Shown: positions 1 to 64,000 of the stretch, in pieces
How the letters are laid out: every line of letters begins with the position of its first letter
How positions within the stretch are numbered: the first letter of the stretch is position 1
Origin: Oopsacas minuta
Lineage: Eukaryota > Animalia > Porifera
Assembly (NCBI GenBank): GCA_024704765.1
Contig: JAKMXF010000319.1
Span: 220,303-284,302, forward strand
DNA length: 64,000 nucleotides
Reading direction: 5' to 3'
Notes under the pieces: model-generated
Seen by the model: the letters and a program-made list of their open reading frames with translations, nothing else
The model's database searches: none
What the model was told of the DNA's origin: nothing
Program-made: the position numbers and the translations under genes

Positions 1-2094
1 ATCGAAATATTGAATATTTAGGTTTCAATATGTTGTCGGTAGTAATTGGTTAGGTAGAGTCCGAATTTGAGATTTTCCTTTAAGTAACAAATTCCCAGAT
101 TTATCATAGGAATCATAACAGATTACACCTTTTGCAACATATTTCAAAAAGATGCTAGTGAAAATAGTATACGTTAACAACACTAGAATTTCAACTATTT
201 GACAATCATATTCTATTTATCAGTTAAATTTAAGAGTGGTTTTATATAGAATATTTTCGGAGTGGGTGATTTTACATATTCGTGATTATGGTTGTACGCG
301 AGATCCTAATATACACCGAAGTGGTACGCGGTGGTAAAAGTTTGAGGACCGCTGCACTTGCGATTAAGAGATTTATAATAATTATTGTTATAATTGAACT
401 TGTTGTCAAAGTATATTCAATTCCAAAATGCAATTGCTGTTGTCCACAATCGCCAATTTGATCAGAATTATATCATTTAACTATCTTAGAGATATGATGG
501 TTAGGCCTCAATATCACAAGATCAGTAATTATATACATAGATTGTATTATCATTAAAATACATAATTAGAATTTATATATGTTAGATTTCTTTAGCACTT
601 TTATAATAAAATATTTTAATGATTTTTGCTGATTCTTTCCAAATAATTCTCATTGTTTTGATATTGATTTCAAGGGTAATATAAGTATGGCAGGAATGGT
701 GGGAACAAAAATTGGGGATATTTCACCCTAGCGCCCCTAGACTCGTGGCACTAGGGTGAGAAGTCCTCCTTTAGTACATGTTCTCGTTCATCCTCCGATT
801 CCCAGTCCTACAGCTTAAACATCGAAATCATACTGTTCTCCGAAAATGAGTATTGGATGAGCAGTGGTTAATGATGTGATTTTTCGAAAATCCAAAGGTG
901 ATATTGACGTAATAATTTCGTCATAGGTGTGAATTTTCTTCCAAGACTCGAACATGTCCGATCCAGCATAAAATACCCAGTATGCCAAAAATCAGCCCTG
1001 GGGGTTCTCCAATTTCTTCAATCAATTGCCGACATTTGATCATATACGTATATACATACAGGTTAATTTTCGTTTTAATAGTATCGATAAATGCTATAAT
1101 TATCCCTAAAAGCTATTCGTATTTCAGGGCTCTATTTAACATCTGCACTTACATCATGATAATTTACTGAACATAGATTAGGTAGAGTAGAGTAGAAAAC
1201 AAATAGCATTCATCCAAATCGGTAGTTATTGAGTAATTACCAGAATGCGTCCTGAACATAACAATTTGAATGGAGTAGGATTACGATAATCTTGTATGTA
1301 ACATAGTATAGTTTGAGTAACAACGGATTATGCATAGAGATTATTTGGATAGAGTTACATATAGACTTGGGCCTGACTGTATATAGTGCTGATTTGTATA
1401 ATATGCATAATTCTACTCACTTTTTTGAAAATATATTATTTATCATTGATTACGACTGCCACTTGTAACAAAAAACACACCTACACATGTATCCATTTTG
1501 GGGAATCATCAGACTTCGAATATCGTTTATCGTTCCAAAACGCGCTTATTTCCCTAGCTAAATTCATGAAGCAAGTTTTGGCAACGATATTTCGGTTATC
1601 AAAACTCTCGAGGATATCGTAAATTCCGATAACTAATTGAAAATATACTGGATATCAGGATTTCCTCAAGAATACAGCGAAAGAAACATCGGAAATATCA
1701 GAATTTTCAATTATTGATTTCCTAATTTCACCGATTTTCCGATATATTTCGATATTTTCCAATATTTTTGATATTCCAATATTTTCCTTTTAGAAATATA
1801 AAACTGATATTTGCCAAAACATTGCATAGCGTATTAACCGGATATAATATTAAATTATCCAAAACCTTCATATTCGTACTTTTACAGTGGAAACCGCGCT
1901 ATTAGCAAATCGCATTTTGCATGATTTTCTTTGCTGATACGCGAGTTTTGTATCATGCACAGTAATTACCATAACTGCACTCTGTCCATGATGGAAGTTT
2001 CAAATCTGCGGTTTCCACTCTATTTTGTTCATTTCAATCCAAATGTAAATCAATTTTCATTTGATTTTCCAATCACTTCTTGCCCGTATTTTAG

Positions 2095-5000
2095 ATGAGT
2101 CGTAGAAATGGGTTCCATAAACCCTCTCAGCAAATCTCTCCAATCGACATACAATATGATTTCATGGATATGGTAGGAAAGGGTACGTATGGAACTGCAT
2201 GGATTGCAAAAAGTCGTATCGATGGACAATTAGTTATTATCAAAGCTATTAAGAAAGTCAATACTTCAAGATCTGTTTTCAAGAAGGAATACAAGTACTC
2301 TCTCAGTCTTTCTCTACATCCTTATATCATTGAAACCTTTAGAAATGCATATGAAACACCCAAAAGTTTTGTAATGGTACAAGAATTTGCACCTCATGGT
2401 GATCTATTCGATGCAATCGTACCTGAACAGGGCATGGCTGAAAATGAGGCTAAGCATGCTATTAGGCAAATTTCTGAGGCTCTAAAATTCATGCATTCAA
2501 AACGTCTAGTTCATCGGGATGTTAAACCAGAAAACATCGTGATTATGAATCAATCGAAAAGAGAAATAAAATTAATTGATTTTGGGATGACCCTAAGGGC
2601 TGGGACACATGTTGCAAGGGTGTGTGGTAGTATTCCGTATACTCCTCCTGAAATATGCCAAGCCAGTTTAGTTGACGGTTTCTATGTAAATACAGGCAAC
2701 GATGTATGGTCTCTTGGAGTTTTATTGTTTTGTATGTTGACAGGTAAGAAAATTTATTATTAGTCATTTTTGCTAACGCAACGTTACATATAAGGTATTA
2801 ACTGCGAGGATTATCTGAATTAAATTACAGTTAACGAATTTCCTGATTAAACGAACAAATATTTGCACAAAACAGGTCCCTATAATGGTTATTCTATTGA
2901 CATTACTCCAGATAAAGCGAACAAAATTTGACCATAAGTTGATGTTTGAATTAAAGGTTTGCAAATCGTTTTGCTGCAAGTTAAAGTGTTGATGACTGCA
3001 TACAGAGAGTTTAAAGTTACTGTACTGCCAAAAGTGGCCGTTAAGCAGGTTCCACTGTGCCTGTACGTATTAGTTCTAATGTGTATATATATCGTCCTGA
3101 AAATTATACAAATTTTTATCGTTGCTTTTCTTATACTAGGAACATTTCCTTGGGAGCAGGCTAGTCCCAATGATATCCACTATAAAGACTTTATCGATTG
3201 GCAATTGTCTCTATCCCCAGATGTTGCGATTTTATGGAGGAAATTCACACCAGAAGCCTTAGCACTTTTTCAAAAGATGCTCAACTTAGATATTCGGAAA
3301 AGATGTAAGGTTTCAGAGTTGCAGAATTATTTACAATATCCTTGGTTGGAAACAAATCTTATATTGTTAGACACTTGTTCTGAGGTATCCAGCCTTTGTA
3401 GAACACCAAACCCTGATCATTTAGGTGAGTTTATGTGAATATATTTATACGTATTTCTTGTTGTTGATCATATCTAACTCATCATTATTATTTGATAATC
3501 CAAATTTGAACATTGCAATTTTGGTTTACAGTTGTGAGCTAATTGATTATCAACTCGTATGGGGTATAGCGATGCCTTTATCCGAAAGTTGATGTGAAAA
3601 GTCATTCCGTCCTTACGCACAACGGTTCGACTCTACAAGTACATGTTCATAGTTCATTCATCACGAAATTGTCTACACTGTACACTAGCATACCTGCTAA
3701 CCTTTATCACTGACACATCAATACCTGGACGGAGCCCAAATAGCAAATAATTTAAACGGGCCAAAGTGGCTCATACAGTATTGAGGAAGGGCTCACACAT
3801 ATATTTGTATTAGATATATGGGGTTGTAAGTTATTATGAATCCAGGAGGGCTCAAGCCATCCGTTCCCTAGGGTTCGACGCCTATGATTGTATGTATCCA
3901 TCAGAGAGAGAGGGAACCGGTCGGATCAGGTATCGGTCGAAATCTTGACCAGCCGGTCGAGTTTTGACTGGCTGATTTTGTATAACCGCTGAATGAGTTA
4001 CAAGTCAAATTGTGTTACAATAGTTGGTATTGTTTAGCACTGTTTAATAATTATTGTTAGTAGACATTGACTGGTCGGGTCATGGAAAAGCTGATCGGTT
4101 CTATCTCTGGTATCCATGTCATCCACTAATATAATTGAAGATTGTAAAATTACGTGTCCAGCAATCCCTAGAATCATAAAAATATGCAACTATAAGTCTA
4201 TAATGTAGAACCGAGTCAATACAGTATTCTGCTTGATTATTTGTGTCATGATTGAAGATGAATTCCAAATGTTAGCAAAGATTATTCTAACTTTATTACC
4301 TAAAGCAGAGTTCTCGAAAATTTGACCCTCCTCACTGTCTTATGTTTTTAAATACAAAAAGAATGAGGCTGTCATGTAGGGTGGCCAGCATGTTTAGGTC
4401 TAAATCCTGTACATTGGAGCATTTCCACACAAATTTCCTGGCTTTTCTGGACATAATTTTCAAAATCTTGGACAAGTATATGTATAAAAATATAAATGGA
4501 TGTTTCATTTTGTAATAGAAATAGCGTGAAACCTCATTTGACATTATTACAGCTGATATTTATAGCCAGTTTAATATCCTTCTATTCAAAATAATGATCT
4601 CGAGAATTCTGGACGCATAGGAATTTTGGCAAAAATACAGGATATATCCTAATGCAATGGTCACCATACTGTCATGTTACATTTCATAACACCTGGTGAT
4701 GATTAGTTAAGTTTAGACGTCTCATATTTAATTGTGTTCTGTTTGTGTAATTTAATGATTTAATTGGATACTATGGGTCATGCATACGTATCAACTTTTT
4801 TTAACAATTTTCATGGATATTTACCTCCAAATCCCGCCGTTTTCAAATTTTCCCTGGATTTCTAATTTTGTATCCAAATAATATTAATTTCTTCACTATT
4901 TTGTTATATAATAGAGAGAAATATTCAATCTTTTCTCTGAATATCATGTCAAATCCCGGGAATTTGGCAAATATAGTTAAATTATTGGTTATGGGTCACG

Positions 5001-5561
5001 TTGAGTGAGCCATTTGCAGCTCTGATTGATATACTTGCTCCTCAATATTCATTCTTAATCCCTCTATCCCTTCTAGTTGATGATTCTGACCCAGGTTTAG
5101 ATATTGATGCTGTTAAGACGCTATTTTTGGATGATTGTTCTAAAGAATATAACCAATTCAATCAGGAAACTTTTTCTGATAACATCACGATGAAAAATGA
5201 TCTCTCTCATTCTGTAGACTATAATGAAGATCAATATTTCCCAATTCAATCAGAAGACACAGTTCCACATTCAGATCATATGTCTGAAAGCTATGTAATT
5301 ACAAATGAATCAAAAAATGACTCTGATGATAAAATGCTCTATCCATCCTCAATATATGAGAATTCAAAACTTGGTGATATAACAATTCACACATCAAATT
5401 TCAATAATACCTATGCTAATGTTTCTCCTCGTCATAGTCACCATTTTTCGGATGGATTTCTCCTCCCAGAAACTGATAAAAATATTCTCTATTCGGATAG
5501 CAAGGCATATGCATCTCACGCAAGAGGAAATAGCGTTTCGTATAACGTTAGTATTTGCTAG
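2095..5561 (+). CDS. SBK1: Ser/Thr kinase, SBK1-like; exons 2095-2743, 3140-3424, 5077-5561
   Basis: Motifs GKGTYG, HRDVKPEN, DFGMT and GSIPYTPPE are present. Splicing AG|gtaag at 2743 to tag|GA at 3140 restores FCMLTG-TFPWE, matching the SBK1 pattern. The phase-1 donor at 3424 (gtgagt) joins the phase-1 acceptor at 5076 to give a low-complexity tail ending at TAG 5561. The third exon is less certain than the first two. Confidence 0.85.
3902..4109. mobile_element. hAT-type MITE in kinase intron 2
   Basis: Imperfect TIRs (cagagagagagggaaccggtc / gatcggttctatctctg) flanked by an 8-bp TSD GTATCCAT at 3894-3901 and 4110-4117. Confidence 0.75.
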
Positions 5562-5953
5562 AAAGTATACTATTGTGATTTGTTAACGCTCTTGTGACGT
5601 CATATTTCCATACGCTACAGCTACATCATAGAAAATATTTCTATTTTCAACGTTTTGCAGCATGCATATATACTAGATACACAGATTTGTATATTTCCCT
5701 ACTAATGACTATTGGAATATGTTTTGGTGATAATTTCCATTTTGTCTTGTTATGATTCCATACTTACCAACCCTATGTACTGTTTCCCTGGATATTTTGT
5801 CGAATCCTTGGAATTCGTTGGCCGCCCCGCTTCTGACAGCCCTGTCAAGAATAATAAATACTGGAATAATAATAATAATAGATCTAACGCAGTGTAAGTA
5901 TAATGGCTATAAATGGATAAAGTGGCATAATGTGTCACGAGCAGAGGGATTTG

Positions 5954-6344
5954 AAATCCATTATATCAAACATCTATGCATTTCAGATAGATTTGAATTC
6001 TCTAAAGTCCAAAGGAATTAGAGCTTACAATCCCGGACATATTTTGTAATCCCGGTATTTCGTTATTAGTCGTTTTCTAGAGTTTGGTATTCTTACGGTT
6101 TAGAAGTATATCGATTTGATACGTTGAATTGAGATGCATGTGTAATCCTATGGTTTTGCTTGTAAGATTGCAAATGTATCTAATCAGATACGTTTGCAAT
6201 CTTACAAGCAAACCAGTCCCATTCACAGACTACAATTAACTGATTAGGGTCGAATTGTTACATTCGTAACAAAAGGAACACTGAAATTTTATAACTTCGT
6301 TTTAATCAATTCGCCCACTCAAATCGAGATCTCAGCCCCTTATT
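5954..6344. repeat. ~355-390 bp block repeated at 10181-10534 (direct) and partly at 24252-24432 (inverted)
   Basis: Read directly, e.g. aaatccattatatcaaacatctatgcattt...tcgcccactcaaatcgagat occurs in both direct copies. This copy has an extra 38-nt fold-back insertion. Confidence 0.9.
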
Positions 6345-6520
6345 TACATCCTAAGAGCATTTGTACCTTTTTCTAGTTTTACTCGTAGAATCCATCAATT
6401 TACACACCCAGCATAATTCCAAACAATAATTATAATGATTACACTCACACACAATCAAATAGTAGAATAACTATAGACATATTTGTTCATTACTTATTAC
6501 TCAGAGATAACTTAGAATAG

Positions 6521-7909
6521 TCACAGTATAGATTGAAAGAACTTCACATAGTCTGCCTGGGGTATCTTTGCTCGGCTTGCATGTACACTTACAGCTTCAT
6601 CTCCAGGATACATTACACCACGACCAATTTCCATCTTCCCAAGAAGTGGGTCATACTTGCTTTCTCCGTTCAATGCCTTATCAGCCAGTATTTTACCAAA
6701 CAGAGGAACAAATTTCATAGCCCAACCAGATGTGTACAGCACAATACGTTTGTCTGTTCCAGTTAGGAAGTCAAGAACAAAGCCAGGGTCCCCAGAGGAG
6801 TTCGTATTTAAGGCAAATCCAGCAACACATGTTGCAATGGTTTCAGTATTTAACTCTGGTTGTAGATCTGGCATGGATTGTCTGACAAAATCTTGGGTAA
6901 ATCGAAGAGCATCTTCATCAACAGGTCTCGAATCAATTGGAGGTGGCTTTCCGTAAAAGTTAAAAGTAGATTTAGAGGTGAAACCTGGCGCAACTCTGCA
7001 TTTACCGGAATATTCATCCTTATTAGTTGGGAAGCCATAATATGTATTTGCATCTATAGCATCTCCTGGTTCATGGTCCTTTGGAGGGGCAAAATAAATC
7101 CACACTGGCCAATTTTCGCTTATAGTTTGATTAGGAGAGTCATTATGGAGAGAAAAGTAGTTGGAACACCACAGATAAATTACAATTCCCATTCTTTGTT
7201 CAAATGGAGGGTGCACTGTTTCTAAGAGCTCATTGATGAAGACACTCGGTGTCATGATAACTTTCTTTCCCGAATATACACTTAAATCGCCTGCAGTTAC
7301 TGTAATATGAGAACTTATTGAGTAATCAACTTTTGTTACCTTCGTATTCTCCAATAAGTCACAGTTACTGCTTGCCTTTAACATTTTTAGCAGAGACTTT
7401 ATAAGTTCAAGAACATTGATTGAACCACCACCATCCCCAGGCACCAGTAGTGCACTAAAATTTTCGCTATCAGTAACTGCCCCACTGATGAACGGGAATT
7501 TTTGCCGAATCTCTTCAGGATTTTTGTAATAGCAATAATCTTGACTTAATTCTTTGAGATTTGTTACTGCCTTTTCTATATTACCCTCTGCAGTAGTAAC
7601 AGAACTATCACCAAACCACAATACACCAGTAAACTTCACTAATTTAGGATTGTTAGTTTCGTCGATTAATTCGTGCCACAATCCACGCGTTTCGATTGCT
7701 AACTGACAGAGATAACGTTCTGAATAACAGATTCGCCATTGCCTTGAATACCCTGGACTAGAAGAATAATCGTTATGAAAAGTAAACTGCTCCAAAAGCA
7801 GTACTTTCTTGTTCCTCTTCACAGCACATTCGTAAGCTGCAGCCAATCCAACAGGACCACCTCCCACAATAATCACATCATACAGTTGTGTTGGATCTTT
7901 CGCTGCCAT
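6521..7909 (-). CDS. FAD-dependent oxidoreductase, monomeric sarcosine oxidase / pipecolate oxidase (DAO) family, 462 aa, intronless
   Basis: Rossmann motif VIIVGGGPVGLAAAY. SSSPGYSRQWRICY aligns with MSOX GSHHGDTRIIRHAY. TIATCVAG carries the Cys at the position of the MSOX covalent flavin attachment. SGWAMKFVPLFG aligns with SGHGFKF. No signal peptide. Confidence 0.88.
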   Translation of the reverse strand: MAAKDPTQLYDVIIVGGGPVGLAAAYECAVKRNKKVLLLEQFTFHNDYSSSPGYSRQWRICYSERYLCQLAIETRGLWHELIDETNNPKLVKFTGVLWFGDSSVTTAEGNIEKAVTNLKELSQDYCYYKNPEEIRQKFPFISGAVTDSENFSALLVPGDGGGSINVLELIKSLLKMLKASSNCDLLENTKVTKVDYSISSHITVTAGDLSVYSGKKVIMTPSVFINELLETVHPPFEQRMGIVIYLWCSNYFSLHNDSPNQTISENWPVWIYFAPPKDHEPGDAIDANTYYGFPTNKDEYSGKCRVAPGFTSKSTFNFYGKPPPIDSRPVDEDALRFTQDFVRQSMPDLQPELNTETIATCVAGFALNTNSSGDPGFVLDFLTGTDKRIVLYTSGWAMKFVPLFGKILADKALNGESKYDPLLGKMEIGRGVMYPGDEAVSVHASRAKIPQADYVKFFQSIL

Positions 7910-8879
7910 CTAGAAGCTAGTTAACTGCTAATTGGTTGTGGTTTTACAGTTCAACTGGTTTGGGTAAATGTGGTTCAATGTTGGATGTGTCGGAAAAGAC
8001 AGTAGAACTTTGTTAGTACGTACACATTCGAAATTAATACACTTTATCTTATGTACGTATTGAGTGATATTGTAGGGACCTGATTTTACATATATTTTTC
8101 ATATTATCCCGACAAGGTTTGTCAAATATCAATATCGGTTAATCACCGATTCTATACGATATATCGGTGCCAAACCTTGATCCGAAAATTCGCATTAGTG
8201 TGTTCGTAACTTAGTAGTAATGAGGTTCTGCTGTAATAAGGAACATAGTAAAATGTACAAGCAAAGAAGCAAAAATATAATTTCTAGATAATTATGTGAG
8301 TTCGGAAGCAGATGAAAAATATATTTTTAGTTAAAGGCCAATTGTTAGGTAGATATGAAAATATGTTCAAAATTCTAAAGCTCACAATAATTTCTTTATT
8401 TCGAGATAAAGAATGGATATAAACGCCAGAAATTGGTACGAATACAATTGTTGTTCTGGAAAGTATATCTCTTGTTACAAGAGAGTTTGGAAATGCTATG
8501 TAATATTGTTTGATACAGGTATGACTTCTATTGGTCAACTGCCAATTACTAGAGGCAATGTCAGGAGTCTATAACATGATCAATCCCGTTAGTGTTTCGA
8601 GACACTTTGACTTTTAGCCAACGCTGTTATTATGTAAACGAAGGAACCCAAACTAGAGACATACCTCCGCAATAAGAGATTGAAATATTTAACCTTAAGT
8701 AATGAATTAACACTCATAATTGTTTTAACAGGTTGGTATTCGCAAAACTGCATTACAATAATCAATTGAATCTCCATGATCACAAACTTCCAATTGTTAT
8801 ACTTTACTCCAACATATTTGGCACGTATTGAAATATGAAGAAAGAAAGAAATTGAAAGAGAACGCAATGTTAGATTACA

Positions 8880-9823
8880 TCAAAATTTCCTGTTTTTTAT
8901 CAAGAAAGGTTCTCTTGATACTGAACTCGCGCAAGCTTTGATCTTCATTTCGATAGGGTAATGCTCGCTGATTGCAAGCGATTGTGATAAATCTTTTCCT
9001 AAAGCTAAACTGAAATTGTATACGTGTATATCTGTAACTTCTAACGCGATCGACTTATATAAAATCAAATTATCATAAGTACATGAAATGTTGCGATATA
9101 CCGAAGTACTATTCGCGCCTTTTTTTAACCCAAACGAGAACGCAGGATCTGTATTGAAGGAGAGCTTTTGAAAATCTTCATCTGAGAGGTAGCTACAGTC
9201 TGCATTTAGATTCCCCAGGATAATCCCGTCAGTCGTCCCAAATGAAAGTAATCAGAACGAAACGTAAACAAATACAAATCTTGAATTTCATTGAATGTAT
9301 TCTCAGGAGCTGTATGTGTAGCTTGTAGCCAAAACGAATTACAATTTGAGCACTTAGATGGCATGAAAAGTACTGAAAAAGGTGACCTCACGAAACTAGC
9401 CCTATAAGTTGGAAACTGATGGAAATCAAGCACGTCGACTTTGGAGGGCTTATATAGGAAACTGTATTGTTCGGGGTTAACCTTGCCTAATCGAATACTA
9501 ATAACTTGCTTATAACAATCCGCCAAGGGGACAGAAGTATTAAGTGTGCGTAGCAATTTGTTCGTGACATTCTTGACTGAATCATCTGGATCTCTTAACC
9601 CGATTAGCAAAACAACATCATACCTCTTTATTATTGTTACTATGGACTGTAACACGCTGTTATTTTGAATTCTGCTGCAATCGATACGATCAAAACTAAA
9701 TGTAGCTACATTTAGGATGGGACATTCGGCATTGTTTGGCACAAATGGTCCATATTTGAAAGCACACACGTGATAGAATAACGGGAAAACAACTATCAAA
9801 AGTGGTAGGAACATTATTTCCAA
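8880..9823 (-). CDS. Secreted DNase I-like protein with substituted metal ligands; one frameshift at ~9237-9239 (about 314 aa if repaired)
   Basis: Signal peptide, then KRYDVVLL, LGKVNPEQYSFLY, FVRSPF and ATHTAP in ORF 9206-9823. In the shifted frame come IILGNLNADCSY, SCTYDNL and AISEHYPIE, running to TGA at 8880. Adding one base to the CCC run at 9237-9239 fuses the two frames with no stop. Confidence 0.85.
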
Positions 9824-10180
9824 TATATCTAGCTAAGGTTATGAATTGACAATAAACACAATAAAATTATATGATTTGCTAGACTAGATAAACGATTAAC
9901 CGAAGACCGTAGAAATGGAGAAATACTGGTATGTATAAGGCACAAATATCCAGTTACGCTAATAAGTATTCAATTAACAACGCCTGCATAAACCGACACT
10001 CGTTGAGATATGAAACTTGCATCTATTTACCAAATTGTCGGATTTTGCAGATGAATTTGTATTATGAGAAGCTATTCTAGATCAGAAACAATTTCGGGTT
10101 ATATACCCTGCCCAGACAATAGTATTCAGTCATTGATGGTCAATCCAGTAAACATTATGATTGAGAGTATGCCTAATGTT

Positions 10181-10534
10181 AAATCCATTATATCAAACAT
10201 CTATGCATTTCGAAGAGATTTGAATTCTCTAAAGTCTAAATGGGTTATGGCTTACAATCCCGGACATATTTTGTAATCTCGGGATTTCGTTATTGGTCGT
10301 TTTCTAGAGTTTCGGTATTCTTAGGGCTTAGAAGTATATCGATTTGATACGTTGAATTGAGATGCAGGTGTAATCCTATGGTTTTGCTTGTAAGATTGCA
10401 AACCAATCCCATTCTCATACTACAATTAACCGATTACGGTCGAATTGTTACATTCGTACAAAAAGGAAGACTAAAATTATATAACTTCGTTTTAACCAAT
10501 TCGCCCACTCAAATCGAGATTTCAGTACCTTATT
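10181..10534. repeat. Second copy of the 5954-6344 block, 3' of LAAO copy A
   Basis: Direct sequence match to 5954-6344, without the fold-back insertion. Confidence 0.9.
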
Positions 10535-12983
10535 GACGTCATTAAATCACACATTTTCCCGGCCGTATTCGGTCATAGACATTTGCTACTAAATTCGGAA
10601 TCTCAGGATTGTAAGCTCCAAAAGGAATCTATCAGATCCATAAAATTTATGTATTTCATGGATGTTTCATGAATTTGATTTGAATATTCACATTCAAAAT
10701 GGATATAGATTGGATATGGATCCATAATCGTGTGGGAAATGGATTACGGAGTGTATTTAGATTATAGTTTGTATCCATCCAGTGGTGCCTCTGGTCATGA
10801 GTTGGAAATATTTGGCATCAGTAAAAAATATCTAAACTGGAAGTCTGTATACTGAGGTTACAATACGCGGAATGCAACTATGACATGGGAGATACGCTGA
10901 AGTTTTACTGTATTGGCCCATCAAAAATAGGGGAGATTATTAGTATTTGTATGGAAACTTTACCATTGCCTGATTACTTTTGTTGAGTAGGGTAGGTCAA
11001 CCGGATTATACAGGTGTCTGTTTATGAAGGCCCCATGTACACCAAATAGAAAACGATTAATCATATCATATCACTAAAAATCATTACAAATACCAATATA
11101 TTCAATACAATAGATAACAAATTCCATCTCTAAAAAAGCCTAATCCCAGCACTCAAATGTTTGAACTTAAGTAATGAATTCAAAGCACACACATATAGTG
11201 TTCCTATACACTCACTAGAGCTCACACACGCACCCATTAGAAATCTCCAGATTGCGTGAGATATTCTAAATAAGAATTGGTTTGAGTCAATGACCCATCC
11301 ACCCATTCCTGGACAAGTGAATATGATTCTCCAATAATACCAATGTTAGGCCCTAACACATTGAACATCCCAGGAGAAACTATACTATCATTAGAAAATA
11401 CCTTCCATGCGTGACAAGAATCACCAAAACGCGGTTCTGTCCAGTGAGTGTATGTGGCTAGAACTGGATCAGGAATATTAATGAGTGGTTCCATGGGGGT
11501 CACATCTCTAGGGCTTCCTTTTTTGAAATTGGACCTTTGGAATAATTGCGCTAATTGATCCATGGCAACTACAACAACTTGTTCTTTGGCTAAAACACTG
11601 TGAAGTGGAACTTTTACATTGTCTTTCGGCTGATAATCCTTACCAATCGATTGCATAGAATGCCAGTAATAACTATTGTCATAGTCACAATAAATAGTTA
11701 ACGATCCAGGATCTTCGTATGCCTTCAGTCGTTCTGCAGGTTCTTTGATCGGATTAAATATATACACTGTACCAAGCTTTAAATCCGTATAATTCGGACC
11801 ACTATCAATTCCCAATATGGACCACCATTGCTTTTCAAAATACAAATTGATTTTTGTAAGGGATTCAGAGATTACGGAATCGACATATGGTGAAAATTTA
11901 GTGTCTGCCATCCATTCGTTACTTGAAGGTAAAGTTTGCAAGGCTAATTTGGGTAAAGCAAGTACACATCTTTTGGATCTGATAGTTTTTGCTGTGATTT
12001 ATTCGGATCATTTCTGTCAATATATTCAATACGAATTGGAAAACTTTGGCCAACATCTTCATCAAGTTTCACTAACTCAGATAGTAAATTGACTTTTACT
12101 CCATTGTTTGTGATTTTTTGGCAAAGCCTTTTTGGTATTTCATCATAACCATATTTAAGAGTAAAAAAATTGGGGCTTGAGGTGAAGTCAAGGTTGGATT
12201 GGAATCCGAATCCAGCATTTGCATTACGATTGAATAAACTTTTGAATCCAAGTGATATCTCAATCATTTTGATCGTTTCATAGGAAAGACCCATAAAACG
12301 CAGTAGAGACCCAAAATCCCATTTATATAATTCGATATTGTCAACCTTCCATTCTAATCTAACATGTTGCCATTGTTGTGGAGTAAATGGTTGTTCTCCT
12401 GGTGGATCCTGCATCATGCGAATTTTATCGAATACATCATTTAGTATAGCGAATGGATCCGCATAATTCTCTTGCTCTGCTGCACTCAAGCCGGTGTTAT
12501 ACAAGTCAAACCACACTTTAGATTCATCAGCTTGGCCAAGTGTAAAGCGAACACCTCTAATGAAGTTCAAATTATATTTGTTTCCCATTGAGAAAGGAAC
12601 AATTTCTTTCTCCAATCCTAATTCTATAGCTAATTTATAGGTCTCCCTATTGTTGTAAAAGCGCATTCCACCTTCTTCTTGTTTGATGGTTTTCCCATTG
12701 ATTGTTACAAGATTACTTTCCAACAGCCCACCAATGCGGTCCAGTTTTTCTATAATACATATGGTCTTTTTGGGATATTTCTCGTTTAATTTGTATGCGC
12801 AATAGAGTCCAGAAACTCCTGCGCCTGCAATTAGGATGTCATAGGTTTGTTCTGCAGTTGCCATTTTTCTCCGTTATAATGTCACGATCAGTTACTAAAC
12901 AAGAAGATAGTCTTTACTCATATTTTGAGTTGTTAATTATTTCTTGAATAAATCACTTATTAATGATCTTTAGTACTAAAGGT
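10355..12983. repeat. Left arm of a 2.63-kb inverted segmental duplication (partner 21802-24432)
   Basis: Reverse-complement identity read from aattgagatgca (10355 / 24432) through the whole LAAO gene to ctaaaggtt (12983 / 21802). Confidence 0.95.
11237..12864 (-). CDS. Flavin-containing amine oxidoreductase, L-amino-acid-oxidase-like, copy A (542 aa if the 1-nt deletion at 11986-11990 is repaired)
   Basis: Motifs ILIAGAGVSGLYCA, EKLDRIGG, EEGGMRF and C-terminal IGESYSLVQEWVDGSL. The frameshift is an A5 run where copy B has A6. No signal peptide and no introns. Confidence 0.88.
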
Positions 12984-13147
12984 TAATTACTCATAGAGTA
13001 ATTAGTAATTATCTATAGGCAGGGCTGCAGTGGGTATCGGAATTCCCATGGGTGACTTATTTGCTATATTCCCGACATCTATATGAATATTCAACACACT
13101 TATTCGGATAAAATGAACAGTTTGTGAAATATCATAATTATCATGAC

Positions 13148-14247
13148 CAGGCCCGGTGGAAGCTCGAGAGAGGTGGGGCAGCCTTGAATTGTGATGATCG
13201 CAGAGTAAATAAAGTTAATTTAATGGGATCGAGAACCCATCTAATATACATTACGAGAACAACTCCCCTAGAGATTACATTTGTTCTCAATGCAAAATCA
13301 AAGTTGAGCTTAAGTTTTGGCAGTTCAAACTAAGTGATCAAATAAATATATCTAATTCTGTAATCTATATAATATAATCTCAATTGTTGTCTGTCTGTTT
13401 ATTTGTTTGTTTGTTTGTTGTTGTTTGTTGTCTGTTGTCAAGGAAAAGATTTACGATATGCAATTTTGAAATTGTCGCATAACTATGTATTATCGTGTTA
13501 ACCAAGGAAGTAAATAGAATTCAAATAAAACTCAACTCATGCTGAATCCGATTTTCACACTTTTGGATGGGTCATAATTAAATTTATTGTTGTATTTAGG
13601 AATATAAAGTAAACAAATTTCAAAATTAAGGTACAAGTAGAATCATACTTTCAACGGCTATGCTGGGGTAATCGAGTGTGCTGAGTCTGAATATGGCATT
13701 GTAAACAAAATCTATAATATTAACTCTTAATTGTTGTTTGTTTGTTTGTTTGTTTGTCCGTTGATATGTAAATATATTGTTGTTTTATGAATATACAGGA
13801 AACAAATTAGCAAAACTCAAAATTACATAGATATTTGCTTTCAACGGCTACAAAAGGGGTTGATCTTACAAAATATTTCAATAATATATGTGCCATAATC
13901 GCATATTTGTGAATTACGTTGTTGTGAATATATCAATATTATAATACTCAAAGGGCCCGTCAATTTGGAGAATAATGGACACCTCGAGGCGTAATGCGGG
14001 GAGTTCATCGCGAAGCGACGAGCCAAAGGCTCGTAGTAATTTACAACAAAATTGTAATTATACTATAGAAGATCCTCCGGCTTGAACTCGGTGCCAAACA
14101 TATTACTCAAATATCAAACACTCAATTATATCATAAGATGACAAAATATTATCGCGAACCATGCACGCGAAATGTATATACCAAAAGATTTACATAAAAA
14201 GTGGGGCGGCTCAGGCCGTCCCAGCCGCCCCGGCTCTGCCGGCCCTG
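13148..14247. mobile_element. Non-autonomous hAT element carrying a nested Helitron-like insertion
   Basis: TIRs caggcccggtggaagc / ggctctgccggccctg, with an 8-bp TSD ATCATGAC at 13140-13147 and 14248-14255. Confidence 0.85.
13364..14033 (+). mobile_element. Non-autonomous Helitron-like element, family A
   Basis: 5' end A|TCTATAT...ctcaattg followed by (GTTT)n, a second internal 5'-like end near 13710, and a 3' hairpin tcatcgc-gaa-gcgacga followed by gccaaaggCTCG|T. Confidence 0.7.
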
Positions 14248-16005
14248 ATCATGACTATTTAGTGCATTGCATTGTTTGCAAGATGGCTACGCTACAATCA
14301 ATTGTACATGCAATTGACAACGCTGCTAAAGTCAAAGATAATTATTACAGAATGAAATTTTCAATAAATACGCTTTAGCGTATTTGCTTTCCTGAATGAG
14401 CGCTGGGGGCTAGAAAATTGCTCCAAAACTAAAATTTAATCTCCTAGAAGAAGATTTTGGCTGAAATTTACGTCACATTTGACCAATCAGGATAATTAGT
14501 CCCCCAAAACATTTTATTTTGTATCTTTGAAAATTGAAAAATTGTTTGGAAGAAATATTCCGACGAAAAGAATAAGCCTGGGCACTTATTCAATGAAAAC
14601 GGAAAATAGTATTTTAGGAAAATTCTCATGCGTTTCTAATGTTAGGGTAAATTCAATTCGTTGATAATAATAATTTTGGATTTACTTATTTCTACCTGTA
14701 ATATTTGATCGCTGATTAGAAATGTAATAGCCATTTTATACAAGAAAACAGCAATAGGTTGCAATAATTACTAAAAATGCATAGAATATTTTAAGCAGAC
14801 GCCTGAGAGGCTGCTAATACGAATGCGAAGCATTTTTCTGAATCTGCGCAGATCAAGCAAGCGAAGCGTATTTATGTAAAATGAATATAAAAGATAGATA
14901 TAAACTTACAGTGAGTGTGTTTAAGACAGTCAATGTTGTGTGCGTGTGTTTCAATGTTGGATTGAGATGTTGACAGTTTATAGTATAGTAATGCATTCAA
15001 AGTATCTTGAAATTTATACTTAACTTGGTAGGTGGGTTAAGCTTAAGAGTCTATCTATACACTGATATTAAGTATTAGCTGTATTTGTTAATGCTTAATG
15101 CATATAATGAAAAGTGGATTTGCCTGGCTTGGACAAGCTGGAATACCTTCCTAAGCGAATTTATATGTCACCCTTAGGGTATCCTGGATTATCACGGGAT
15201 ATATTACTTCATATCCAGAGTTGAGTTTCTGAAGTAACCTATAACTGCAGGTATAAGGACATGTTATTCGGAAACACAAATGTTAGGACTCACTTTCGTT
15301 CCTAACTGAAGTCACGCAAATGATGAGTACACGTTTCGTATAAGGAACACCATTATTATGAACCACAGGCTGAGATTTGGCAAAAATTAAGGAACTCTTA
15401 AGAAGTGCGTACATACAGGGGCGCCCGCAAGCATACTCACTATACGCAGGTGCGTATAGTAAATGTCTCTAATATTTTTCCTGTACCGACTATACTATAG
15501 TACATTGCAGTGTGTTTCTCGACCTTTTCGAACTGCTACATAATTATTTTATTAATAAATTTCAAGACACACCTTTCAAGGTGGCATTCAATCAGCGTAA
15601 CCGGTGTGAGAATGTACTACAATTATATGTAGTAAATTAGTACTTTGATATCCAGAGGTGAAGCTAAGCCCCTTGAAAGTACATTAAACAAAATTCTATT
15701 ATGCCAGTGACATTTTGGTGGCAACTCAAAGGCGATGCCACAACTGGGAGCAATAGGATGGCAGGAATCATTTCTAGTGGGGCACAAAAATTTTTCGGAA
15801 TACAGACTGGCTATTATGTGTGGCGGTGAAATTGGAATAGTATGTAATTTAAGCGAATTATTATTCATTTTGGCTACTGGAACTGAAACCAAATCAGAAA
15901 GTAAACCGGAACTATGACGTAAGCAAAAATGTATATTTTTGATAGTTATCAATTTTGGATAAATAACTGTTTATTGTCATAATTATTGTATAGAAAATTC
16001 ATTTA

Positions 16006-16106
16006 CAGTAGAGTCTCGTTAATACGAACACGGTTAAGGAGTAACTGCAAATAAGGAGTATGAATTTTGGCAGTCCACTGGTGTATGTATTAACGAGAGT
16101 CTACTG
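16006..16106. mobile_element. Tc1/mariner/pogo-type MITE
   Basis: 20-bp TIR cagtagagtctcgttaatac / gtattaacgagagtctactg (1 mismatch), with TA on both sides. Confidence 0.85.
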
Positions 16107-16522
16107 TAGTCACCATCTGTTCCCTTTGAGATAATTATTCATATTTTCTGCCGGTGAGGGCTGTTTTGATTTCAAATTATGGATTACTTTTCAGGCCGCT
16201 TGTGCTAAAAATTATTATAAGGTGGATATTGTACATCTAAGGCTCCCGAACAAAATTAGGATGGGAACGACTGCCTATGGCCACATTTTCGATTCCAACT
16301 TGCATATTAAAAGCGGCTGTCTGCACTTCGCCTGTAAATTATCCAAGGGCTAACATTTCAAATCTCATCGAATCAACTTTTAATCACCAAATTCGTACTT
16401 AGCGTCAAATTGCTTTTCTAGATTGATTTTCTTGATATTTCTTTCATACTCAACATGAATACACAATACTATCGTCTGTTTCGTTATTAATGCATGCTAC
16501 ATATAAAATTAATTCTTTCATC

Positions 16523-16970
16523 GTAGACACAATCTGTTATGCCATCGGTCATTTGTATAAAGAAATGCTTAGGTAGACCTTATCCTGTTATCCTATCAGT
16601 CATTTGTATAAATGCTTAGGTAGACCGTATCTGTTATCCTATTGGTAACTTGTATAAATGCTTAGGTAGACCTTATCTGTTATGCTAACGTTCATTATTA
16701 TCTGTTTGCAAATATTTACATAGATGGTACTAGCATTGATATGATATGTTGCCCTTAACGGCATTACCTTGTTGTCACATAATATCATACTTGTAATCTC
16801 CAACAAGTTTATGATAACTATAACAGGAAAAAATTTCTAATTATATTGGACATATAATAGCACTCAATGTTCCATAGTTTTTATGGAAGATTAGCCAATA
16901 AATGTGTGCTTAGCTTAACTCCAATATATATTGATCCGATTTGGAGTAGGTTTAATCAAACGTTGCATGT
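16523..16970. repeat. Dispersed repeat family B beginning with a ~46-bp minisatellite (about 4 units, 16523-16700); related pieces at ~21285-21340, 24457-24650, 38700-38960 and 44880-45047
   Basis: Repeated unit gtagaccttatc(c)tgttatcctatcagtcatttgtataaatgcttag. The motif acagagatggtactagcattgatatgatatgttgc is shared among copies. The 24457 copy starts A|TCTATATTATTAAAT, like the Helitron family A ends. Confidence 0.7.
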
Positions 16971-18455
16971 AAAGTAAACAAATAGCTGATATCTCGAAAT
17001 ATACTTAGAGACTTACTCTCAACAGACATATAGGGTAATCAAGCACGCTGAATCGGAATATGATATTTCAATACTACGTGCCTAGTATTGATCTCATTCC
17101 CGTTGCAATAGCTGATTAAATATTTCAGTACTGAGCTGGTAAAGTTTATACATTTATCGTATATACTCTACATGCCAACCTGAGTGAAGAAACCACGGGA
17201 CGGAGGTACTAATATAGCTCCGCTCCACCTTCCACTCCTGAATCATAAATGGAACGTGCTCCTTTAATGCTCTGTAATATATCGGGACATCGCTGGACGC
17301 AGCATATTTGCTACAAAAATGCAAATATGGTGCTAAAATTCGGGGCAATAATGATTTGACAAATTCGGAAACAATATGATTATTTGGTTGTAATTTCTTC
17401 ACTTCCTACTGTTAATAATCGTAACATTTCAAGATGTTCATTATCTTGAGAAGAAGTTATTGAAAACGTTTGGTTAACTAGAGAATACTCCAAATGTCCA
17501 TCACACCTAAATCTCTCTTTCTATCATCTGGGTAACTTACTCATCAGTTTTTATGAGTGTGATAACATTGCAGTTTGGTATCTCGGCAGTAGAGTACTAC
17601 GATATTACACATTTCCAGATTATCGTGTTGAATATGAATCCCGTGGGTTAGCAGTGAGTGAGAATTTTCAGATTACTATGCATAGCTGTATACTATAATG
17701 TTATTAGGATATACGAGCCTAATAATTGTGTGTATTTTGAATAATTACTTTTCATATATCTTAACATATACGAGTAATGTTTATTATATCCCACTTACTA
17801 TCTGATAACAATGATATAATAAACATTGAACAACTTATTATGTCAGACTTGCTCGCAGCAACATTGGCGGTCCTATCACTAAAATTGGGGGAACAAAACT
17901 GGAGAGTGGTATGTGTTGGGTCCTGAACACATAATATATTGATTGTACAGTTAAACATGTTGAGGCCAAGGTATAACTATGGGGCAGCAATGAACCCTTT
18001 GCCATCTCGCCTAAAGGCGCTAAATGCTACTTGTTATACTTCATATTGAGTGAACTTGATTGAATTGGATTTGTTGAATTCACAGAAATCCTACATTTTA
18101 TTGGACTGTCATAATTACAGCGGTGCTTATTGATAGCAAAGTCGACTTCGCGTATTAAAAGATGCGTAGAAAAATAGCATTCTATACTATTATAGAAATT
18201 TTATAGAATATAAAGATGGAGGACGATCTGTGGCTGCCATATATGACTCGCCTTACCATTTCAGACGGCAGACCAAATATAGCGTGACTAAACCAGCTAC
18301 AGTAGATACAGCAGTAGAAAAGTTTATATAAGGATCTACACCATAGTAGAATTTATTTCTCGATAGTATTCTTATATTGAGTATACACTGTAATTCAGTT
18401 TTAATCTTCAATTTCCTTCTTTACACACTATTATAACTCATTGCTTGTAACAATA

Positions 18456-19415
18456 ATGGCAAGTGTAGGTTGTGTTATTGCGCCACCAACCGAGACCCAA
18501 CCGCCGGATTTCGATAGTCCTTTGATCATAGAACCAAAACAGCCTCAGAATGTGCTAACGTTGGGTAATTTGGCTCCACTTGTTGGCACCTGGGTTAACG
18601 CGCCTAACACATTTGGGTACAATGTGATGCCACTACCTCAAATGTATGATGAGACAGGAGGTGTAATGGTACCTTCGTACATCCTGAAGAATAATCAATA
18701 TTATGAAGAGATGACGTTTTCAGCAATCAACGGTGTAGCTCCTAATCGCGGTGGTCAAGGTACTCAGGTTTGCAATACGCTGTTTTATGAACAGCGAGTT
18801 TATCTTAGTGAAAATCCTGATCAAAATAAATTACTGCATGCAGAAAACGGGTCTTGGCTGAATTTCACTAGTAGGGAACAATTTCTTGGGCCATATGGAC
18901 AGACACCTCTTCCCAATAGTACCCCTCCAGTTTTACTATATCAAATTGGGAAGCAAATGTCAGTGCCTCATGGTAACTCTATTCTAGCTGTTGGTACGTC
19001 TAGTATTGATAAAAGTGGCCGACAGCCTGATATTCCCGATATTCCATTGATTAAACCACAAGGTGTTAATACATCTCAATACGATGATCAATCAGTAGGG
19101 AATCCGAATGTAACATATACATCAAATCCAAATCTAGTCATACAGCAGGGTCTAACAGGAGAAAAGATCGCTGAATACATCAAACTTGAAGTTGATTCAA
19201 AACCAGTAGCTCCGCCAACAAACATTGGATTCGAGCAAAAGTTTTCAAAAGTAACCAGCTACAAGCAAACTGTGTGGATTATAGCTAGTAAAGATCTTGG
19301 GCAGTTTGACCGTTTACTATACTCGCAGACAATTGGGTTACAATTGATAATCAATGGTACTAAAGTGGAATTCCCTCATGTTACTTCGAATGCGCTAGTT
19401 CGGAAAACTTTCTAA
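18456..19415 (+). CDS. Nitrobindin-like / bacterial-type heme-binding beta-barrel protein, 319 aa, intronless
   Basis: First ATG is at 18456. Motifs LAPLVGTW, PNRG, LHAENGSW, SVPHGNSILAVG and C-terminal FPHV, the candidate proximal His. The family assignment is from recalled motifs only. Confidence 0.7.
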   Translation: MASVGCVIAPPTETQPPDFDSPLIIEPKQPQNVLTLGNLAPLVGTWVNAPNTFGYNVMPLPQMYDETGGVMVPSYILKNNQYYEEMTFSAINGVAPNRGGQGTQVCNTLFYEQRVYLSENPDQNKLLHAENGSWLNFTSREQFLGPYGQTPLPNSTPPVLLYQIGKQMSVPHGNSILAVGTSSIDKSGRQPDIPDIPLIKPQGVNTSQYDDQSVGNPNVTYTSNPNLVIQQGLTGEKIAEYIKLEVDSKPVAPPTNIGFEQKFSKVTSYKQTVWIIASKDLGQFDRLLYSQTIGLQLIINGTKVEFPHVTSNALVRKTF

Positions 19416-21801
19416 CTTGGTATTTCCTTTCTTTCTTTCTTTCTTACTATTCCCATTACTAGTTTACTATCCCCCATATATCTTTAGATGTTAAACTTTC
19501 CTTTTTTGCTGTATTTGTGAGTAGATTGAGTTATTATCTTGTGTGTTAAATTCCTGACTTACACATGTGTTGGCGGTCGATATTGTCTGAAAAATGTTGG
19601 ATCAGATCATATTCCTAGATTAGAGAAAGGTCACATTTTCTGAGGGGATAACGTTCTTAATATTACAATATCGCTTAGAAATTCGGTCACCGAAATATAC
19701 ATAATGAAATAGCCCGTAAACTACGTTTTCTATAATCATAATATTTTCATAGTGGTTACTTAATTAACAGTGTAGAGGTAATTATTTGCTATCATAGGTT
19801 GCAATATATACGTAATAATCTTTTTCAGCATGAATTCAATTTTGTTTGGGAACACAAAGAGTTCTCACTAGCACCTTTGGCCCTTACAGTACAAGAGGTA
19901 ACCCCTGGAATATAATTTATAACTCGTAACTTCACTTCAAATACTGTGAAATTCGCATTCAGCTTTTCCTCGGAAATATCGTTAAAATATCAGAATATTT
20001 ATTGTGTCAAACCTTGTATACATAAATTGGTAAATACGAACATAGTCAGCACAAACAGTTTTCCCCTTAAGCCTTATTAGCCACATTCATCCGGCCTCAT
20101 TGCTCGTTTTATCGACCCAGAATTCTCTAAATGCGGAAATTCTGCTTGGAGATTGCGATACTTTTTTGCCAGAAAATGAAACAAAGATACACTAAGGAAT
20201 TGAAAATGTAAAATTTATCAAGAATTGGCTTGGAATGTGGTATATACATTCGATATAATATGAGAAACCAGTCCTTCATCTCGGAAAATCGAGTTTTCTA
20301 ATTAGATGGCTGAAAGGAAATGTATCTTCATTTAGATTGGCTGCGATTTGAATCGACCGGCCGTTGACATGCGAGTTGGCTTTATTCTACTCACGTTTAA
20401 TTATACAATCAGGTATTAGTAGACATATGACTCATTGATTGATCTTCTATAATTTTCAATCGTAATTGTTGTCTGTATGTTTGTCTTACTTTGTAAAAAT
20501 ATCTGGTGGCTATGCCACCAAACCACCCGATTTGTCAAGCACTCAACACGCACAAAACTCCTGTTTTAGCGTTATTGAAAATAACAAGCCAGAGGAATAC
20601 ATTTATAATCGAAGGATGGAAATCGTTAGGGATCGAAACTTTAAATTTGAATGTGTATATGGTCTGGTATAAGAACATTTTCTAGATTATAGCCGAAATC
20701 TTCGAAACTCTCTGAGATGGTGTTAAGATATTTTGAGCCATCAGAATTGATGTTTTCTAAATATCTATAAGATTGGCCTCTGGGATATTCAGAGTTAATG
20801 GTGTCCAAAGACTCTTATGTATTCAAATGGTAATGCTTAATTTGTTATTTCGATCAGTGCGATTTAAGAGTCAGGAATTTCCTCTACACAGTAGTTGGGA
20901 ATTTGGTCAACGGTTCTCATTAAAGTTGTAAATAGACCAAATGATACTAGGGAGACGTATGAATATTTCGAGAAATTGTAAGCTTTATGTATTTCAAAGA
21001 AGACAGAAGCTCTATTGTATTTTGGTTGATATATCTTCATGATTTACTGGGATGAGAATGAATTGTATACCGAGAAATGGATCTTTACAAATGTTTCAGG
21101 AATTTACAATTCAGGGGAAGATCGATTGCACTACCACCCACTAGTGGAAGAATTCATTAAGTTATGTGTGGGCTTGAGTCTATATGTCGTGTATGACCTA
21201 TTGAACAGCAAATTAATTAACTTAATATCCTAATATTTAGTTACAAAACGCCCATAAGTGATAAAGTTCAACTATACGTACTTAATCTAAATGCTTGGGT
21301 AGACAATATCTGTTATGTCATCGGTCATTTTGATCATTTGCAAATAATGTGCACGGGTCGTACCGCCACATTTTCAATGTATATTTTCTTCAATCTCACA
21401 ATATTTCTGGAATATGGGATTTTCTGCATTATTACATAGTGCATTATTCTTCTATTTTTAGCATTTTATAGCTTTATGGAAAACAATCAATATAGTACTA
21501 ATGTGTGCGTATTGAATTATCAATTTATAATTACGTAACCCATCGAAATAATATTGTGTAACCTTCTTTTCCAATTATCTGTTATTAGAACCCGATTTGT
21601 GTATACGTGTCTTTCACACTCTGTTTCAAAATTATATGCGGATTCAATTTTGCAGTATAATCTAAAATCTATGTACTGCGATATACTGCTAATATCAGGG
21701 GCGTAGGGCCCCAAACAAAGGAGGGGCTCCATAACTTCAGCTCCGAAGAGTTTTTTCGTAAATTCTTCCGACTTAGCTAATGATAATAAAGAATATAAGC
21801 T

Positions 21802-24432
21802 AAACCTTTAGTGCCAAAGATCACTAATAAGTGATTACTCAAGAAATAATTAACAACTTAAAATATGAGTAAAGACTATCTTCTTGTTTAGTAACTGATC
21901 GTGACATTATAACGGAGAAAAATGGCAACTGCAGAACAAACCTATGACATCCTAATTGCAGGCGCAGGAGTTTCTGGACTCTATTGCGCATACAAATTAA
22001 ACGAGAAATATCCCAAAAAGACCATATGTATTATAGAAAAACTGGACCGCATTGGTGGGCTGTTGGAGAGTAATCTTGTAACAATCAATGGGAAAACCAT
22101 CAAACAAGAAGAAGGTGGAATGCGCTTTTACAAAACTAGTGAGATCTATAAATTAGCTATAGAATTAGGATTGGAGAAAGAAATTGTTCCTTTCTCAATG
22201 GGAAACAAATATAATTTGAACTTCATTAGAGGTGTTCGCTTTACACTTGGTCAAGCTGTTGAATCAAAAGTGTGGTTTGACTTGTATAATACGGGTTTGA
22301 GTGTAAAAGAGAAAGACAAATATACGGATCCATTCGCTATACTAAATGATGTATTCGATAAATTCGCATGATGCAGGACCCACAAGAAGAAGCACCATTT
22401 ACTCCACAACAATGGCAACATGTTAGATTAGAATGGAAGGTTGACAATATCGAATTATATAAATGGGATTTTGCGTCTATACTGCGTTTTATGGGTCTTT
22501 CCTATGAAACGATCAAAATGATTGAGATATCACTTGGATTCAAAAGTTTATCCAATCGTAATATAAATGCTGGATTCGGATTCCAATCCAACCTTGACTT
22601 CACCTCAAACCCCGAGTTTTATACTCTTAAATATGGTTATGATGAAATACCAAAAAGGCTTTGCAAAAGAATCACAAACAATGGAGTAAAAGTCAATTTA
22701 CTATCTGAGTTAGTGAAACTTGATGAAGATGTTGGCCAAAGTTTTCCAATTCGTATTGAATATATTGACAGAAATGATCCGAATAAATCACAGCAAAAAA
22801 CTATCAGATGCAAAAGATGTGTACTGGCTTTACCCAAATTAGCCTTGCAAACTTTACCTTCAAGTAACGAATGGATGGCAGACACTAAATTTTCACGGTA
22901 TGTCGATTCCGTAATCTCTGAATCCCTTACAAAAATCAATTTGTATTTTGAAAAGCAATGGTGGTCCATATTGGGAATTGATAGTGGTCCGAATTATACG
23001 GATTTACAGCTTGGTAGCGTGTACATATTTACTCCGATCAGAGAACCTACAGAACGAGGGAAGGCATACGAAGATCCTGGATCGTTAACTATTTATTGTG
23101 ACTATGACAATAGTTATTACTGGCAATCTATGCAATCGATTGGTAAGGATTATCAGCCGAAAGACAATGTAAAAGTTTCACTTCACAGTGTTTTAGCCAA
23201 AGAACAAGTTGTTGTAGTTGCCATGGATCAATTAGCGCAATTATTCCAAAGGTCCAATTTCAAAAAAGGAAGCCCTAGAGATGTGACCCCATGGAACCAC
23301 TCATTAATATTCCTGATCCAGTTCTAGCCACATACACTCACTGGACAGAACCGCGTTTTGGTGATTCTTGTCACGCATGGAAGGTATTTTCTAATGATAG
23401 TATAGTTTCTCCTGGGATGTTCAATGTGTTAGGGCCTAACATTGGTATTATTGGAGAATCATATTCACTTGTCCAGTCCTGGGTGGATGGGTCATTGACT
23501 CATACTAATTCTTATTTAGAATATATCACGCAATCTGGAGATTTCTAATGGGTGCGTGTGTGAGCTCTTAGTGAGTGTATAGGAACACTATATGTGTGTG
23601 CTTTGAATTCATTACTTAAGTTCAAACATTTCAGTGTTAGTGTTACGCTTGTTTAGAGATGGAATTTGTTATCTATTGTATTGAATATATTGGTATTTGT
23701 AATGATTTTTAGTGATATGATTTGATTAATCGTTTTCTATTTGGTGTACATGGGGCCTTCATAAACAGACACCTGTATAATCCGGTTGACCTACCCTACT
23801 CAACAAAAGTAATCAGGCAATGGTAAAGTTTCCATACAAATACTAATAATCTCCCCTATTTTTGATGGGCCAATACAGTAAAACTTCAGAGTATCTCCCA
23901 TGTCATAGTTGCATTCTTCGTATTGTAACCTCAGTATACAGACTTCCAGTTTAGATATTTTTTACTGATGCTAAATATTTCCAACTCATGACCAGAGGCA
24001 CCACTGGATGGATACAAACTATAATCTAAATACACTCCGTAATCCATTTCCCACACGATTATGGATCCATATCCAATCTATATCCATTTTGAATGCGAAT
24101 ATTCAAATCAAATTCATGAAACATCCATGAAATACATAAATTTTATGGATCTGATAGATTCCTTTTGGAGCTTACAATCCTGAGATTCCGAATTTAGTAG
24201 CAAATGTCTATGACCGAATACGGCCGGGAAAATGTGTGATTTAATGACGTCAATAAGGTACTGAAATCTCGATTTGAGTGTACGAATTGGTTGAAACGAA
24301 GTTATATAATTTTAGTCTTCCTTTTTGTTACAAATGCAACAATTCGACCGTAATTGGTTAATTGTAGTATGAGAATGGGATTGGTTTGCAATCTTACAAG
24401 CAAAACCATAGGATTACACGTGCATCTCAATT
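21802..24432. repeat. Right arm of the inverted duplication
   Basis: Reverse complement of 10355-12983. Confidence 0.95.
21922..23548 (+). CDS. L-amino-acid-oxidase-like flavoprotein, copy B (542 aa if the 1-nt deletions at 22360-22362 and 23287-23290 are repaired)
   Basis: Same motifs as copy A. It has A3 where copy A has A4, and C4 where copy A has C5. The repaired length of 1629 nt equals that of repaired copy A. Confidence 0.88.
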
Positions 24433-24456
24433 ACATTGTCTCTAACGACACTGTAA

Positions 24457-24730
24457 TCTATATTATTAAATGCCTAGGTAGACAGATATTGTCTACCTAA
24501 GCATTTAAATGAACTTATGCAGTCATCTATATTTGCTTGAAAATACTTACAGAGATGGTATTAACATTGATATGATGTGTTTCCCTTAACGGCATTACCT
24601 TGTTGTCACATCATATCATACTTATAATCTCAACTTGTAAATTCCAACAGGTTCTTGATAACTATCTATATTATTCAATCTCAATCGTTGTTTGTTTGTC
24701 CGTTGTTAAGGAAAGGATTTACGGTATGTC
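24457..24730 (+). mobile_element. Helitron-like 5' ends: family B at 24457 (with a 19-bp-stem hairpin at 24466-24508) and family A at 24665
   Basis: Both start A|TCTATATTATT. Hairpin ttaaatgcctaggtagaca-gatat-tgtctacctaagcatttaa. The family A piece continues with (GTTT)n ccgttgttaaggaaaggatttacggtatg. Confidence 0.6.
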
Positions 24731-25733
24731 TATCTGCCTCCACATATAGAGCAATGTGTGTTCGTCGGTAAATCCATGAAGTTACAGCCCCCCGCCCACT
24801 CAAAATGGTCACGGAACGCCCCTGAGTGGTCACCCTAGTTAACTGTCTCGTAACCATTCTCGTTTTTAGTCTTATTTATCTTTCAGATGATATACAGTAG
24901 ACTCCGCTTAATAGAGCCACGGATTAACAGAACCATACAAATAGTGTAATTACTCTGGTTTATTAATCGGGTCCAGAAGACCTCCTCCCCAGTGTTCCCC
25001 CTAAGCGTTTTGACCGGCCGGCTGGACGCCCAAAACGCCAATTTGGCATTCCGACGGCTGGTCAATTCGGATCTGCAGCCGATCAAGAAAAATTGAGTAG
25101 ATTTTATTAGTATAGGCATAGGCTTAACAGCTATTAATATAATAATATACGACATAAATTCAGTGATTTTCGGCAATATCGATGTTGAGTTTCATTTGTA
25201 TGTTCTGAATAGTGTCGTAATCTCCAGCAGGAACTTTGCCGCAATTAGATAGTTTTCGGCCGATAAAACAGGCCATGAGGCCGACCAAATGTGACCCATA
25301 ACTTGGCTTAGGGGGAACACTGCTCCTCCCGATGTGACCTTATTAAGCGAAGTCTACTGTATCCTAAATAATCTCAAATTTGGTTCAAGCGAATCATGAT
25401 TGGTTGATTTCTAAATGACTAATTCATGAATTATTCAGAAAATTAATGAAAATTCATATTTAGATAATCGATATAAAAATTCTCATTTTATTCCAACAGA
25501 AATATCCGGTGGGGTAGATGAAGAGTTAAGTATCCATTTGTAAGCCGATTTATCTAACCCCTCTTATAGTGATGGAAATTTTGAGTAATTCATAGTTTGA
25601 ATAATTCATAATTCATTACCATTTTCAATGAATTATTCAAGTAAGGTTGATCTTTGTGGGTAGAAAATTACCCCTATGCTCGAGCCGCACTCCCAGTTTG
25701 TCCAATGGATATTGTTCTTTCTTAGTTCATATA

Positions 25734-26035
25734 CAGTGAAACCTGCTTAACGGTCACCTGCACATGACGGCCAACTTAATAAAGTCTCGTGTATCAATTT
25801 TCAATAGAAATCAACCTCTATATACAGGGCTCTCAACCTGGAAACTTTTCAAATCGTGAGTGTGCAATTTTGTATTAGTTTTCTGTGAAAAGACCAGGGA
25901 TTCTGCAGTATTTGTAGACCCGAAATCGTGAGACTCACAACGAGATGGTGAGAGCCCTGTATATAGCGGCCAGCAATACATAACAACCACTCTTGGTGAG
26001 TCTCTTTCGGTGGCCGTTATAGACAGGTTTGACTG
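25734..26035. mobile_element. Tc1/mariner-type MITE containing a nested MITE (25825-25959)
   Basis: Outer TIRs TA|cagtgaaacctg ... caggtttgactg|TA. Inner TIRs TA|cagggctctca ... tgagagccctg|TA. Confidence 0.75.
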
Positions 26036-26075
26036 TATGTCTCATTTCTCTATTTTCCTTTGAATTAGTATATGA

Positions 26076-29000
26076 ATGTCACAATTCAAATACTTGACCG
26101 CCTCTCCAACATTTGACGAGCTAATATTCGGTCTATCTCTCCATCTAAATGACATAGAACAGCAACACTTCCACTTAGCATACAACAAATATCAAAAAGA
26201 CAGAAGTATAATTGAATTCGTTGATGCTCTTGTTCCTCTATTCACTACAGGTCCCAGACGTACTCTCATTAATCCTATTCGTAAGATATTGAAACCAGTA
26301 GATGTTCCTAAGTATAATCAGCTACTTGTACGTCACGGGTATCTCACTACACGTAAGCCACTGAGTATGAAGTTACAGGAACATTATGATGCTAAGCAGA
26401 GAGCTCAGACACTACCGAGGAATATAGGTACAATAGACCCTCGCCAATCCGAACAGGTCATAAAGAGAATCCAACTTTTGGAAAATGTTCTAAAATATTC
26501 TAAAATAACTATTCATGTCCAATTTTACTGTGGACAAATACTTACTCCTATATAAGCATCTTGTCAGCCTCTTCATCGTTGTACAACTTTCGAAACATTG
26601 TCCCCCAGATCCTATAGTATTCTTTCTATGCATTCGCTAATCCAAACGAATTATTTTGCAATTGGAGCTGTGCTGTTCGGATTAGCGGGGATTTATTGGA
26701 CTGTATATTTATGTAGGATCAAGGCTACATACCTTTTTCCATTGGGAATTATTCGATTCATAAAAATTACTCAAGATACCAGCAAATATTCAATTTCCAA
26801 ATGAATCACTAAGATCGGTTTGATTATGCAATTTTAATACACTAAATCAGTCCAAATCAAATATTCTGTGTTTGACAGATTCGGAAGTTTTCGTATGAAA
26901 TAATTTAAGGTTAGTCCGATGCCTATGTCCAGATTGCTATTCAGTTGGCTTGTTTCAAAGATCAGAAAGAATTTGCTCTGACTTTTGAGTCTGGCTTAAC
27001 AAGGCTGTTTAAACTAGGACGGACAGAAGCTATACATTTTCAAATGTATAATCAAGCAGAACCAATTTTTTTGAAATTATTTATGTAAAATTCCAAAAAA
27101 TTACTTACCTGATTCTATGTACCTACTTTTAGCAGCCAAAAAATGATTTTATTGGCAAATCAATGTGTGATAGAAAACCGTAAGTACTTTCTACTGAACC
27201 TATTTTTGAACCTCTAGCATCAAATTGTCCTCGTTATGACCGTTTAAAGTAATACCGTGGAAGTTCGAAGTGCATACCTTCCCCTCGAAAAGCTGGAAGA
27301 TGAGTATCTCGAAATTTGTTAAGTTTCAAATTTCGGACATTTTACTTGATTCTATCTCCAGGATTCGGGTCATGGTGACACTTCCCTGAGGGTCCTATAA
27401 TTTCCAGGCTTATATCTTGTAATCTCATATTGCGATCAAGTGTCGCCCCCGCGAGTAGCCAACATTTCATTAAAACGGCTTTTCCCTGTACCTTCGATTT
27501 ATTTTATTTATTCAACTGACTAGCTACTGACTCCTTGCTTTCCAAGGTGAGGTTTTTATTATACAAATTATCTTACTGCCCCTTTATTGTCGTATTTAGC
27601 TAATTCCATGACTTTCTATTCATGAACTTGATCACTAATTTGAATCATGGATTAATTCCAAGGTTGCGACCGAATACTATCAGTATTTGGTTAGGCTATT
27701 ATTCATGAATACTGATATTTGGTTCAAGCGGTTTCAACCTTAATTTATTCGGTGGTTCCCAACCTAGGATACATTCACCCATTGGTTTTCCGCGGGAGAC
27801 TGTAGGGTGTCCACAAGATCTATCGTAATCTATGGAAGACAGCAGAGTAGCCAGGCATTTGTTTAAGGTGGTTGCGAGCAGTGGTGAATTGTATCCAGCA
27901 ATTAGTAATTTTTGTCAAGTAACTCGAGAAATGATTAATTATATCATAGTTTCTCTTTAATCAGAAATTTACTTCATTAAATATCCAGTACCATTTTACT
28001 ATTATATATTTATATTTATCCGAACAAGTTCTGATAATGCACGCCACTTTGGCTACGTCTCTGATGGAAGAGGTCCACAGAATGTTTTAAAATTTGTATA
28101 GGCGGCCCACTTGTAAAAAGGGTTGGTCGTTTGGCAACCGCTGGATTAATTGAAGTGCATTCAATGGGATACAGTGGATACACCATATAAGAGTATACTA
28201 CAGTGGAGTCTCTGTATAATAAACACGTCGGGAACATGATATCTGTCTGTTGTAGAGAATTGTCCTCTCCTCGGAGACTGCTTAAGTAGTAATTACATGC
28301 TTTTTGAGTGTCCGTTTTGAGAGACTCTACTGTATATTCCAAGATATTTGATTTATTATCTTTGGTCCTGAAATATCATATTAGTAAGATTGAAATATCA
28401 AAGAAATCAGCCAATTTGATATATTTAATCAAGTTTTTTGAATTCTACATACTTTCATTTGATGAACACGATAAATATATAGTTATGTGACTTCTCAGAA
28501 TTTCGAATTCACGTTCAAAATTTCATATCATAAATCATTTCTTAACAACTAACAAACTAACAAACAGATAAACAAACATCAATTAGTTTGCACAAATATA
28601 GATATTTATCCATGGTTCATTTAATAGGATCGAGTACACCAGTAGATGGTGGCATCAAGAAGATAACCCTGAAGAGAGACAGCTTAGGAGATCTAGGATT
28701 CAGTATTAGAGGAGGAGCAGAGTATCATCTTGGTATTTTCATATCCTGGGTTGATGCAGGATCTGCCGCAGCTAAGAGCGGACTTGTTGTTGGAGATCAG
28801 ATACTACAGGTATAGTAGAACCTCTTTATGTGATGATTTTCGACACGTCCCCCCCACAAAGCGTTCGTATCATTGGCGTAACGCTCGTAGCCTATTTCTT
28901 GTCAGAGCGCCTCGTTAGTTATTCCTAGACTAACATTACAGTTGAACCAATATATCTAATAAGAATTAATAAGAGCATTTTTGTCTATCCAATGAGAAAT

Positions 29001-32000
29001 ACCACAGACATCTAGAATACTCGCACACGTGGCTCGAAAAGAGTTGGGAAAAACTGGAGCTGATTTAGTATCGAGGTACCTACCATAAAACTGTATACGT
29101 TGCACACAATCTAACCCTACAAACTATTTCCAGACCAAAATGACGTCATCCTGATTGCTACTGCTAATGTATCAGAAAAATGCTCCCAATTTTACAGTTC
29201 TGTAAATAGTTTAATTAATACATTTACAGTCACAACATTTTACCATGGGGTTTAAGGATGTTTTCAAACAAAATATCAATATTTTGTTATAATAATATTC
29301 GAATGTCCCAGAGATATAACTCTTTTTGAGTCATGCGTTCGTGGAAATGTTTATACAGATCCGGCATATGCCAGTAAAATGCCTGCCTTACCGCTCCGAC
29401 AATTAAGTCCTGGAAGCTATTAGCGAACTCCCACGTGACCAAAATATTATTTAATAATACAGAGACTTAAGTTAATACGAACCCTACGAGAATTATATTA
29501 TTTGCCAGCGACTTGGTTCTTTCATTGTAAGAAAATTTTCAAAAAATACCTGACCCTGACTGTTCTATGACTATTTATTCTAGGTGAACGGGGCTAGCTT
29601 TGAAGGTATCTCCCATTCCCGTGCAGTCCAACATCTCCGGAAAGCTCAACGTCTCCGAATAGTAGTATTGAACTCCCAGAGATTCCCCGTTGCTAAGCAC
29701 GGAGATACACGCTACCACTGGATAGACCCTATATCCGGACAACCTACTCCTCCCCCACCTAACTCAGTCTTGAATAAGGAACTACTGCTTCAGGACTCTG
29801 ACATCAGGAAGGTTAGACTGGAGACAAGACATAATGAGGATCTGGGATTTAGTATTAGAGGAGGGTTAGAGCATGAACTTGGTGAGTTGATTAGGTTACT
29901 ATGGTTTTACATACTACGATTGTCCAAACCGAGTTGGATTTACCCAGAAAAGTATACAACAATCATCAATATGTAATTTACAACCTTGAGTAATATTTCA
30001 AATTTAATAATACTCGAGGTGACAACTCTCAACTATCCTGATTGCTCAATTCACTGTCAATTTTCCAAAAGTTTAAAAAATATGTTTGTCCCTCTGTTAA
30101 TACCAGAAACGATTGGTTAGGAAATTGCACCATGATGCCAATGTATTCTCGATATTCGAATAAGTAAGCAACAAATTACATTATTAAATTAGAATGTGTT
30201 TAAAATATACATCTGACGTCAATTATTCCAATAATGGTGTTTTATATTAATGTTAGGTGGCTTTCATAGGAAAATTTAAGAATATGCCTTGTCAAAAATA
30301 CAAAATACAACAGAATTGACCGATCAGGATAGTTGCGAATTGTCATACTCTCCCATAAGGGTAACACATCTTTGACGTCAAATGCATACACTAATATACA
30401 TTATATTAATATGATTAGGAATAGTTTTGTGATTACAGGAAAATGGGTAATCAATTACATTCCTAGTTGGTCTCAACCTTGGTAACATACATACTATTAT
30501 CAGTTATTCTCTCGATTTCCAGGTCTATTTTTGGTTGACGTAGAACCAAACTCTACTGCAGAATCAGTAGGCTTACTCCCTGGAGATCTGATAATTGATG
30601 TGAATGGAGTAGACTTCACTAACATATCCCATAGAGATGCTATTAGTATCCTCAAATCTCATCCTGTTATGCTGATAACACTGAAACACGTTGGAAAGAT
30701 TCCAGTATCAATTACGTCACAAACTGGCCCCACTGAATGGCATCGTATCAAACAACGGAATCCTTCAAACCTGACTTCGGCTACCCAATCACTCAGCTCT
30801 CGTACAGCTAAGAAATTCGTTCATGGCTACGGTACACAAATGATGCATCAAAAGCAGCAACCACATGCAAGTAGACACTTGATCGAGCATCGTACAAAAC
30901 AGCTGTTATCAGAGATAGAATCCAACACTATCATGTATTATTTGAATGAATATCGAGGACATGGACTGACTATAGAGGCCTTTCTTACTGTAATTTTAGA
31001 TATGTTGGATACTCCAGATAAATTGGTTCTGCTAGCTGATATACGTCAGGTTGTGTTTCCTAAGGATATAGAATACTTTGACAGGTTTGTGTAATTTTGA
31101 TATTTCATTAACCTCTATCATTGCTTAAAGCCCCTCCACTCTCTTCCGATCTGGAGCCGTATTCCCTAACAAAGTATCCATTCAATTTGTGAATTTTATA
31201 GCAATAACTCAATAATATTGAACCAATTATAACTACAGTAGATGCCGGTTATAAGAACACTCTTAGTGTAGTACTAAAATTGTTTCTCATTACCAGTAAG
31301 TATGAAGAATTCGGAGTACATTATATCGTAGATATGAAAATACTTTTCTTTAATATGGTTTCTACATCCGAAAGTGTTTAAATCAAGGGCTTCATAACCG
31401 GCATCTACTATATACAACTAACCGGTTATAAGAACGTTATGTCCAGTTCCCGACGATGTTCTTATAACCGGCATTCACTGTATTAGAGTATCATGCTCGG
31501 TGTTATATAGTAGTCCCCTCTGGAAGTTTATTACGTAGCGATTTTTCCCTTTATGCATAATACTTCCTTGAGAGACGCTTGGCAACATGGGACCAGACTG
31601 ACGCTAATCTACTAAAAAATGAACAATATTACGTGACACTGGGAGGCACTATTAGTTAGAAAAATCTAAAATTACAATCTGTGCCGATAGATTGGTCTAT
31701 TTTTATTTGTGTAAACCGTAAAGTCTCACTTCTATTTGCAGACACTATGTATTGTGGTTAAACTTTGGAATTAATAGTGTCCCCCAATTGCTAGTGCCAC
31801 TTTATACAAATAAATATATAACTGAGTCGAGCTATCGACAACTTATCAATTCGAGCTAATGCAGCGCTCCCCTTTCTGTATAATCAAATGATCTTATATC
31901 ATAATGCATAACTCTCAACTCCGAAAACCCTTGACTAATAGGTAGAAATTTTGGATAGGAACATGTTGTATTTTCAACAATTTCTTATCGAAATATGTGA

Positions 32001-35000
32001 AAATTTGCATATTAACTGTGTACTCAGGAAGTTGTAAAGACTTCACTTAGATATTCAAAATTTTAAATTTGTTCCTAGATGTATCTAACTCACCTAATGC
32101 CAAAATTCAGATTTCTAGCATTTCCCAACTCTTCTATTACTTCAACCCAAATCCAAAATATACACTCACCATTGTCACGCTGTCCTTAAACCTGAATTAT
32201 CTTTGAAAAATATGGCTCGTGGAAATGAGGTACTAAACTACTATGTATTTTTACCGTAGAATTGAATGGGAATACTTTGGAAATCGATTCCATGCGAATA
32301 TAGGAAATAATTGGCATATCAAAATTCCCGCCTTTGTCCTAGCTTAAAATGCATTTTATCTCTGGATCTATCAAGTTTTGCTGTTTAGAAAGTATTCTTG
32401 ACTGATGAAAAGTCAGTAATTTTGGTTATATTGGTAATAAAATTTCTATAACTAACAGGGTTGTTGACTTATGAATTCCCTTAATAATGATAGAATCAGA
32501 GTAATGGGAAAAACTACAAATGCTATAATTTCCATTATTGTCCATGGTGTATGAAAACTGTATTTTCATTACTATTATGTAAACCAAAATTGTTACGATT
32601 ATCCACAAAATCTATATTTTGAGAACTTCACATGATTGACGTTTAGGGACACTGAATTATTTGCGTTTTATTATACTTTAGGATACACTTCAAATCTTTT
32701 AAAATTTCCGCTCTTCAAATGATGATTATTATTTAAGCAAAAGTATTAAATCTACGAAGGACGATATGAATAATTCTTCAAGAATTTCGTCTTTAGTCTA
32801 ACCCATAATTACATTCATATTACTACTTACATAAATAGATCAAGTATTCAATTGAAACCTGAGAACAATTACGATTTGTTTCTAACAATTTACAAGTCAC
32901 GAGCCTTTGGCTCGCCGCATTGCGCCTCGTGGTATCTGTTATTCTCCAAATTGACGGCCCCTTTGAGTATTATAATATAGATATATTTAGAACAATGTAA
33001 TTCACAAATGTATTTATATGGCTTATATATTATTGAATTATTTTGTAGGATTACGCCCTTTGTAGCTGTTGAGGGCAAGTATCTATGTAAATAGGGCCGG
33101 ATTAGCCTTAAGCCAAATAAGCCCTGGCTCAGGGCCTCACGGCCCTCACCAATTCGACGGAAAAATAGCTTGGCATAGCCAGTCTCAGTCCCCACACTGC
33201 ATTTGTTGTTTGCTCATAAAGTGTAGTCATTTTGAATGCGAACGCCACAAAAATCAATCCTAATTGAATGACAAGGCAGTCAATATGAAAACATCAAAAC
33301 AGCGTCTATATCCACTATATTCGATTGTTAAGCTTCATTTCTTCTTTTCTAAATATCTAATGCACCATGCTTAATAAATGGATTTGTTAGTTACATATAG
33401 GCTTTCAGTTTATATTAAGCGAGGCCAGGGAGTGAGGTGTGAGCCTCTTTGAAATGCTTGCTATTCTGAGCAGGAATTATAGAGAGGGCCTCATAGTATA
33501 CTTGGCTTAGGGCCCCATCGAGTGCTAACCCGGCCCTGTATGTAAATTTTTGGATTTTGCAAATTTGTTTCCTTTATGTACCTAAAAGTAAACAAATATC
33601 CGCTAAATGTTGTTTACAATATGATATTCGGACTCAGCGTACTCGATTACCCCAGTATACCCATCGAAAGCATGTTTCTACCACAATTTGAAATTTGTTT
33701 ATGTTATATTCATAATAACAACAATAGATTTACATGTGAGAAACTTGAAAATGCGAAATTCGGATTCAGCGTACTTAGCTACCCCTGCATAGCCGTTTAG
33801 AGCAAGGCTGTACGTGTATTTTGAGATTTGCTAATTTGTTTACATAATATTCATAAAAACAACAAGAAATTTACATATGATTAATCCAAAAGTGTGAAAA
33901 TCGGATTCAGCATGTTAGATATATTTAGTGAACTTTTATTGAATCTTATTTACTTCCTTGATAAACACGATAAATACATAGTTGTGCGGCAATTCAAAAT
34001 TGCATACCGTAAATCCTTTCCTTGACAACGGACAAACAAACAAACAAACAAACAAGAATTCAGATTTAATAATTTATAAGTCATTAAATGACTTCTATAA
34101 CGGACATAACAAAATTTATCTGTTCAATCGAGTGTCACTCATTATTGTTACTCAGTTCACTTTCGGGCAGATTAGGTCAGCAAGATGCATAGCTATGGCT
34201 GATATGGCACCTGTTGGATTCCACGAACCGCCACTTGGCCAGAGAGAGGCTCCAGTGAGGTACACATTATCTACTCCCTTGAAACGGTAGTCAAGATCCA
34301 CAGGAGATCCCGTATCCTTTCCAAGCCGCATCGTGGAAGCTTCGTGTACGATGCATGGCGCTCGAATCATGTCAACCGTGGGTCGTCCTTTCGCCCAATC
34401 ACCAGACGATCCACCATGAGTGTGCCAATACTCCAATCCAGAAGGGGCCAAAATGTCGAGCATCTGGAAACTTGACTCTTCCATAGTTTCCCATACCTTA
34501 TTGTCTTTACTATTGGCCACCACTTGAAGAGTGACATTAGTGGTGACATCATCATCCTCATTCTTTCGGAACCAATTTTGATCATTATCGTAATCGAGCT
34601 CACCAAGGACAGTGCACACAAAGATTACATGATCTGTTGATGTTAATAGCTGCTGCATTGTTGGGGCTGCAACTACATCTGGCAAGTGACGTATGAAATC
34701 GAAGAGATTTTTCTTGGGAGTGTTATCGTATATTGCAGAAAGTTGTATGTGAAACTGGCTAGTGGATGACAGATCTCTTCCAGCTATGTAGTTCGCTGAC
34801 ATCTCCATGTTTCCAAATTTTCTATAATTGCAGAAGGTGTTAGCAGGAACTCGAGCAAAAATGGAACTGATGAAGTGGGCGGTGAATCGCTCGCCAATAT
34901 TGATCATCGAAGGAAAGTCGTGTTTGGAGAAGGAATTGAGCATGAGAGTGGTGGGTGGAAGCGCACCCATGGCAAGGATGACTTTAGCATTGCCGAGAAC

Positions 35001-38000
35001 AAAATCTCCCTTAGAAGTCTCCAAGACAACTGCTTTTCCTTCTTTGTGGTGGATCATTTTTACAACGCAATTGATGACTATTTTCATTGTCGAATCCTTG
35101 ATTGAAGCTTTTTCTTGGCCCACACTCAAGCTATAGAGTTTACTCAACAGAGGTCCTGGCACTGAGAATTTCTTGAAGTTGATATTTCTACAAAAACAAA
35201 TATCGCACTAAAACTATATATACGTCGTGAAGTTAGCAGCAAATTCCAGCAGTGAAATATGTGCACAACTTAGCACTAAATAATTCTATTAATTCTCTGT
35301 CAATTCATCTGAAATTTGGTCAGTAGCTTTGTCTGGAGTGGAGCATTTCCTGCGTTCAATAATTCATCCCTATTACACCTACTCTTGCCACAATCACATC
35401 GCAAAATTTGTATTACTAAAACACCATATAGTCAGGGCTGGCTGTTAGCCCTAAAACCGTGACAAGTCAGGTAAATGCACAAATTTGGTTACAATGGGGT
35501 GTGCTTAAACCTTTAGAGGGGAGCCAGTTCTTCGAAGATCAGGGGGTGTGATGCACAATCAGTTTTATGCGCCACTTTGAACACACTTTGAAGGTGTTTA
35601 CATGAATGTAATTCATCCAGTTTGAATCGAAACGAATTTTAGTGTCGATATTCGTAATCACCAAAATGTTTACGTCTTTTGAGTGGCCACTCGTATATGT
35701 TTAGAAATATGAATTATTGAATGTAGGAAATGCACCACTTCAGATAAAGGTACTGACCAAATTTCAGGTGAATAGAATGAGAAATTGACAGAATTATTCA
35801 GTTTCGAGTTATGCTCATATTTTACTGCAGGAATTCTCTAACTTCACACTCACTAAGTCTATTAACACCACGAAAGTAGAATACTGCCTCTTAGTTTGGA
35901 CAAATACAGCAACCAAACATCATATATCCTTGCTGTAAATGTTGAATATACCATGAACTCTTTATACTGGTTTGAATAGGTTGGCTTTAGGAAATTATAC
36001 AATACAATCACTACAAATCACCTGTACATGTGTGCTTCAACAGCAAGTGGGGCTGGCATCCATCTTGTGATTGTTGAAATTTTGCTTGAAATATCTTTCA
36101 ACCTTTCCTGTATATCCGACTGGAGTGCCCCGTAGATAGTATCTTTACCTTGCTCTGTTTTGGAGATTTGATCAGCTGGGATTACATTGAGCAACTGTTT
36201 CACTGCAGGAAAGTACTTGTGTACAACCTTTTTCGTTTCTTTCGGCCATTCCTCCATCTCTTCATCTGTAGGCTCAGGACACCAACCAGACCAAAAAGTT
36301 GACTTCCCACCAAAGAAGTTGTTCACGCCATGTTGCCATTTGATGTACTGGCCTTCATGGGTCTTCTTGGTAATCCTCCAAGGGAATGTCTCACCTATGC
36401 CATCCATTGTCATTACGAATGGAGGAGGAAGATTCTGGAAGTGCTCTGGGTGGTAGTAGGTACCCCTTTCAATAATCATAATTTTAGCATTGGGGTTGTT
36501 TTTGAGCGCTTGATCAACAAATGCAAGTGCACAAAATGAAGACCCAATGATAACATAGTCGAAGTTTCCTTTTCTTCGCTCGACATCCCACTCTTTATCG
36601 TTCAAGAAGAAGATATCATTCATAATATCATCTGGTCTGATGTCCTGAGGTCCAGGTACTGGGTAGCCAAATTGAGGGACTTCTCCTTGAGCCATTTTCG
36701 TTTTCCTATCAGCAATAGCTAGTGATATGGACTGCATGAAATATTTAGTTCGTGTACATTTTGGTTTGGGCTAAATAGATAAAATTTTCTAGTCGGTTTG
36801 TACCAATTTTATAAACTGACTAAATATTTCAGGCATTTTAGTTGAGGGTAGATAAGTGGTTTCTCAGGACAGAAAAAATCGAACATTTTGTTTCTACACT
36901 TGGAAACATGATGTTAAAATTTTCTGTCCTGGAAAACCACTTCCTTACCCTCTTAATTCATCCGGACCTAATGCTTGTTTTGTATATTACTATATTTCTA
37001 ATTAGCTAAGAATTAGCCAACAGCGAGGTTTTTGTCTATTTATAGTTGTGCCCGTCGTCTATAGTGCAGTTAATTTTACGCATTCAAATGATTATATCTA
37101 TGCTACAATAATTATTGCTAGATGTTGAGAGATGTCCCCTCTATGTACACAAATTACATAAAGGTAAACAAACTATTTATTAATCTATATTTTTCAATCC
37201 CAATTGTTGTTTGTTTGTCCGTTGTCAAGGAAAGGATTTACGGTATGCAATTTTGAAATTGTCGCATAACTATTTATTTATCGTGTTTATCAAGGAAGTA
37301 AAGAGAATACAATAAAAGTTCACTAAATATATCCAATATGCTGAATCCGAATTTCGCACTTTTGGATTAATCATATGTAAATTTATTGTTATTTTTATGA
37401 ATATAAAGTAAACAAATTTCCAAATGGTGGTAGAATCATACTTTCAACGACTGTACTGGGGTGATCGAGTATGCTGAGTCCGAATATGGTATTGTAAACA
37501 ACATATTGTGAATATTTGTTTACTTTTAGGTTAATAAAGTAAACAAATTTCAATATTGTTGTAGAATCGTACTTTCAACGGCAATAATGGTATACTCGAG
37601 TATACTGAGTCTGAATATTGTAACGACATCAACATTATTCAATCTCAATTGTTGTTTGTCTGTATATTTGTACGTTGAATACCTCGAGGCGCAATGCGCC
37701 GAGTTCATCGCAAAGCGACGAGCCAAAGGCTCGTAACATTAATATTCCAATTTTCTGATTCTACATACCAAAAAATCAAAAGATAAATTACATAAATAGT
37801 GCGAAAATATGTAGGATTGGAATGGAACCATTTTTTCAAAACATATTTTCCACTCTTGTTTGGGTATCGCTTCGATCACTGCGAAAAGTGCCCCCTCCAG
37901 CTCCTCATTAGGTTGAAAATCTCCTTCCATGAAATTGATATTTGATCGTTGGGAACAACCAGACGTCGCATGGGGCTAGGACCGGACTGTAGGGTAAGTG

Positions 38001-41000
38001 TGGCAACGTTTTGAGCCCAGAATATTCCAAAAATTCACGAGTCCAGAGTGCCGTGTGGTATGATGTTTATCATGATGAAGCAGTATTCCTCTTACAGTCT
38101 TTTCACGCTCTTTATGATGATTAGAAATTTTGATTCTCTTCAAATATTTCTTACAAATTTTTACATATTCAACCAACAACCTTAGGACACATTATATTAA
38201 TGAAATATCATTTGAAATAACACTCGGAGGCATTGGCTATGTATATTCATTCAAATATCTCTGTGGTTTGAGGACATTTACATTTGAAAGTATAAATGGG
38301 GAATGGAGGGTTATCAGGAGACTCCCGACCCGACCTTACAGTTCTACTGTATTTGATATATGAATTTATAATGAGGTATTACCCGTCATCAAACGATGCG
38401 CCGCCGCTGAAGCTATATATATTTGAAAGAAGACAGAAGTTAGCTATGTTTGTTTGTTGGTTTGTTTTATTGATAATTTATATCGTCATGATTACTAGGT
38501 GAAGAAGAAATTGTATATCCGTACTTGAAGTAGATCTTACAAAGTTGAAAAAGCTTTTGAAAACATATCGATTTCACTACTAACCAATTAGTGAATGAAT
38601 TCACGTGGCCTTGAGATTTGTCTATCTTGTTTAAACCTTTGACCGCCCATAATATATTACACTTCTACTTTCTAGGAATGAAGTTAATATTACAATGCAT
38701 AAATGATAATGCTGAACTCCACCTAGCTTATCTAACATGACACAATCTAGCATATATATTATCCTATCAGTCATTTTGTCTGCTTACAAATATTACAGAG
38801 ATGGTACTAGCATTGATATGATATGTTGCTAAATTTCTAATTATATTGGAGATATAATAAATCTAAAAGTTCCATAGTTTTATGGAATATTACTGAATGA
38901 ATGTGTCCTTTGCTTAATTCCAAACATATTGATTCTATTTCGAATGTGTTTATTCAAATTATACAGGTAACAATTTGACAATAATGGGAACTGTATTTTA
39001 TCTAGCCCTCACTTCAAGGTGGTGTTATATTCCCCACTCAGATACGAATCTGAATACATGCGGCACACCAGAGAAAGTTTCTTATCCCCCACTTAGGAGG
39101 TGGTTAAGAAATTGAACGGTTCTTCTCGACGAAACAGACTGTGGTCTATCCACCATCAAGTGATTGCCCAGGCACACGTTTCAAATTTTATTAGTAAGCA
39201 GATCGAACACAAAGTACGTCATACATAAACCATAAGGCCTATGCTAGTTTTAGAACTTAGAATTGATAATAATTGATCACCAGTTATACTTGTGGTATTG
39301 ATAGCAGCGTGTCATTGACAATATTTATTTAACGAACCTTTGGCTCGTCGCTTCGCCATGAACTCGGTGCATATCTATTATTCTCCAAATTTACGGCCCA
39401 TCTGAGCATTATTTAGGACAATATAATTAACAAATATACGTATATTGTATATATGTTATTGAATTAATTTGTAAGATAAACCCCCTTTGTAGCCGTTGAG
39501 AGCAAGTATCTACTTAAATATTGAGATTTTGCTAATTTGTTTACTTTATGTTCATAAAAACAACAATAAATTTACATATGATTTATCCAAAAGTGTGAAA
39601 ATCGGATTGAACATGTTCGATATATTTAGTGAACTTTATTGAATTCTATTTACTTGATAAACACGATAAATACAGTTACAAAATTGCATACCGTAAATCC
39701 TTTCCTTAACAACGGACCAAACAAACAGACAAACAGACAACAATTGAGATTTAATAATATAGATTATTCGATCTCAATTGTTGTCTGTTTGTCTGTCCGT
39801 TGTTAAGGAAAGGATTTACGGTATGCAATATTGAAATTGTCGCATAACTATGTATTTATCGTATTTATCAAGGAAGTAAATAGAATTCAATAAAACTTCA
39901 CTAAATATATCGAACATGCTGAATCCGATTTTCACACTTTTGGATTAATCATATGTAAATTTATTGTTGTTTTTATGAATATAAAGTAAACAAATTATCC
40001 AAATCTCAAAATATACGTACAGGCTTGCTCTAAACGGCTACACATATACACAGGGGTAACTAAGTACGCTGATTCCGAATTTTGCATCAAGTTTCTCATA
40101 TGTAATTTATTGTTGTTTTTAAGGCAATATAGTAAATAAATTTTCAAAATTGAGGTAGAATCATACTTTCAACGACTATACTGGAGTAATAGAGTATGCT
40201 GAATCCGAATATGGGATTGTAAACAACATATTGTGAATATTTGTTTACTTTAGGTACATAAAGTAAACAAATTTCCAAAAAGGGGTATAATCATACTTCC
40301 AACAACTATACTGGGGTAATCAGGTATGCTGAGTCCGAATATGATATTGTAAATAACATCTATATTGTTAAATCTCAATTGTTGTTTGTCTGTTTGTTTG
40401 TCCGCTGATATGTAAATATATTGTTGTTTTTATGAATAGGCTTGCTCTAAACAGCTACCCAGGGGTAACTAAGTACTCTGAATCAGATTTTCGCATTTTC
40501 AAGGTTCTTATGTGTAAAATTATTGTTGTTTTTATGAATATCTGTAAACAAATTGCCAAATGTCAAAATTTACGTAGATACTTGCTCTCAACGGCTACAA
40601 AGGGGAGGTTGGTCTTACAAAATATAATTTAATAACATATATGTGAATTTCATTGCTCTAAATATATCTATATTATGATACTCAAAGGGGGCCGTCTATT
40701 TAGAGGATAATGGATACCTCGAGGCACAATACGCCGAGTTCATCGCGAAGCGACGAGCCATAGGCTCGTTACATTAAAATTACTACTTACCTACAAAAGT
40801 ACATCAAGTATTCAATTGAAACCTGAGAACAATTACAATTTGATTCCAACAAATTTTCCAAACCATTAAATGATTTCTATAACGGACATAACAAAATTTA
40901 TCTGTTCAATCGAGTGTCACTCATTATTGTTACTCAGTTCACTTTCGGGCAGATTAGGTCAGCAAGATGCATAGCTATGGCTGATATGGTACCTGTTGGA

Positions 41001-44000
41001 TTCCACGAACCGCCAGTTGGCCAGAGAGAGGCTCCAGTGAGGTACACATTATCTACTCCCTTGAAACGGTAGTCAAGATCCACAGGAGATCCCGTATCCT
41101 TTCCAAGCCGCATCGTGGAAGCTTCGTGTACGATGCATGGTACTCGAATCATGTCAGCCGTGGGTCGTCCTTTCGCCCAATCACCAGCCGATCCACCATG
41201 AGAGTGCCAATACTCCAATCCAGAAGGGGCCAAAATGTCGAGCATCTGGAAACTTGACTCTTCCATAGTTTCCCATACCTTATTGTCTTTACTATTGGCC
41301 ACCACTTGAAGAGTGACATTAGTGGTGACATCATCATCCTCATTCTTTCGGAACCAATTTTGATCATTATCGTAATCGAGCTCACCAAGGACAGTGCACA
41401 CAAAGATTACATGATCTGTTGATGTTAATAGCTGCTTCATTGTTGGGGCTGTAGCTACATCTGGCAAGTGACGTGTGAAATCGAAGAGATTTTCCGTGGG
41501 AGTGTTATCGTATATTGTAGAAAGTTGTATGTGAAACTGGCTAGTGGATGACAGATCTCTTCCAGCTATGTAGTTCGCTGACATCTCCATGTTTCCAAAT
41601 TTTCTATAATTGCAGAAGGTGTTAGCAGGAACTCGAGCAAAAATGGAACTGATGAAGTGGGCGGTGAATCGCTCGCCAATATTGATCATCGAAGGGAAGT
41701 CGTGTTTGGAGAAGGAATTGAGCATGAGAGTGGTGGGTGGAAGCGCACCCATGGCAAGGATGACTTTAGCATTGCCGAGAACAAAATCTCCCTTAGAAGT
41801 CTCCAAGACAACTGCTTTTCCTTCTTTGTGGTGGATCATTTTTACAACGCAATTGATGACTATTTTCATTGTCGAATCCTTGATTGAAGCTTTTTCTTGG
41901 CCCACACTCAAGCTATAGAGTTTACTCAACAAAGGTCCTGGCACTGAGAATTTCTTGAAGTTGATATTTCTACAAAAACAAATATCGCACTAAAACTATA
42001 TATACGGGTGTGAGTCAGCAAATTCTAGCAGTGAAATATGTGCACAACTTAGCACTTAATAATTCTGTGGAACTTGGTCAGTACCTTTGTCTGGAGTGGT
42101 GCATTTCCTATATTCTATAATAATCCCTATCACAACTATTCTTGCCACATTGACATCGGAAAATTTGTACTACCAAATCCCCTAATAGTCAGGGCTGGCT
42201 GTTAGTCCTGAACCATGCCAAGTCAGGTAAAAGCACAAAATTTAGTACAATGTTACTGTAGGGTGTGCTTGAACTTTTAGAAGGGGAGCCAGTCCTTCGA
42301 AGATCAGGGGTGTGATGCACAATCAGTTTTATGTGCCTCTTTGAACACATTTTGAAGGTGTTTACATGAATGTAATTCATCCAGTTTGAATCGAAACGAA
42401 TTTTAGTGTCGATATTCGTAATCACCAAAATGTTTATTTACGTCTTTTGAGTGACCACTTGTATATGTTTAGAAATATGAATTATTGAATGTAGGAAATG
42501 CACCACTTCAGATAAAGGTACTGACCAAATTTCAGGTGAATAGAATAAGAAATTGACAGAATTATTCAGTTTCGAGTTATGCTCATATTTTACTGCAGCA
42601 ATTCTCTAACTTCACACTCACTGAGTCTATTAACACCACGAAAGTAGAATACTCCCTCTTAGTTTGGACAAATACAGCAACCAAACATCATATATCCTTG
42701 CTGTAAATGTTGAATATACCATGAACTCTATATACTGGTTTGAATAGGTTGGCTTTAGGAAATTATACAATACAATCACTACAAATCACCTGTACATGTG
42801 TGCTTCAACAGCAAGTGGGGCTGGCATCCATCTTGTGATTGTTGAAATTTTGCTTGAAATATCTTTCAAGCTTTCCTGTATATCCGACTGGAGTGCCCCG
42901 TAGATAGTATCTTTACCCTGCTCTGTTTTGGAGATTTGATCAGCAGGGATTACATTGAGCAACTGTTTCACTACAGGAAAGTACTTGTGTACAACCTTTT
43001 TCGTTTCTTTCGGCCATTCCTCCATCTCTTCATCTGTAGGCTCAGGACACCAACCAGACCAAAAAGTTGACCTCCCACCAAAGAAGTTGCTCATGCCATA
43101 CTGCCATTTGATGTACTGGCCTTCATGGGTCTCCTTGCTAATCCTCCAAGGGAATGTCTCACCTATGCCATTCATTGGCATTACGAATGGAGGAGGAAGA
43201 TTCTGGAAGTGCTCTGGGTGGTAGTAGGTACCCCTTTCAATAATCATAATTTTAGCATTGGGGTTGTTTTTGAGCGCTTGATCAACAAATGCAAGTGCAC
43301 AAAATGAAGACCCAATGATAACATAGTCGAAGTTTCCTTTTCTTCGCTCGACATCCCACTCTTTATCGTTCAAGAAGAAGATATCATTCATAATATCATC
43401 TGGTCTGATGTCCTGAGGTCCAGGTACTGGGTAGCCAAATTGAGGGACTTCTCCTTGAGCCATTTTCTTTTTCCTACCAGCAATAGCTAGTGTATGGCCT
43501 GCATGAAATATTTAGTTCGTGTACATTTTGGTTTGGGCCAAATAGATAAAACTTTCTAGTCGGTTTGTACCAATTTTATAAACTGACTAAATATTTCAGG
43601 CATTTTAGTTGAGGGTAGATAAGTGGTTTCTCAGGACAGAAAACCATGGAAACAAAATGTTCGAATTTTTTCTGTCCTGGAAAACCACTTACCTATCCTC
43701 TGAGTCTATCCGGACCTAATGCTTGTTTTGTATATCACTATATTTCTAATTAGCTAAGAATTAGCCAACAGCGAGGCTTTTGTCTATTTATAGTTGGCCC
43801 GCCGCTATAGTGCAGCTAATTTTAAGCATTCAAATGAACATATCTCTGCTTACCATTATTTTTGATAGATGTTGAGAGATGTCCCCTTTATCTATACAAA
43901 TTCCATAAAGGTAAACAAAATGTTTATTATTTGCATTAATATTGCAATTTTCTGATTCTACATACCAAAAATTCATAAGATAGCCGTTGACAGCTACATT

Positions 44001-47000
44001 CTATATAAAGTGCGAAAATCTGTAGGGTTGATATGAAACCACTTATCAAAACATTTCTTCCACTCTTGATTGCTATCTCTTCGAAGGATCACTGCGAAAA
44101 GTGCCCCCTCCAGCTCCTCATTAGTTTGAAAATCTCCTTCCATGTTATTAATCTTTGATCGTTGGGAACAACCAGACGTTGTATGTGGCTAGGTCCGGAC
44201 TGTAGGGTGTGTGAGGCAGTGTTTTGAGCCCAGAATTTTCCAAAAACTCACGACTCCAGAGTGCCGTGTGGTATGATGTTTATCATGATGAAGCAGTATT
44301 CCTCTTACAGTCTTTTCACGCTCTTTATGATGATTAGAAATTTTGATTTCTCTTCAGAATATTTCTTACAAATTTTTACATATTCAACCAACAACCTTAG
44401 GACACATTATATTAATGAAATATCATTTGAAATAACACTCGGAGGCATTGGCTATACATATTCATTCAAATATCTCTGTGGTTTGAGGATATTTACATTT
44501 GAAAGTATAAATGGGGAATGGAGGGTTATCAGGAGACTCCCGACCCGACCTTCCAGTTCTACTGTATTTGATATATGAATTTATAATGAGGTATTACCCG
44601 TCATCAAACGATGCGCCGCCGCTGAAGCTATATATATTTGAAAGAAGACAGAAGTTAGCTATGTTTGTTTGTTGGTTTGTTTTATTGATAATTTATATCG
44701 TCATGATTACTAGGTGGAGATGAAATTGTATATCCGTACTTGAAGTAGATCTTACAAAGTTGAAAAAGCTTTTGAAAACATATCGATTTCACTACCAACC
44801 AATTAGTGAATGAATTCACGTGGCCTTGAGATTTGTCTATCTTGTTTAAACCTTTGACCGCCCATAATATATTGCATATCTACTTTCTAGGAATGAAGTT
44901 AATATTACAATGCATAAATGATGATGCTGAACTCCACCTAGCTTATCTAAATGTTAGACACAATCTAGCATATATATTATCCTATCAGTCATTTTGTCTG
45001 CTTACAAATATTACAGAGATGGTACTAGCATTGATATGATATGTTGCCCCATATCCTACTATAATACGGATATACATGCTGCCGAATCATGGTAAATATT
45101 AAGACTCCAGTTTATGAAGAGTCGAAATTGTATCGGCTGATAAACTGAAAATACGTGTGATATGCCATATAGAAACGTAGCATCAAAGTACATACATATG
45201 TGGTCAAAATTTGTCATCATGTGGTCGCGGAATGTGCTATTTTTAGTACAACAAATGCGAGTTTCTAAACTGTAGTAGATATTATTCTAACATTCATGAC
45301 ATTTTGTATACACTCATCTTATTCAAAATGGAAATAACTCCGAAGATATTGAATGTACGCCATTGAAATGCGTATATTACTCGTTAATAGGAAATAACAT
45401 ATTGTGGTAACACTAGTATCCACTATAGATCGTTAGGATTAATAGTGATAGAGTTCTGGCTTCAATGTATTTATCGTATTTATCAAGGAAGTAAATATAA
45501 TTCAATAAAACTTCACTAAATATATCGAACATGCTGATTCCGATTTTCACACTTTTGGATTAATCATATGTAAATTTATTGTTGTTTTTATGAATATAAA
45601 GTAAACAAATTATCCAAATCTCAAAATATACGTACAGGCTTGCTCTAAACGGCTATCCAGTGGTAACTAAGTACGCTGAATCAAAATTCGCATTTTCAAG
45701 TTCTCATATGTTTATTTATTGTTGTTTTTATGAATACAAACTAAACAAATTTCCAAATTGTGGTAGAAACATGCCTTGAATGGTTATACTGAGGTAATCG
45801 AGTATGCTGAGTCCAAATATGGTATTGTAAACAACATTTCATAAATTTGTTCATTTTGGGGACATAAAGTAAGCAGATTTAAAGATTATGACGGTATCAT
45901 GTTTACTTATTTTAAGATTATGAGTTTATGTACTCGAGGGCCGTAGGCCCGAGTGTAGACACTAAGTGTTCGCAACCGCGTAGCGCGATCAAGCGAAGTT
46001 CGCTCGTATACTTTTAATATTAGCAGTATAGATACGTACCAAGGTTGAACCGATCGAACCGAATATCAGTATTCATGAATAGCAACCTAACAAAATGCTG
46101 ATGATATTCGGCTTGGACCATCCGAATACCGAATATGAACTAACTGGTTGCAACCTTAATGCCTACATATTATATTATTAGACTAAAAAGCGAAAATGAA
46201 TTCAGTATAAAAGATTTGAAACAGAGTTTGACAGACACGCGGACACAAATTTTTATAACATAGGTAGTTGGAAAAGAAGGGTACCAAATACATTATTTCC
46301 ATGGGTTAATTAATTACAATTACGTATACACGTACACACTATGGGGAGTACGTAATTGATTGTTTTCCATAAAGTAATAAAATGATACAAATAGATGAAT
46401 AATGTGCTAATAATGAGGAAAATTCCATAATGCAGAAATATTCCGAATTTGATGAAAATATGCATTGAATGCGGCACTGGAAAAACTGGTACTAGCCGAG
46501 TATATTTTGCAAATAATCAAAAATAACCGATCGCGTAACAGATTGTGTCTAAACTAGGTAGATTTCAACTTTATCATTTATGGCATTTTGTAACTGAATA
46601 TTGTAATACAAATTTCATTCCTAGAATGTAGATAGGTGATATGGTCATATGGGCTGAGCAATAGTTTATACATACAGCAAAACTCAAGCACACACCCAGT
46701 GTTTGGTAGTGAAATCGATCTTTGCAAATGTCCTTTAACATTTGAAAGATATATTTCTCGGAATGCAATTCATCTTCCACCAAGGAATCATGACGTCATT
46801 ATCAATAAACAAATAAATAACTTGTATTAGTTTCTAAGCTGGATATTTACAAAATATTTCATCACGGTAGTTGTATCATTTGACCTTATATCATATTTAG
46901 TTCAGCTCCTATTGAAAGATTTTGTAATGAATAATGCTGTAACAATTCCTCAAATACCCCCAACCGAAATTTTTGCCTCCAAAAATACACTGGGAAAGAG

Positions 47001-50000
47001 GCAATAAAACGACAGATTAGTTAATTCTAAACCATCTAATTGGTGTATATTGAATTTTAGTTGAGTTCTATTTTTCTGGATATATAAATGGAATATATTG
47101 GAAAATATCCAGCTTAGAAACTCTGCAAAAACTTCCTAACAACATACTTTCAGTAAAATAAGATTGGGTCAGGGCCTTTGTTTGGATTAGTGTCAGGGTT
47201 GCTCCTTAGTGTTGTACGAATTTTTATGCACAGTTTGAGTTTTTGCAGTAAGACTATCATTCTATTAGTATTTCTGTTCCTTTGCATGTAACATTTTGAA
47301 AAAAAGGAATCTCTACTTTGTATTAGTCTTACACTTCGTTGCATGTAAACTGTTTCAAATATTTATGCTCATAACCGGTAGCCTAAGCTTAACCGATGGA
47401 TATATTTAGCAATGTAGTATACTCTATATTACGAGGTAAGCATAGAATGAATATGTGTGAAGCCAACAAATTTTTTTATTTTTCACATTGAGGTTTACAA
47501 GTCTCTGGTGGTCTTTCTCATGATTTTGGCATTGCCAGGCCCCGGGGCGCCCATCCTCTTTATACAATTTGTTTCTTATTCTATCTGTATATTTCAATTA
47601 TTATTTTAATTAGAATATTTCTATAGACAACATCACAAGATTCGTAATCAAATTCATTACGAAATGAGTCAGGCTAACGAGCATGAGCATTACTTCTCAG
47701 ACGATGCACAATTTGATTTTGTACCAGCTCCCCTAGAGACTGAGTACTCTACATACAATACATATGATCCTGATATGTTAGCTGCTCTACCAGAGACATC
47801 TATTTCACGTGCAGTACCCGATGATATTGCAGAAACTGTGATGTCTAGACGCAGGTATTAATAGGTATTCACTATAATTGACCATCGTACTTGGCATCTG
47901 CTACCTCGAACTCTCTAGGAAATCCAGGGAGTTATACAGTCTAGCTTTCCTCTTCTCAAATTCTCTCCTAAAAAATATTTTCATCAAAAATTATACTCCT
48001 CAAGGAGCGTCCAGCTCTCCCAGATAATTCCTTGTGGGAAATCAAATTATGTTCGAGATAACGGATGCCCCTATTTAACGTTAGGAAGTAAACCTCTCTA
48101 ATTGCCCACTAGTGTGTAATGGGGTACGGAGCGGACAATTACAGAATTAGAAATTAATAATGATTACGAGATTTATGTATGAAAAAGTGGACATTTGGAG
48201 AACCCGCCGACAATTTGAGAAGACCCACTGTACATATTAGTAGTACACATGATGGATATTGTTTTACGATTCACAGTCTGAACAATATTCTCTTGCATTT
48301 GTATCGTGTTAGGAAGTCAATGAAAGGTGATAAGTGAGCACTTGAACTGAATATATGTCTTACCAACTATTACCTATGCAAAATTCGTGCAAAATACTAC
48401 TTGCTAATGTTTGAACTCCACTATAGTAGTGAAATTCAGAGGTAACGAATGTCTACTGTATACAGTAGAACCTCGTTGATGCGTCTTTCCGGATAAGACG
48501 AACTAATATTTACACAAAATCAGGTCCCTACAATGGATTTTTAATTGATATTGCTTTGGTTAATACGTACTACGGATAAGAAGTTAAAATTTCGAAGGTC
48601 CGCTCGTGTCATGTTCGTATTAACAAGGTTCTACTGTATACGGTCAACATCCGGTAACTCGAATTTTCACTTCCCTTCACTATTACTTTATTACTTATCG
48701 CATCCGTTCACTAGAACAAATATTCGTTTTGATCACGAGAGTAAACCCCATCCTATCCAGTTCAATCGATATCTACCAATCGGGAATCTAGAATCAGTTC
48801 AATTTTATTCCCTACACGTAATTTGAAAAGTTGAGAAACACTGCATTAATGGTTAGTACGTAATCTTAATCTCTCTTCAGATATATGACAGATAGCAATG
48901 ATTTTGATGATGAAGATGAAACTATAATGAGAAAGCCAATAAAGAGACCTGGTGTTAAATCACAAGACAGCATTAATAAAGCTAAGCGAGAAGCTGAAGA
49001 GCTTGCTAGGAAGGAAAGGATCATCCGTGAGACAGAGGTACGAGTGAGAAGAGAAACAGAACAAAGGTTAGCTGTCTTCATATCAACTAGGGCCATTTTG
49101 GGTGAGCATGGCATCATATTTTCCCACCCAGACTCATGAGCCTGGTTGCCCCAATGGCTGTCTTAATTTCAAAATCGATGCACAGCGTTCCTAAACTTCA
49201 ATCTCACTGTTTGTTAGTGCAGCTCCTATAGGGAGATGCCCCAATGGCATGGACGATGTACGACGTCCGTCCGTCCTCGCGGCTGTGCGAATCAGTCCGA
49301 TTCACCTGAAATTGGTACACATATACATTTTGGAGATTCCTTATATATATATAGCTGAGCTATAGTATAGTACAGTTTTTTGCAATACAAAACCCCATTC
49401 CCTCATTCGAAAAAGAAGACTTTAGTTAATCCGAAAAATGACCTTTCCTCGAAGATAGAAAAGCGAATACACAAAACTGTACTATAGTATAGCTGAGCTA
49501 TATATATATAAGTTTTTTATACATTTTGGGTCTGAGATTTGTACCTCGGGCATGAACTTTGTCTAAAATGAATATATTACACCTTTTGGGTGATAAATCA
49601 TATTTTCACACAATGCTAGAGATTAGTTTTCAACATGTTATCAGGTGTAATTGTGTGCGTAGGGTCCGATTTTGAGATTTTGAGAGTCTGAAAGTTACAA
49701 ATTCATGGATTTATCATATAATTAATCATATTTTCACACCTTTTGGTAATATTCCAAAATGATGCTTGAGATTTCGTTTCTACTGCTAGTTAGTGTAATC
49801 TAGCATGTGGACCTCAAATTTCAGATTTTCAAATTCACATCTAAATGATTTTTCATATGATTAATCCTATTTCACACCTTTTTGTTTATTATTCAAAATG
49901 CTGCTATAAATTTCGGTTCAACTCTTAGTCTGGGTTAATCAAGTACGATATATATTCCAATTTTGACATTTCAAATCTCTCACTCAGTGATTAATCATAT

Positions 50001-53000
50001 TATTAATCATATTTTCACACCTTTTGCACATATTTCAAATTGATGCTAGAGATTTCGTTTCAAAAGTTAGACAGGTGTTAATTGCAGGTTAATTATTCGG
50101 AATATTATCGATTGAATTTGAGGATAAAACATGAAATACAGTAGGTGACAAGTAAAATTCACTATCCTGTCATATTTCTCAGATCCAGGAGCCCATAATC
50201 TGTCGGGCTCTTGTGTATTTAGGTATCTACATGGGGTGGTCAGCGTGGGCGTGCTCCCCCTGAAAAGAACAAAACAAATAATCCTGAGCTGTACAACTAG
50301 TCTGTTGGCTGGACTCTTTTAATTTCTCCGTTGTTGGGGGAAGGATTTACTGAATGCCATGCTATTTGAATTCGAATTTGGCGTTTCGAAGATGTAGTAT
50401 ATATATATATATCGTGTTTATACATATTTTAAGTAGAATTAAATCAAACTTGATTAAATACAGCATGTTGCTTTTCAAATATGTTATGGGTCACCAATCA
50501 TGCCCATAATCCACACAGGTTTGTATTATAACCTACGGTCCTAAAAGTATTCGAAAGTTGAAATTCAACTCAGCTTGTTCGTCAAAAGACGCTCAAGCAG
50601 CAAAATTGTAAGATAAATTCCAATCTTGATACTGGTAGGACCTTAGTACATATTCCGAATTGGTCTTAAGGCAATTTCCGAAATGTAATAAGTCAAAATC
50701 CGACCTTACCCTTGGGGCAAATTCAGCTTATCCTCGAATATTTAATAGGATGAAAGATGAAACCGAATTAGAGCAACAGAAGCAACAAGAAACTATAGAA
50801 AGAGAGCTCATGACGAATGAAAACCGAAACCAAATGAAATTTGAGGAATTGGAAAGAATCAAAGAGGAAACTGAAGAAAGGGTTCGTTCGTTGCAAATAC
50901 TATGCATTATAGATAGCACGATATACTAACTTTGACACTAAAGAGTAAACGTCTTTTTCCAAGTTTAGAGTACTTATTGCCGAAACTTTTTGGGTATTTT
51001 AATCCGCTTTTGCTTGCTTGCTCCCTCCACGACTAAATATACTCAGCACTACATGCCTTGAATTTTAGTACCAAATATTAACCATGGCCTATCGAAGATA
51101 ATAATTATCGCTTCTTGTGGTGACACTGGAGCTGCTATGCAGCATTTGGTATTGATTTCTGTACTTAGTGCCTCGAAGATTGAGAAATTCTCAAAATTAT
51201 AGATTTTTGTAAATTTTTTCTACAATTGTATCGTGATTACGTGATGATTCCGTGATGAGTATAAATTGGGTCAAAAGTGTTTCGTAAAATATATTATATG
51301 GAGGGTACCAGTGATTCTAATTCGAATTATCCGCCAGGACATTTCCAACTATTATAATGTTCCAATTATAAGTTCATCCAACAATCAAAACTAAAATATT
51401 AATTAACACTAATTATTCATAGGTCCGCAGAGAAGTAGAAGAAGAATACCGCTATAGAGAAGATGAATTGTTGAGAGAACAAGAAGAGAGAAATAAATCT
51501 AAACTAGAAAATATAATCATTCAACGCAAGAGGGAAGAACAAGCTCATCAGTCGAGCATTGAAGATGCCAGACGTGACATTGAACAGAAAATTAAATCTG
51601 ATGCGAAGCTAAAGTTTGAAAGCGAATCAGATGAGATTTTGAGACGGATTAAGGATGAGCATGACCAAAGGTTGTTCCTTAGATTTTGCCCTAACCCTTA
51701 TTATTACTATTTAGTGTGATCCCTTATTGGCATGATTTTCAAATAATAATCCTCCTTTGCCCGCCGATTTTCTTTAAATCCCATAGTTGGCAACTGTTTT
51801 TCAAAATTTCCTTAGAAATTGGTCAAAATGTTACCCGGTTGTCCCAAAATTTTATTAGTACTTCCTGTTGAAATTTAAGTCCTGGTGAACTATGTTTGAA
51901 GGTGGCAGTAAATATAGCGGAAGGATATTTGGTATTATTCTAATCGGTATTTCATAGAGATTGAGAATTTTGTGTCTACAGCCTAAATCCTTCCCAGAAA
52001 ATTTGGAGGCTCTGGAGAGATCCTGTAAAATCGTGTTTGGAAAGCATTTAGAGCATTGGTTCTCAACCTTTTTTCTTCCGCGGATCCCAGGTTGAGAAAC
52101 ACTGATTTAGAGGGTCGGCGTCGAACAAGGGTTCACCCGATGGGCTCAAGATAAAATTTCTTAACGTAATGTTGGCACAACCTTTAGATAATCCTGAATT
52201 GTTGGAAAATATTCAAAAATGGTCATCCCTTTAGAAATATCTCTCTATGTCTCTATTATTCTTTTAAAAAGTGAATATATTTGCGCGCTTTCTTGCTAAT
52301 TCGCTCCACTGCGTGTTCCTGGCCTGAAGTATATCTGTCTACCTGTATTCAGTGGAAACCGCATATCCGCAACTTTTTCATAAACACGAAGTGTAGTTTG
52401 CATAATAGCATAATCCGCGTATTAAATATGATTTGCTAATAGACGGTTTCCATTGTACATTGTTGAATTGGGATATTCCTTTTGTAGGGAGCAAGAAGCT
52501 AATGAAGGATTAGAAGCATCTCGTAAACGTCACCAAGAGGAACTAGAATCACTAAAACTAGATGCTGAAACACAAGCCAAAAGACAAGTTGAGAGACAAA
52601 CTAGAAAAAAGATAGAGGAAGAGAGGAAGAAGTTAGACGCTGAAGCTGAAGTAAGTAAATATGTTGTATTTCTGGCAATTTTGGAATTTACCTTCACGCG
52701 TATTTTCATCCCGTTTTTTATCGATTTTACCTACTTTGGAAATGTCTCATCGACTTTCATATTTTCTGTAATATTGCTATCATTATAGGATATAAGTGGT
52801 GGTAAGTTCAGGACAAAATTAATATGGAAAACTTTGCCTGAATTACAGACCAAACACTTCAGCTTTAAGCACCGGCCGGTCAGCCCACATACATCATTCT
52901 GTCGGCCGACACCACTATACTATCACAAATTGTAATATATTGGATATACATCCGAGATTGGGATTAAATTACACATTTCAAATCTATATCTACGTATATG

Positions 53001-56000
53001 ATTTTTGACACGATTAATCATATTATCACACCTTTTTGTTCAAATTTCAATTTGATGCTAAGGACCTCGTTTCCAGAGTTAGACAGGGAGTAATTGTACG
53101 ATAATTAATTCGAATTTTATCCATTGCAAATGAAGATAAATATGAATTTATGTAGGGGACAAAATCACTTACCCCTGAGCTGCACTAGCAGTCTGTCGGC
53201 TGGTATTGAAAAACCAAATACAGAACGATGAGTAATACATTAGCTTTTATTTTTATAAATTCTATCAAACATACCATTATACATCAGGGTTTCATACAAG
53301 ATTTTTTGCTGGGGGAAGCGATTGATGGCCTATAAGAACAAACTTTTGAGGAAATTTGAAATTTCCACGAAAATTTTTCCCCGAGGCACATTGTGCCGAG
53401 TATATTCCGTCGCGTATCCACTAAAAGCATCATCAAAATGTTGCTGTTTAATACTTAAGCTCACCTGAGACCTAGCAAGCGAAATGCGCTAGCACCCAAT
53501 ATTCAGTATTAATCTTTAGGAATTTTGGGGCGGAATCCCAGTGCGCCGCCCCAATGTATGAAACCCTGTATATTTTCATACACAGATCTAGCGGATATAA
53601 ACTTCTGACACTTCAGATGCTCGCCATCAACTTTATGGATTATTTACTAAATATAGCTATGTCATGATAATAGTTTACTAGAAAACTGACCATTTCATTG
53701 GAAAAATCGTAGATTAGATAGTTTATCCTTTCGATAATAGATCTAATTATATATCTTTAAAATTGAATCGTGATTTATTCTATGAACGTACAGTAATTCC
53801 TACACTAGTATACGCTAAACGTTTCTCATCCTTCTTCTCTATAGGCCCGCAAACAAGCAGAAAATCGTATGTTTCAACAGGAGAAGGAACGCATCAAGCG
53901 ATTAGCTTATGAAAAAGCAAAGCGTGAGGCTGAAAATAAAGTACGTGTTGAGAAAGACATAATGAGAAAAAATCAATTCGAAACAGAACGTAAGAGAAAG
54001 GAACGTATGTTATCCGAAGCAGAAAGGCTAGCGAAGCAGGACGCAGCAAGAGAGGTAGCAAGTGAGTATGAGCATCGTAACCTAATGAGAAATGTTGACA
54101 ATGATAGAGAAGATGTTGATAGTAATAATTTTGCTGATGCTGGTGAAAGTCCTGTTAGAGAGGGTATGTTCTTCTATTCTATTGTCTGTTCATAGATATG
54201 CAATAAACAACCTTCATAACTAAGTTGAAATATAACGAAACTCCCGTTTAGTGCTCTGGACTAGGTTGAAACCGGTATTGATATACTATAAGGCTTATTA
54301 CACTTGGATTGAGGTCTATTTTCATTATTGACGTAATTTCTAGTATGATTAATAAGATTTATGCGGATTAATTAAGTAATATTTAATGTTGCTTAAGAAT
54401 GACCGGTTACATCTCTAGCTCTGGTCGTCACCCAATTCTGAAGGCTTCCGACTCCTGTGCGACCACAAAGCAGAACCATGGCTCCGCTCATGAATTCTGA
54501 TTTTGCTTAATAAAAGTTTTATAATACTGGAAGATTTGGCAAATATTGATATCGGTTAAAAATTTCCGATACAATACAATATAGAAAATATCCGAAATCA
54601 AAATTACAAATTTGGATATTTTTCGGTATTTTTCTGAATTCCCGTTATCTATATTTGTACAACCTTGGAATAAAAATTGCTGTTCACAATTTTGAACTGA
54701 CTGTATACTAATAAATAGAATTTAGTATTGGCGAAACTAAAGCCATTTTAGGTGGGCGACTGCCCATCCTGGAATTTGTGCGCCCACCCAGATTCAACTC
54801 CACTTTAATGCGAAAAGTATAGGACGGCGTGGGCATAACGTCATATTTGCCCACCCTGACTCGAGAGCTTGGTTGTGCCAATGGAATTTAGATTCATCCC
54901 TCGAATGTTTAGAATCTCCTGCATCCGAAAGAGATGGAGACTTGGACCTGGAGAAGATCCAACAAGCAGAAGCAAAGGCTCGAGAAGAAGCAGTGCGATT
55001 AGCAATGGATAAGGCGCAGTCTAGAGTTAGAGAAATTGAGAGGGAGAAAGTTAAACCACCACAACCTTCGGTAGAGCCCGTAAGACTCAGGAAACAACCG
55101 ATAATAACGCAAACATTAACAGACCCTATTACTTATGATTCTATAAAAATATCTGATACAACAGACAAAAATGTTGATAATCAAGATGTACTAGTAGAAA
55201 ATGATAGGGAGAGATCAGAGAAACTTTTACAAGAACGGATGCGTGCCTACATGAATACCCAAAATAAAAGGTTTGTGATTTGACTAGTTATAAGTGGACT
55301 CACAATTTGACTCAAAATGTGATTGCGGAATTTATATATACTAGCACGCTTTGCTTGCTAGGTAGCTGCGCGACAGCTTAGCGCTCCAGGTTAGCTTAAG
55401 TATTTATAGAGCTAAATTTTACAGTGTTATTGGTCGCTACGCGACAGAATATACTCAGCATTACATGCCTCGAATTCACAGAATAGTTAAAATTTTATTA
55501 TCCATGGTCTATCCAAATTACAGAGAATTGCCTTCTGTGGTGACACTGGAGATGCTATGTTGCTTTTGGTTAGTAATCTCGGCTCTTCGTCTCGAGTATT
55601 TTGGAAAATTTTGTATAGTCATGATGACAAAATAATCCCATGATTAGTTAGCTTTTGGTCAGAATCATGACACCAGAACATTTCTCACATTGAGGGGTAC
55701 CTGTGATTCAAATTTGAAACTTCACCCATGTATATTGAATGAGCAGGGGCAAATATTGTGATTTTTCAAAATCCTAAAAGGTGACAATGACGTCATCATT
55801 TCGTCATAGGTTTGAATTTTCTTCCAAGACTCTCAGGAATATTTTGTAGAAGTTTCAAACCCGTTTATTCTCACTTATGGGAGTTAAAATCGTCTTAAAT
55901 ACTTCTATATGAATTAATTCTCCCTTCTCAGCACATTGTCTATTTATCCAGGTTCAATGAGGTCAGAGCACATGAACATAGAGCTAAGGCTAAGTCATAT

Positions 56001-56312
56001 GCTGGCTTTACCAATTTATACGGAGATATAATCAATATTGAAATTAAGAAAGTAGCTAAACGTCTTGGCATTGCTGTTGATGGAGGAGCAAATACAAAAC
56101 AAAAGGAAGTTAGAATCCGAGAGATCATGCCCGGAGGTTCTGCCGCTCTAACTGCCGACGGTCTACGTGTCGGACAACAAATCCTAGAAGTTAATGGACG
56201 TACTCTGAAGGATTTGACTCACAAAGAAGCTGTGCTTACTGTGAAAGGAGCTTTCGAAGCAGATGATAAAGTCATGGAAATGGTTGTGTTAGAACCTGAG
56301 AATCAATTCTAA
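26076..56312 (+). CDS. WHRN: Whirlin (HHD1-PDZ1-PDZ2-HHD2-long charged helical region-PDZ3), 1131 aa; exons 26076-26427, 28628-28809, 29584-29881, 30523-31090, 47627-47854, 48881-49066, 50749-50881, 51423-51670, 52488-52650, 53845-54163, 54913-55270, 55952-56312
   Basis: Two LGFSIRGG PDZ motifs and two harmonin-homology-like helical domains. The last exon gives FNEVRA and LGIAVDGGANTKQ...LRVGQQILEVNG, matching whirlin PDZ3. All 11 GT-AG junctions are phase-compatible and the total of 3396 nt is divisible by 3. The 31090-47627 junction (FDRFV|QHHK) is the least certain. Confidence 0.85.
28201..28332. mobile_element. Tc1/mariner-type MITE in whirlin intron 1
   Basis: TA|cagtggagtctct ... agagactctactg|TA. 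Confidence 0.8.
31236..31480. mobile_element. Tc1/mariner/pogo-type MITE
   Basis: 23-bp TIR cagtagatgccggttataagaac / gttcttataaccggcattcactg, with a TA TSD. Confidence 0.88.
32900..34077 (-). mobile_element. Helitron-like family A copy, absent from the paralogous site at ~40855
   Basis: 3' end cgagcctttggctcgccgc at 32900 and a (CAAA)n-containing degenerate 5' end near 34077. Confidence 0.7.
33092..33538. mobile_element. hAT MITE nested in the Helitron
   Basis: TIRs tagggccggattagc / gctaacccggccctg, with an 8-bp TSD TATGTAAA at 33084-33091 and 33539-33546. Confidence 0.88.
34152..36695 (-). CDS. GMC oxidoreductase, pyranose-oxidase / C-glycoside-oxidase-like, copy 1; exons 36695-36022 and 35187-34152 (569 aa)
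   Basis: Degenerate dinucleotide fold FDYVIIGSSFCALAF and GGKSTFWSGWCP. C-terminal HEASTMRLG...VDNVYLTGASLWPSGGSWNPT gives a His/Asn catalytic pair. A phase-2 intron AG|gtgatt...tttgtag|A joins the two ORFs in frame. Confidence 0.88.
37184..37733 (+). mobile_element. Helitron-like family A copy with a demonstrable empty site
   Basis: A|TCTATAT...GGCTCG|T. Removing it gives ttattaa|taacattaat, the same length as paralogous ttattatttgcattaat at ~43924-43940, so there is no TSD. Confidence 0.8.
37800..38150 (-). pseudogene. Mariner transposase C-terminal fossil, copy 1
   Basis: Across frameshifts it reads GILLHHD, then LPHLPYSPVLAPCDVWLFPTIK...GRRF, matching the mariner HPPYSPDLAP.D motif. Confidence 0.8.
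39333..39763 (-). mobile_element. Helitron-like family A copy, head-to-head with the next copy
   Basis: Reverse strand reads A|TCTATATTATTAAATCTCAATTG at 39763, with 3' end gcgacgagccaaaggttcg|T at 39333. Confidence 0.75.
39764..40768 (+). mobile_element. Composite Helitron-like family A copy
   Basis: 5' end clipped at the inverted junction, internal ~150-bp subrepeats, a second TC end at ~40359, and 3' hairpin plus GGCTCG|T at 40768. Confidence 0.75.
40934..43463 (-). CDS. Pyranose-oxidase-like GMC oxidoreductase, copy 2; exons 43463-42790 and 41969-40934 (569 aa)
   Basis: Same structure and intron position as copy 1, with 23 amino-acid differences by my count. Confidence 0.88.
44030..44360 (-). 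pseudogene. Mariner transposase fossil, copy 2
   Basis: Reads LPHTPYSPDLATYNVWLFPTIK on the minus strand and is part of the duplicated unit. Confidence 0.8.
45465..45880 (+). mobile_element. Internal fragment of Helitron-like family A
   Basis: Matches the copy at 39850-40260 (tgtatttatcgtatttatcaaggaagtaaat...). Confidence 0.75.
48463..48636. mobile_element. Tc1/mariner-type MITE
   Basis: TA|cagtagaacctcgtt ... aacaaggttctactg|TA. Confidence 0.8.
49353..49499. mobile_element. MITE embedded in a (TA)n tract
   Basis: 27-bp TIR agctgagctatagtatagtacagtttt / aaaactgtactatagtatagctgagct (2 mismatches), with TATATATAT on both sides. Confidence 0.75.
49570..50160. repeat. Degenerate ~140-bp tandem subrepeats; a related single copy at ~52960-53200
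   Basis: Recurrent motif ttaatcatattttcacacctttt...atgctagagatttcgtttc. Confidence 0.65.
53285..53568. mobile_element. TIR-bounded non-autonomous DNA element
   Basis: Perfect 13-bp TIR cagggtttcatac / gtatgaaaccctg. No clear TSD. Confidence 0.6.
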
Positions 56313-58419
56313 TATATATTAGGAATAATCTTATTTATACTCAACGAATTGTTAATTACTCAAAATCGTATATTCTCACTTTATATTTTATATAATTTTG
56401 ATACAAACATTTTCATTTCTATATTTCAATTATACTATTTATACAACTTTTGATTCTTTACATTTACGGATACTACATTTCGTCTCAGGGCCGGGTTGCC
56501 GTATGAATTAAATTTGATTTCCATTCCCACAGGATTCTTTGTGGGAATCGCGTGAAATTCCTATTATCCCACAAGATTCCCATAGATTTCACACTTGGGA
56601 AAACCCATCGTAAGGAAATCATTCCCATAGCAACCCTGCATTTCGTTCCAGACATATTTGAATCAGGTCATTTTAAGTCCTGGAGTTGTTGCAAGAAAGA
56701 TATCCAAAGGATTAATTGCGATTTATAGGAGCCTGCCGTAAAAACTTAGTACAACAAGAATATCCATTGATATAATTGAGATAATGAAGATTGAGAATTC
56801 TTGTAAGAATGACATCATAATGTATAATGGCATAGGATATTTATAATATATCATAGATTAGTGGGATTTATACGATTTGAACCTTTCTCAACAGAATCTG
56901 AATTTCGCATTACTTTTAATAGCATTGAGTTTCTTTTGGCTATTTTACTCAACGTTCTTCTTTATTTCCCTTTCAAGAAATGTATTCATAAGACCTGCTA
57001 CCAGGGGTTGTGTGGGCCCAAGCCCCTCCACTTTTAGTGGGTTCTGTTTCATTTTTTTGGGACTATCAGAATATGTATCAATTTAAGTCACAGCTATGTC
57101 GAAAATGTTTTCAGACTGACACTGTTGATTGTAGACCCACCTCCAGCCTTTCAATTATTTAATCAGCTTCCAATTTACTCTAGCCAGTATTGATTGAAGT
57201 GACAAATGAATTGTTGGAGGCTCAGATTATCGTCAATCTCTATTTGGAAATTTGTAATGAACGATCTTAATTAAACACTTTATTCAATTATTTATTAAAA
57301 CTCAAATTTATAAATTAGCCCCCTCACTTTAATTTGCTAATTCTTATTAACAAAAATCATACCTTCGTGAATCTTCAAAATACTTTCTATCATAAGAGTT
57401 TACTTTCGAACTGGTCAAACACATAAAAATATGATTTCACAATTTTTTAGCATAGCGCTTCATACTCTTTCGAGCATTGTCTTTTTTGCAAGGTAACCGA
57501 ATAGTTCAATATTTGGTGACCAAGTGAATATCAATATTCGGTTCGATCGGTTTCAACCTTGCTTGTTTGGTGGATGACTTTAGCTAAAATTTGCTACTAT
57601 AATACTTCTAGGAAATAGAGATTCTATTTCTCATTGTTCGTTTAAATAACTGGCAGAACCAAACGCAGGATCTACTTATCAAAACATTTGAGGGGTAAAA
57701 CATCCTCCCCAATAATACCATTTTGCAAAAAATGGTATTGGGAGCCGTACCATCTAATACTAAGTTTGTCATGTCAAGGTTTTTGAAATACTCAATTAGT
57801 CATCGTACGTACATCAGTTGCCTCTTTGTTAGGAAACAATATTGCTAACTGTTTGTTATTTTCTTTATAAGGTATTAATTCATCATGGGCCTGTTTTTAT
57901 ATTGGCTCCAAGAATAGTTTGAAATCGATATCTGGATATTTAAGGTCGATATTTTTCTGGGGCAAGGCCTGCAAGCCTCTAGACCCCTATTACAGTTGCT
58001 CGTTACGCTTGCTCCGTACTTCCCCCGTATGACATGAAGGTGGTGAAACTGCGCTTATCAGTTCATGAATTCTACTGACCAATTTCTTGTGACAATACGA
58101 AGTAAACAATGCCAATTACTCGCACGAATGACTATGTACATTATTATTCCACCAATTGGGCGAACAAAGCCGACTGAATTTCCAGGAATGTGGTGAAAGT
58201 AAGCTGTAAACTTTTACATATTTGGCTTCACTCCCATCCCAAAAGACTTGTCTACTAGATTGTCTAGAATGTCTGTTATTAATCTAACATTATACAAAAG
58301 TTGATTTCATCATCGATTTCTCGATCATAACATCACTTAATTATTTGTGCAGTCATAACTTCTTGTCTTTGTAACTTCTAGTTGTACATTAGTTTCCAAT
58401 TATTATTATCTTAAATTCA

Positions 58420-58749
58420 ATGGAGTACCCAAGATTAACTGAGAGTTCGGTCCAGGATACATTGGAAAGATCAATTCAAACTTTAGAAGAACAAATACAT
58501 CGTTTAGAAGTAAAAATATCGCTTTTTCAAGTTTCCATAGACATGGAACTTGACCAGAGCAGTGAAGTGGCGAAACCTCGTGAACTGTTAAATCGTTATC
58601 GCAAACAACTATTATCAGTTCAAGTTCTTGTGACTAAATACGATTCTATATATTCTGAGTACCTAAAGCTGTCCAACAAACTAAAGAAAGAACTCAACAC
58701 AAATCATTTATTGTTAGAACTCATTGCTAAGAATATACATATGCATTAG
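58420..58749 (+). CDS. Hypothetical 109-aa coiled-coil-like protein
   Basis: ATG-initiated, single exon, heptad-like Leu/Ile spacing (IQTLEEQIHRLEVKISL). No family recognised. Confidence 0.35.
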   Translation: MEYPRLTESSVQDTLERSIQTLEEQIHRLEVKISLFQVSIDMELDQSSEVAKPRELLNRYRKQLLSVQVLVTKYDSIYSEYLKLSNKLKKELNTNHLLLELIAKNIHMH

Positions 58750-60816
58750 TGTATATTATTCTGGTTATCGAATATATATAGCAGTATCAGGGATTTGTGT
58801 AACTGTAGGAGTTTTAGAAAGTTTTGGGGAAGCTTAATGCTAACTCTGTGTCGACCTTGATTTGGTATTCATTTCAGAAAGGCGGGAATTATTAAAACTC
58901 CACCGTTGTATTCATTTAATTCGGTGTATTGTGTATACACTAGAACTTGGATAAGACGCATCATTAGCCCTTCGGAAACAAAAATTAGTGTATTTGTACG
59001 TCTTATCCGGATTGGTATTGCATTGCAAATTTACAATGAAATATGATCAATTTTTGGTGTATAAGAATAGTACGTCTTAATCCGAATTCTACTCTATATT
59101 GTATGTACCAATTTTCTTGTTAATCAAACTGCTAGATTATACATTAGAATTATCACATCTTTCTATGAATATTTAAAGTGAGGTTGGAAAAATGGCATGA
59201 TTAACTCTAAACTGCATAGCCGCCAATAGTGCCATTATAGACGGGCAATTCCTGCCTATGTTTTGAATATGGGCCAGCATTCCATAAAAATAAATTGAAA
59301 AAACTGACTCTCCTGGACAGAAACTTACAAAATACTTACACAAAAACTGGACATCCCACTTACCGAGTTTATGTCGGTACTTCTTTTTGATAACTAAAAG
59401 TAACAATTATCAAATATGTATTTGTTAACGTACTGCAGTACAATTCGGATAAGACGCATTATTAGCCCTTCAGAAACTGTACTGATTTTTGATCCCGAAG
59501 GGCTAATGATGCGTCTTATCAGAATATTTTTCCTACAATTGGACAATATTGAAGATCCCTTTTTTGAGAAATTACATACTAACCGAATGTACGCCTAAGC
59601 CGAGTGCGTCTTATCTGCGTTAAACTAAAAGGGTGGCTTTTTTGATAAAAGCATGAAACATTCCATTGATTTAGAGTAACCAGTTGGTTACTCTAATTCA
59701 ATTTTCTGTCGATAATCGCCATCAGCGTAAAATTCCCCTTCGTTTAAGTGGTCACTTGAATATGTTTGGGAATATTTTTTCCCTGACAACGCAGGAATGT
59801 CTCAGGAGTGTGGTAACATTCCGCTCTGAAAAATTGTCCTAGACCTATAGAAAATTGATTTAATCGTCTGTATATGTGAGAACTATAATTGTAAATGTAT
59901 AGAATATTATTAAGATGTAACAGGGCATATTCTCAATATATTTTTGCTGAGTTGGTCAGAAAAATTTTCATTTGAAAAGTCCAGTAACTACGCTTCTTCA
60001 GATTAGGGCCGTCAAGAGCCAGAACGGGCCCCGGGTTAAGTTTTAATGCTGGCCCTAGTGATATTTTGCAACAATATTGAGGCTTACACGTGGATTAACA
60101 AACTAGAGGTTACTGGGGTTACTTAACTTTTAGAAGTCAATGTCATCTCGCTACATTAATCGCTTTGGAATTCAAAATACAATTGAGACAATCGGAACAG
60201 TTGGCACTTGGCAAGCATAGTTTATATATCTGCCAACTGTACGGGAATTTTTACTATGTTAGTTGTTCTGTACAGGACAGGGATTTAGTAGATTTGTACA
60301 CATAGATTTTCGTCGAGATAAACTGATACAGGCGTCAGAGACCATTTTCGAGATGGTTCCATGTCTATAATTACTTCTTATGGTATGTGGATATTATGTA
60401 GAAAGTTTTGCGCTTTAATCCAAAAATGCACACTATCGTGAGATAGGACATAACAACTCTCCTATATATGTTGTGAAGCAATCTGACCAAACCGCTCCAA
60501 ATTGTGTAACTAGAGGCACGCGTTGACTAAGGTGAAGAAATATGACAGCTAGAAAACGACTCAATAAAATAATGGACATATATGAGCCAAAAACCTGGAC
60601 GATGGTCACCCTGGCTGCCTGGCATAGCATTGATTTCCCCCTATCTTCCCCAAATATACACCAAATTAGTAAATACGTATTGCAGAAAATTAATTCAATA
60701 AAAAGAGTATAAACAGTCAAAAATCAGTATATACAAAATTAGTAAATTTGTTTAGAGAATCAATTCAATAAAATCAGTATATACACTTGAAAACAATCCA
60801 AAAAGTCAAGCATTAG

Positions 60817-62031
60817 TTATGTAGGAGTCCCCTCAGAACAAGCATAGTCTTGACTATCTCCATTGTAGGTATAGCCGTATAGAATGAAATCATTAAGAAA
60901 TATCTGGTGAAGTTTCTCACGGAGATTATGTGGAATATCACGGAAGTACTCATTACACTTTTCACGTGTGGCCGTTCTGGGATATTTTTCGAAATATATG
61001 GGAATATTTGATTCATTGTTTTTCTGGAGATAATCAACCAAGATTTGTGATTCTTCAGCAATGAAATCATGGTCAATAAGAATGTCATAATTTGACATAC
61101 AAGGGTTGCATAGTTGAGTAATTGGGGACCAATGAGGATTTAATTTTTTCAACATGTCCCTATCCAAGAAGCTAGCCACCCAAGTAACAAACTCTAAAAA
61201 TGTAATGTTCAAGTCTCTTCCGCGTAATTTGATACGTTGTTCCTGTTTCTTAATTTCTTGCTCATCTAATGACATCTGAGCTTTTGACTTATCCTCCAGA
61301 TAATTGACTGTAATGATATCCTTAGCGTACCTAGCAGCGAGATAGAAATTATTACCACTAAATTTGCTACAATAGCCTGAGACAAGCCGTTCGAATGGGT
61401 GTCTGTAAACGAAGAATTTGGTGTATGTTTGTACGCGACGTGCTGTATCCAAGGGAGGACTCAAATATTCAAATAGATTAAATTTTGAATACTTCAATTT
61501 TCCTTCATACCCTAACATACTTGCGAATTTTATTGCCCATATATGGGACCCAGCTTTCGGTACCACACAATTTAACACCTCATAATCATCATTAAATCTC
61601 ATGAAATAATCACCAGCCCGAGTATTGAGTAAATAGTTCGATTCGCTTTGTATTTTCCTGCATTTTTCTTCAACCGAATTTCTACGCTCCAAGAACTTAG
61701 GATAAACTTGTGCCAGAGGATGATTACCTTTACTTTTCATTGCTTTTACGTATTCATCAGTAAGGATAATTTGATAACCTTTGATACTTATCAACATTGT
61801 ACCATTCCAGTTATCTCTGTATTCAATCCATGATGAATTTAATCTAATATCAATTGTAACATCCTCTCCTTTGAATGTTTCAGGTCTGTTATGTAGTCCT
61901 AGCTTCTCTAGGATTACTGATATTTTATACTTCTCTGATTGCATAGAAAAATAATGATAGATGCATCCAGTGAGAAATAGGAATGCCAGGAATACGGAAG
62001 TATATTTACATCTCTTCGAACATATTATCAT
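60817..62031 (-). CDS. Carbohydrate sulfotransferase (CHST / HNK-1ST, Sulfotransfer_2 family), type II membrane protein, 404 aa, intronless
   Basis: N-terminal TM segment VFLAFLFLTGCIY, 5'-PSB CVVPKAGS, 3'-PB FVYRHPFERLVSGY, HWSPITQLCNPC and terminal DFILYGY. Confidence 0.9.
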   Translation of the reverse strand: MIICSKRCKYTSVFLAFLFLTGCIYHYFSMQSEKYKISVILEKLGLHNRPETFKGEDVTIDIRLNSSWIEYRDNWNGTMLISIKGYQIILTDEYVKAMKSKGNHPLAQVYPKFLERRNSVEEKCRKIQSESNYLLNTRAGDYFMRFNDDYEVLNCVVPKAGSHIWAIKFASMLGYEGKLKYSKFNLFEYLSPPLDTARRVQTYTKFFVYRHPFERLVSGYCSKFSGNNFYLAARYAKDIITVNYLEDKSKAQMSLDEQEIKKQEQRIKLRGRDLNITFLEFVTWVASFLDRDMLKKLNPHWSPITQLCNPCMSNYDILIDHDFIAEESQILVDYLQKNNESNIPIYFEKYPRTATREKCNEYFRDIPHNLREKLHQIFLNDFILYGYTYNGDSQDYACSEGTPT

Positions 62032-62759
62032 GTTTACAGGATAACTCTAATTACCTTACTATTCTTGGATAAATTTAGCTTTTACACAAAAACACTTGTT
62101 AATTACTACCCAGAGTTATGTTCGAATTACCAACAATACAAAGCAGGGGCCTCAGTTCCGTGGGGGCGGGGTGGCTCGCCCCCCCCCCCGGTGTTGAAAA
62201 GAGCCAGAAATTCGGGGGTTGCCCCCCCCACCCAGTTTCTTTGAAAAAATTATGCTAACTTGAAAATATTTTAATATTCCAATTTTCTAGTTTACTCAAT
62301 GTACTGCAGTAAATATGTGGTACATGATTGTAATACTTAATACTTCTATTCGATTAAAAAAATTTTATATATGCATCTGTAATGAATGTTCATTTTGGCC
62401 TTCAACGGACTGAGAATCGGGATTACTGTCCGGAGAAGTGAGCGATGTTTGTGCGAAAAAAATGTTTTAATAGCGGCTGGGCATGCTTGGGATTCTAAGC
62501 GAGACGCTCGGAATAATATGACATGAATACTGTTAAGAATAATTTGGGATCAGATCACGTATTAGCAATTATTAGAATTTATTGAATTAATAGAGTACTT
62601 GACTGTTTGTATTTATAGTTGAAAACACATTCAGTATATATTATTCACACTCTAGTGTCTAGACCCTCTTATTGTTCAATTCGAAGTAACACAAACTATT
62701 GATTCCATAATAGAGAATCCTACTAAATCAATTTCTCTGATTGTCTCAATTTCTGAAAA

Positions 62760-62810
62760 TCTATATTATTAAATCTCAATTGTGGTTTGTTTGTTTGTTT
62801 GTTTGTCTAG
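62760..62810 (+). mobile_element. Isolated Helitron family A 5' end; a degenerate internal piece lies at ~63200-63350
   Basis: A|TCTATATTATTAAATCTCAATTG followed by (GTTT)n. Confidence 0.6.
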
Positions 62811-63369
62811 CTAGCAATACTTGGAACTATCTATTACTGAGTGTAGTAGCCAGCATTCGACATCTTTTCCTAACACTATTAAGAGTTCTTTAAATATATA
62901 TTTATGACTCAGTAGCCGCTTCGCTTACTTGTGCTGTGCGGTATGCGAACACAAAGTGTTCGCATATAACTCGGCTCTTCGTGTCTCGAATTTTTTCAAA
63001 ACTATTATTTACACATGAGTACCTTAAAGTGCGAAATTCAGTATCAACATACTCATCCCTAACATAATCGTATAAACCAAGTTTCAAATATTATTTAGAA
63101 ATTTCTTTACTTTATACACCTAAACAAAAACAAATAATCACAATACTTTGTTGACAATATCAAATTTGAAATAAGTGAACTCTATTACCCTAGAATAATC
63201 GTTTACAAAGTTTCTGGAACTATTTCAAATTAGTTCACTTTAGATATAAAACAACAATATATGTAGATATGGGAAACCCGAAAATGCGAAATTCGTCAGC
63301 GTACTCATGAATATCGTTTAGAGCAAGTCTCGACGTATATTTTAAGATTTCAATTATGTACAGTGGGAC

Positions 63370-64000
63370 CAGTGGCGTAGCCAGGAATAGTTGGAAGGGG
63401 GGGGGCAATTAAAATTATTTATTACACTAAACATAACAAATAACCTAATTACCAATATATTATATTACGTGTATCAATTTATTTTTAATGAATATACTAT
63501 GAATGATGTCTATAGAAATCTAATCAACACAGCACATACTAAGATAATTGTAATCTCCTATCTGCCATGGATACAAACTTAGAAATGAGGTCTTCATTAT
63601 CTAGAGAAAGCAGAATTTCTTTCTCTATTGAGCAAAACATCAATGATTCTAGACAATCTTCGCACATTGTAGACCGTAACTTAGTTTTAATCAAAGACAA
63701 TTTGGAAAAACTTCTTTCTGCATGGGCTGTAGTCACTGGGAGTGTGTATAATATTCGATACATGTAGCGGAGTTCTGTGTATGAATGAGGTAATTCGTTA
63801 TAAACATCAAGTAAAGGAGTGTCTTGTTGTATAAAATGCCTTGCTAGGTTCCATTCAGCTATAAAACGGTCTGGAGATATTCTTTTGTATTGATGAACAA
63901 GTTTTAGAAGATTTTCCTCTGCGTCAATGGCTTCAAAATTCCTTGGATCCAAAAATGCAAAATTAATTAATTGATTGGGGAAGCGAGAATTAATCTCAGA
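63370..64000 (-). mobile_element. End of a hAT transposon (runs off the window)
   Basis: Terminus cagtggcgtagccagg...ggggggggc at 63370, downstream of the transposase C-terminal ORF. Confidence 0.7.
63539..63952 (-). CDS. hAT transposase C-terminal dimerisation domain (ZMYM1-like), partial
   Basis: LYTLPVTTAHAERSFSKLSLIKTKLRSTM is the hATC signature. Confidence 0.85.
   Translation of the reverse strand: MDPRNFEAIDAEENLLKLVHQYKRISPDRFIAEWNLARHFIQQDTPLLDVYNELPHSYTELRYMYRILYTLPVTTAHAERSFSKLSLIKTKLRSTMCEDCLESLMFCSIEKEILLSLDNEDLISKFVSMADRRLQLS

What the first reader, a model, noticed from the sequence alone, without database searches (positions are those of the whole stretch)
6521..43463. Island of microbial-type flavin oxidases plus a heme protein inside an animal genome: candidate host-encoded chemical-defence or biosynthetic cluster
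Seen: within 37 kb lie five flavoenzyme genes from three unrelated families (one sarcosine-oxidase-like, two LAAO-like, two pyranose-oxidase-like) and a nitrobindin-like heme protein. They are interleaved with animal genes and host transposons. None has a signal peptide or an SKL-type C-terminus. Established: characterised oxidases of all three families reduce O2 to H2O2. Known animal antimicrobial LAAOs (achacin, aplysianin, escapin) are secreted. Amino-acid oxidase, heme enzyme and tailoring oxidase combinations occur in microbial secondary-metabolite clusters. Inference: this is a possibly horizontally acquired, domesticated and still-expanding cytosolic oxidase/heme module, either generating and buffering H2O2 or acting on a shared small-molecule pathway.
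Basis: partly seen in the sequence, partly recalled or inferred. Interest (0 to 1): 0.88.

Follow-up and report, generated by a model that had tools for sequence, protein, structure and literature searches.

The report
Bacterial-style oxidase–heme gene cluster in sponge
A glass-sponge chromosome carries, side by side, an amino-acid oxidase (two copies), a heme protein and a second oxidase that bacteria also keep as neighbours, so the sponge probably runs a small bacterial-type oxidation pathway of its own. The two sugar-oxidase-like genes nearby are ordinary sponge genes that are probably not part of it.

Summary
The window is Oopsacas minuta (glass sponge). It has one DAO-family oxidase, two amine-oxidase (LAAO-type) genes, a nitrobindin-fold heme protein and two GMC oxidoreductase genes, interleaved with sponge genes.

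The reading as one horizontally acquired island is only partly right.

**Core, 6.5–24.3 kb: a real module.**
- The DAO-type gene is NikD-like. LAAO followed by it on the same strand recurs in two other eukaryote-like assemblies. An octocoral has a different amine oxidase next to it, and one protein fuses the two domain types.
- In bacteria, homologs of this LAAO have a nitrobindin-like (FMP-type) heme-protein gene close by, mostly adjacent, in 20 of 52 loci. One locus also carries a NikD-like gene.
- The sponge heme protein nests among bacterial sequences, so transfer is likely. LAAO and NikD-like belong to old, separate eukaryote or animal clades.

**GMC pair.** It belongs to a family with a shared intron position whose only other named member is the demosponge Dysidea avara. 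No conserved linkage to the core was found, and it is only weakly pyranose-oxidase-like.

**Frameshifts.** All three LAAO frameshifts lie in homopolymers and are unsupported by four read sets, so they are probably assembly errors.

**Proposed chemistry (inferred).** LAAO makes a cyclic imino acid, NikD-like aromatises it, and the heme protein handles H2O2 or the imine.

Other readers of this scan noted the same stretch before.

The parts
6521..7909 (-). NikD-like flavin oxidase (MSOX/DAO family), intronless, 462 aa
   Evidence: PF01266, E 2.4e-24. It aligns to NikD over its full length, E 1.5e-41, against 2e-15 for sarcosine oxidase. NikD residues Cys321, Trp355, Arg53, Lys358 and Glu101 are kept; Asp276 is Gly.
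9206..9823 (-). DNase I-type gene (part), between LAAO_A and the NikD-like gene; duplicated together with LAAO
   Evidence: 56% identical to the intact paralog in L004, which matches DNase1L3 and DNase I at about 5e-28. All four runs put in one A at 9248, so the ORF end in the assembly is probably wrong.
11237..12864 (-). LAAO copy A (bacterial-type L-amino-acid oxidase family), about 541 aa
   Evidence: PF01593 and PF13450. AncLAAO 7c4k, E 4.5e-35. Split in the assembly into ORFs of 306 and 234 aa.
11986..11990 (.). T5 homopolymer that causes the frameshift of copy A in the assembly
   Evidence: Copy B has one more base here. All four runs put in a T behind 11985 at full depth.
10458..12951 (.). 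Left arm of the inverted duplication
   Evidence: the repeat finder pairs I1-I5, 96-98% complementary.
18456..19415 (+). FMP-type, nitrobindin-fold heme-binding protein, 319 aa, intronless
   Evidence: NF040572, E 2e-62, 211 bits against a cut-off of 150. Model pLDDT 85, and its best solved matches are nitrobindins. His308 is invariant in 30 relatives. Nearest relatives are bacterial, 41-53% identical.
21922..23548 (+). LAAO copy B, in three ORF pieces in the assembly (breaks near 22359 and 23286)
   Evidence: 98% DNA identity to copy A. Both breaks are 1-base homopolymer deletions. No contig of four runs shows either deletion.
21835..24328 (.). Right arm of the inverted duplication
34152..36695 (-). 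GMC oxidoreductase copy 1 (exon 1 36021-36695, exon 2 34152-35189); probably not part of the module
   Evidence: PF05199. 96% identical to copy 2.
40934..43463 (-). GMC oxidoreductase copy 2 = LOD99_6661, 569 aa (exon 1 42789-43463, GT..AG intron, exon 2 40934-41971); probably not part of the module
   Evidence: 100% match to P0136. Model pLDDT 83, with a general GMC fold. The pair His506 / Asn548 is invariant.

Best explanation
The stretch holds two separate things.

**(1) A sponge-encoded oxidative module of bacterial-operon type, 6.5-24.3 kb.** It comprises a bacterial-type L-amino-acid oxidase (two inverted, near-identical copies), an FMP/nitrobindin-type heme protein lying between them, and a NikD-type flavin oxidase downstream of copy A.

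Proposed mechanism, inferred:
- The LAAO deaminates an L-amino acid, releasing H2O2. With a basic substrate such as lysine, the 2-oxo acid cyclises to piperideine-2-carboxylate.
- The NikD-like enzyme oxidises this cyclic imino acid to a heteroaromatic acid of the picolinate type, releasing more H2O2.
- The heme protein either consumes the H2O2 as a peroxidase or acts on the reactive imine.
- All four proteins lack targeting signals, so the pathway is probably cytosolic.

Origin: the LAAO and NikD-like genes are old in these eukaryote or animal lineages. The heme protein is a later gain from bacteria.

**(2) A tandem pair of GMC oxidoreductases.** They belong to a split-gene family also present in the demosponge Dysidea avara, have an unknown substrate, and lie nearby without evidence of coupling to the module.
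For: **Shown**
- LAAO followed by the NikD-like gene on one strand recurs in L003 and L146. A second Oopsacas contig, L005, holds another copy of the set.
- In Dendronephthya the NikD-like gene lies 1.7 kb from a different, classical amine oxidase.
- P0110 fuses a classical amine-oxidase domain to a NikD-like domain.
- 20 of 52 bacterial loci with an LAAO homolog carry an NB-like gene, mostly directly adjacent on the same strand. Examples are L025 and L043, whose NB is 47% identical to the sponge protein.
- L032 reads LAAO, NikD-like, a second LAAO, NB-like.
- From the heme-protein side, 10 of 60 metagenome loci of at least 4 kb carry an LAAO. L080 holds a NikD-like gene next to a GMC, ferritin-like, NB-like row.
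- The sponge NB lies inside the bacterial clade that contains 15 of the 16 LAAO-linked NBs in the tree.
- NikD similarity and kept active-site residues.
- NikD turns piperideine-2-carboxylate into picolinate (PMC4021061).
- The LAAO family includes broad-range LAAOs (E 4e-55) and an L-lysine oxidase (E 2.8e-26).
- The heme protein has a nitrobindin fold and an invariant C-terminal His.
- The frameshifts are unsupported by reads.

**Established knowledge**
- Flavin amino-acid oxidase plus heme enzyme pairs such as RebO/RebD and VioA/VioB (PMC10784701, PMC3158105, listed; not read).
Against: - No substrate is known for any of the four proteins.
- NikD Asp276 is Gly here.
- The heme protein misses the FMP peroxidase equivalog model: 68 bits against a cut-off of 300.
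- No heme-protein gene was found within about 10 kb of the LAAO/NikD-like pair in L003 or L146 (gene list; L146 was not searched by tblastn). The trio is therefore seen only in Oopsacas and in one bacterial contig.
- The commonest bacterial partners of these genes, a ThDP enzyme and a PF12902 ferritin-like protein, are absent from the window. They hint at aromatic amino acids rather than lysine.
- dN/dS between the paralogs is about 1, which fits relaxed constraint.
- Expression is not shown. The kind of the four runs is not on record, and only X4 has a gene-shaped depth profile.
Confidence: 0.6

Rival explanations
1. H2O2-based defence unit. The oxidases exist mainly to make peroxide and ammonia against microbes, as molluscan LAAOs do. 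The secreted DNase I-type enzyme and a peroxidase act as partners or as self-protection.
For: - LAAO and the DNase I-type gene are duplicated together three times in Oopsacas.
- The DNase copy has a hydrophobic N-terminus.
- A bacterial LAAO operon, L025, carries an S1/P1 nuclease.
- The copies are recent, with dN/dS of about 1, as seen in fast-evolving defence genes.
Against: - None of the oxidases has a signal peptide. Known antimicrobial animal LAAOs are secreted and belong to the classical LAAO family.
- The conserved pairing or fusion with a NikD-like enzyme points to a two-step conversion, not to bulk peroxide.
- The DNase is absent from the pair in L003, and no ORF lies between the two genes in L146's list.
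Confidence: 0.15
2. Chance neighbourhood. These are unrelated oxidoreductase genes that happen to lie close in a compact genome, with no shared pathway.
For: - The GMC genes have no conserved linkage to the others.
- The heme protein was not found beside the LAAO/NikD-like pair in other eukaryote-like assemblies.
- Each family has its own evolutionary history.
Against: - The LAAO/NikD-like order is kept in three assemblies, a different amine oxidase takes the LAAO's place in an octocoral, and the two domains are fused in P0110.
- LAAO/NB-like adjacency in 20 of 52 bacterial loci across several phyla cannot be chance for a family with only 263 representatives among 1.8 billion proteins.
Confidence: 0.12
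3. Decaying relics. The LAAO copies are pseudogenes and the cluster is being lost.
For: - There are three frameshifts in the assembly.
- dN/dS is about 1.
- The copy of the NikD-like gene on L005 lacks residues 260-328.
Against: - All three frameshifts lie in homopolymers.
- Every contig of four runs has the extra base at 11985, and none shows the copy-B deletions.
- The same runs contradict the assembly at other homopolymers, 9248 and 11216.
- There are no in-frame stops, and an intact divergent paralog, P0123, exists.
Confidence: 0.1
4. Bacterial contamination or a chimeric assembly.
For: The nearest relatives of the heme protein, and the nearest Atlas clusters of the LAAO, are bacterial.
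Against: - GC is uniform at 33-40%.
- Sponge genes and transposons lie on both sides and in between.
- An independent 2457-base contig spans 7752-10210, joining the oxidase gene to the DNase I-type gene.
- The same set is found on a second sponge contig.
Confidence: 0.02

Closest known systems
NikC/NikD step of nikkomycin biosynthesis (Streptomyces)
   Same: The window's DAO-type protein aligns with NikD end to end (E 1.5e-41). It keeps the flavin-linking Cys, the Trp over the flavin and the carboxylate-binding Arg and Lys. An upstream enzyme acts on the alpha-amino group of an amino acid.
   Different: The upstream enzyme here is an oxidase, not the aminotransferase NikC. Asp276 is Gly. The host is an animal. 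No CoA ligase or later nikkomycin genes are present.
RebO/RebD, StaO/StaD and VioA/VioB pairs of bacterial bisindole pathways
   Same: An LAAO-family flavoenzyme is encoded beside a heme protein that deals with its reactive imine and peroxide. The bacterial relatives of the window's genes often also carry a PF12902 ferritin-like gene, one of which shows a faint VioB match.
   Different: The heme partner here has a nitrobindin fold and is not a RebD/VioB-type protein. The window has no PF12902 gene. The substrate is unknown.
Dictyostelium 'putative bifunctional amine oxidase DDB_G0291301'
   Same: NCBI names the coral and octocoral relatives after it. By my recollection it fuses a sarcosine-oxidase-like and an LAAO-like domain, as P0110 does.
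   Different: It is uncharacterised. Its LAAO half is presumably of the classical type, as it is in P0110, not the bacterial type found here. The domain order of the Dictyostelium protein was not checked here.
Secreted antimicrobial LAAOs of molluscs and fish (achacin, escapin, aplysianin)
   Same: Animal-encoded LAAOs that make H2O2.
   Different: Those belong to the classical LAAO family and are secreted. The window's proteins are of the bacterial type (best matches AncLAAO) and have no signal peptide.
Nitrobindins / THAP4 heme domain and FMP-type bacterial peroxidase
   Same: Same beta-barrel fold, a C-terminal invariant His, and the NF040572 model passed.
   Different: It is twice the size of nitrobindins, at 319 aa against about 160. 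It does not reach the cut-off of the peroxidase equivalog model. That 'FMP' stands for the Flavobacterium meningosepticum peroxidase is my recollection.
Pyranose oxidase / C-glycoside 3-oxidase (GMC family)
   Same: They are the best fold matches (E 5e-20, TM about 0.57), and the His/Asn catalytic pair is kept.
   Different: Identity is only 12-16%. Other GMC enzymes score almost as well. TIGR02462 is far below its cut-off. The genes belong to a clade of split, eukaryote-type genes with an intron.

Membership tests
NikD-type oxidase (MSOX family) | MSOX/DAO fold over the whole length | tested here: met
   PF01266 positions 1-352 of 353. NikD residues 2-379 aligned to residues 7-420.
NikD-type oxidase (MSOX family) | Cys that links the flavin covalently (NikD Cys321) and Trp355 over the flavin | tested here: met
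   The alignment shows Cys in IATCVAG and Trp in SGWAMKF at the NikD positions.
NikD-type oxidase (MSOX family) | Active-site Asp276 | tested here: not met
   NikD GPDF aligns to APGF, so the position is Gly.
NikD-type oxidase (MSOX family) | Four-electron oxidation of piperideine-2-carboxylate to picolinate | not testable with these tools
   Needs an enzyme assay.
Bacterial-type L-amino-acid oxidase (AncLAAO / Pseudoalteromonas type) | Amino_oxidase domain with an N-terminal GxGxxG motif and similarity to solved members | tested here: met
   PF01593 and PF13450. 7c4k, E 4.5e-35 for piece A1 and 4e-55 for the paralog P0123.
Bacterial-type L-amino-acid oxidase (AncLAAO / Pseudoalteromonas type) | Open reading frame | tested here: inconclusive
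   It is broken in the assembly. Contigs of four runs do not show the breaks, but contigs can drop variants.
FMP-type heme-binding protein (nitrobindin fold) | NCBIfam NF040572 above its cut-off | tested here: met
   211 bits against a cut-off of 150.
FMP-type heme-binding protein (nitrobindin fold) | Nitrobindin beta-barrel with a C-terminal proximal His | tested here: met
   Foldseek probability 1.00 to 2fr2, 2a13 and 3ia8, with TM by target 0.63-0.65. His308 is invariant. That it binds the iron is inferred.
FMP-type peroxidase (NF040571 equivalog) | Score above the equivalog cut-off | tested here: not met
   68.5 bits against a cut-off of 300.
Pyranose oxidase | TIGR02462 above its cut-off, or clear best similarity to solved pyranose oxidases | tested here: not met
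   22 bits against a cut-off of 545. Sequence matches are limited to the last 60 residues. In the fold search it is only marginally ahead of other GMC enzymes.
GMC oxidoreductase superfamily | GMC fold and a His/Asn (or His/His) catalytic pair | tested here: met
   PF05199. Foldseek probability 1.00 to many GMC enzymes. His506 and Asn548 are invariant in 30 relatives.
Horizontally acquired gene (bacterium to animal) | Nested within bacterial sequences, with no close animal relatives | tested here: met
   This applies to the heme protein only. It lies inside a starred 41-member clade that holds all four proven bacterial sequences. The best hits are on bacterial or short contigs. Its sister P0258 is of unknown origin.
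Horizontally acquired gene (bacterium to animal) | The same test for the NikD-like, LAAO and GMC genes | tested here: not met
   Each falls in its own eukaryote-type clade, apart from the bacteria. An ancient transfer cannot be excluded or rooted.
Conserved metabolic gene cluster | The same neighbours in other genomes | tested here: met
   LAAO/NikD-like: L003, L146, L005. LAAO/NB-like: 20 of 52 bacterial loci. Not met for the GMC genes.

The most novel reading that the evidence does not exclude
A glass sponge, and with the LAAO/NikD-like pair also relatives such as corals, makes a heteroaromatic acid itself. Candidates are picolinate (the precursor of the widespread marine metabolite homarine) or a pyrrole-2-carboxylate-type unit. 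The route would be an animal-encoded two-oxidase pathway, to which Oopsacas added a heme protein taken from a bacterial operon that already partnered with this oxidase. That would be an animal metabolic gene cluster rebuilt in the image of a bacterial one, and a candidate for a route to homarine in animals, which to my knowledge is still unresolved.
Probability: 0.2. Interest if true: 0.85.

Novelty: new variant of a known kind. Interest (0 to 1): 0.66.

Why it matters
Gene clusters for small-molecule chemistry are rare in animals, and many metabolites of sponges and corals are usually credited to their microbes.

Here the comparative evidence ties three unannotated gene families into one unit, through conserved order in eukaryote-like genomes, a fusion protein and a recurrent bacterial operon. 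The unit lies inside a sponge chromosome.

- It gives a concrete, testable candidate pathway: amino acid to cyclic imino acid to heteroaromatic acid.
- It gives a first functional context for the uncharacterised FMP/nitrobindin-like bacterial heme proteins, as partners of H2O2-forming flavin oxidases.
- It gives a case in which a transferred gene joined the partner that it also has in bacteria.
- It shows that the public assembly breaks these genes artificially.

Tried and rejected
- **Bacterial GMC next to NB-like genes.** I tested whether this GMC (L009, L080) is the sponge type. It is not: 42% identity over 31 residues only.
- **Other partners in the window.** I looked for PF12902 ferritin-like and ThDP-enzyme genes in the window and found none.
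- **GMC or heme-protein genes beside LAAO/NikD-like in other assemblies.** None within about 10 kb. No contig lengths are shared between the hit lists.
- **Congruence of the trees.** I asked whether the sponge LAAO and NB share the same bacterial sister. The LAAO sits on a long branch and its placement is flagged as possible long-branch attraction. The NB sister is unresolved.
- **RNA evidence.** Both run searches returned the same four runs of unrecorded kind. No joints were seen, so expression stays open.
- **Literature.** No paper holds both 'nitrobindin' and 'amino acid oxidase'. The homarine paper gives no biosynthetic genes. Searches on FMP peroxidase and on gene transfer in Oopsacas gave nothing specific.
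- **The 18 letters that leave the window at 7929.** They are not elsewhere in the window.
- **Source organisms of the ENA assemblies.** They could not be named.

Full report
**Source and reality of the genes**

The second GMC gene is 100% identical to LOD99_6661 of Oopsacas minuta, on a contig of 365,463 bp. The window is therefore glass-sponge DNA. GC content is even at 33-40%.

Pfam, NCBIfam and PDB searches confirm each gene:
- **DAO-family ORF, 6521-7909(-).**
- **Two Amino_oxidase genes, 11237-12864(-) and 21922-23548(+).**
- **THAP4/nitrobindin-like ORF, 18456-19415(+).**
- **Two GMC genes, 34152-36695(-) and 40934-43463(-)**.

Between them lie an animal DNase I-type gene (9206-9823; its intact paralog matches DNase1L3 and DNase I at about 5e-28), a PDZ exon and repeats. 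No gene has a signal peptide or an SKL-type end (translations).

**Anatomy**

- The two LAAO genes lie in an inverted duplication with arms 10458-12951 and 21835-24328, 96-98% alike. The heme-protein gene lies in the 8.9-kb spacer.
- The GMC genes are a tandem duplication with a 6.8-kb unit. Each has one GT..AG intron (exon 1 42789-43463, exon 2 40934-41971 in copy 2).
- dN/dS between the copies is about 1 for both pairs.
- A second Oopsacas contig (L005) carries another set: a broken NikD-like gene, an LAAO and a DNase. A third contig (L004) carries a divergent intact LAAO (P0123) with a DNase.

**Frameshifts**

The assembly breaks LAAO copy A once and copy B twice, each time by one base in a homopolymer. 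I laid the contigs of four short-read runs on 7000-12999.
- Every contig at 11985 has the extra T.
- No contig shows the copy-B deletions at the equivalent places (11499 and 12426), although B-type letters are present nearby.
- The same runs also contradict the assembly at homopolymers 9248 and 11216.

The breaks are therefore probably assembly errors. Contigs can lose variants, so this is likely but not proven.

**Families, more precisely**

- **DAO-type protein.** It is NikD-like: E 1.5e-41 over the whole length, against 2e-15 for sarcosine oxidase. NikD Cys321, Trp355, Arg53, Lys358 and Glu101 are kept and Asp276 is lost. NikD converts piperideine-2-carboxylate, made from lysine, to picolinate (PMC4021061).
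- **LAAO.** It is of the bacterial type: AncLAAO at 4e-55 and an L-lysine oxidase at 2.8e-26 for the paralog P0123. The nearest Atlas clusters are all bacterial.
- **Heme protein.** It passes NF040572 (heme_bind_FMP) but not the peroxidase equivalog. Its model (pLDDT 85) matches nitrobindins best. His308, near the C-terminus, is invariant.
- **GMC protein.** It has a GMC fold, with C-glycoside and pyranose oxidases only marginally ahead of other GMC enzymes at 12-16% identity. It fails TIGR02462. The His506/Asn548 pair is invariant.

**Phylogeny**

- **NikD-like.** It belongs to a 59-member clade (support 100) that holds three octocorals and, through cluster look-up, five Acropora species. Fungi and bacteria lie apart from it.
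- **LAAO.** Eight eukaryote-type sequences form one clade (support 100) on a long branch, apart from 48 bacterial-type ones.
- **GMC.** Oopsacas sits in a 71-member side of the tree (support 87) made only of split, eukaryote-type genes, including Dysidea avara. The bacterial sequences form their own clade. L006 shows the same two-exon layout in another species.
- **Heme protein.** It is nested among bacterial sequences, including Burkholderia ubonensis, Algicola and two bacterial metagenome-derived sequences in typical bacterial gene contexts. Its only sister is a 1-kb contig of unknown origin.

Only the heme protein looks like a lineage-specific transfer.

**Linkage, the key result**

- **LAAO with NikD-like.** LAAO followed by the NikD-like gene on the same strand recurs in L003 and L146. 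By shared contig length it recurs in a further assembly.
- **Different amine oxidase, same partner.** In Dendronephthya the NikD-like gene lies beside a classical amine oxidase of a different subfamily.
- **Fusion.** P0110 joins such an amine oxidase to a NikD-like domain.
- **LAAO with heme protein in bacteria.** A scan of bacterial genomes with the sponge-type LAAO alignment gave 53 loci, 52 of which hold an LAAO ORF. Of these, 20 have an NB-like gene close by, mostly immediately adjacent on the same strand. They come from Bacteroidota, Gammaproteobacteria, Actinomycetota, Acidobacteriota and Gemmatimonadota. Another 20 have a ThDP enzyme, and L032 has a NikD-like gene directly after the LAAO.
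- **The reverse test.** Of 60 metagenome loci of at least 4 kb that hold an NB-like gene, 10 have an LAAO, 20 a PF12902 ferritin-like gene and 2 a GMC of another subfamily. L080 has a NikD-like gene beside a GMC, ferritin-like, NB-like row.
- **Placement of the sponge protein.** The sponge NB lies inside the clade that holds nearly all oxidase-linked NBs.
- **GMC genes.** No conserved linkage to the core was found (comparison of contig lengths).

**Interpretation**

The core is a functional module: LAAO, heme protein and NikD-like oxidase. I infer a two-step oxidation of an amino acid through a cyclic imino acid to a heteroaromatic acid. The heme protein would remove H2O2 or act on the imine, by analogy with NikC/NikD and with RebO/RebD-type pairs (papers listed, not read). 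Lysine to picolinate is the most concrete guess. The frequent ThDP and ferritin-like partners in bacteria warn that aromatic substrates are possible. The GMC pair is best seen as a neighbour from a family shared with a demosponge.

**Limits**

- Expression is not shown. The kind of the four runs is unrecorded, and only X4 has a gene-shaped depth profile.
- The source organisms of the ENA assemblies are unknown.
- The trees are unrooted quick searches.
- The reading of 'FMP' and the Dictyostelium domain layout rest on my memory.
- Other first-stage readers flagged the same stretch. Their notes on the paralog differences agree with my counts.

Noticed in passing
window 9206-9823; L004 12474-13322; L005 12105-12672; L025 9790-10587: A DNase I-type gene travels with the LAAO in all three Oopsacas copies. 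One bacterial LAAO/NB operon (L025) has an S1/P1 nuclease directly after the LAAO. An oxidase-nuclease association in two domains of life may be chance.
   Followed up: partly
window 9248, 11216, 11985: All four read sets (at 11216 only part of the depth in two of them) differ from the assembly by one base in homopolymers. This suggests systematic homopolymer errors in this public assembly that truncate ORFs, including the DNase I-type gene.
   Followed up: partly
window 7929: A contig of run X4 leaves the genome 20 bases upstream of the start codon of the NikD-like gene. It continues with 18 letters that are not found in the window. This could be a 5' UTR exon or a spliced leader.
   Followed up: partly
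L066-L145, L007, L009, L012, L043: The commonest neighbour of bacterial NB-like heme proteins is a PF12902 ferritin-like protein (20 of 60 loci). One of these has a faint VioB match. This looks like an undescribed bacterial gene pair.
   Followed up: partly
L013-L061 (20 loci): A ThDP-dependent enzyme lies immediately beside the bacterial LAAO homolog in 20 of 52 loci. This fits further processing of the 2-oxo acid.
   Followed up: no
L080 15-6963: One metagenome contig holds a NikD-like gene read divergently from a row of small ORF, GMC, ferritin-like and NB-like genes. Several of the window's families are therefore together in one bacterial cluster, although the GMC is of another subfamily.
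   Followed up: partly
window 43311-43328 and 36543-36560 (GMC residues 51-56): Both Oopsacas GMC copies read GSSFCA where at least 90% of relatives have GSGFCA in the FAD-binding motif.
   Followed up: no
window 34152-36695 vs 40934-43463: The GMC exons differ by 1.7% at synonymous sites, but the intron differs by 6.5%. The amino-acid changes (23) far outnumber the silent ones (6). Gene conversion in the exons or diversifying change could explain this.
   Followed up: partly
L005 2590-3644: The second Oopsacas copy of the NikD-like gene lacks residues 260-328 and the first 40, so it is a probable pseudogene.
   Followed up: no
window 2095-2763, 60817-62031, 63539-63952: Flanking sponge genes: a protein kinase exon, a carbohydrate-type sulfotransferase (PF03567) and a hAT transposase fragment.
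   Followed up: no

Follow-up and report, generated by a model that had tools for sequence, protein, structure and literature searches.

The nearest solved relatives of the sponge proteins discussed here are the fungal pyranose 2-oxidases (P2Ox of Trametes, Peniophora, and Phanerochaete; TIGR02462), which are probably of bacterial ancestry, and a bacterial group of glycoside 3-oxidases, C-glycoside oxidases, and pyranose oxidases, i.e., PsG3Ox (PDB 7qf8/7qfd), CarA (7dve), DaCGO1 (8qve), and OPOx (9fl2). The histidine in the STHWT-type motif of such enzymes is the site of covalent FAD attachment; in most bacterial homologues the FAD is held without a covalent link (PMC11650716). The GMC enzymes of animals, choline dehydrogenase and the insect glucose dehydrogenase-like proteins, share with the sponge proteins the superfamily, with its FAD-binding domain and C-terminal GMC domain. 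Prokaryote-derived genes that carry introns and are tandemly duplicated were described by Conaco et al. (2016; PMC4784904) for the sponge Amphimedon queenslandica. Neither the main text of that study nor that of the metazoan HGT compendium mentions the GMC family reported here. Here we describe two members of this family from Oopsacas minuta, located in a window of 64,000 nucleotides, the whole stretch of DNA that was analysed.

Two Genes in Oopsacas minuta

Both copies consist of two exons separated by one phase-2 GT-AG intron and, as read from the sequence, encode a GMC flavoprotein of 569 aa (Table 1). An earlier sequence-only reading of the window had proposed these introns, and they were found in both copies with the proposed lengths. 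The deposited protein P0001 (Oopsacas minuta LOD99_6661, 569 aa) is matched at 100% by the exons of copy 2 and follows the same splice model. The two reading frames are uninterrupted and the four splice sites intact.

Table 1. Features of the two flavoenzyme genes and of the duplicated units that contain them (positions are those of the window).
Feature	Position	Strand	Remarks
Copy 1, exon 1	36022..36695	minus	ATG at 36695; 224 codons + 2 nt; 95.6% identity to P0001 (tblastn)
Copy 1, intron	35188..36021	minus	834 nt, GT...AG, phase 2; polypyrimidine tract ahead of acceptor; read directly from sequence
Copy 1, exon 2	34152..35187	minus	coding 35187..34155 + stop 34154-34152; GMC_oxred_C E 5e-10
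Copy 2, exon 1	42790..43463	minus	ATG at 43463; 100% identity to P0001 residues 1-225
Copy 2, intron	41970..42789	minus	820 nt, GT...AG, phase 2; junctions same as copy 1
Copy 2, exon 2	40934..41969	minus	coding 41969..40937 + stop 40936-40934; 100% identity to P0001 residues 225-569
Flavin-loop motif, copy 1	36311..36276	minus	GGKSTFWSGWCP; in exon 1
Flavin-loop motif, copy 2	43079..43044	minus	GGRSTFWSGWCP; in exon 1
GSSFCA, copy 1	36545..36528	minus	in exon 1; also in copy 2 exon 1
HEAST (catalytic His), copy 1	34346..34332	minus	in exon 2
HEAST (catalytic His), copy 2	41128..41114	minus	in exon 2
WNPT (Asn), copy 1	34223..34212	minus	in exon 2
WNPT (Asn), copy 2	41005..40994	minus	in exon 2
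Duplicated unit A	34082..38829		matches 40864-43929 + 43934-45047 at ~94% identity; window self-blastn
Duplicated unit B	40864..45047		tandem partner of unit A; window self-blastn

The two copies are recent duplicates. They lie in tandem units, of which unit A contains an extra ~550 nt (37183-37736) relative to unit B in the self-blastn of the window. Their exons are 98.1-98.5% identical and their introns 93.9%, i.e., the exons have diverged 3-4 times less, and this likeness of the exons has probably been maintained by gene conversion. The GC3 of the flavoenzyme genes (0.45) differs from that of the neighbouring genes (~0.31). The amino-acid replacements between the copies are clustered in two segments (p 0.005; p <0.001 for two windows), a pattern that fits diversification of loops better than decay.

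Affiliation of the Sponge Protein

The C-terminal GMC domain (Pfam GMC_oxred_C, PF05199) was recognised with 40.9 bits in P0001 and with 40-42 bits in exon 2 of both copies (cut-off 24.6; best exon 2 E-value 1e-10), while for the N-terminal GMC domain (PF00732; cut-off 23) the sponge protein scored 18.8 bits and its homologue from Priestia 30.2 bits. For the sponge protein no NCBIfam model came near its cut-off: the pyranose 2-oxidase equivalog TIGR02462 reached 22.1 of 544.9 bits, and the choline dehydrogenase models NF002550 and TIGR01810 reached 27.8 of 605 and 16.6 of 732 bits, respectively. The sponge protein is a GMC flavoprotein of a distinct, uncharacterised subfamily. An ordinary animal GMC dehydrogenase was rejected on these choline dehydrogenase scores and because no non-sponge animal occurs among the homologues listed (the best 120 matches per search), in line with the earlier view that the protein is unlike the typical animal enzymes. 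Membership of the pyranose oxidase family was also rejected, both on the TIGR02462 score and on the identity of only 12-18% to the solved pyranose and glycoside oxidases. The original designation of the genes as pyranose-oxidase/C-glycoside-oxidase-like consequently holds for their nearest solved relatives but not for family membership.

In a profile search of the PDB the best match was 8qve (E-value 4.5e-10), to which the C-terminal 75 residues contributed most, whereas phmmer comparison with glycoside 3-oxidase/C-glycoside oxidase members gave an E-value of only 1e-3. With the predicted structure of the sponge protein (pTM 0.85; flavin loop at residues 121-135 with pLDDT <50), Foldseek ranked 9fl2, 8qve, and 7qf8 at the top (E-value ~2e-20), and VIA-align gave Z scores of 26.9/26.4 for glycoside oxidases, about 25.6-25.8 for fungal P2Ox, and 24.3 for choline oxidase. 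The top 50 fold matches were all GMC enzymes (Z 23-27; 397-449 residues aligned), among which the pyranose/glycoside oxidases lead the others narrowly, by ~1-2.6 Z units and a ~100-fold Foldseek E-value. In this model-based comparison no solved structures come closer than those of the pyranose-2-oxidase/glycoside-3-oxidase enzymes, although the margin is small. With the bacterial group the sponge protein shares the two-domain GMC fold (Z 25.4-26.9; 411-434 residues at 3.2-3.8 A), a flavin loop of the form GG-x-x-x-[H/L/F]-W-[T/S]-x-x-C-P, the His-Asn pair, and the lack of a signal peptide, but structure-based identity is only 14-18%, and the sponge protein exceeds the bacterial enzymes in length by ~50-100 residues and has a conserved N-terminal extension (~45 residues). 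Fold, flavin-loop motif, and His-Asn pair are also common to fungal P2Ox, for whose tetramer head/arm elements and substrate loop no evidence was found in the sponge protein.

The pairing of GG-x-S-T-F-W with GGMSTHW, the flavinylation motif of pyranose oxidase, had been proposed from the sequence alone and was recovered when the profile was aligned to 8qve (GGMGAHWTCACP), although this stretch is weak by itself (i-Evalue 99). In the two Oopsacas copies, in Dysidea, and in all three named sponge proteins inspected, Phe replaces the flavin-linking His; bacteria mostly have Leu at this position, and Leu, Met, or Gln occur across the lycophyte and bacterial members. None of the 33 aligned sequences has His in the flavin loop. 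The 8-alpha-N3-histidyl link of fungal P2Ox would thus be impossible in the sponge/bacterial subfamily. As FAD cannot attach through that residue, it is predicted to be bound non-covalently, in agreement with the sequence-only reading and with the mode that prevails among the bacterial enzymes (PMC11650716). In the dinucleotide motif (GxGxxG/A) the second Gly is replaced by Ser in the sponge GSSFCA, whereas most bacterial members have GSGFCA; the Ser variant was, however, also found in Priestia, P0063, and Dysidea. Judging from the alignment, both Phe-for-His and GSSFCA are traits of the subfamily, its bacterial members included, and not sponge innovations. A sponge Ser sits at what we take to be the position of the gating Thr169 of fungal P2Ox. 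The proposed catalytic pair, H506/N548 in the 569-aa protein, occurs in both copies and is canonical: in HMMER alignments with choline oxidase, the His of VHEAST pairs with the one in VYHPVGT, and the Asn of SWNPT with that in NPN (presumably H466 and N510), both align with the corresponding segments of 8qve, and both are invariant in the family.

Distribution and History of the Gene

Homology searches gave matches down to an E-value of 1e-225. The named matches listed (best 120 per search) comprise three sponges and one lycophyte, the remainder being bacteria. Sponge and bacterial relatives together span 40-52% identity. The bacterial proteins are 40-50% identical to the sponge protein, derive from at least 10 phyla, and are sparse, stand-alone, and ~590 aa long. 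The subfamily has many sponge paralogues, from glass sponges as well as demosponges, all with the same phase-2 intron. Amphimedon and similarly well-annotated sponges are not among the top matches listed, and the distribution within sponges may therefore be patchy. The lycophyte copy, the sole other eukaryotic one among the named matches listed, is intronless and nested inside the bacterial clan. The only recurrent neighbour in 80 bacterial loci was a PAS-like + Cupin_5 protein (19 loci), which forms an apparent operon with the flavoenzyme gene in five phyla; the remaining neighbourhoods shared nothing, and neither sugar-pathway genes nor adjacent C-deglycosidase genes were found in them.

The intron occurs at the same codon and in the same phase in six other eukaryotic loci, L001, L002, L003, L004 (Dysidea), L090/L091 (Halichondria), and L092, the intron-bearing set comprising Oopsacas, Dysidea, Halichondria, and four further eukaryote-type contigs. 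Since only three named sponges are among them, a sponge-wide and sponge-only occurrence is shown in part. In unrooted trees these sequences form one clan (99-100% SH-aLRT) with the bacteria on the other side. The same intron in distant sponges and the single intron clan place both the entry of the gene and the gain of the intron before the split of glass sponges and demosponges. The earlier notion of an acquired gene that gained an intron agrees with the bacterial nature of the nearest non-sponge relatives, but neither event took place in Oopsacas itself, as the intron is common to the whole clan. A 5-residue insertion is present in nearly all eukaryotic sequences and in 4 of ~83 bacterial ones, all four cyanobacterial, and in the AU test a tree in which the eukaryotic clan was held with these cyanobacteria was not rejected and had a slightly higher likelihood (p 0.535). 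The insertion and this test hint at a cyanobacterial sister group or donor. As the trees are unrooted, the direction is read from the distribution alone, i.e., many bacterial phyla versus one animal phylum, which makes an ancient passage of the gene from bacteria into sponges probable. The acquired genes of Amphimedon queenslandica, as presented in the main text of PMC4784904, are similar in their bacterial nearest non-sponge relatives, canonical intron, host-gene surroundings, and tandem duplication. The flavoenzyme gene, however, occurs with its conserved intron in two classes of sponges, which makes it much older than a lineage-specific transfer.

Preferred and Alternative Explanations

Overall, we regard it as likely, though by no means certain, that the window contains a pair of intact two-exon genes, recent duplicates from an FAD-dependent GMC subfamily that sponges owe to an old acquisition from a bacterium. 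That the closest non-sponge relatives are bacterial could also point to contamination of the assembly by a bacterium or symbiont, but the genes lie on a 365-kb contig of the deposited Oopsacas assembly, in an AT-rich region (35% GC) flanked in the window by kinase, PDZ, sulfotransferase, and hAT sequences, and the family also occurs on chromosome-scale scaffolds of Dysidea and Halichondria. This explanation has a practically negligible probability, and the argument that the intron speaks against it was sound: a spliceosomal intron at a position conserved across sponge genomes, together with the flanking animal genes, excludes contamination. Loss of function of one or both copies under relaxed constraint after duplication would be compatible with a dN/dS of 1.04 at a dS of 0.017 between the copies, a ratio that by itself also allows relaxed constraint, and with the four sites per copy that depart from the family consensus, each at least 94% conserved. 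Yet frames and splice sites are intact, the catalytic His and Asn and most invariant residues are kept, and the low divergence of the exons relative to the intron and the grouping of replacements in two segments make decay improbable. We are equally doubtful that the proteins are true orthologues of pyranose 2-oxidase or C-glycoside 3-oxidase that act on the substrates of the characterised enzymes. Profile and fold searches both put these enzymes first, and the type of flavin loop and the His-Asn pair are shared with them, but the TIGR02462 score, the low identity to the solved structures, the missing covalent His, and the lack of C-deglycosidase genes beside the bacterial homologues all disagree, and choline oxidase and cellobiose dehydrogenase score almost as high.

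A somewhat better case can be made for another direction or mode of transmission, i.e., an origin in sponges or older eukaryotes with a single passage to bacteria, possibly a sponge-associated cyanobacterium, and subsequent spread, or vertical descent with losses elsewhere. In the unrooted trees the eukaryotic clan equals or exceeds the entire bacterial clan in depth and diversity. The bacterial clan is one side of a single branch, has the insertion-bearing cyanobacteria at its base, and is scrambled across phyla. Moreover, bacterial carriers are rare (115 confirmed among ~186,000 species genomes in a scan for two conserved peptides), and one of them belongs to the Endozoicomonadaceae, which associate with animals. 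Nevertheless, we consider this unlikely: the apparent operon in five phyla suggests a long residence in bacteria, the transfer of an intron-containing gene from a eukaryote to bacteria needs a cDNA step, no eukaryote besides sponges and the lycophyte is among the named matches listed, and the nearest outgroups, the glycoside-3-oxidases and the pyranose oxidases, come chiefly from bacteria (PMC11650716; Atlas clusters).

Proposed Function and Implications

Under the favoured scenario of acquisition from bacteria, a single old transfer, perhaps from a cyanobacterium of the lineage that shares the 5-residue insertion with the sponge genes, would have preceded the split of glass sponges and demosponges and been followed by intron gain and repeated duplication; in Oopsacas the exons would have been kept alike while two surface or active-site loops diverged. 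The enzyme would transfer a hydride from a secondary alcohol, with a hydroxyl of a sugar or glycoside as the leading guess, to N5 of the non-covalently bound FAD, with H506 as base, and O2 or a quinone would then re-oxidise the FAD. The enzyme is predicted to be cytosolic because an N-terminal signal-type hydrophobic stretch is lacking. In a bolder scenario, which is speculative and for the present rather doubtful, sponges captured a flavoenzyme of an as yet uncharacterised GMC class over half a billion years ago, probably from a cyanobacterial associate, and expanded it into a large family. Selection would have diversified the loops at the active site, giving sponge-specific oxidases that act on varied small molecules (glycosides or other secondary alcohols) and serve in defence or in the handling of symbiont metabolites, while the PAS-like + Cupin_5 protein of bacteria would mark a new two-step pathway.

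The present finding is a well-supported annotation and history rather than a new mechanism. If this history is true, the gene would be a clean example of a gene with bacterial ancestry that was fixed when the two largest classes of sponges had not yet separated, and its conserved intron and the rare insertion pointing to a donor would help to date and understand gene transfer into early animals. The subfamily is strongly conserved, with 40-50% identity between sponges and ten bacterial phyla, yet lacks a characterised member, and a sponge or bacterial representative could hold a new oxidase activity beside the pyranose and glycoside oxidases that are used in biotechnology.

Gene Models and Host Origin

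The two genes stand in tandem on the minus strand and are alike in structure (see table below): in each, the intron splits a codon after its second base, and the predicted product is 569 residues long. The single phase-2 GT-AG introns proposed by the sequence-only reading were confirmed by the sequence in both copies, and the motifs GSSFCA, HEAST and WNPT are present in both, as is the flavin loop (GGKSTFWSGWCP in copy 1, with Lys replaced by Arg at the matching site of copy 2). We set the start at MAQGEV because an in-frame ATG further upstream, at 36737 of copy 1, has no counterpart in copy 2, where a stop occupies the equivalent site.

Copy 2 agrees at 100% in both exons with the O. minuta database protein P0001 (hypothetical protein LOD99_6661, 569 aa) and, therefore, the window is glass sponge DNA. 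The public annotation of LOD99_6661 already has the same splice as our copy 2 model. Since the Oopsacas annotation was made by BRAKER/Augustus with RNA-seq mapping as a guide (PMC10280926), this agreement is consistent with transcript support for the splice, rather than proof of it. Bacterial contamination, against which the intron had already been put forward, is rejected on the basis of the spliceosomal-type intron and the animal genes (protein kinase, PDZ, sulfotransferase) in the same window; the GC content is 32–40% along the whole length. The duplicated units are surrounded by a dispersed repeat (~420–500 bp, 86–88% identity, mixed orientation), and the spacer between them holds a self-inverted repeat. 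Both kinds of repeat may be remnants of transposons behind the duplication.

Features of the window and example loci of the candidate bacterial operon partner
Feature	Coordinates	Strand	Remarks
Copy 1 exon 1	36695..36022	-	read from sequence
Copy 1 intron	36021..35188	-	834 nt; GT start, polypyrimidine tract and AG end, phase 2
Copy 1 exon 2	35187..34155	-	read from sequence; stop 34154-34152
Copy 2 exon 1	43463..42790	-	read from sequence
Copy 2 intron	42789..41970	-	820 nt; GT start, polypyrimidine tract and AG end, phase 2
Copy 2 exon 2	41969..40937	-	read from sequence; followed by stop
Duplicated units	34082-38829, 40864-45047		
Difference clusters in copy 1	~36410-36303, ~34736-34653		residues 96-131 and 376-403
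Dispersed repeat	33555-34051, 39778-40280, 45465-45880		mixed orientation
Self-inverted repeat	39488-40042		spacer between units
Ordinary animal gene fragments and hAT transposase dimerisation fragment	2095-2763, 30531-31094, 60817-62031, 63539-63952		protein kinase, PDZ exon, sulfotransferase
PAS_4-like + Cupin_5 partner, example loci	L028:9747-10667, L023:6988-7937, L017:9741-10955, L030:9777-10664		genomic loci with relatives

Family Assignment and Relation to Characterised Enzymes

The exons were used as separate queries, and full-length analyses were based on P0001. The C-terminal half of the protein matches Pfam GMC_oxred_C (41 bits; cut-off 24.6) and the N-terminal GMC domain scores slightly under the Pfam threshold. 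In the NCBIfam scan no model came near its cut-off: choline dehydrogenase reached 28 bits against 605 and pyranose oxidase 22 against 545. With such a choline dehydrogenase score an ordinary animal GMC enzyme is rejected, in line with the sequence-only reading. A word-based search with exon 2 retrieved 458 relatives; closest among the matches listed were ~340-aa ORFs on long contigs, followed by full-length bacterial proteins (~590 aa, ~50% identity), and the relatives also include a demosponge, Dysidea avara, and a lycophyte, Diphasiastrum. When 33 full-length sequences were aligned, the family proved to be very highly conserved (mean column identity 64%); the sponge protein shared 47–52% identity with the other 32 members, which are mostly bacterial, and VHE.ST and SWNPT were invariant. 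The flavin loop has the consensus GGRST[L/F/M/Q]WS.WCP, with His in 0 of the 33, and the Ser-bearing form of the dinucleotide motif recurs in Priestia and one further bacterial member. The His-less loop and the degenerate GSSFCA, singled out in the sequence-only reading, are thus traits of the family.

In the searched literature, including the Oopsacas genome paper, we found no account of this family in sponges, and the main text of an Amphimedon HGT study and of a metazoan HGT compendium does not mention it. In the literature, no link with the sponge family came to light for the GMC gene that lies next to MAA clusters of dinoflagellates (PMC9298759).

Single-sequence searches of the PDB gave E values of only ~1e-3 to 1e-5, to several different GMC enzymes. 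With the profile of the 33-sequence alignment, the C-glucosyl oxidoreductase DaCGO1 (8qve) came first (E 4.5e-10), its GGMGAHWTCACP standing opposite the family flavin loop, and cellobiose dehydrogenase lay behind (1e-6). An AlphaFold model built from the same alignment (pLDDT 79, pTM 0.85; residues 1–14, 82–104, 121–135 and 224–230 poorly modelled) gave bacterial pyranose/C-glycoside oxidases as the top Foldseek matches (E ~2e-20; cellobiose dehydrogenase 1e-18), while in VIA-align the glycoside oxidases 7qfd, 7qf8 and 7dve reached Z 26.9, 26.5 and 26.4, fungal P2Ox ~25.6 and choline oxidase 24.3. Pyranose oxidase clusters were also listed as neighbours in ESM Atlas features. Because it ranks first in the profile, Foldseek and VIA-align comparisons, the pyranose/C-glycoside oxidase clade is the nearest characterised neighbour, although by a small margin and at an identity of only 12–18%. 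The likeness to these enzymes first noticed in the sequence is, therefore, borne out in profile and fold but does not extend to membership: the protein fails the membership tests of the pyranose/glycoside oxidase families, given this low identity and the 22 bits obtained with the pyranose oxidase model, and a pyranose oxidase orthologue is rejected on the same grounds.

Predicted Function and Gene Neighbourhoods

The sponge protein combines the GMC fold with a variant FAD-binding motif and a His-Asn pair (His506, Asn548); neither an N-terminal signal-type hydrophobic stretch nor a C-terminal SKL-type signal was read in its sequence. It is predicted to act like a GMC alcohol oxidase/dehydrogenase, with the greatest likeness to pyranose/glycoside oxidases, and would oxidise a secondary alcohol through hydride transfer to non-covalent FAD. 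Since the His of the flavin loop is the site of covalent FAD attachment and FAD is non-covalent in most bacterial homologues (PMC11650716, on OPOx), the non-covalent binding proposed earlier would be a reasonable expectation for a protein in which this His is missing, but an unremarkable one and not a peculiarity. As the nearest structures are those of pyranose/glycoside oxidases, the substrate could, very tentatively, be a sugar or glycoside.

A two-peptide pattern scan of ~186,000 species genomes confirmed 115 relatives, and 80 loci were kept (at least 10 phyla, 40–49% identity). Three individual bacterial neighbourhoods had nothing in common; across the 80 loci the sole recurrent neighbour was a PAS-like + Cupin_5 (DUF985) protein, at 19 loci in Bacteroidota, Vibrio, cyanobacteria, Endozoicomonadaceae and Betaproteobacteria (counted as five phyla). 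This PAS_4-like + Cupin_5 protein, either fused (~306 aa) or encoded by two separate ORFs, lies on the same strand, mostly 4–45 nt and in a few cases 67–138 nt from the GMC gene, and is a candidate operon partner; no characterised function of DUF985 was found in the searched literature. Homologues of the Cupin_5 partner were found near the GMC genes neither in the window nor at six other eukaryotic loci. In Halichondria panicea (L090/L091; OY776067.1, ~5.65–5.67 Mb), tandem GMC copies alternate with aldo-keto reductase genes (AKR-GMC-AKR-GMC-AKR), and no AKR homologues occur near the GMC genes in the Oopsacas window or at 5–6 other eukaryotic loci. The Cupin_5 partner and the AKR genes are the sole hints at function from gene context.

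Divergence Between the Two Copies

The duplicated units are ~94% identical, with identities of 98.1–98.5% in the exons, 93.9% in the intron and 92.2% in the 5' flank. Codon statistics, calculated per exon with the split codon excluded, gave a dS of 0.017, a dN of 0.017 and a dN/dS of 1.04. The intron divergence (0.061) is far over the synonymous divergence, with only 6 synonymous differences seen against ~22 predicted from the intron, and GC3 is 0.44–0.46 in the GMC exons versus 0.30–0.33 in other genes of the window. The low dS relative to the intron and the raised GC3 together suggest that the copies have undergone exon-limited, GC-biased gene conversion. At the protein level they differ by 23 amino acids, and these differences cluster in two stretches, residues 96–131 and 376–403 (permutation tests: p 0.005–0.008 for one window, <0.001 for two). 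They also alter, about equally in the two copies, positions with a family-wide conservation of 94% or more, and at family-invariant positions copy 1 has S109T, M124V, R131K and V501A, and copy 2 T96P, H122Y, V397A and A398T. The pattern as a whole favours a diversification of loops rather than simple decay.

Shared Intron and Evolutionary History

The ~340-aa relatives are gene calls of exon 2 alone in eukaryotic assemblies. At all three of the loci L001–L003, on eukaryote-type contigs, a ~225-aa ORF lies upstream of the exon 2 ORF, separated from it after the homologous codon (...Y/H-R) by a GT-AG phase-2 intron (~55 to ~840 nt). Breaks at the same residue (~225), placed by residue and not base-by-base phase, occur in D. 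avara (~55 nt), H. panicea (~110 nt) and L092, which represents the most divergent eukaryotic subclade (~2.9 kb); the Diphasiastrum gene has no intron. The nearest relative outside Oopsacas (L001, ENA ERZ26695579; cluster members P0126/P0127; ~68% identity, intron ~840 nt) may derive from another glass sponge; its 1.6-Mb contig carries at least three copies, adjoining a Pao-type retrotransposon.

In an unrooted maximum-likelihood tree built from the exon-2 region (121 rows), one branch with an SH-aLRT support of 100% sets every full-length bacterial protein apart from ~83 split-ORF sequences, and the lycophyte copy stands beside Paenibacillus and Priestia. The same division returned with 99% support in a second tree, again unrooted, enlarged by 70 bacterial genes that carry taxon labels and come from species-representative genomes. 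The bacterial part is scrambled relative to phylum and the bacterial gene is mostly solitary, in variable regions, as is typical for mobile accessory genes. Nearly all eukaryotic sequences carry a 5-residue insertion (NSF-PKxxF-P), which also occurs in 4 of ~83 bacterial ones (L017, P0074, P0084 from Okeanomitos corallinicola, and P0106), all of one cyanobacterial subgroup. With the insertion columns removed, this subgroup belongs, in the enlarged tree, to the polytomy at the base of the bacterial clan, and a tree in which the insertion-bearing cyanobacteria are forced to join the eukaryotic clan slightly outperforms the unconstrained one (delta lnL +0.43, p-AU 0.535). The intronless copy of Diphasiastrum complanatum (L005:6001-7800, on the chromosome-scale scaffold CM055098.1), inside the bacterial clan, forms an island with a GC of 0.54 between flanks of 0.32–0.45 and reflects either a separate, recent transfer or an artefact of the assembly.

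As the trees have no root and taxon labels are missing for most of the eukaryotic sequences, we infer both the direction of transfer and the restriction of the family to sponges. A single transfer from a bacterium to a sponge, perhaps from a cyanobacterial donor, would be the most economical history. The earlier idea of an acquired gene that gained an intron is kept but changes in its timing: by these comparisons, gene and intron are both older than the divergence of glass sponges and demosponges.
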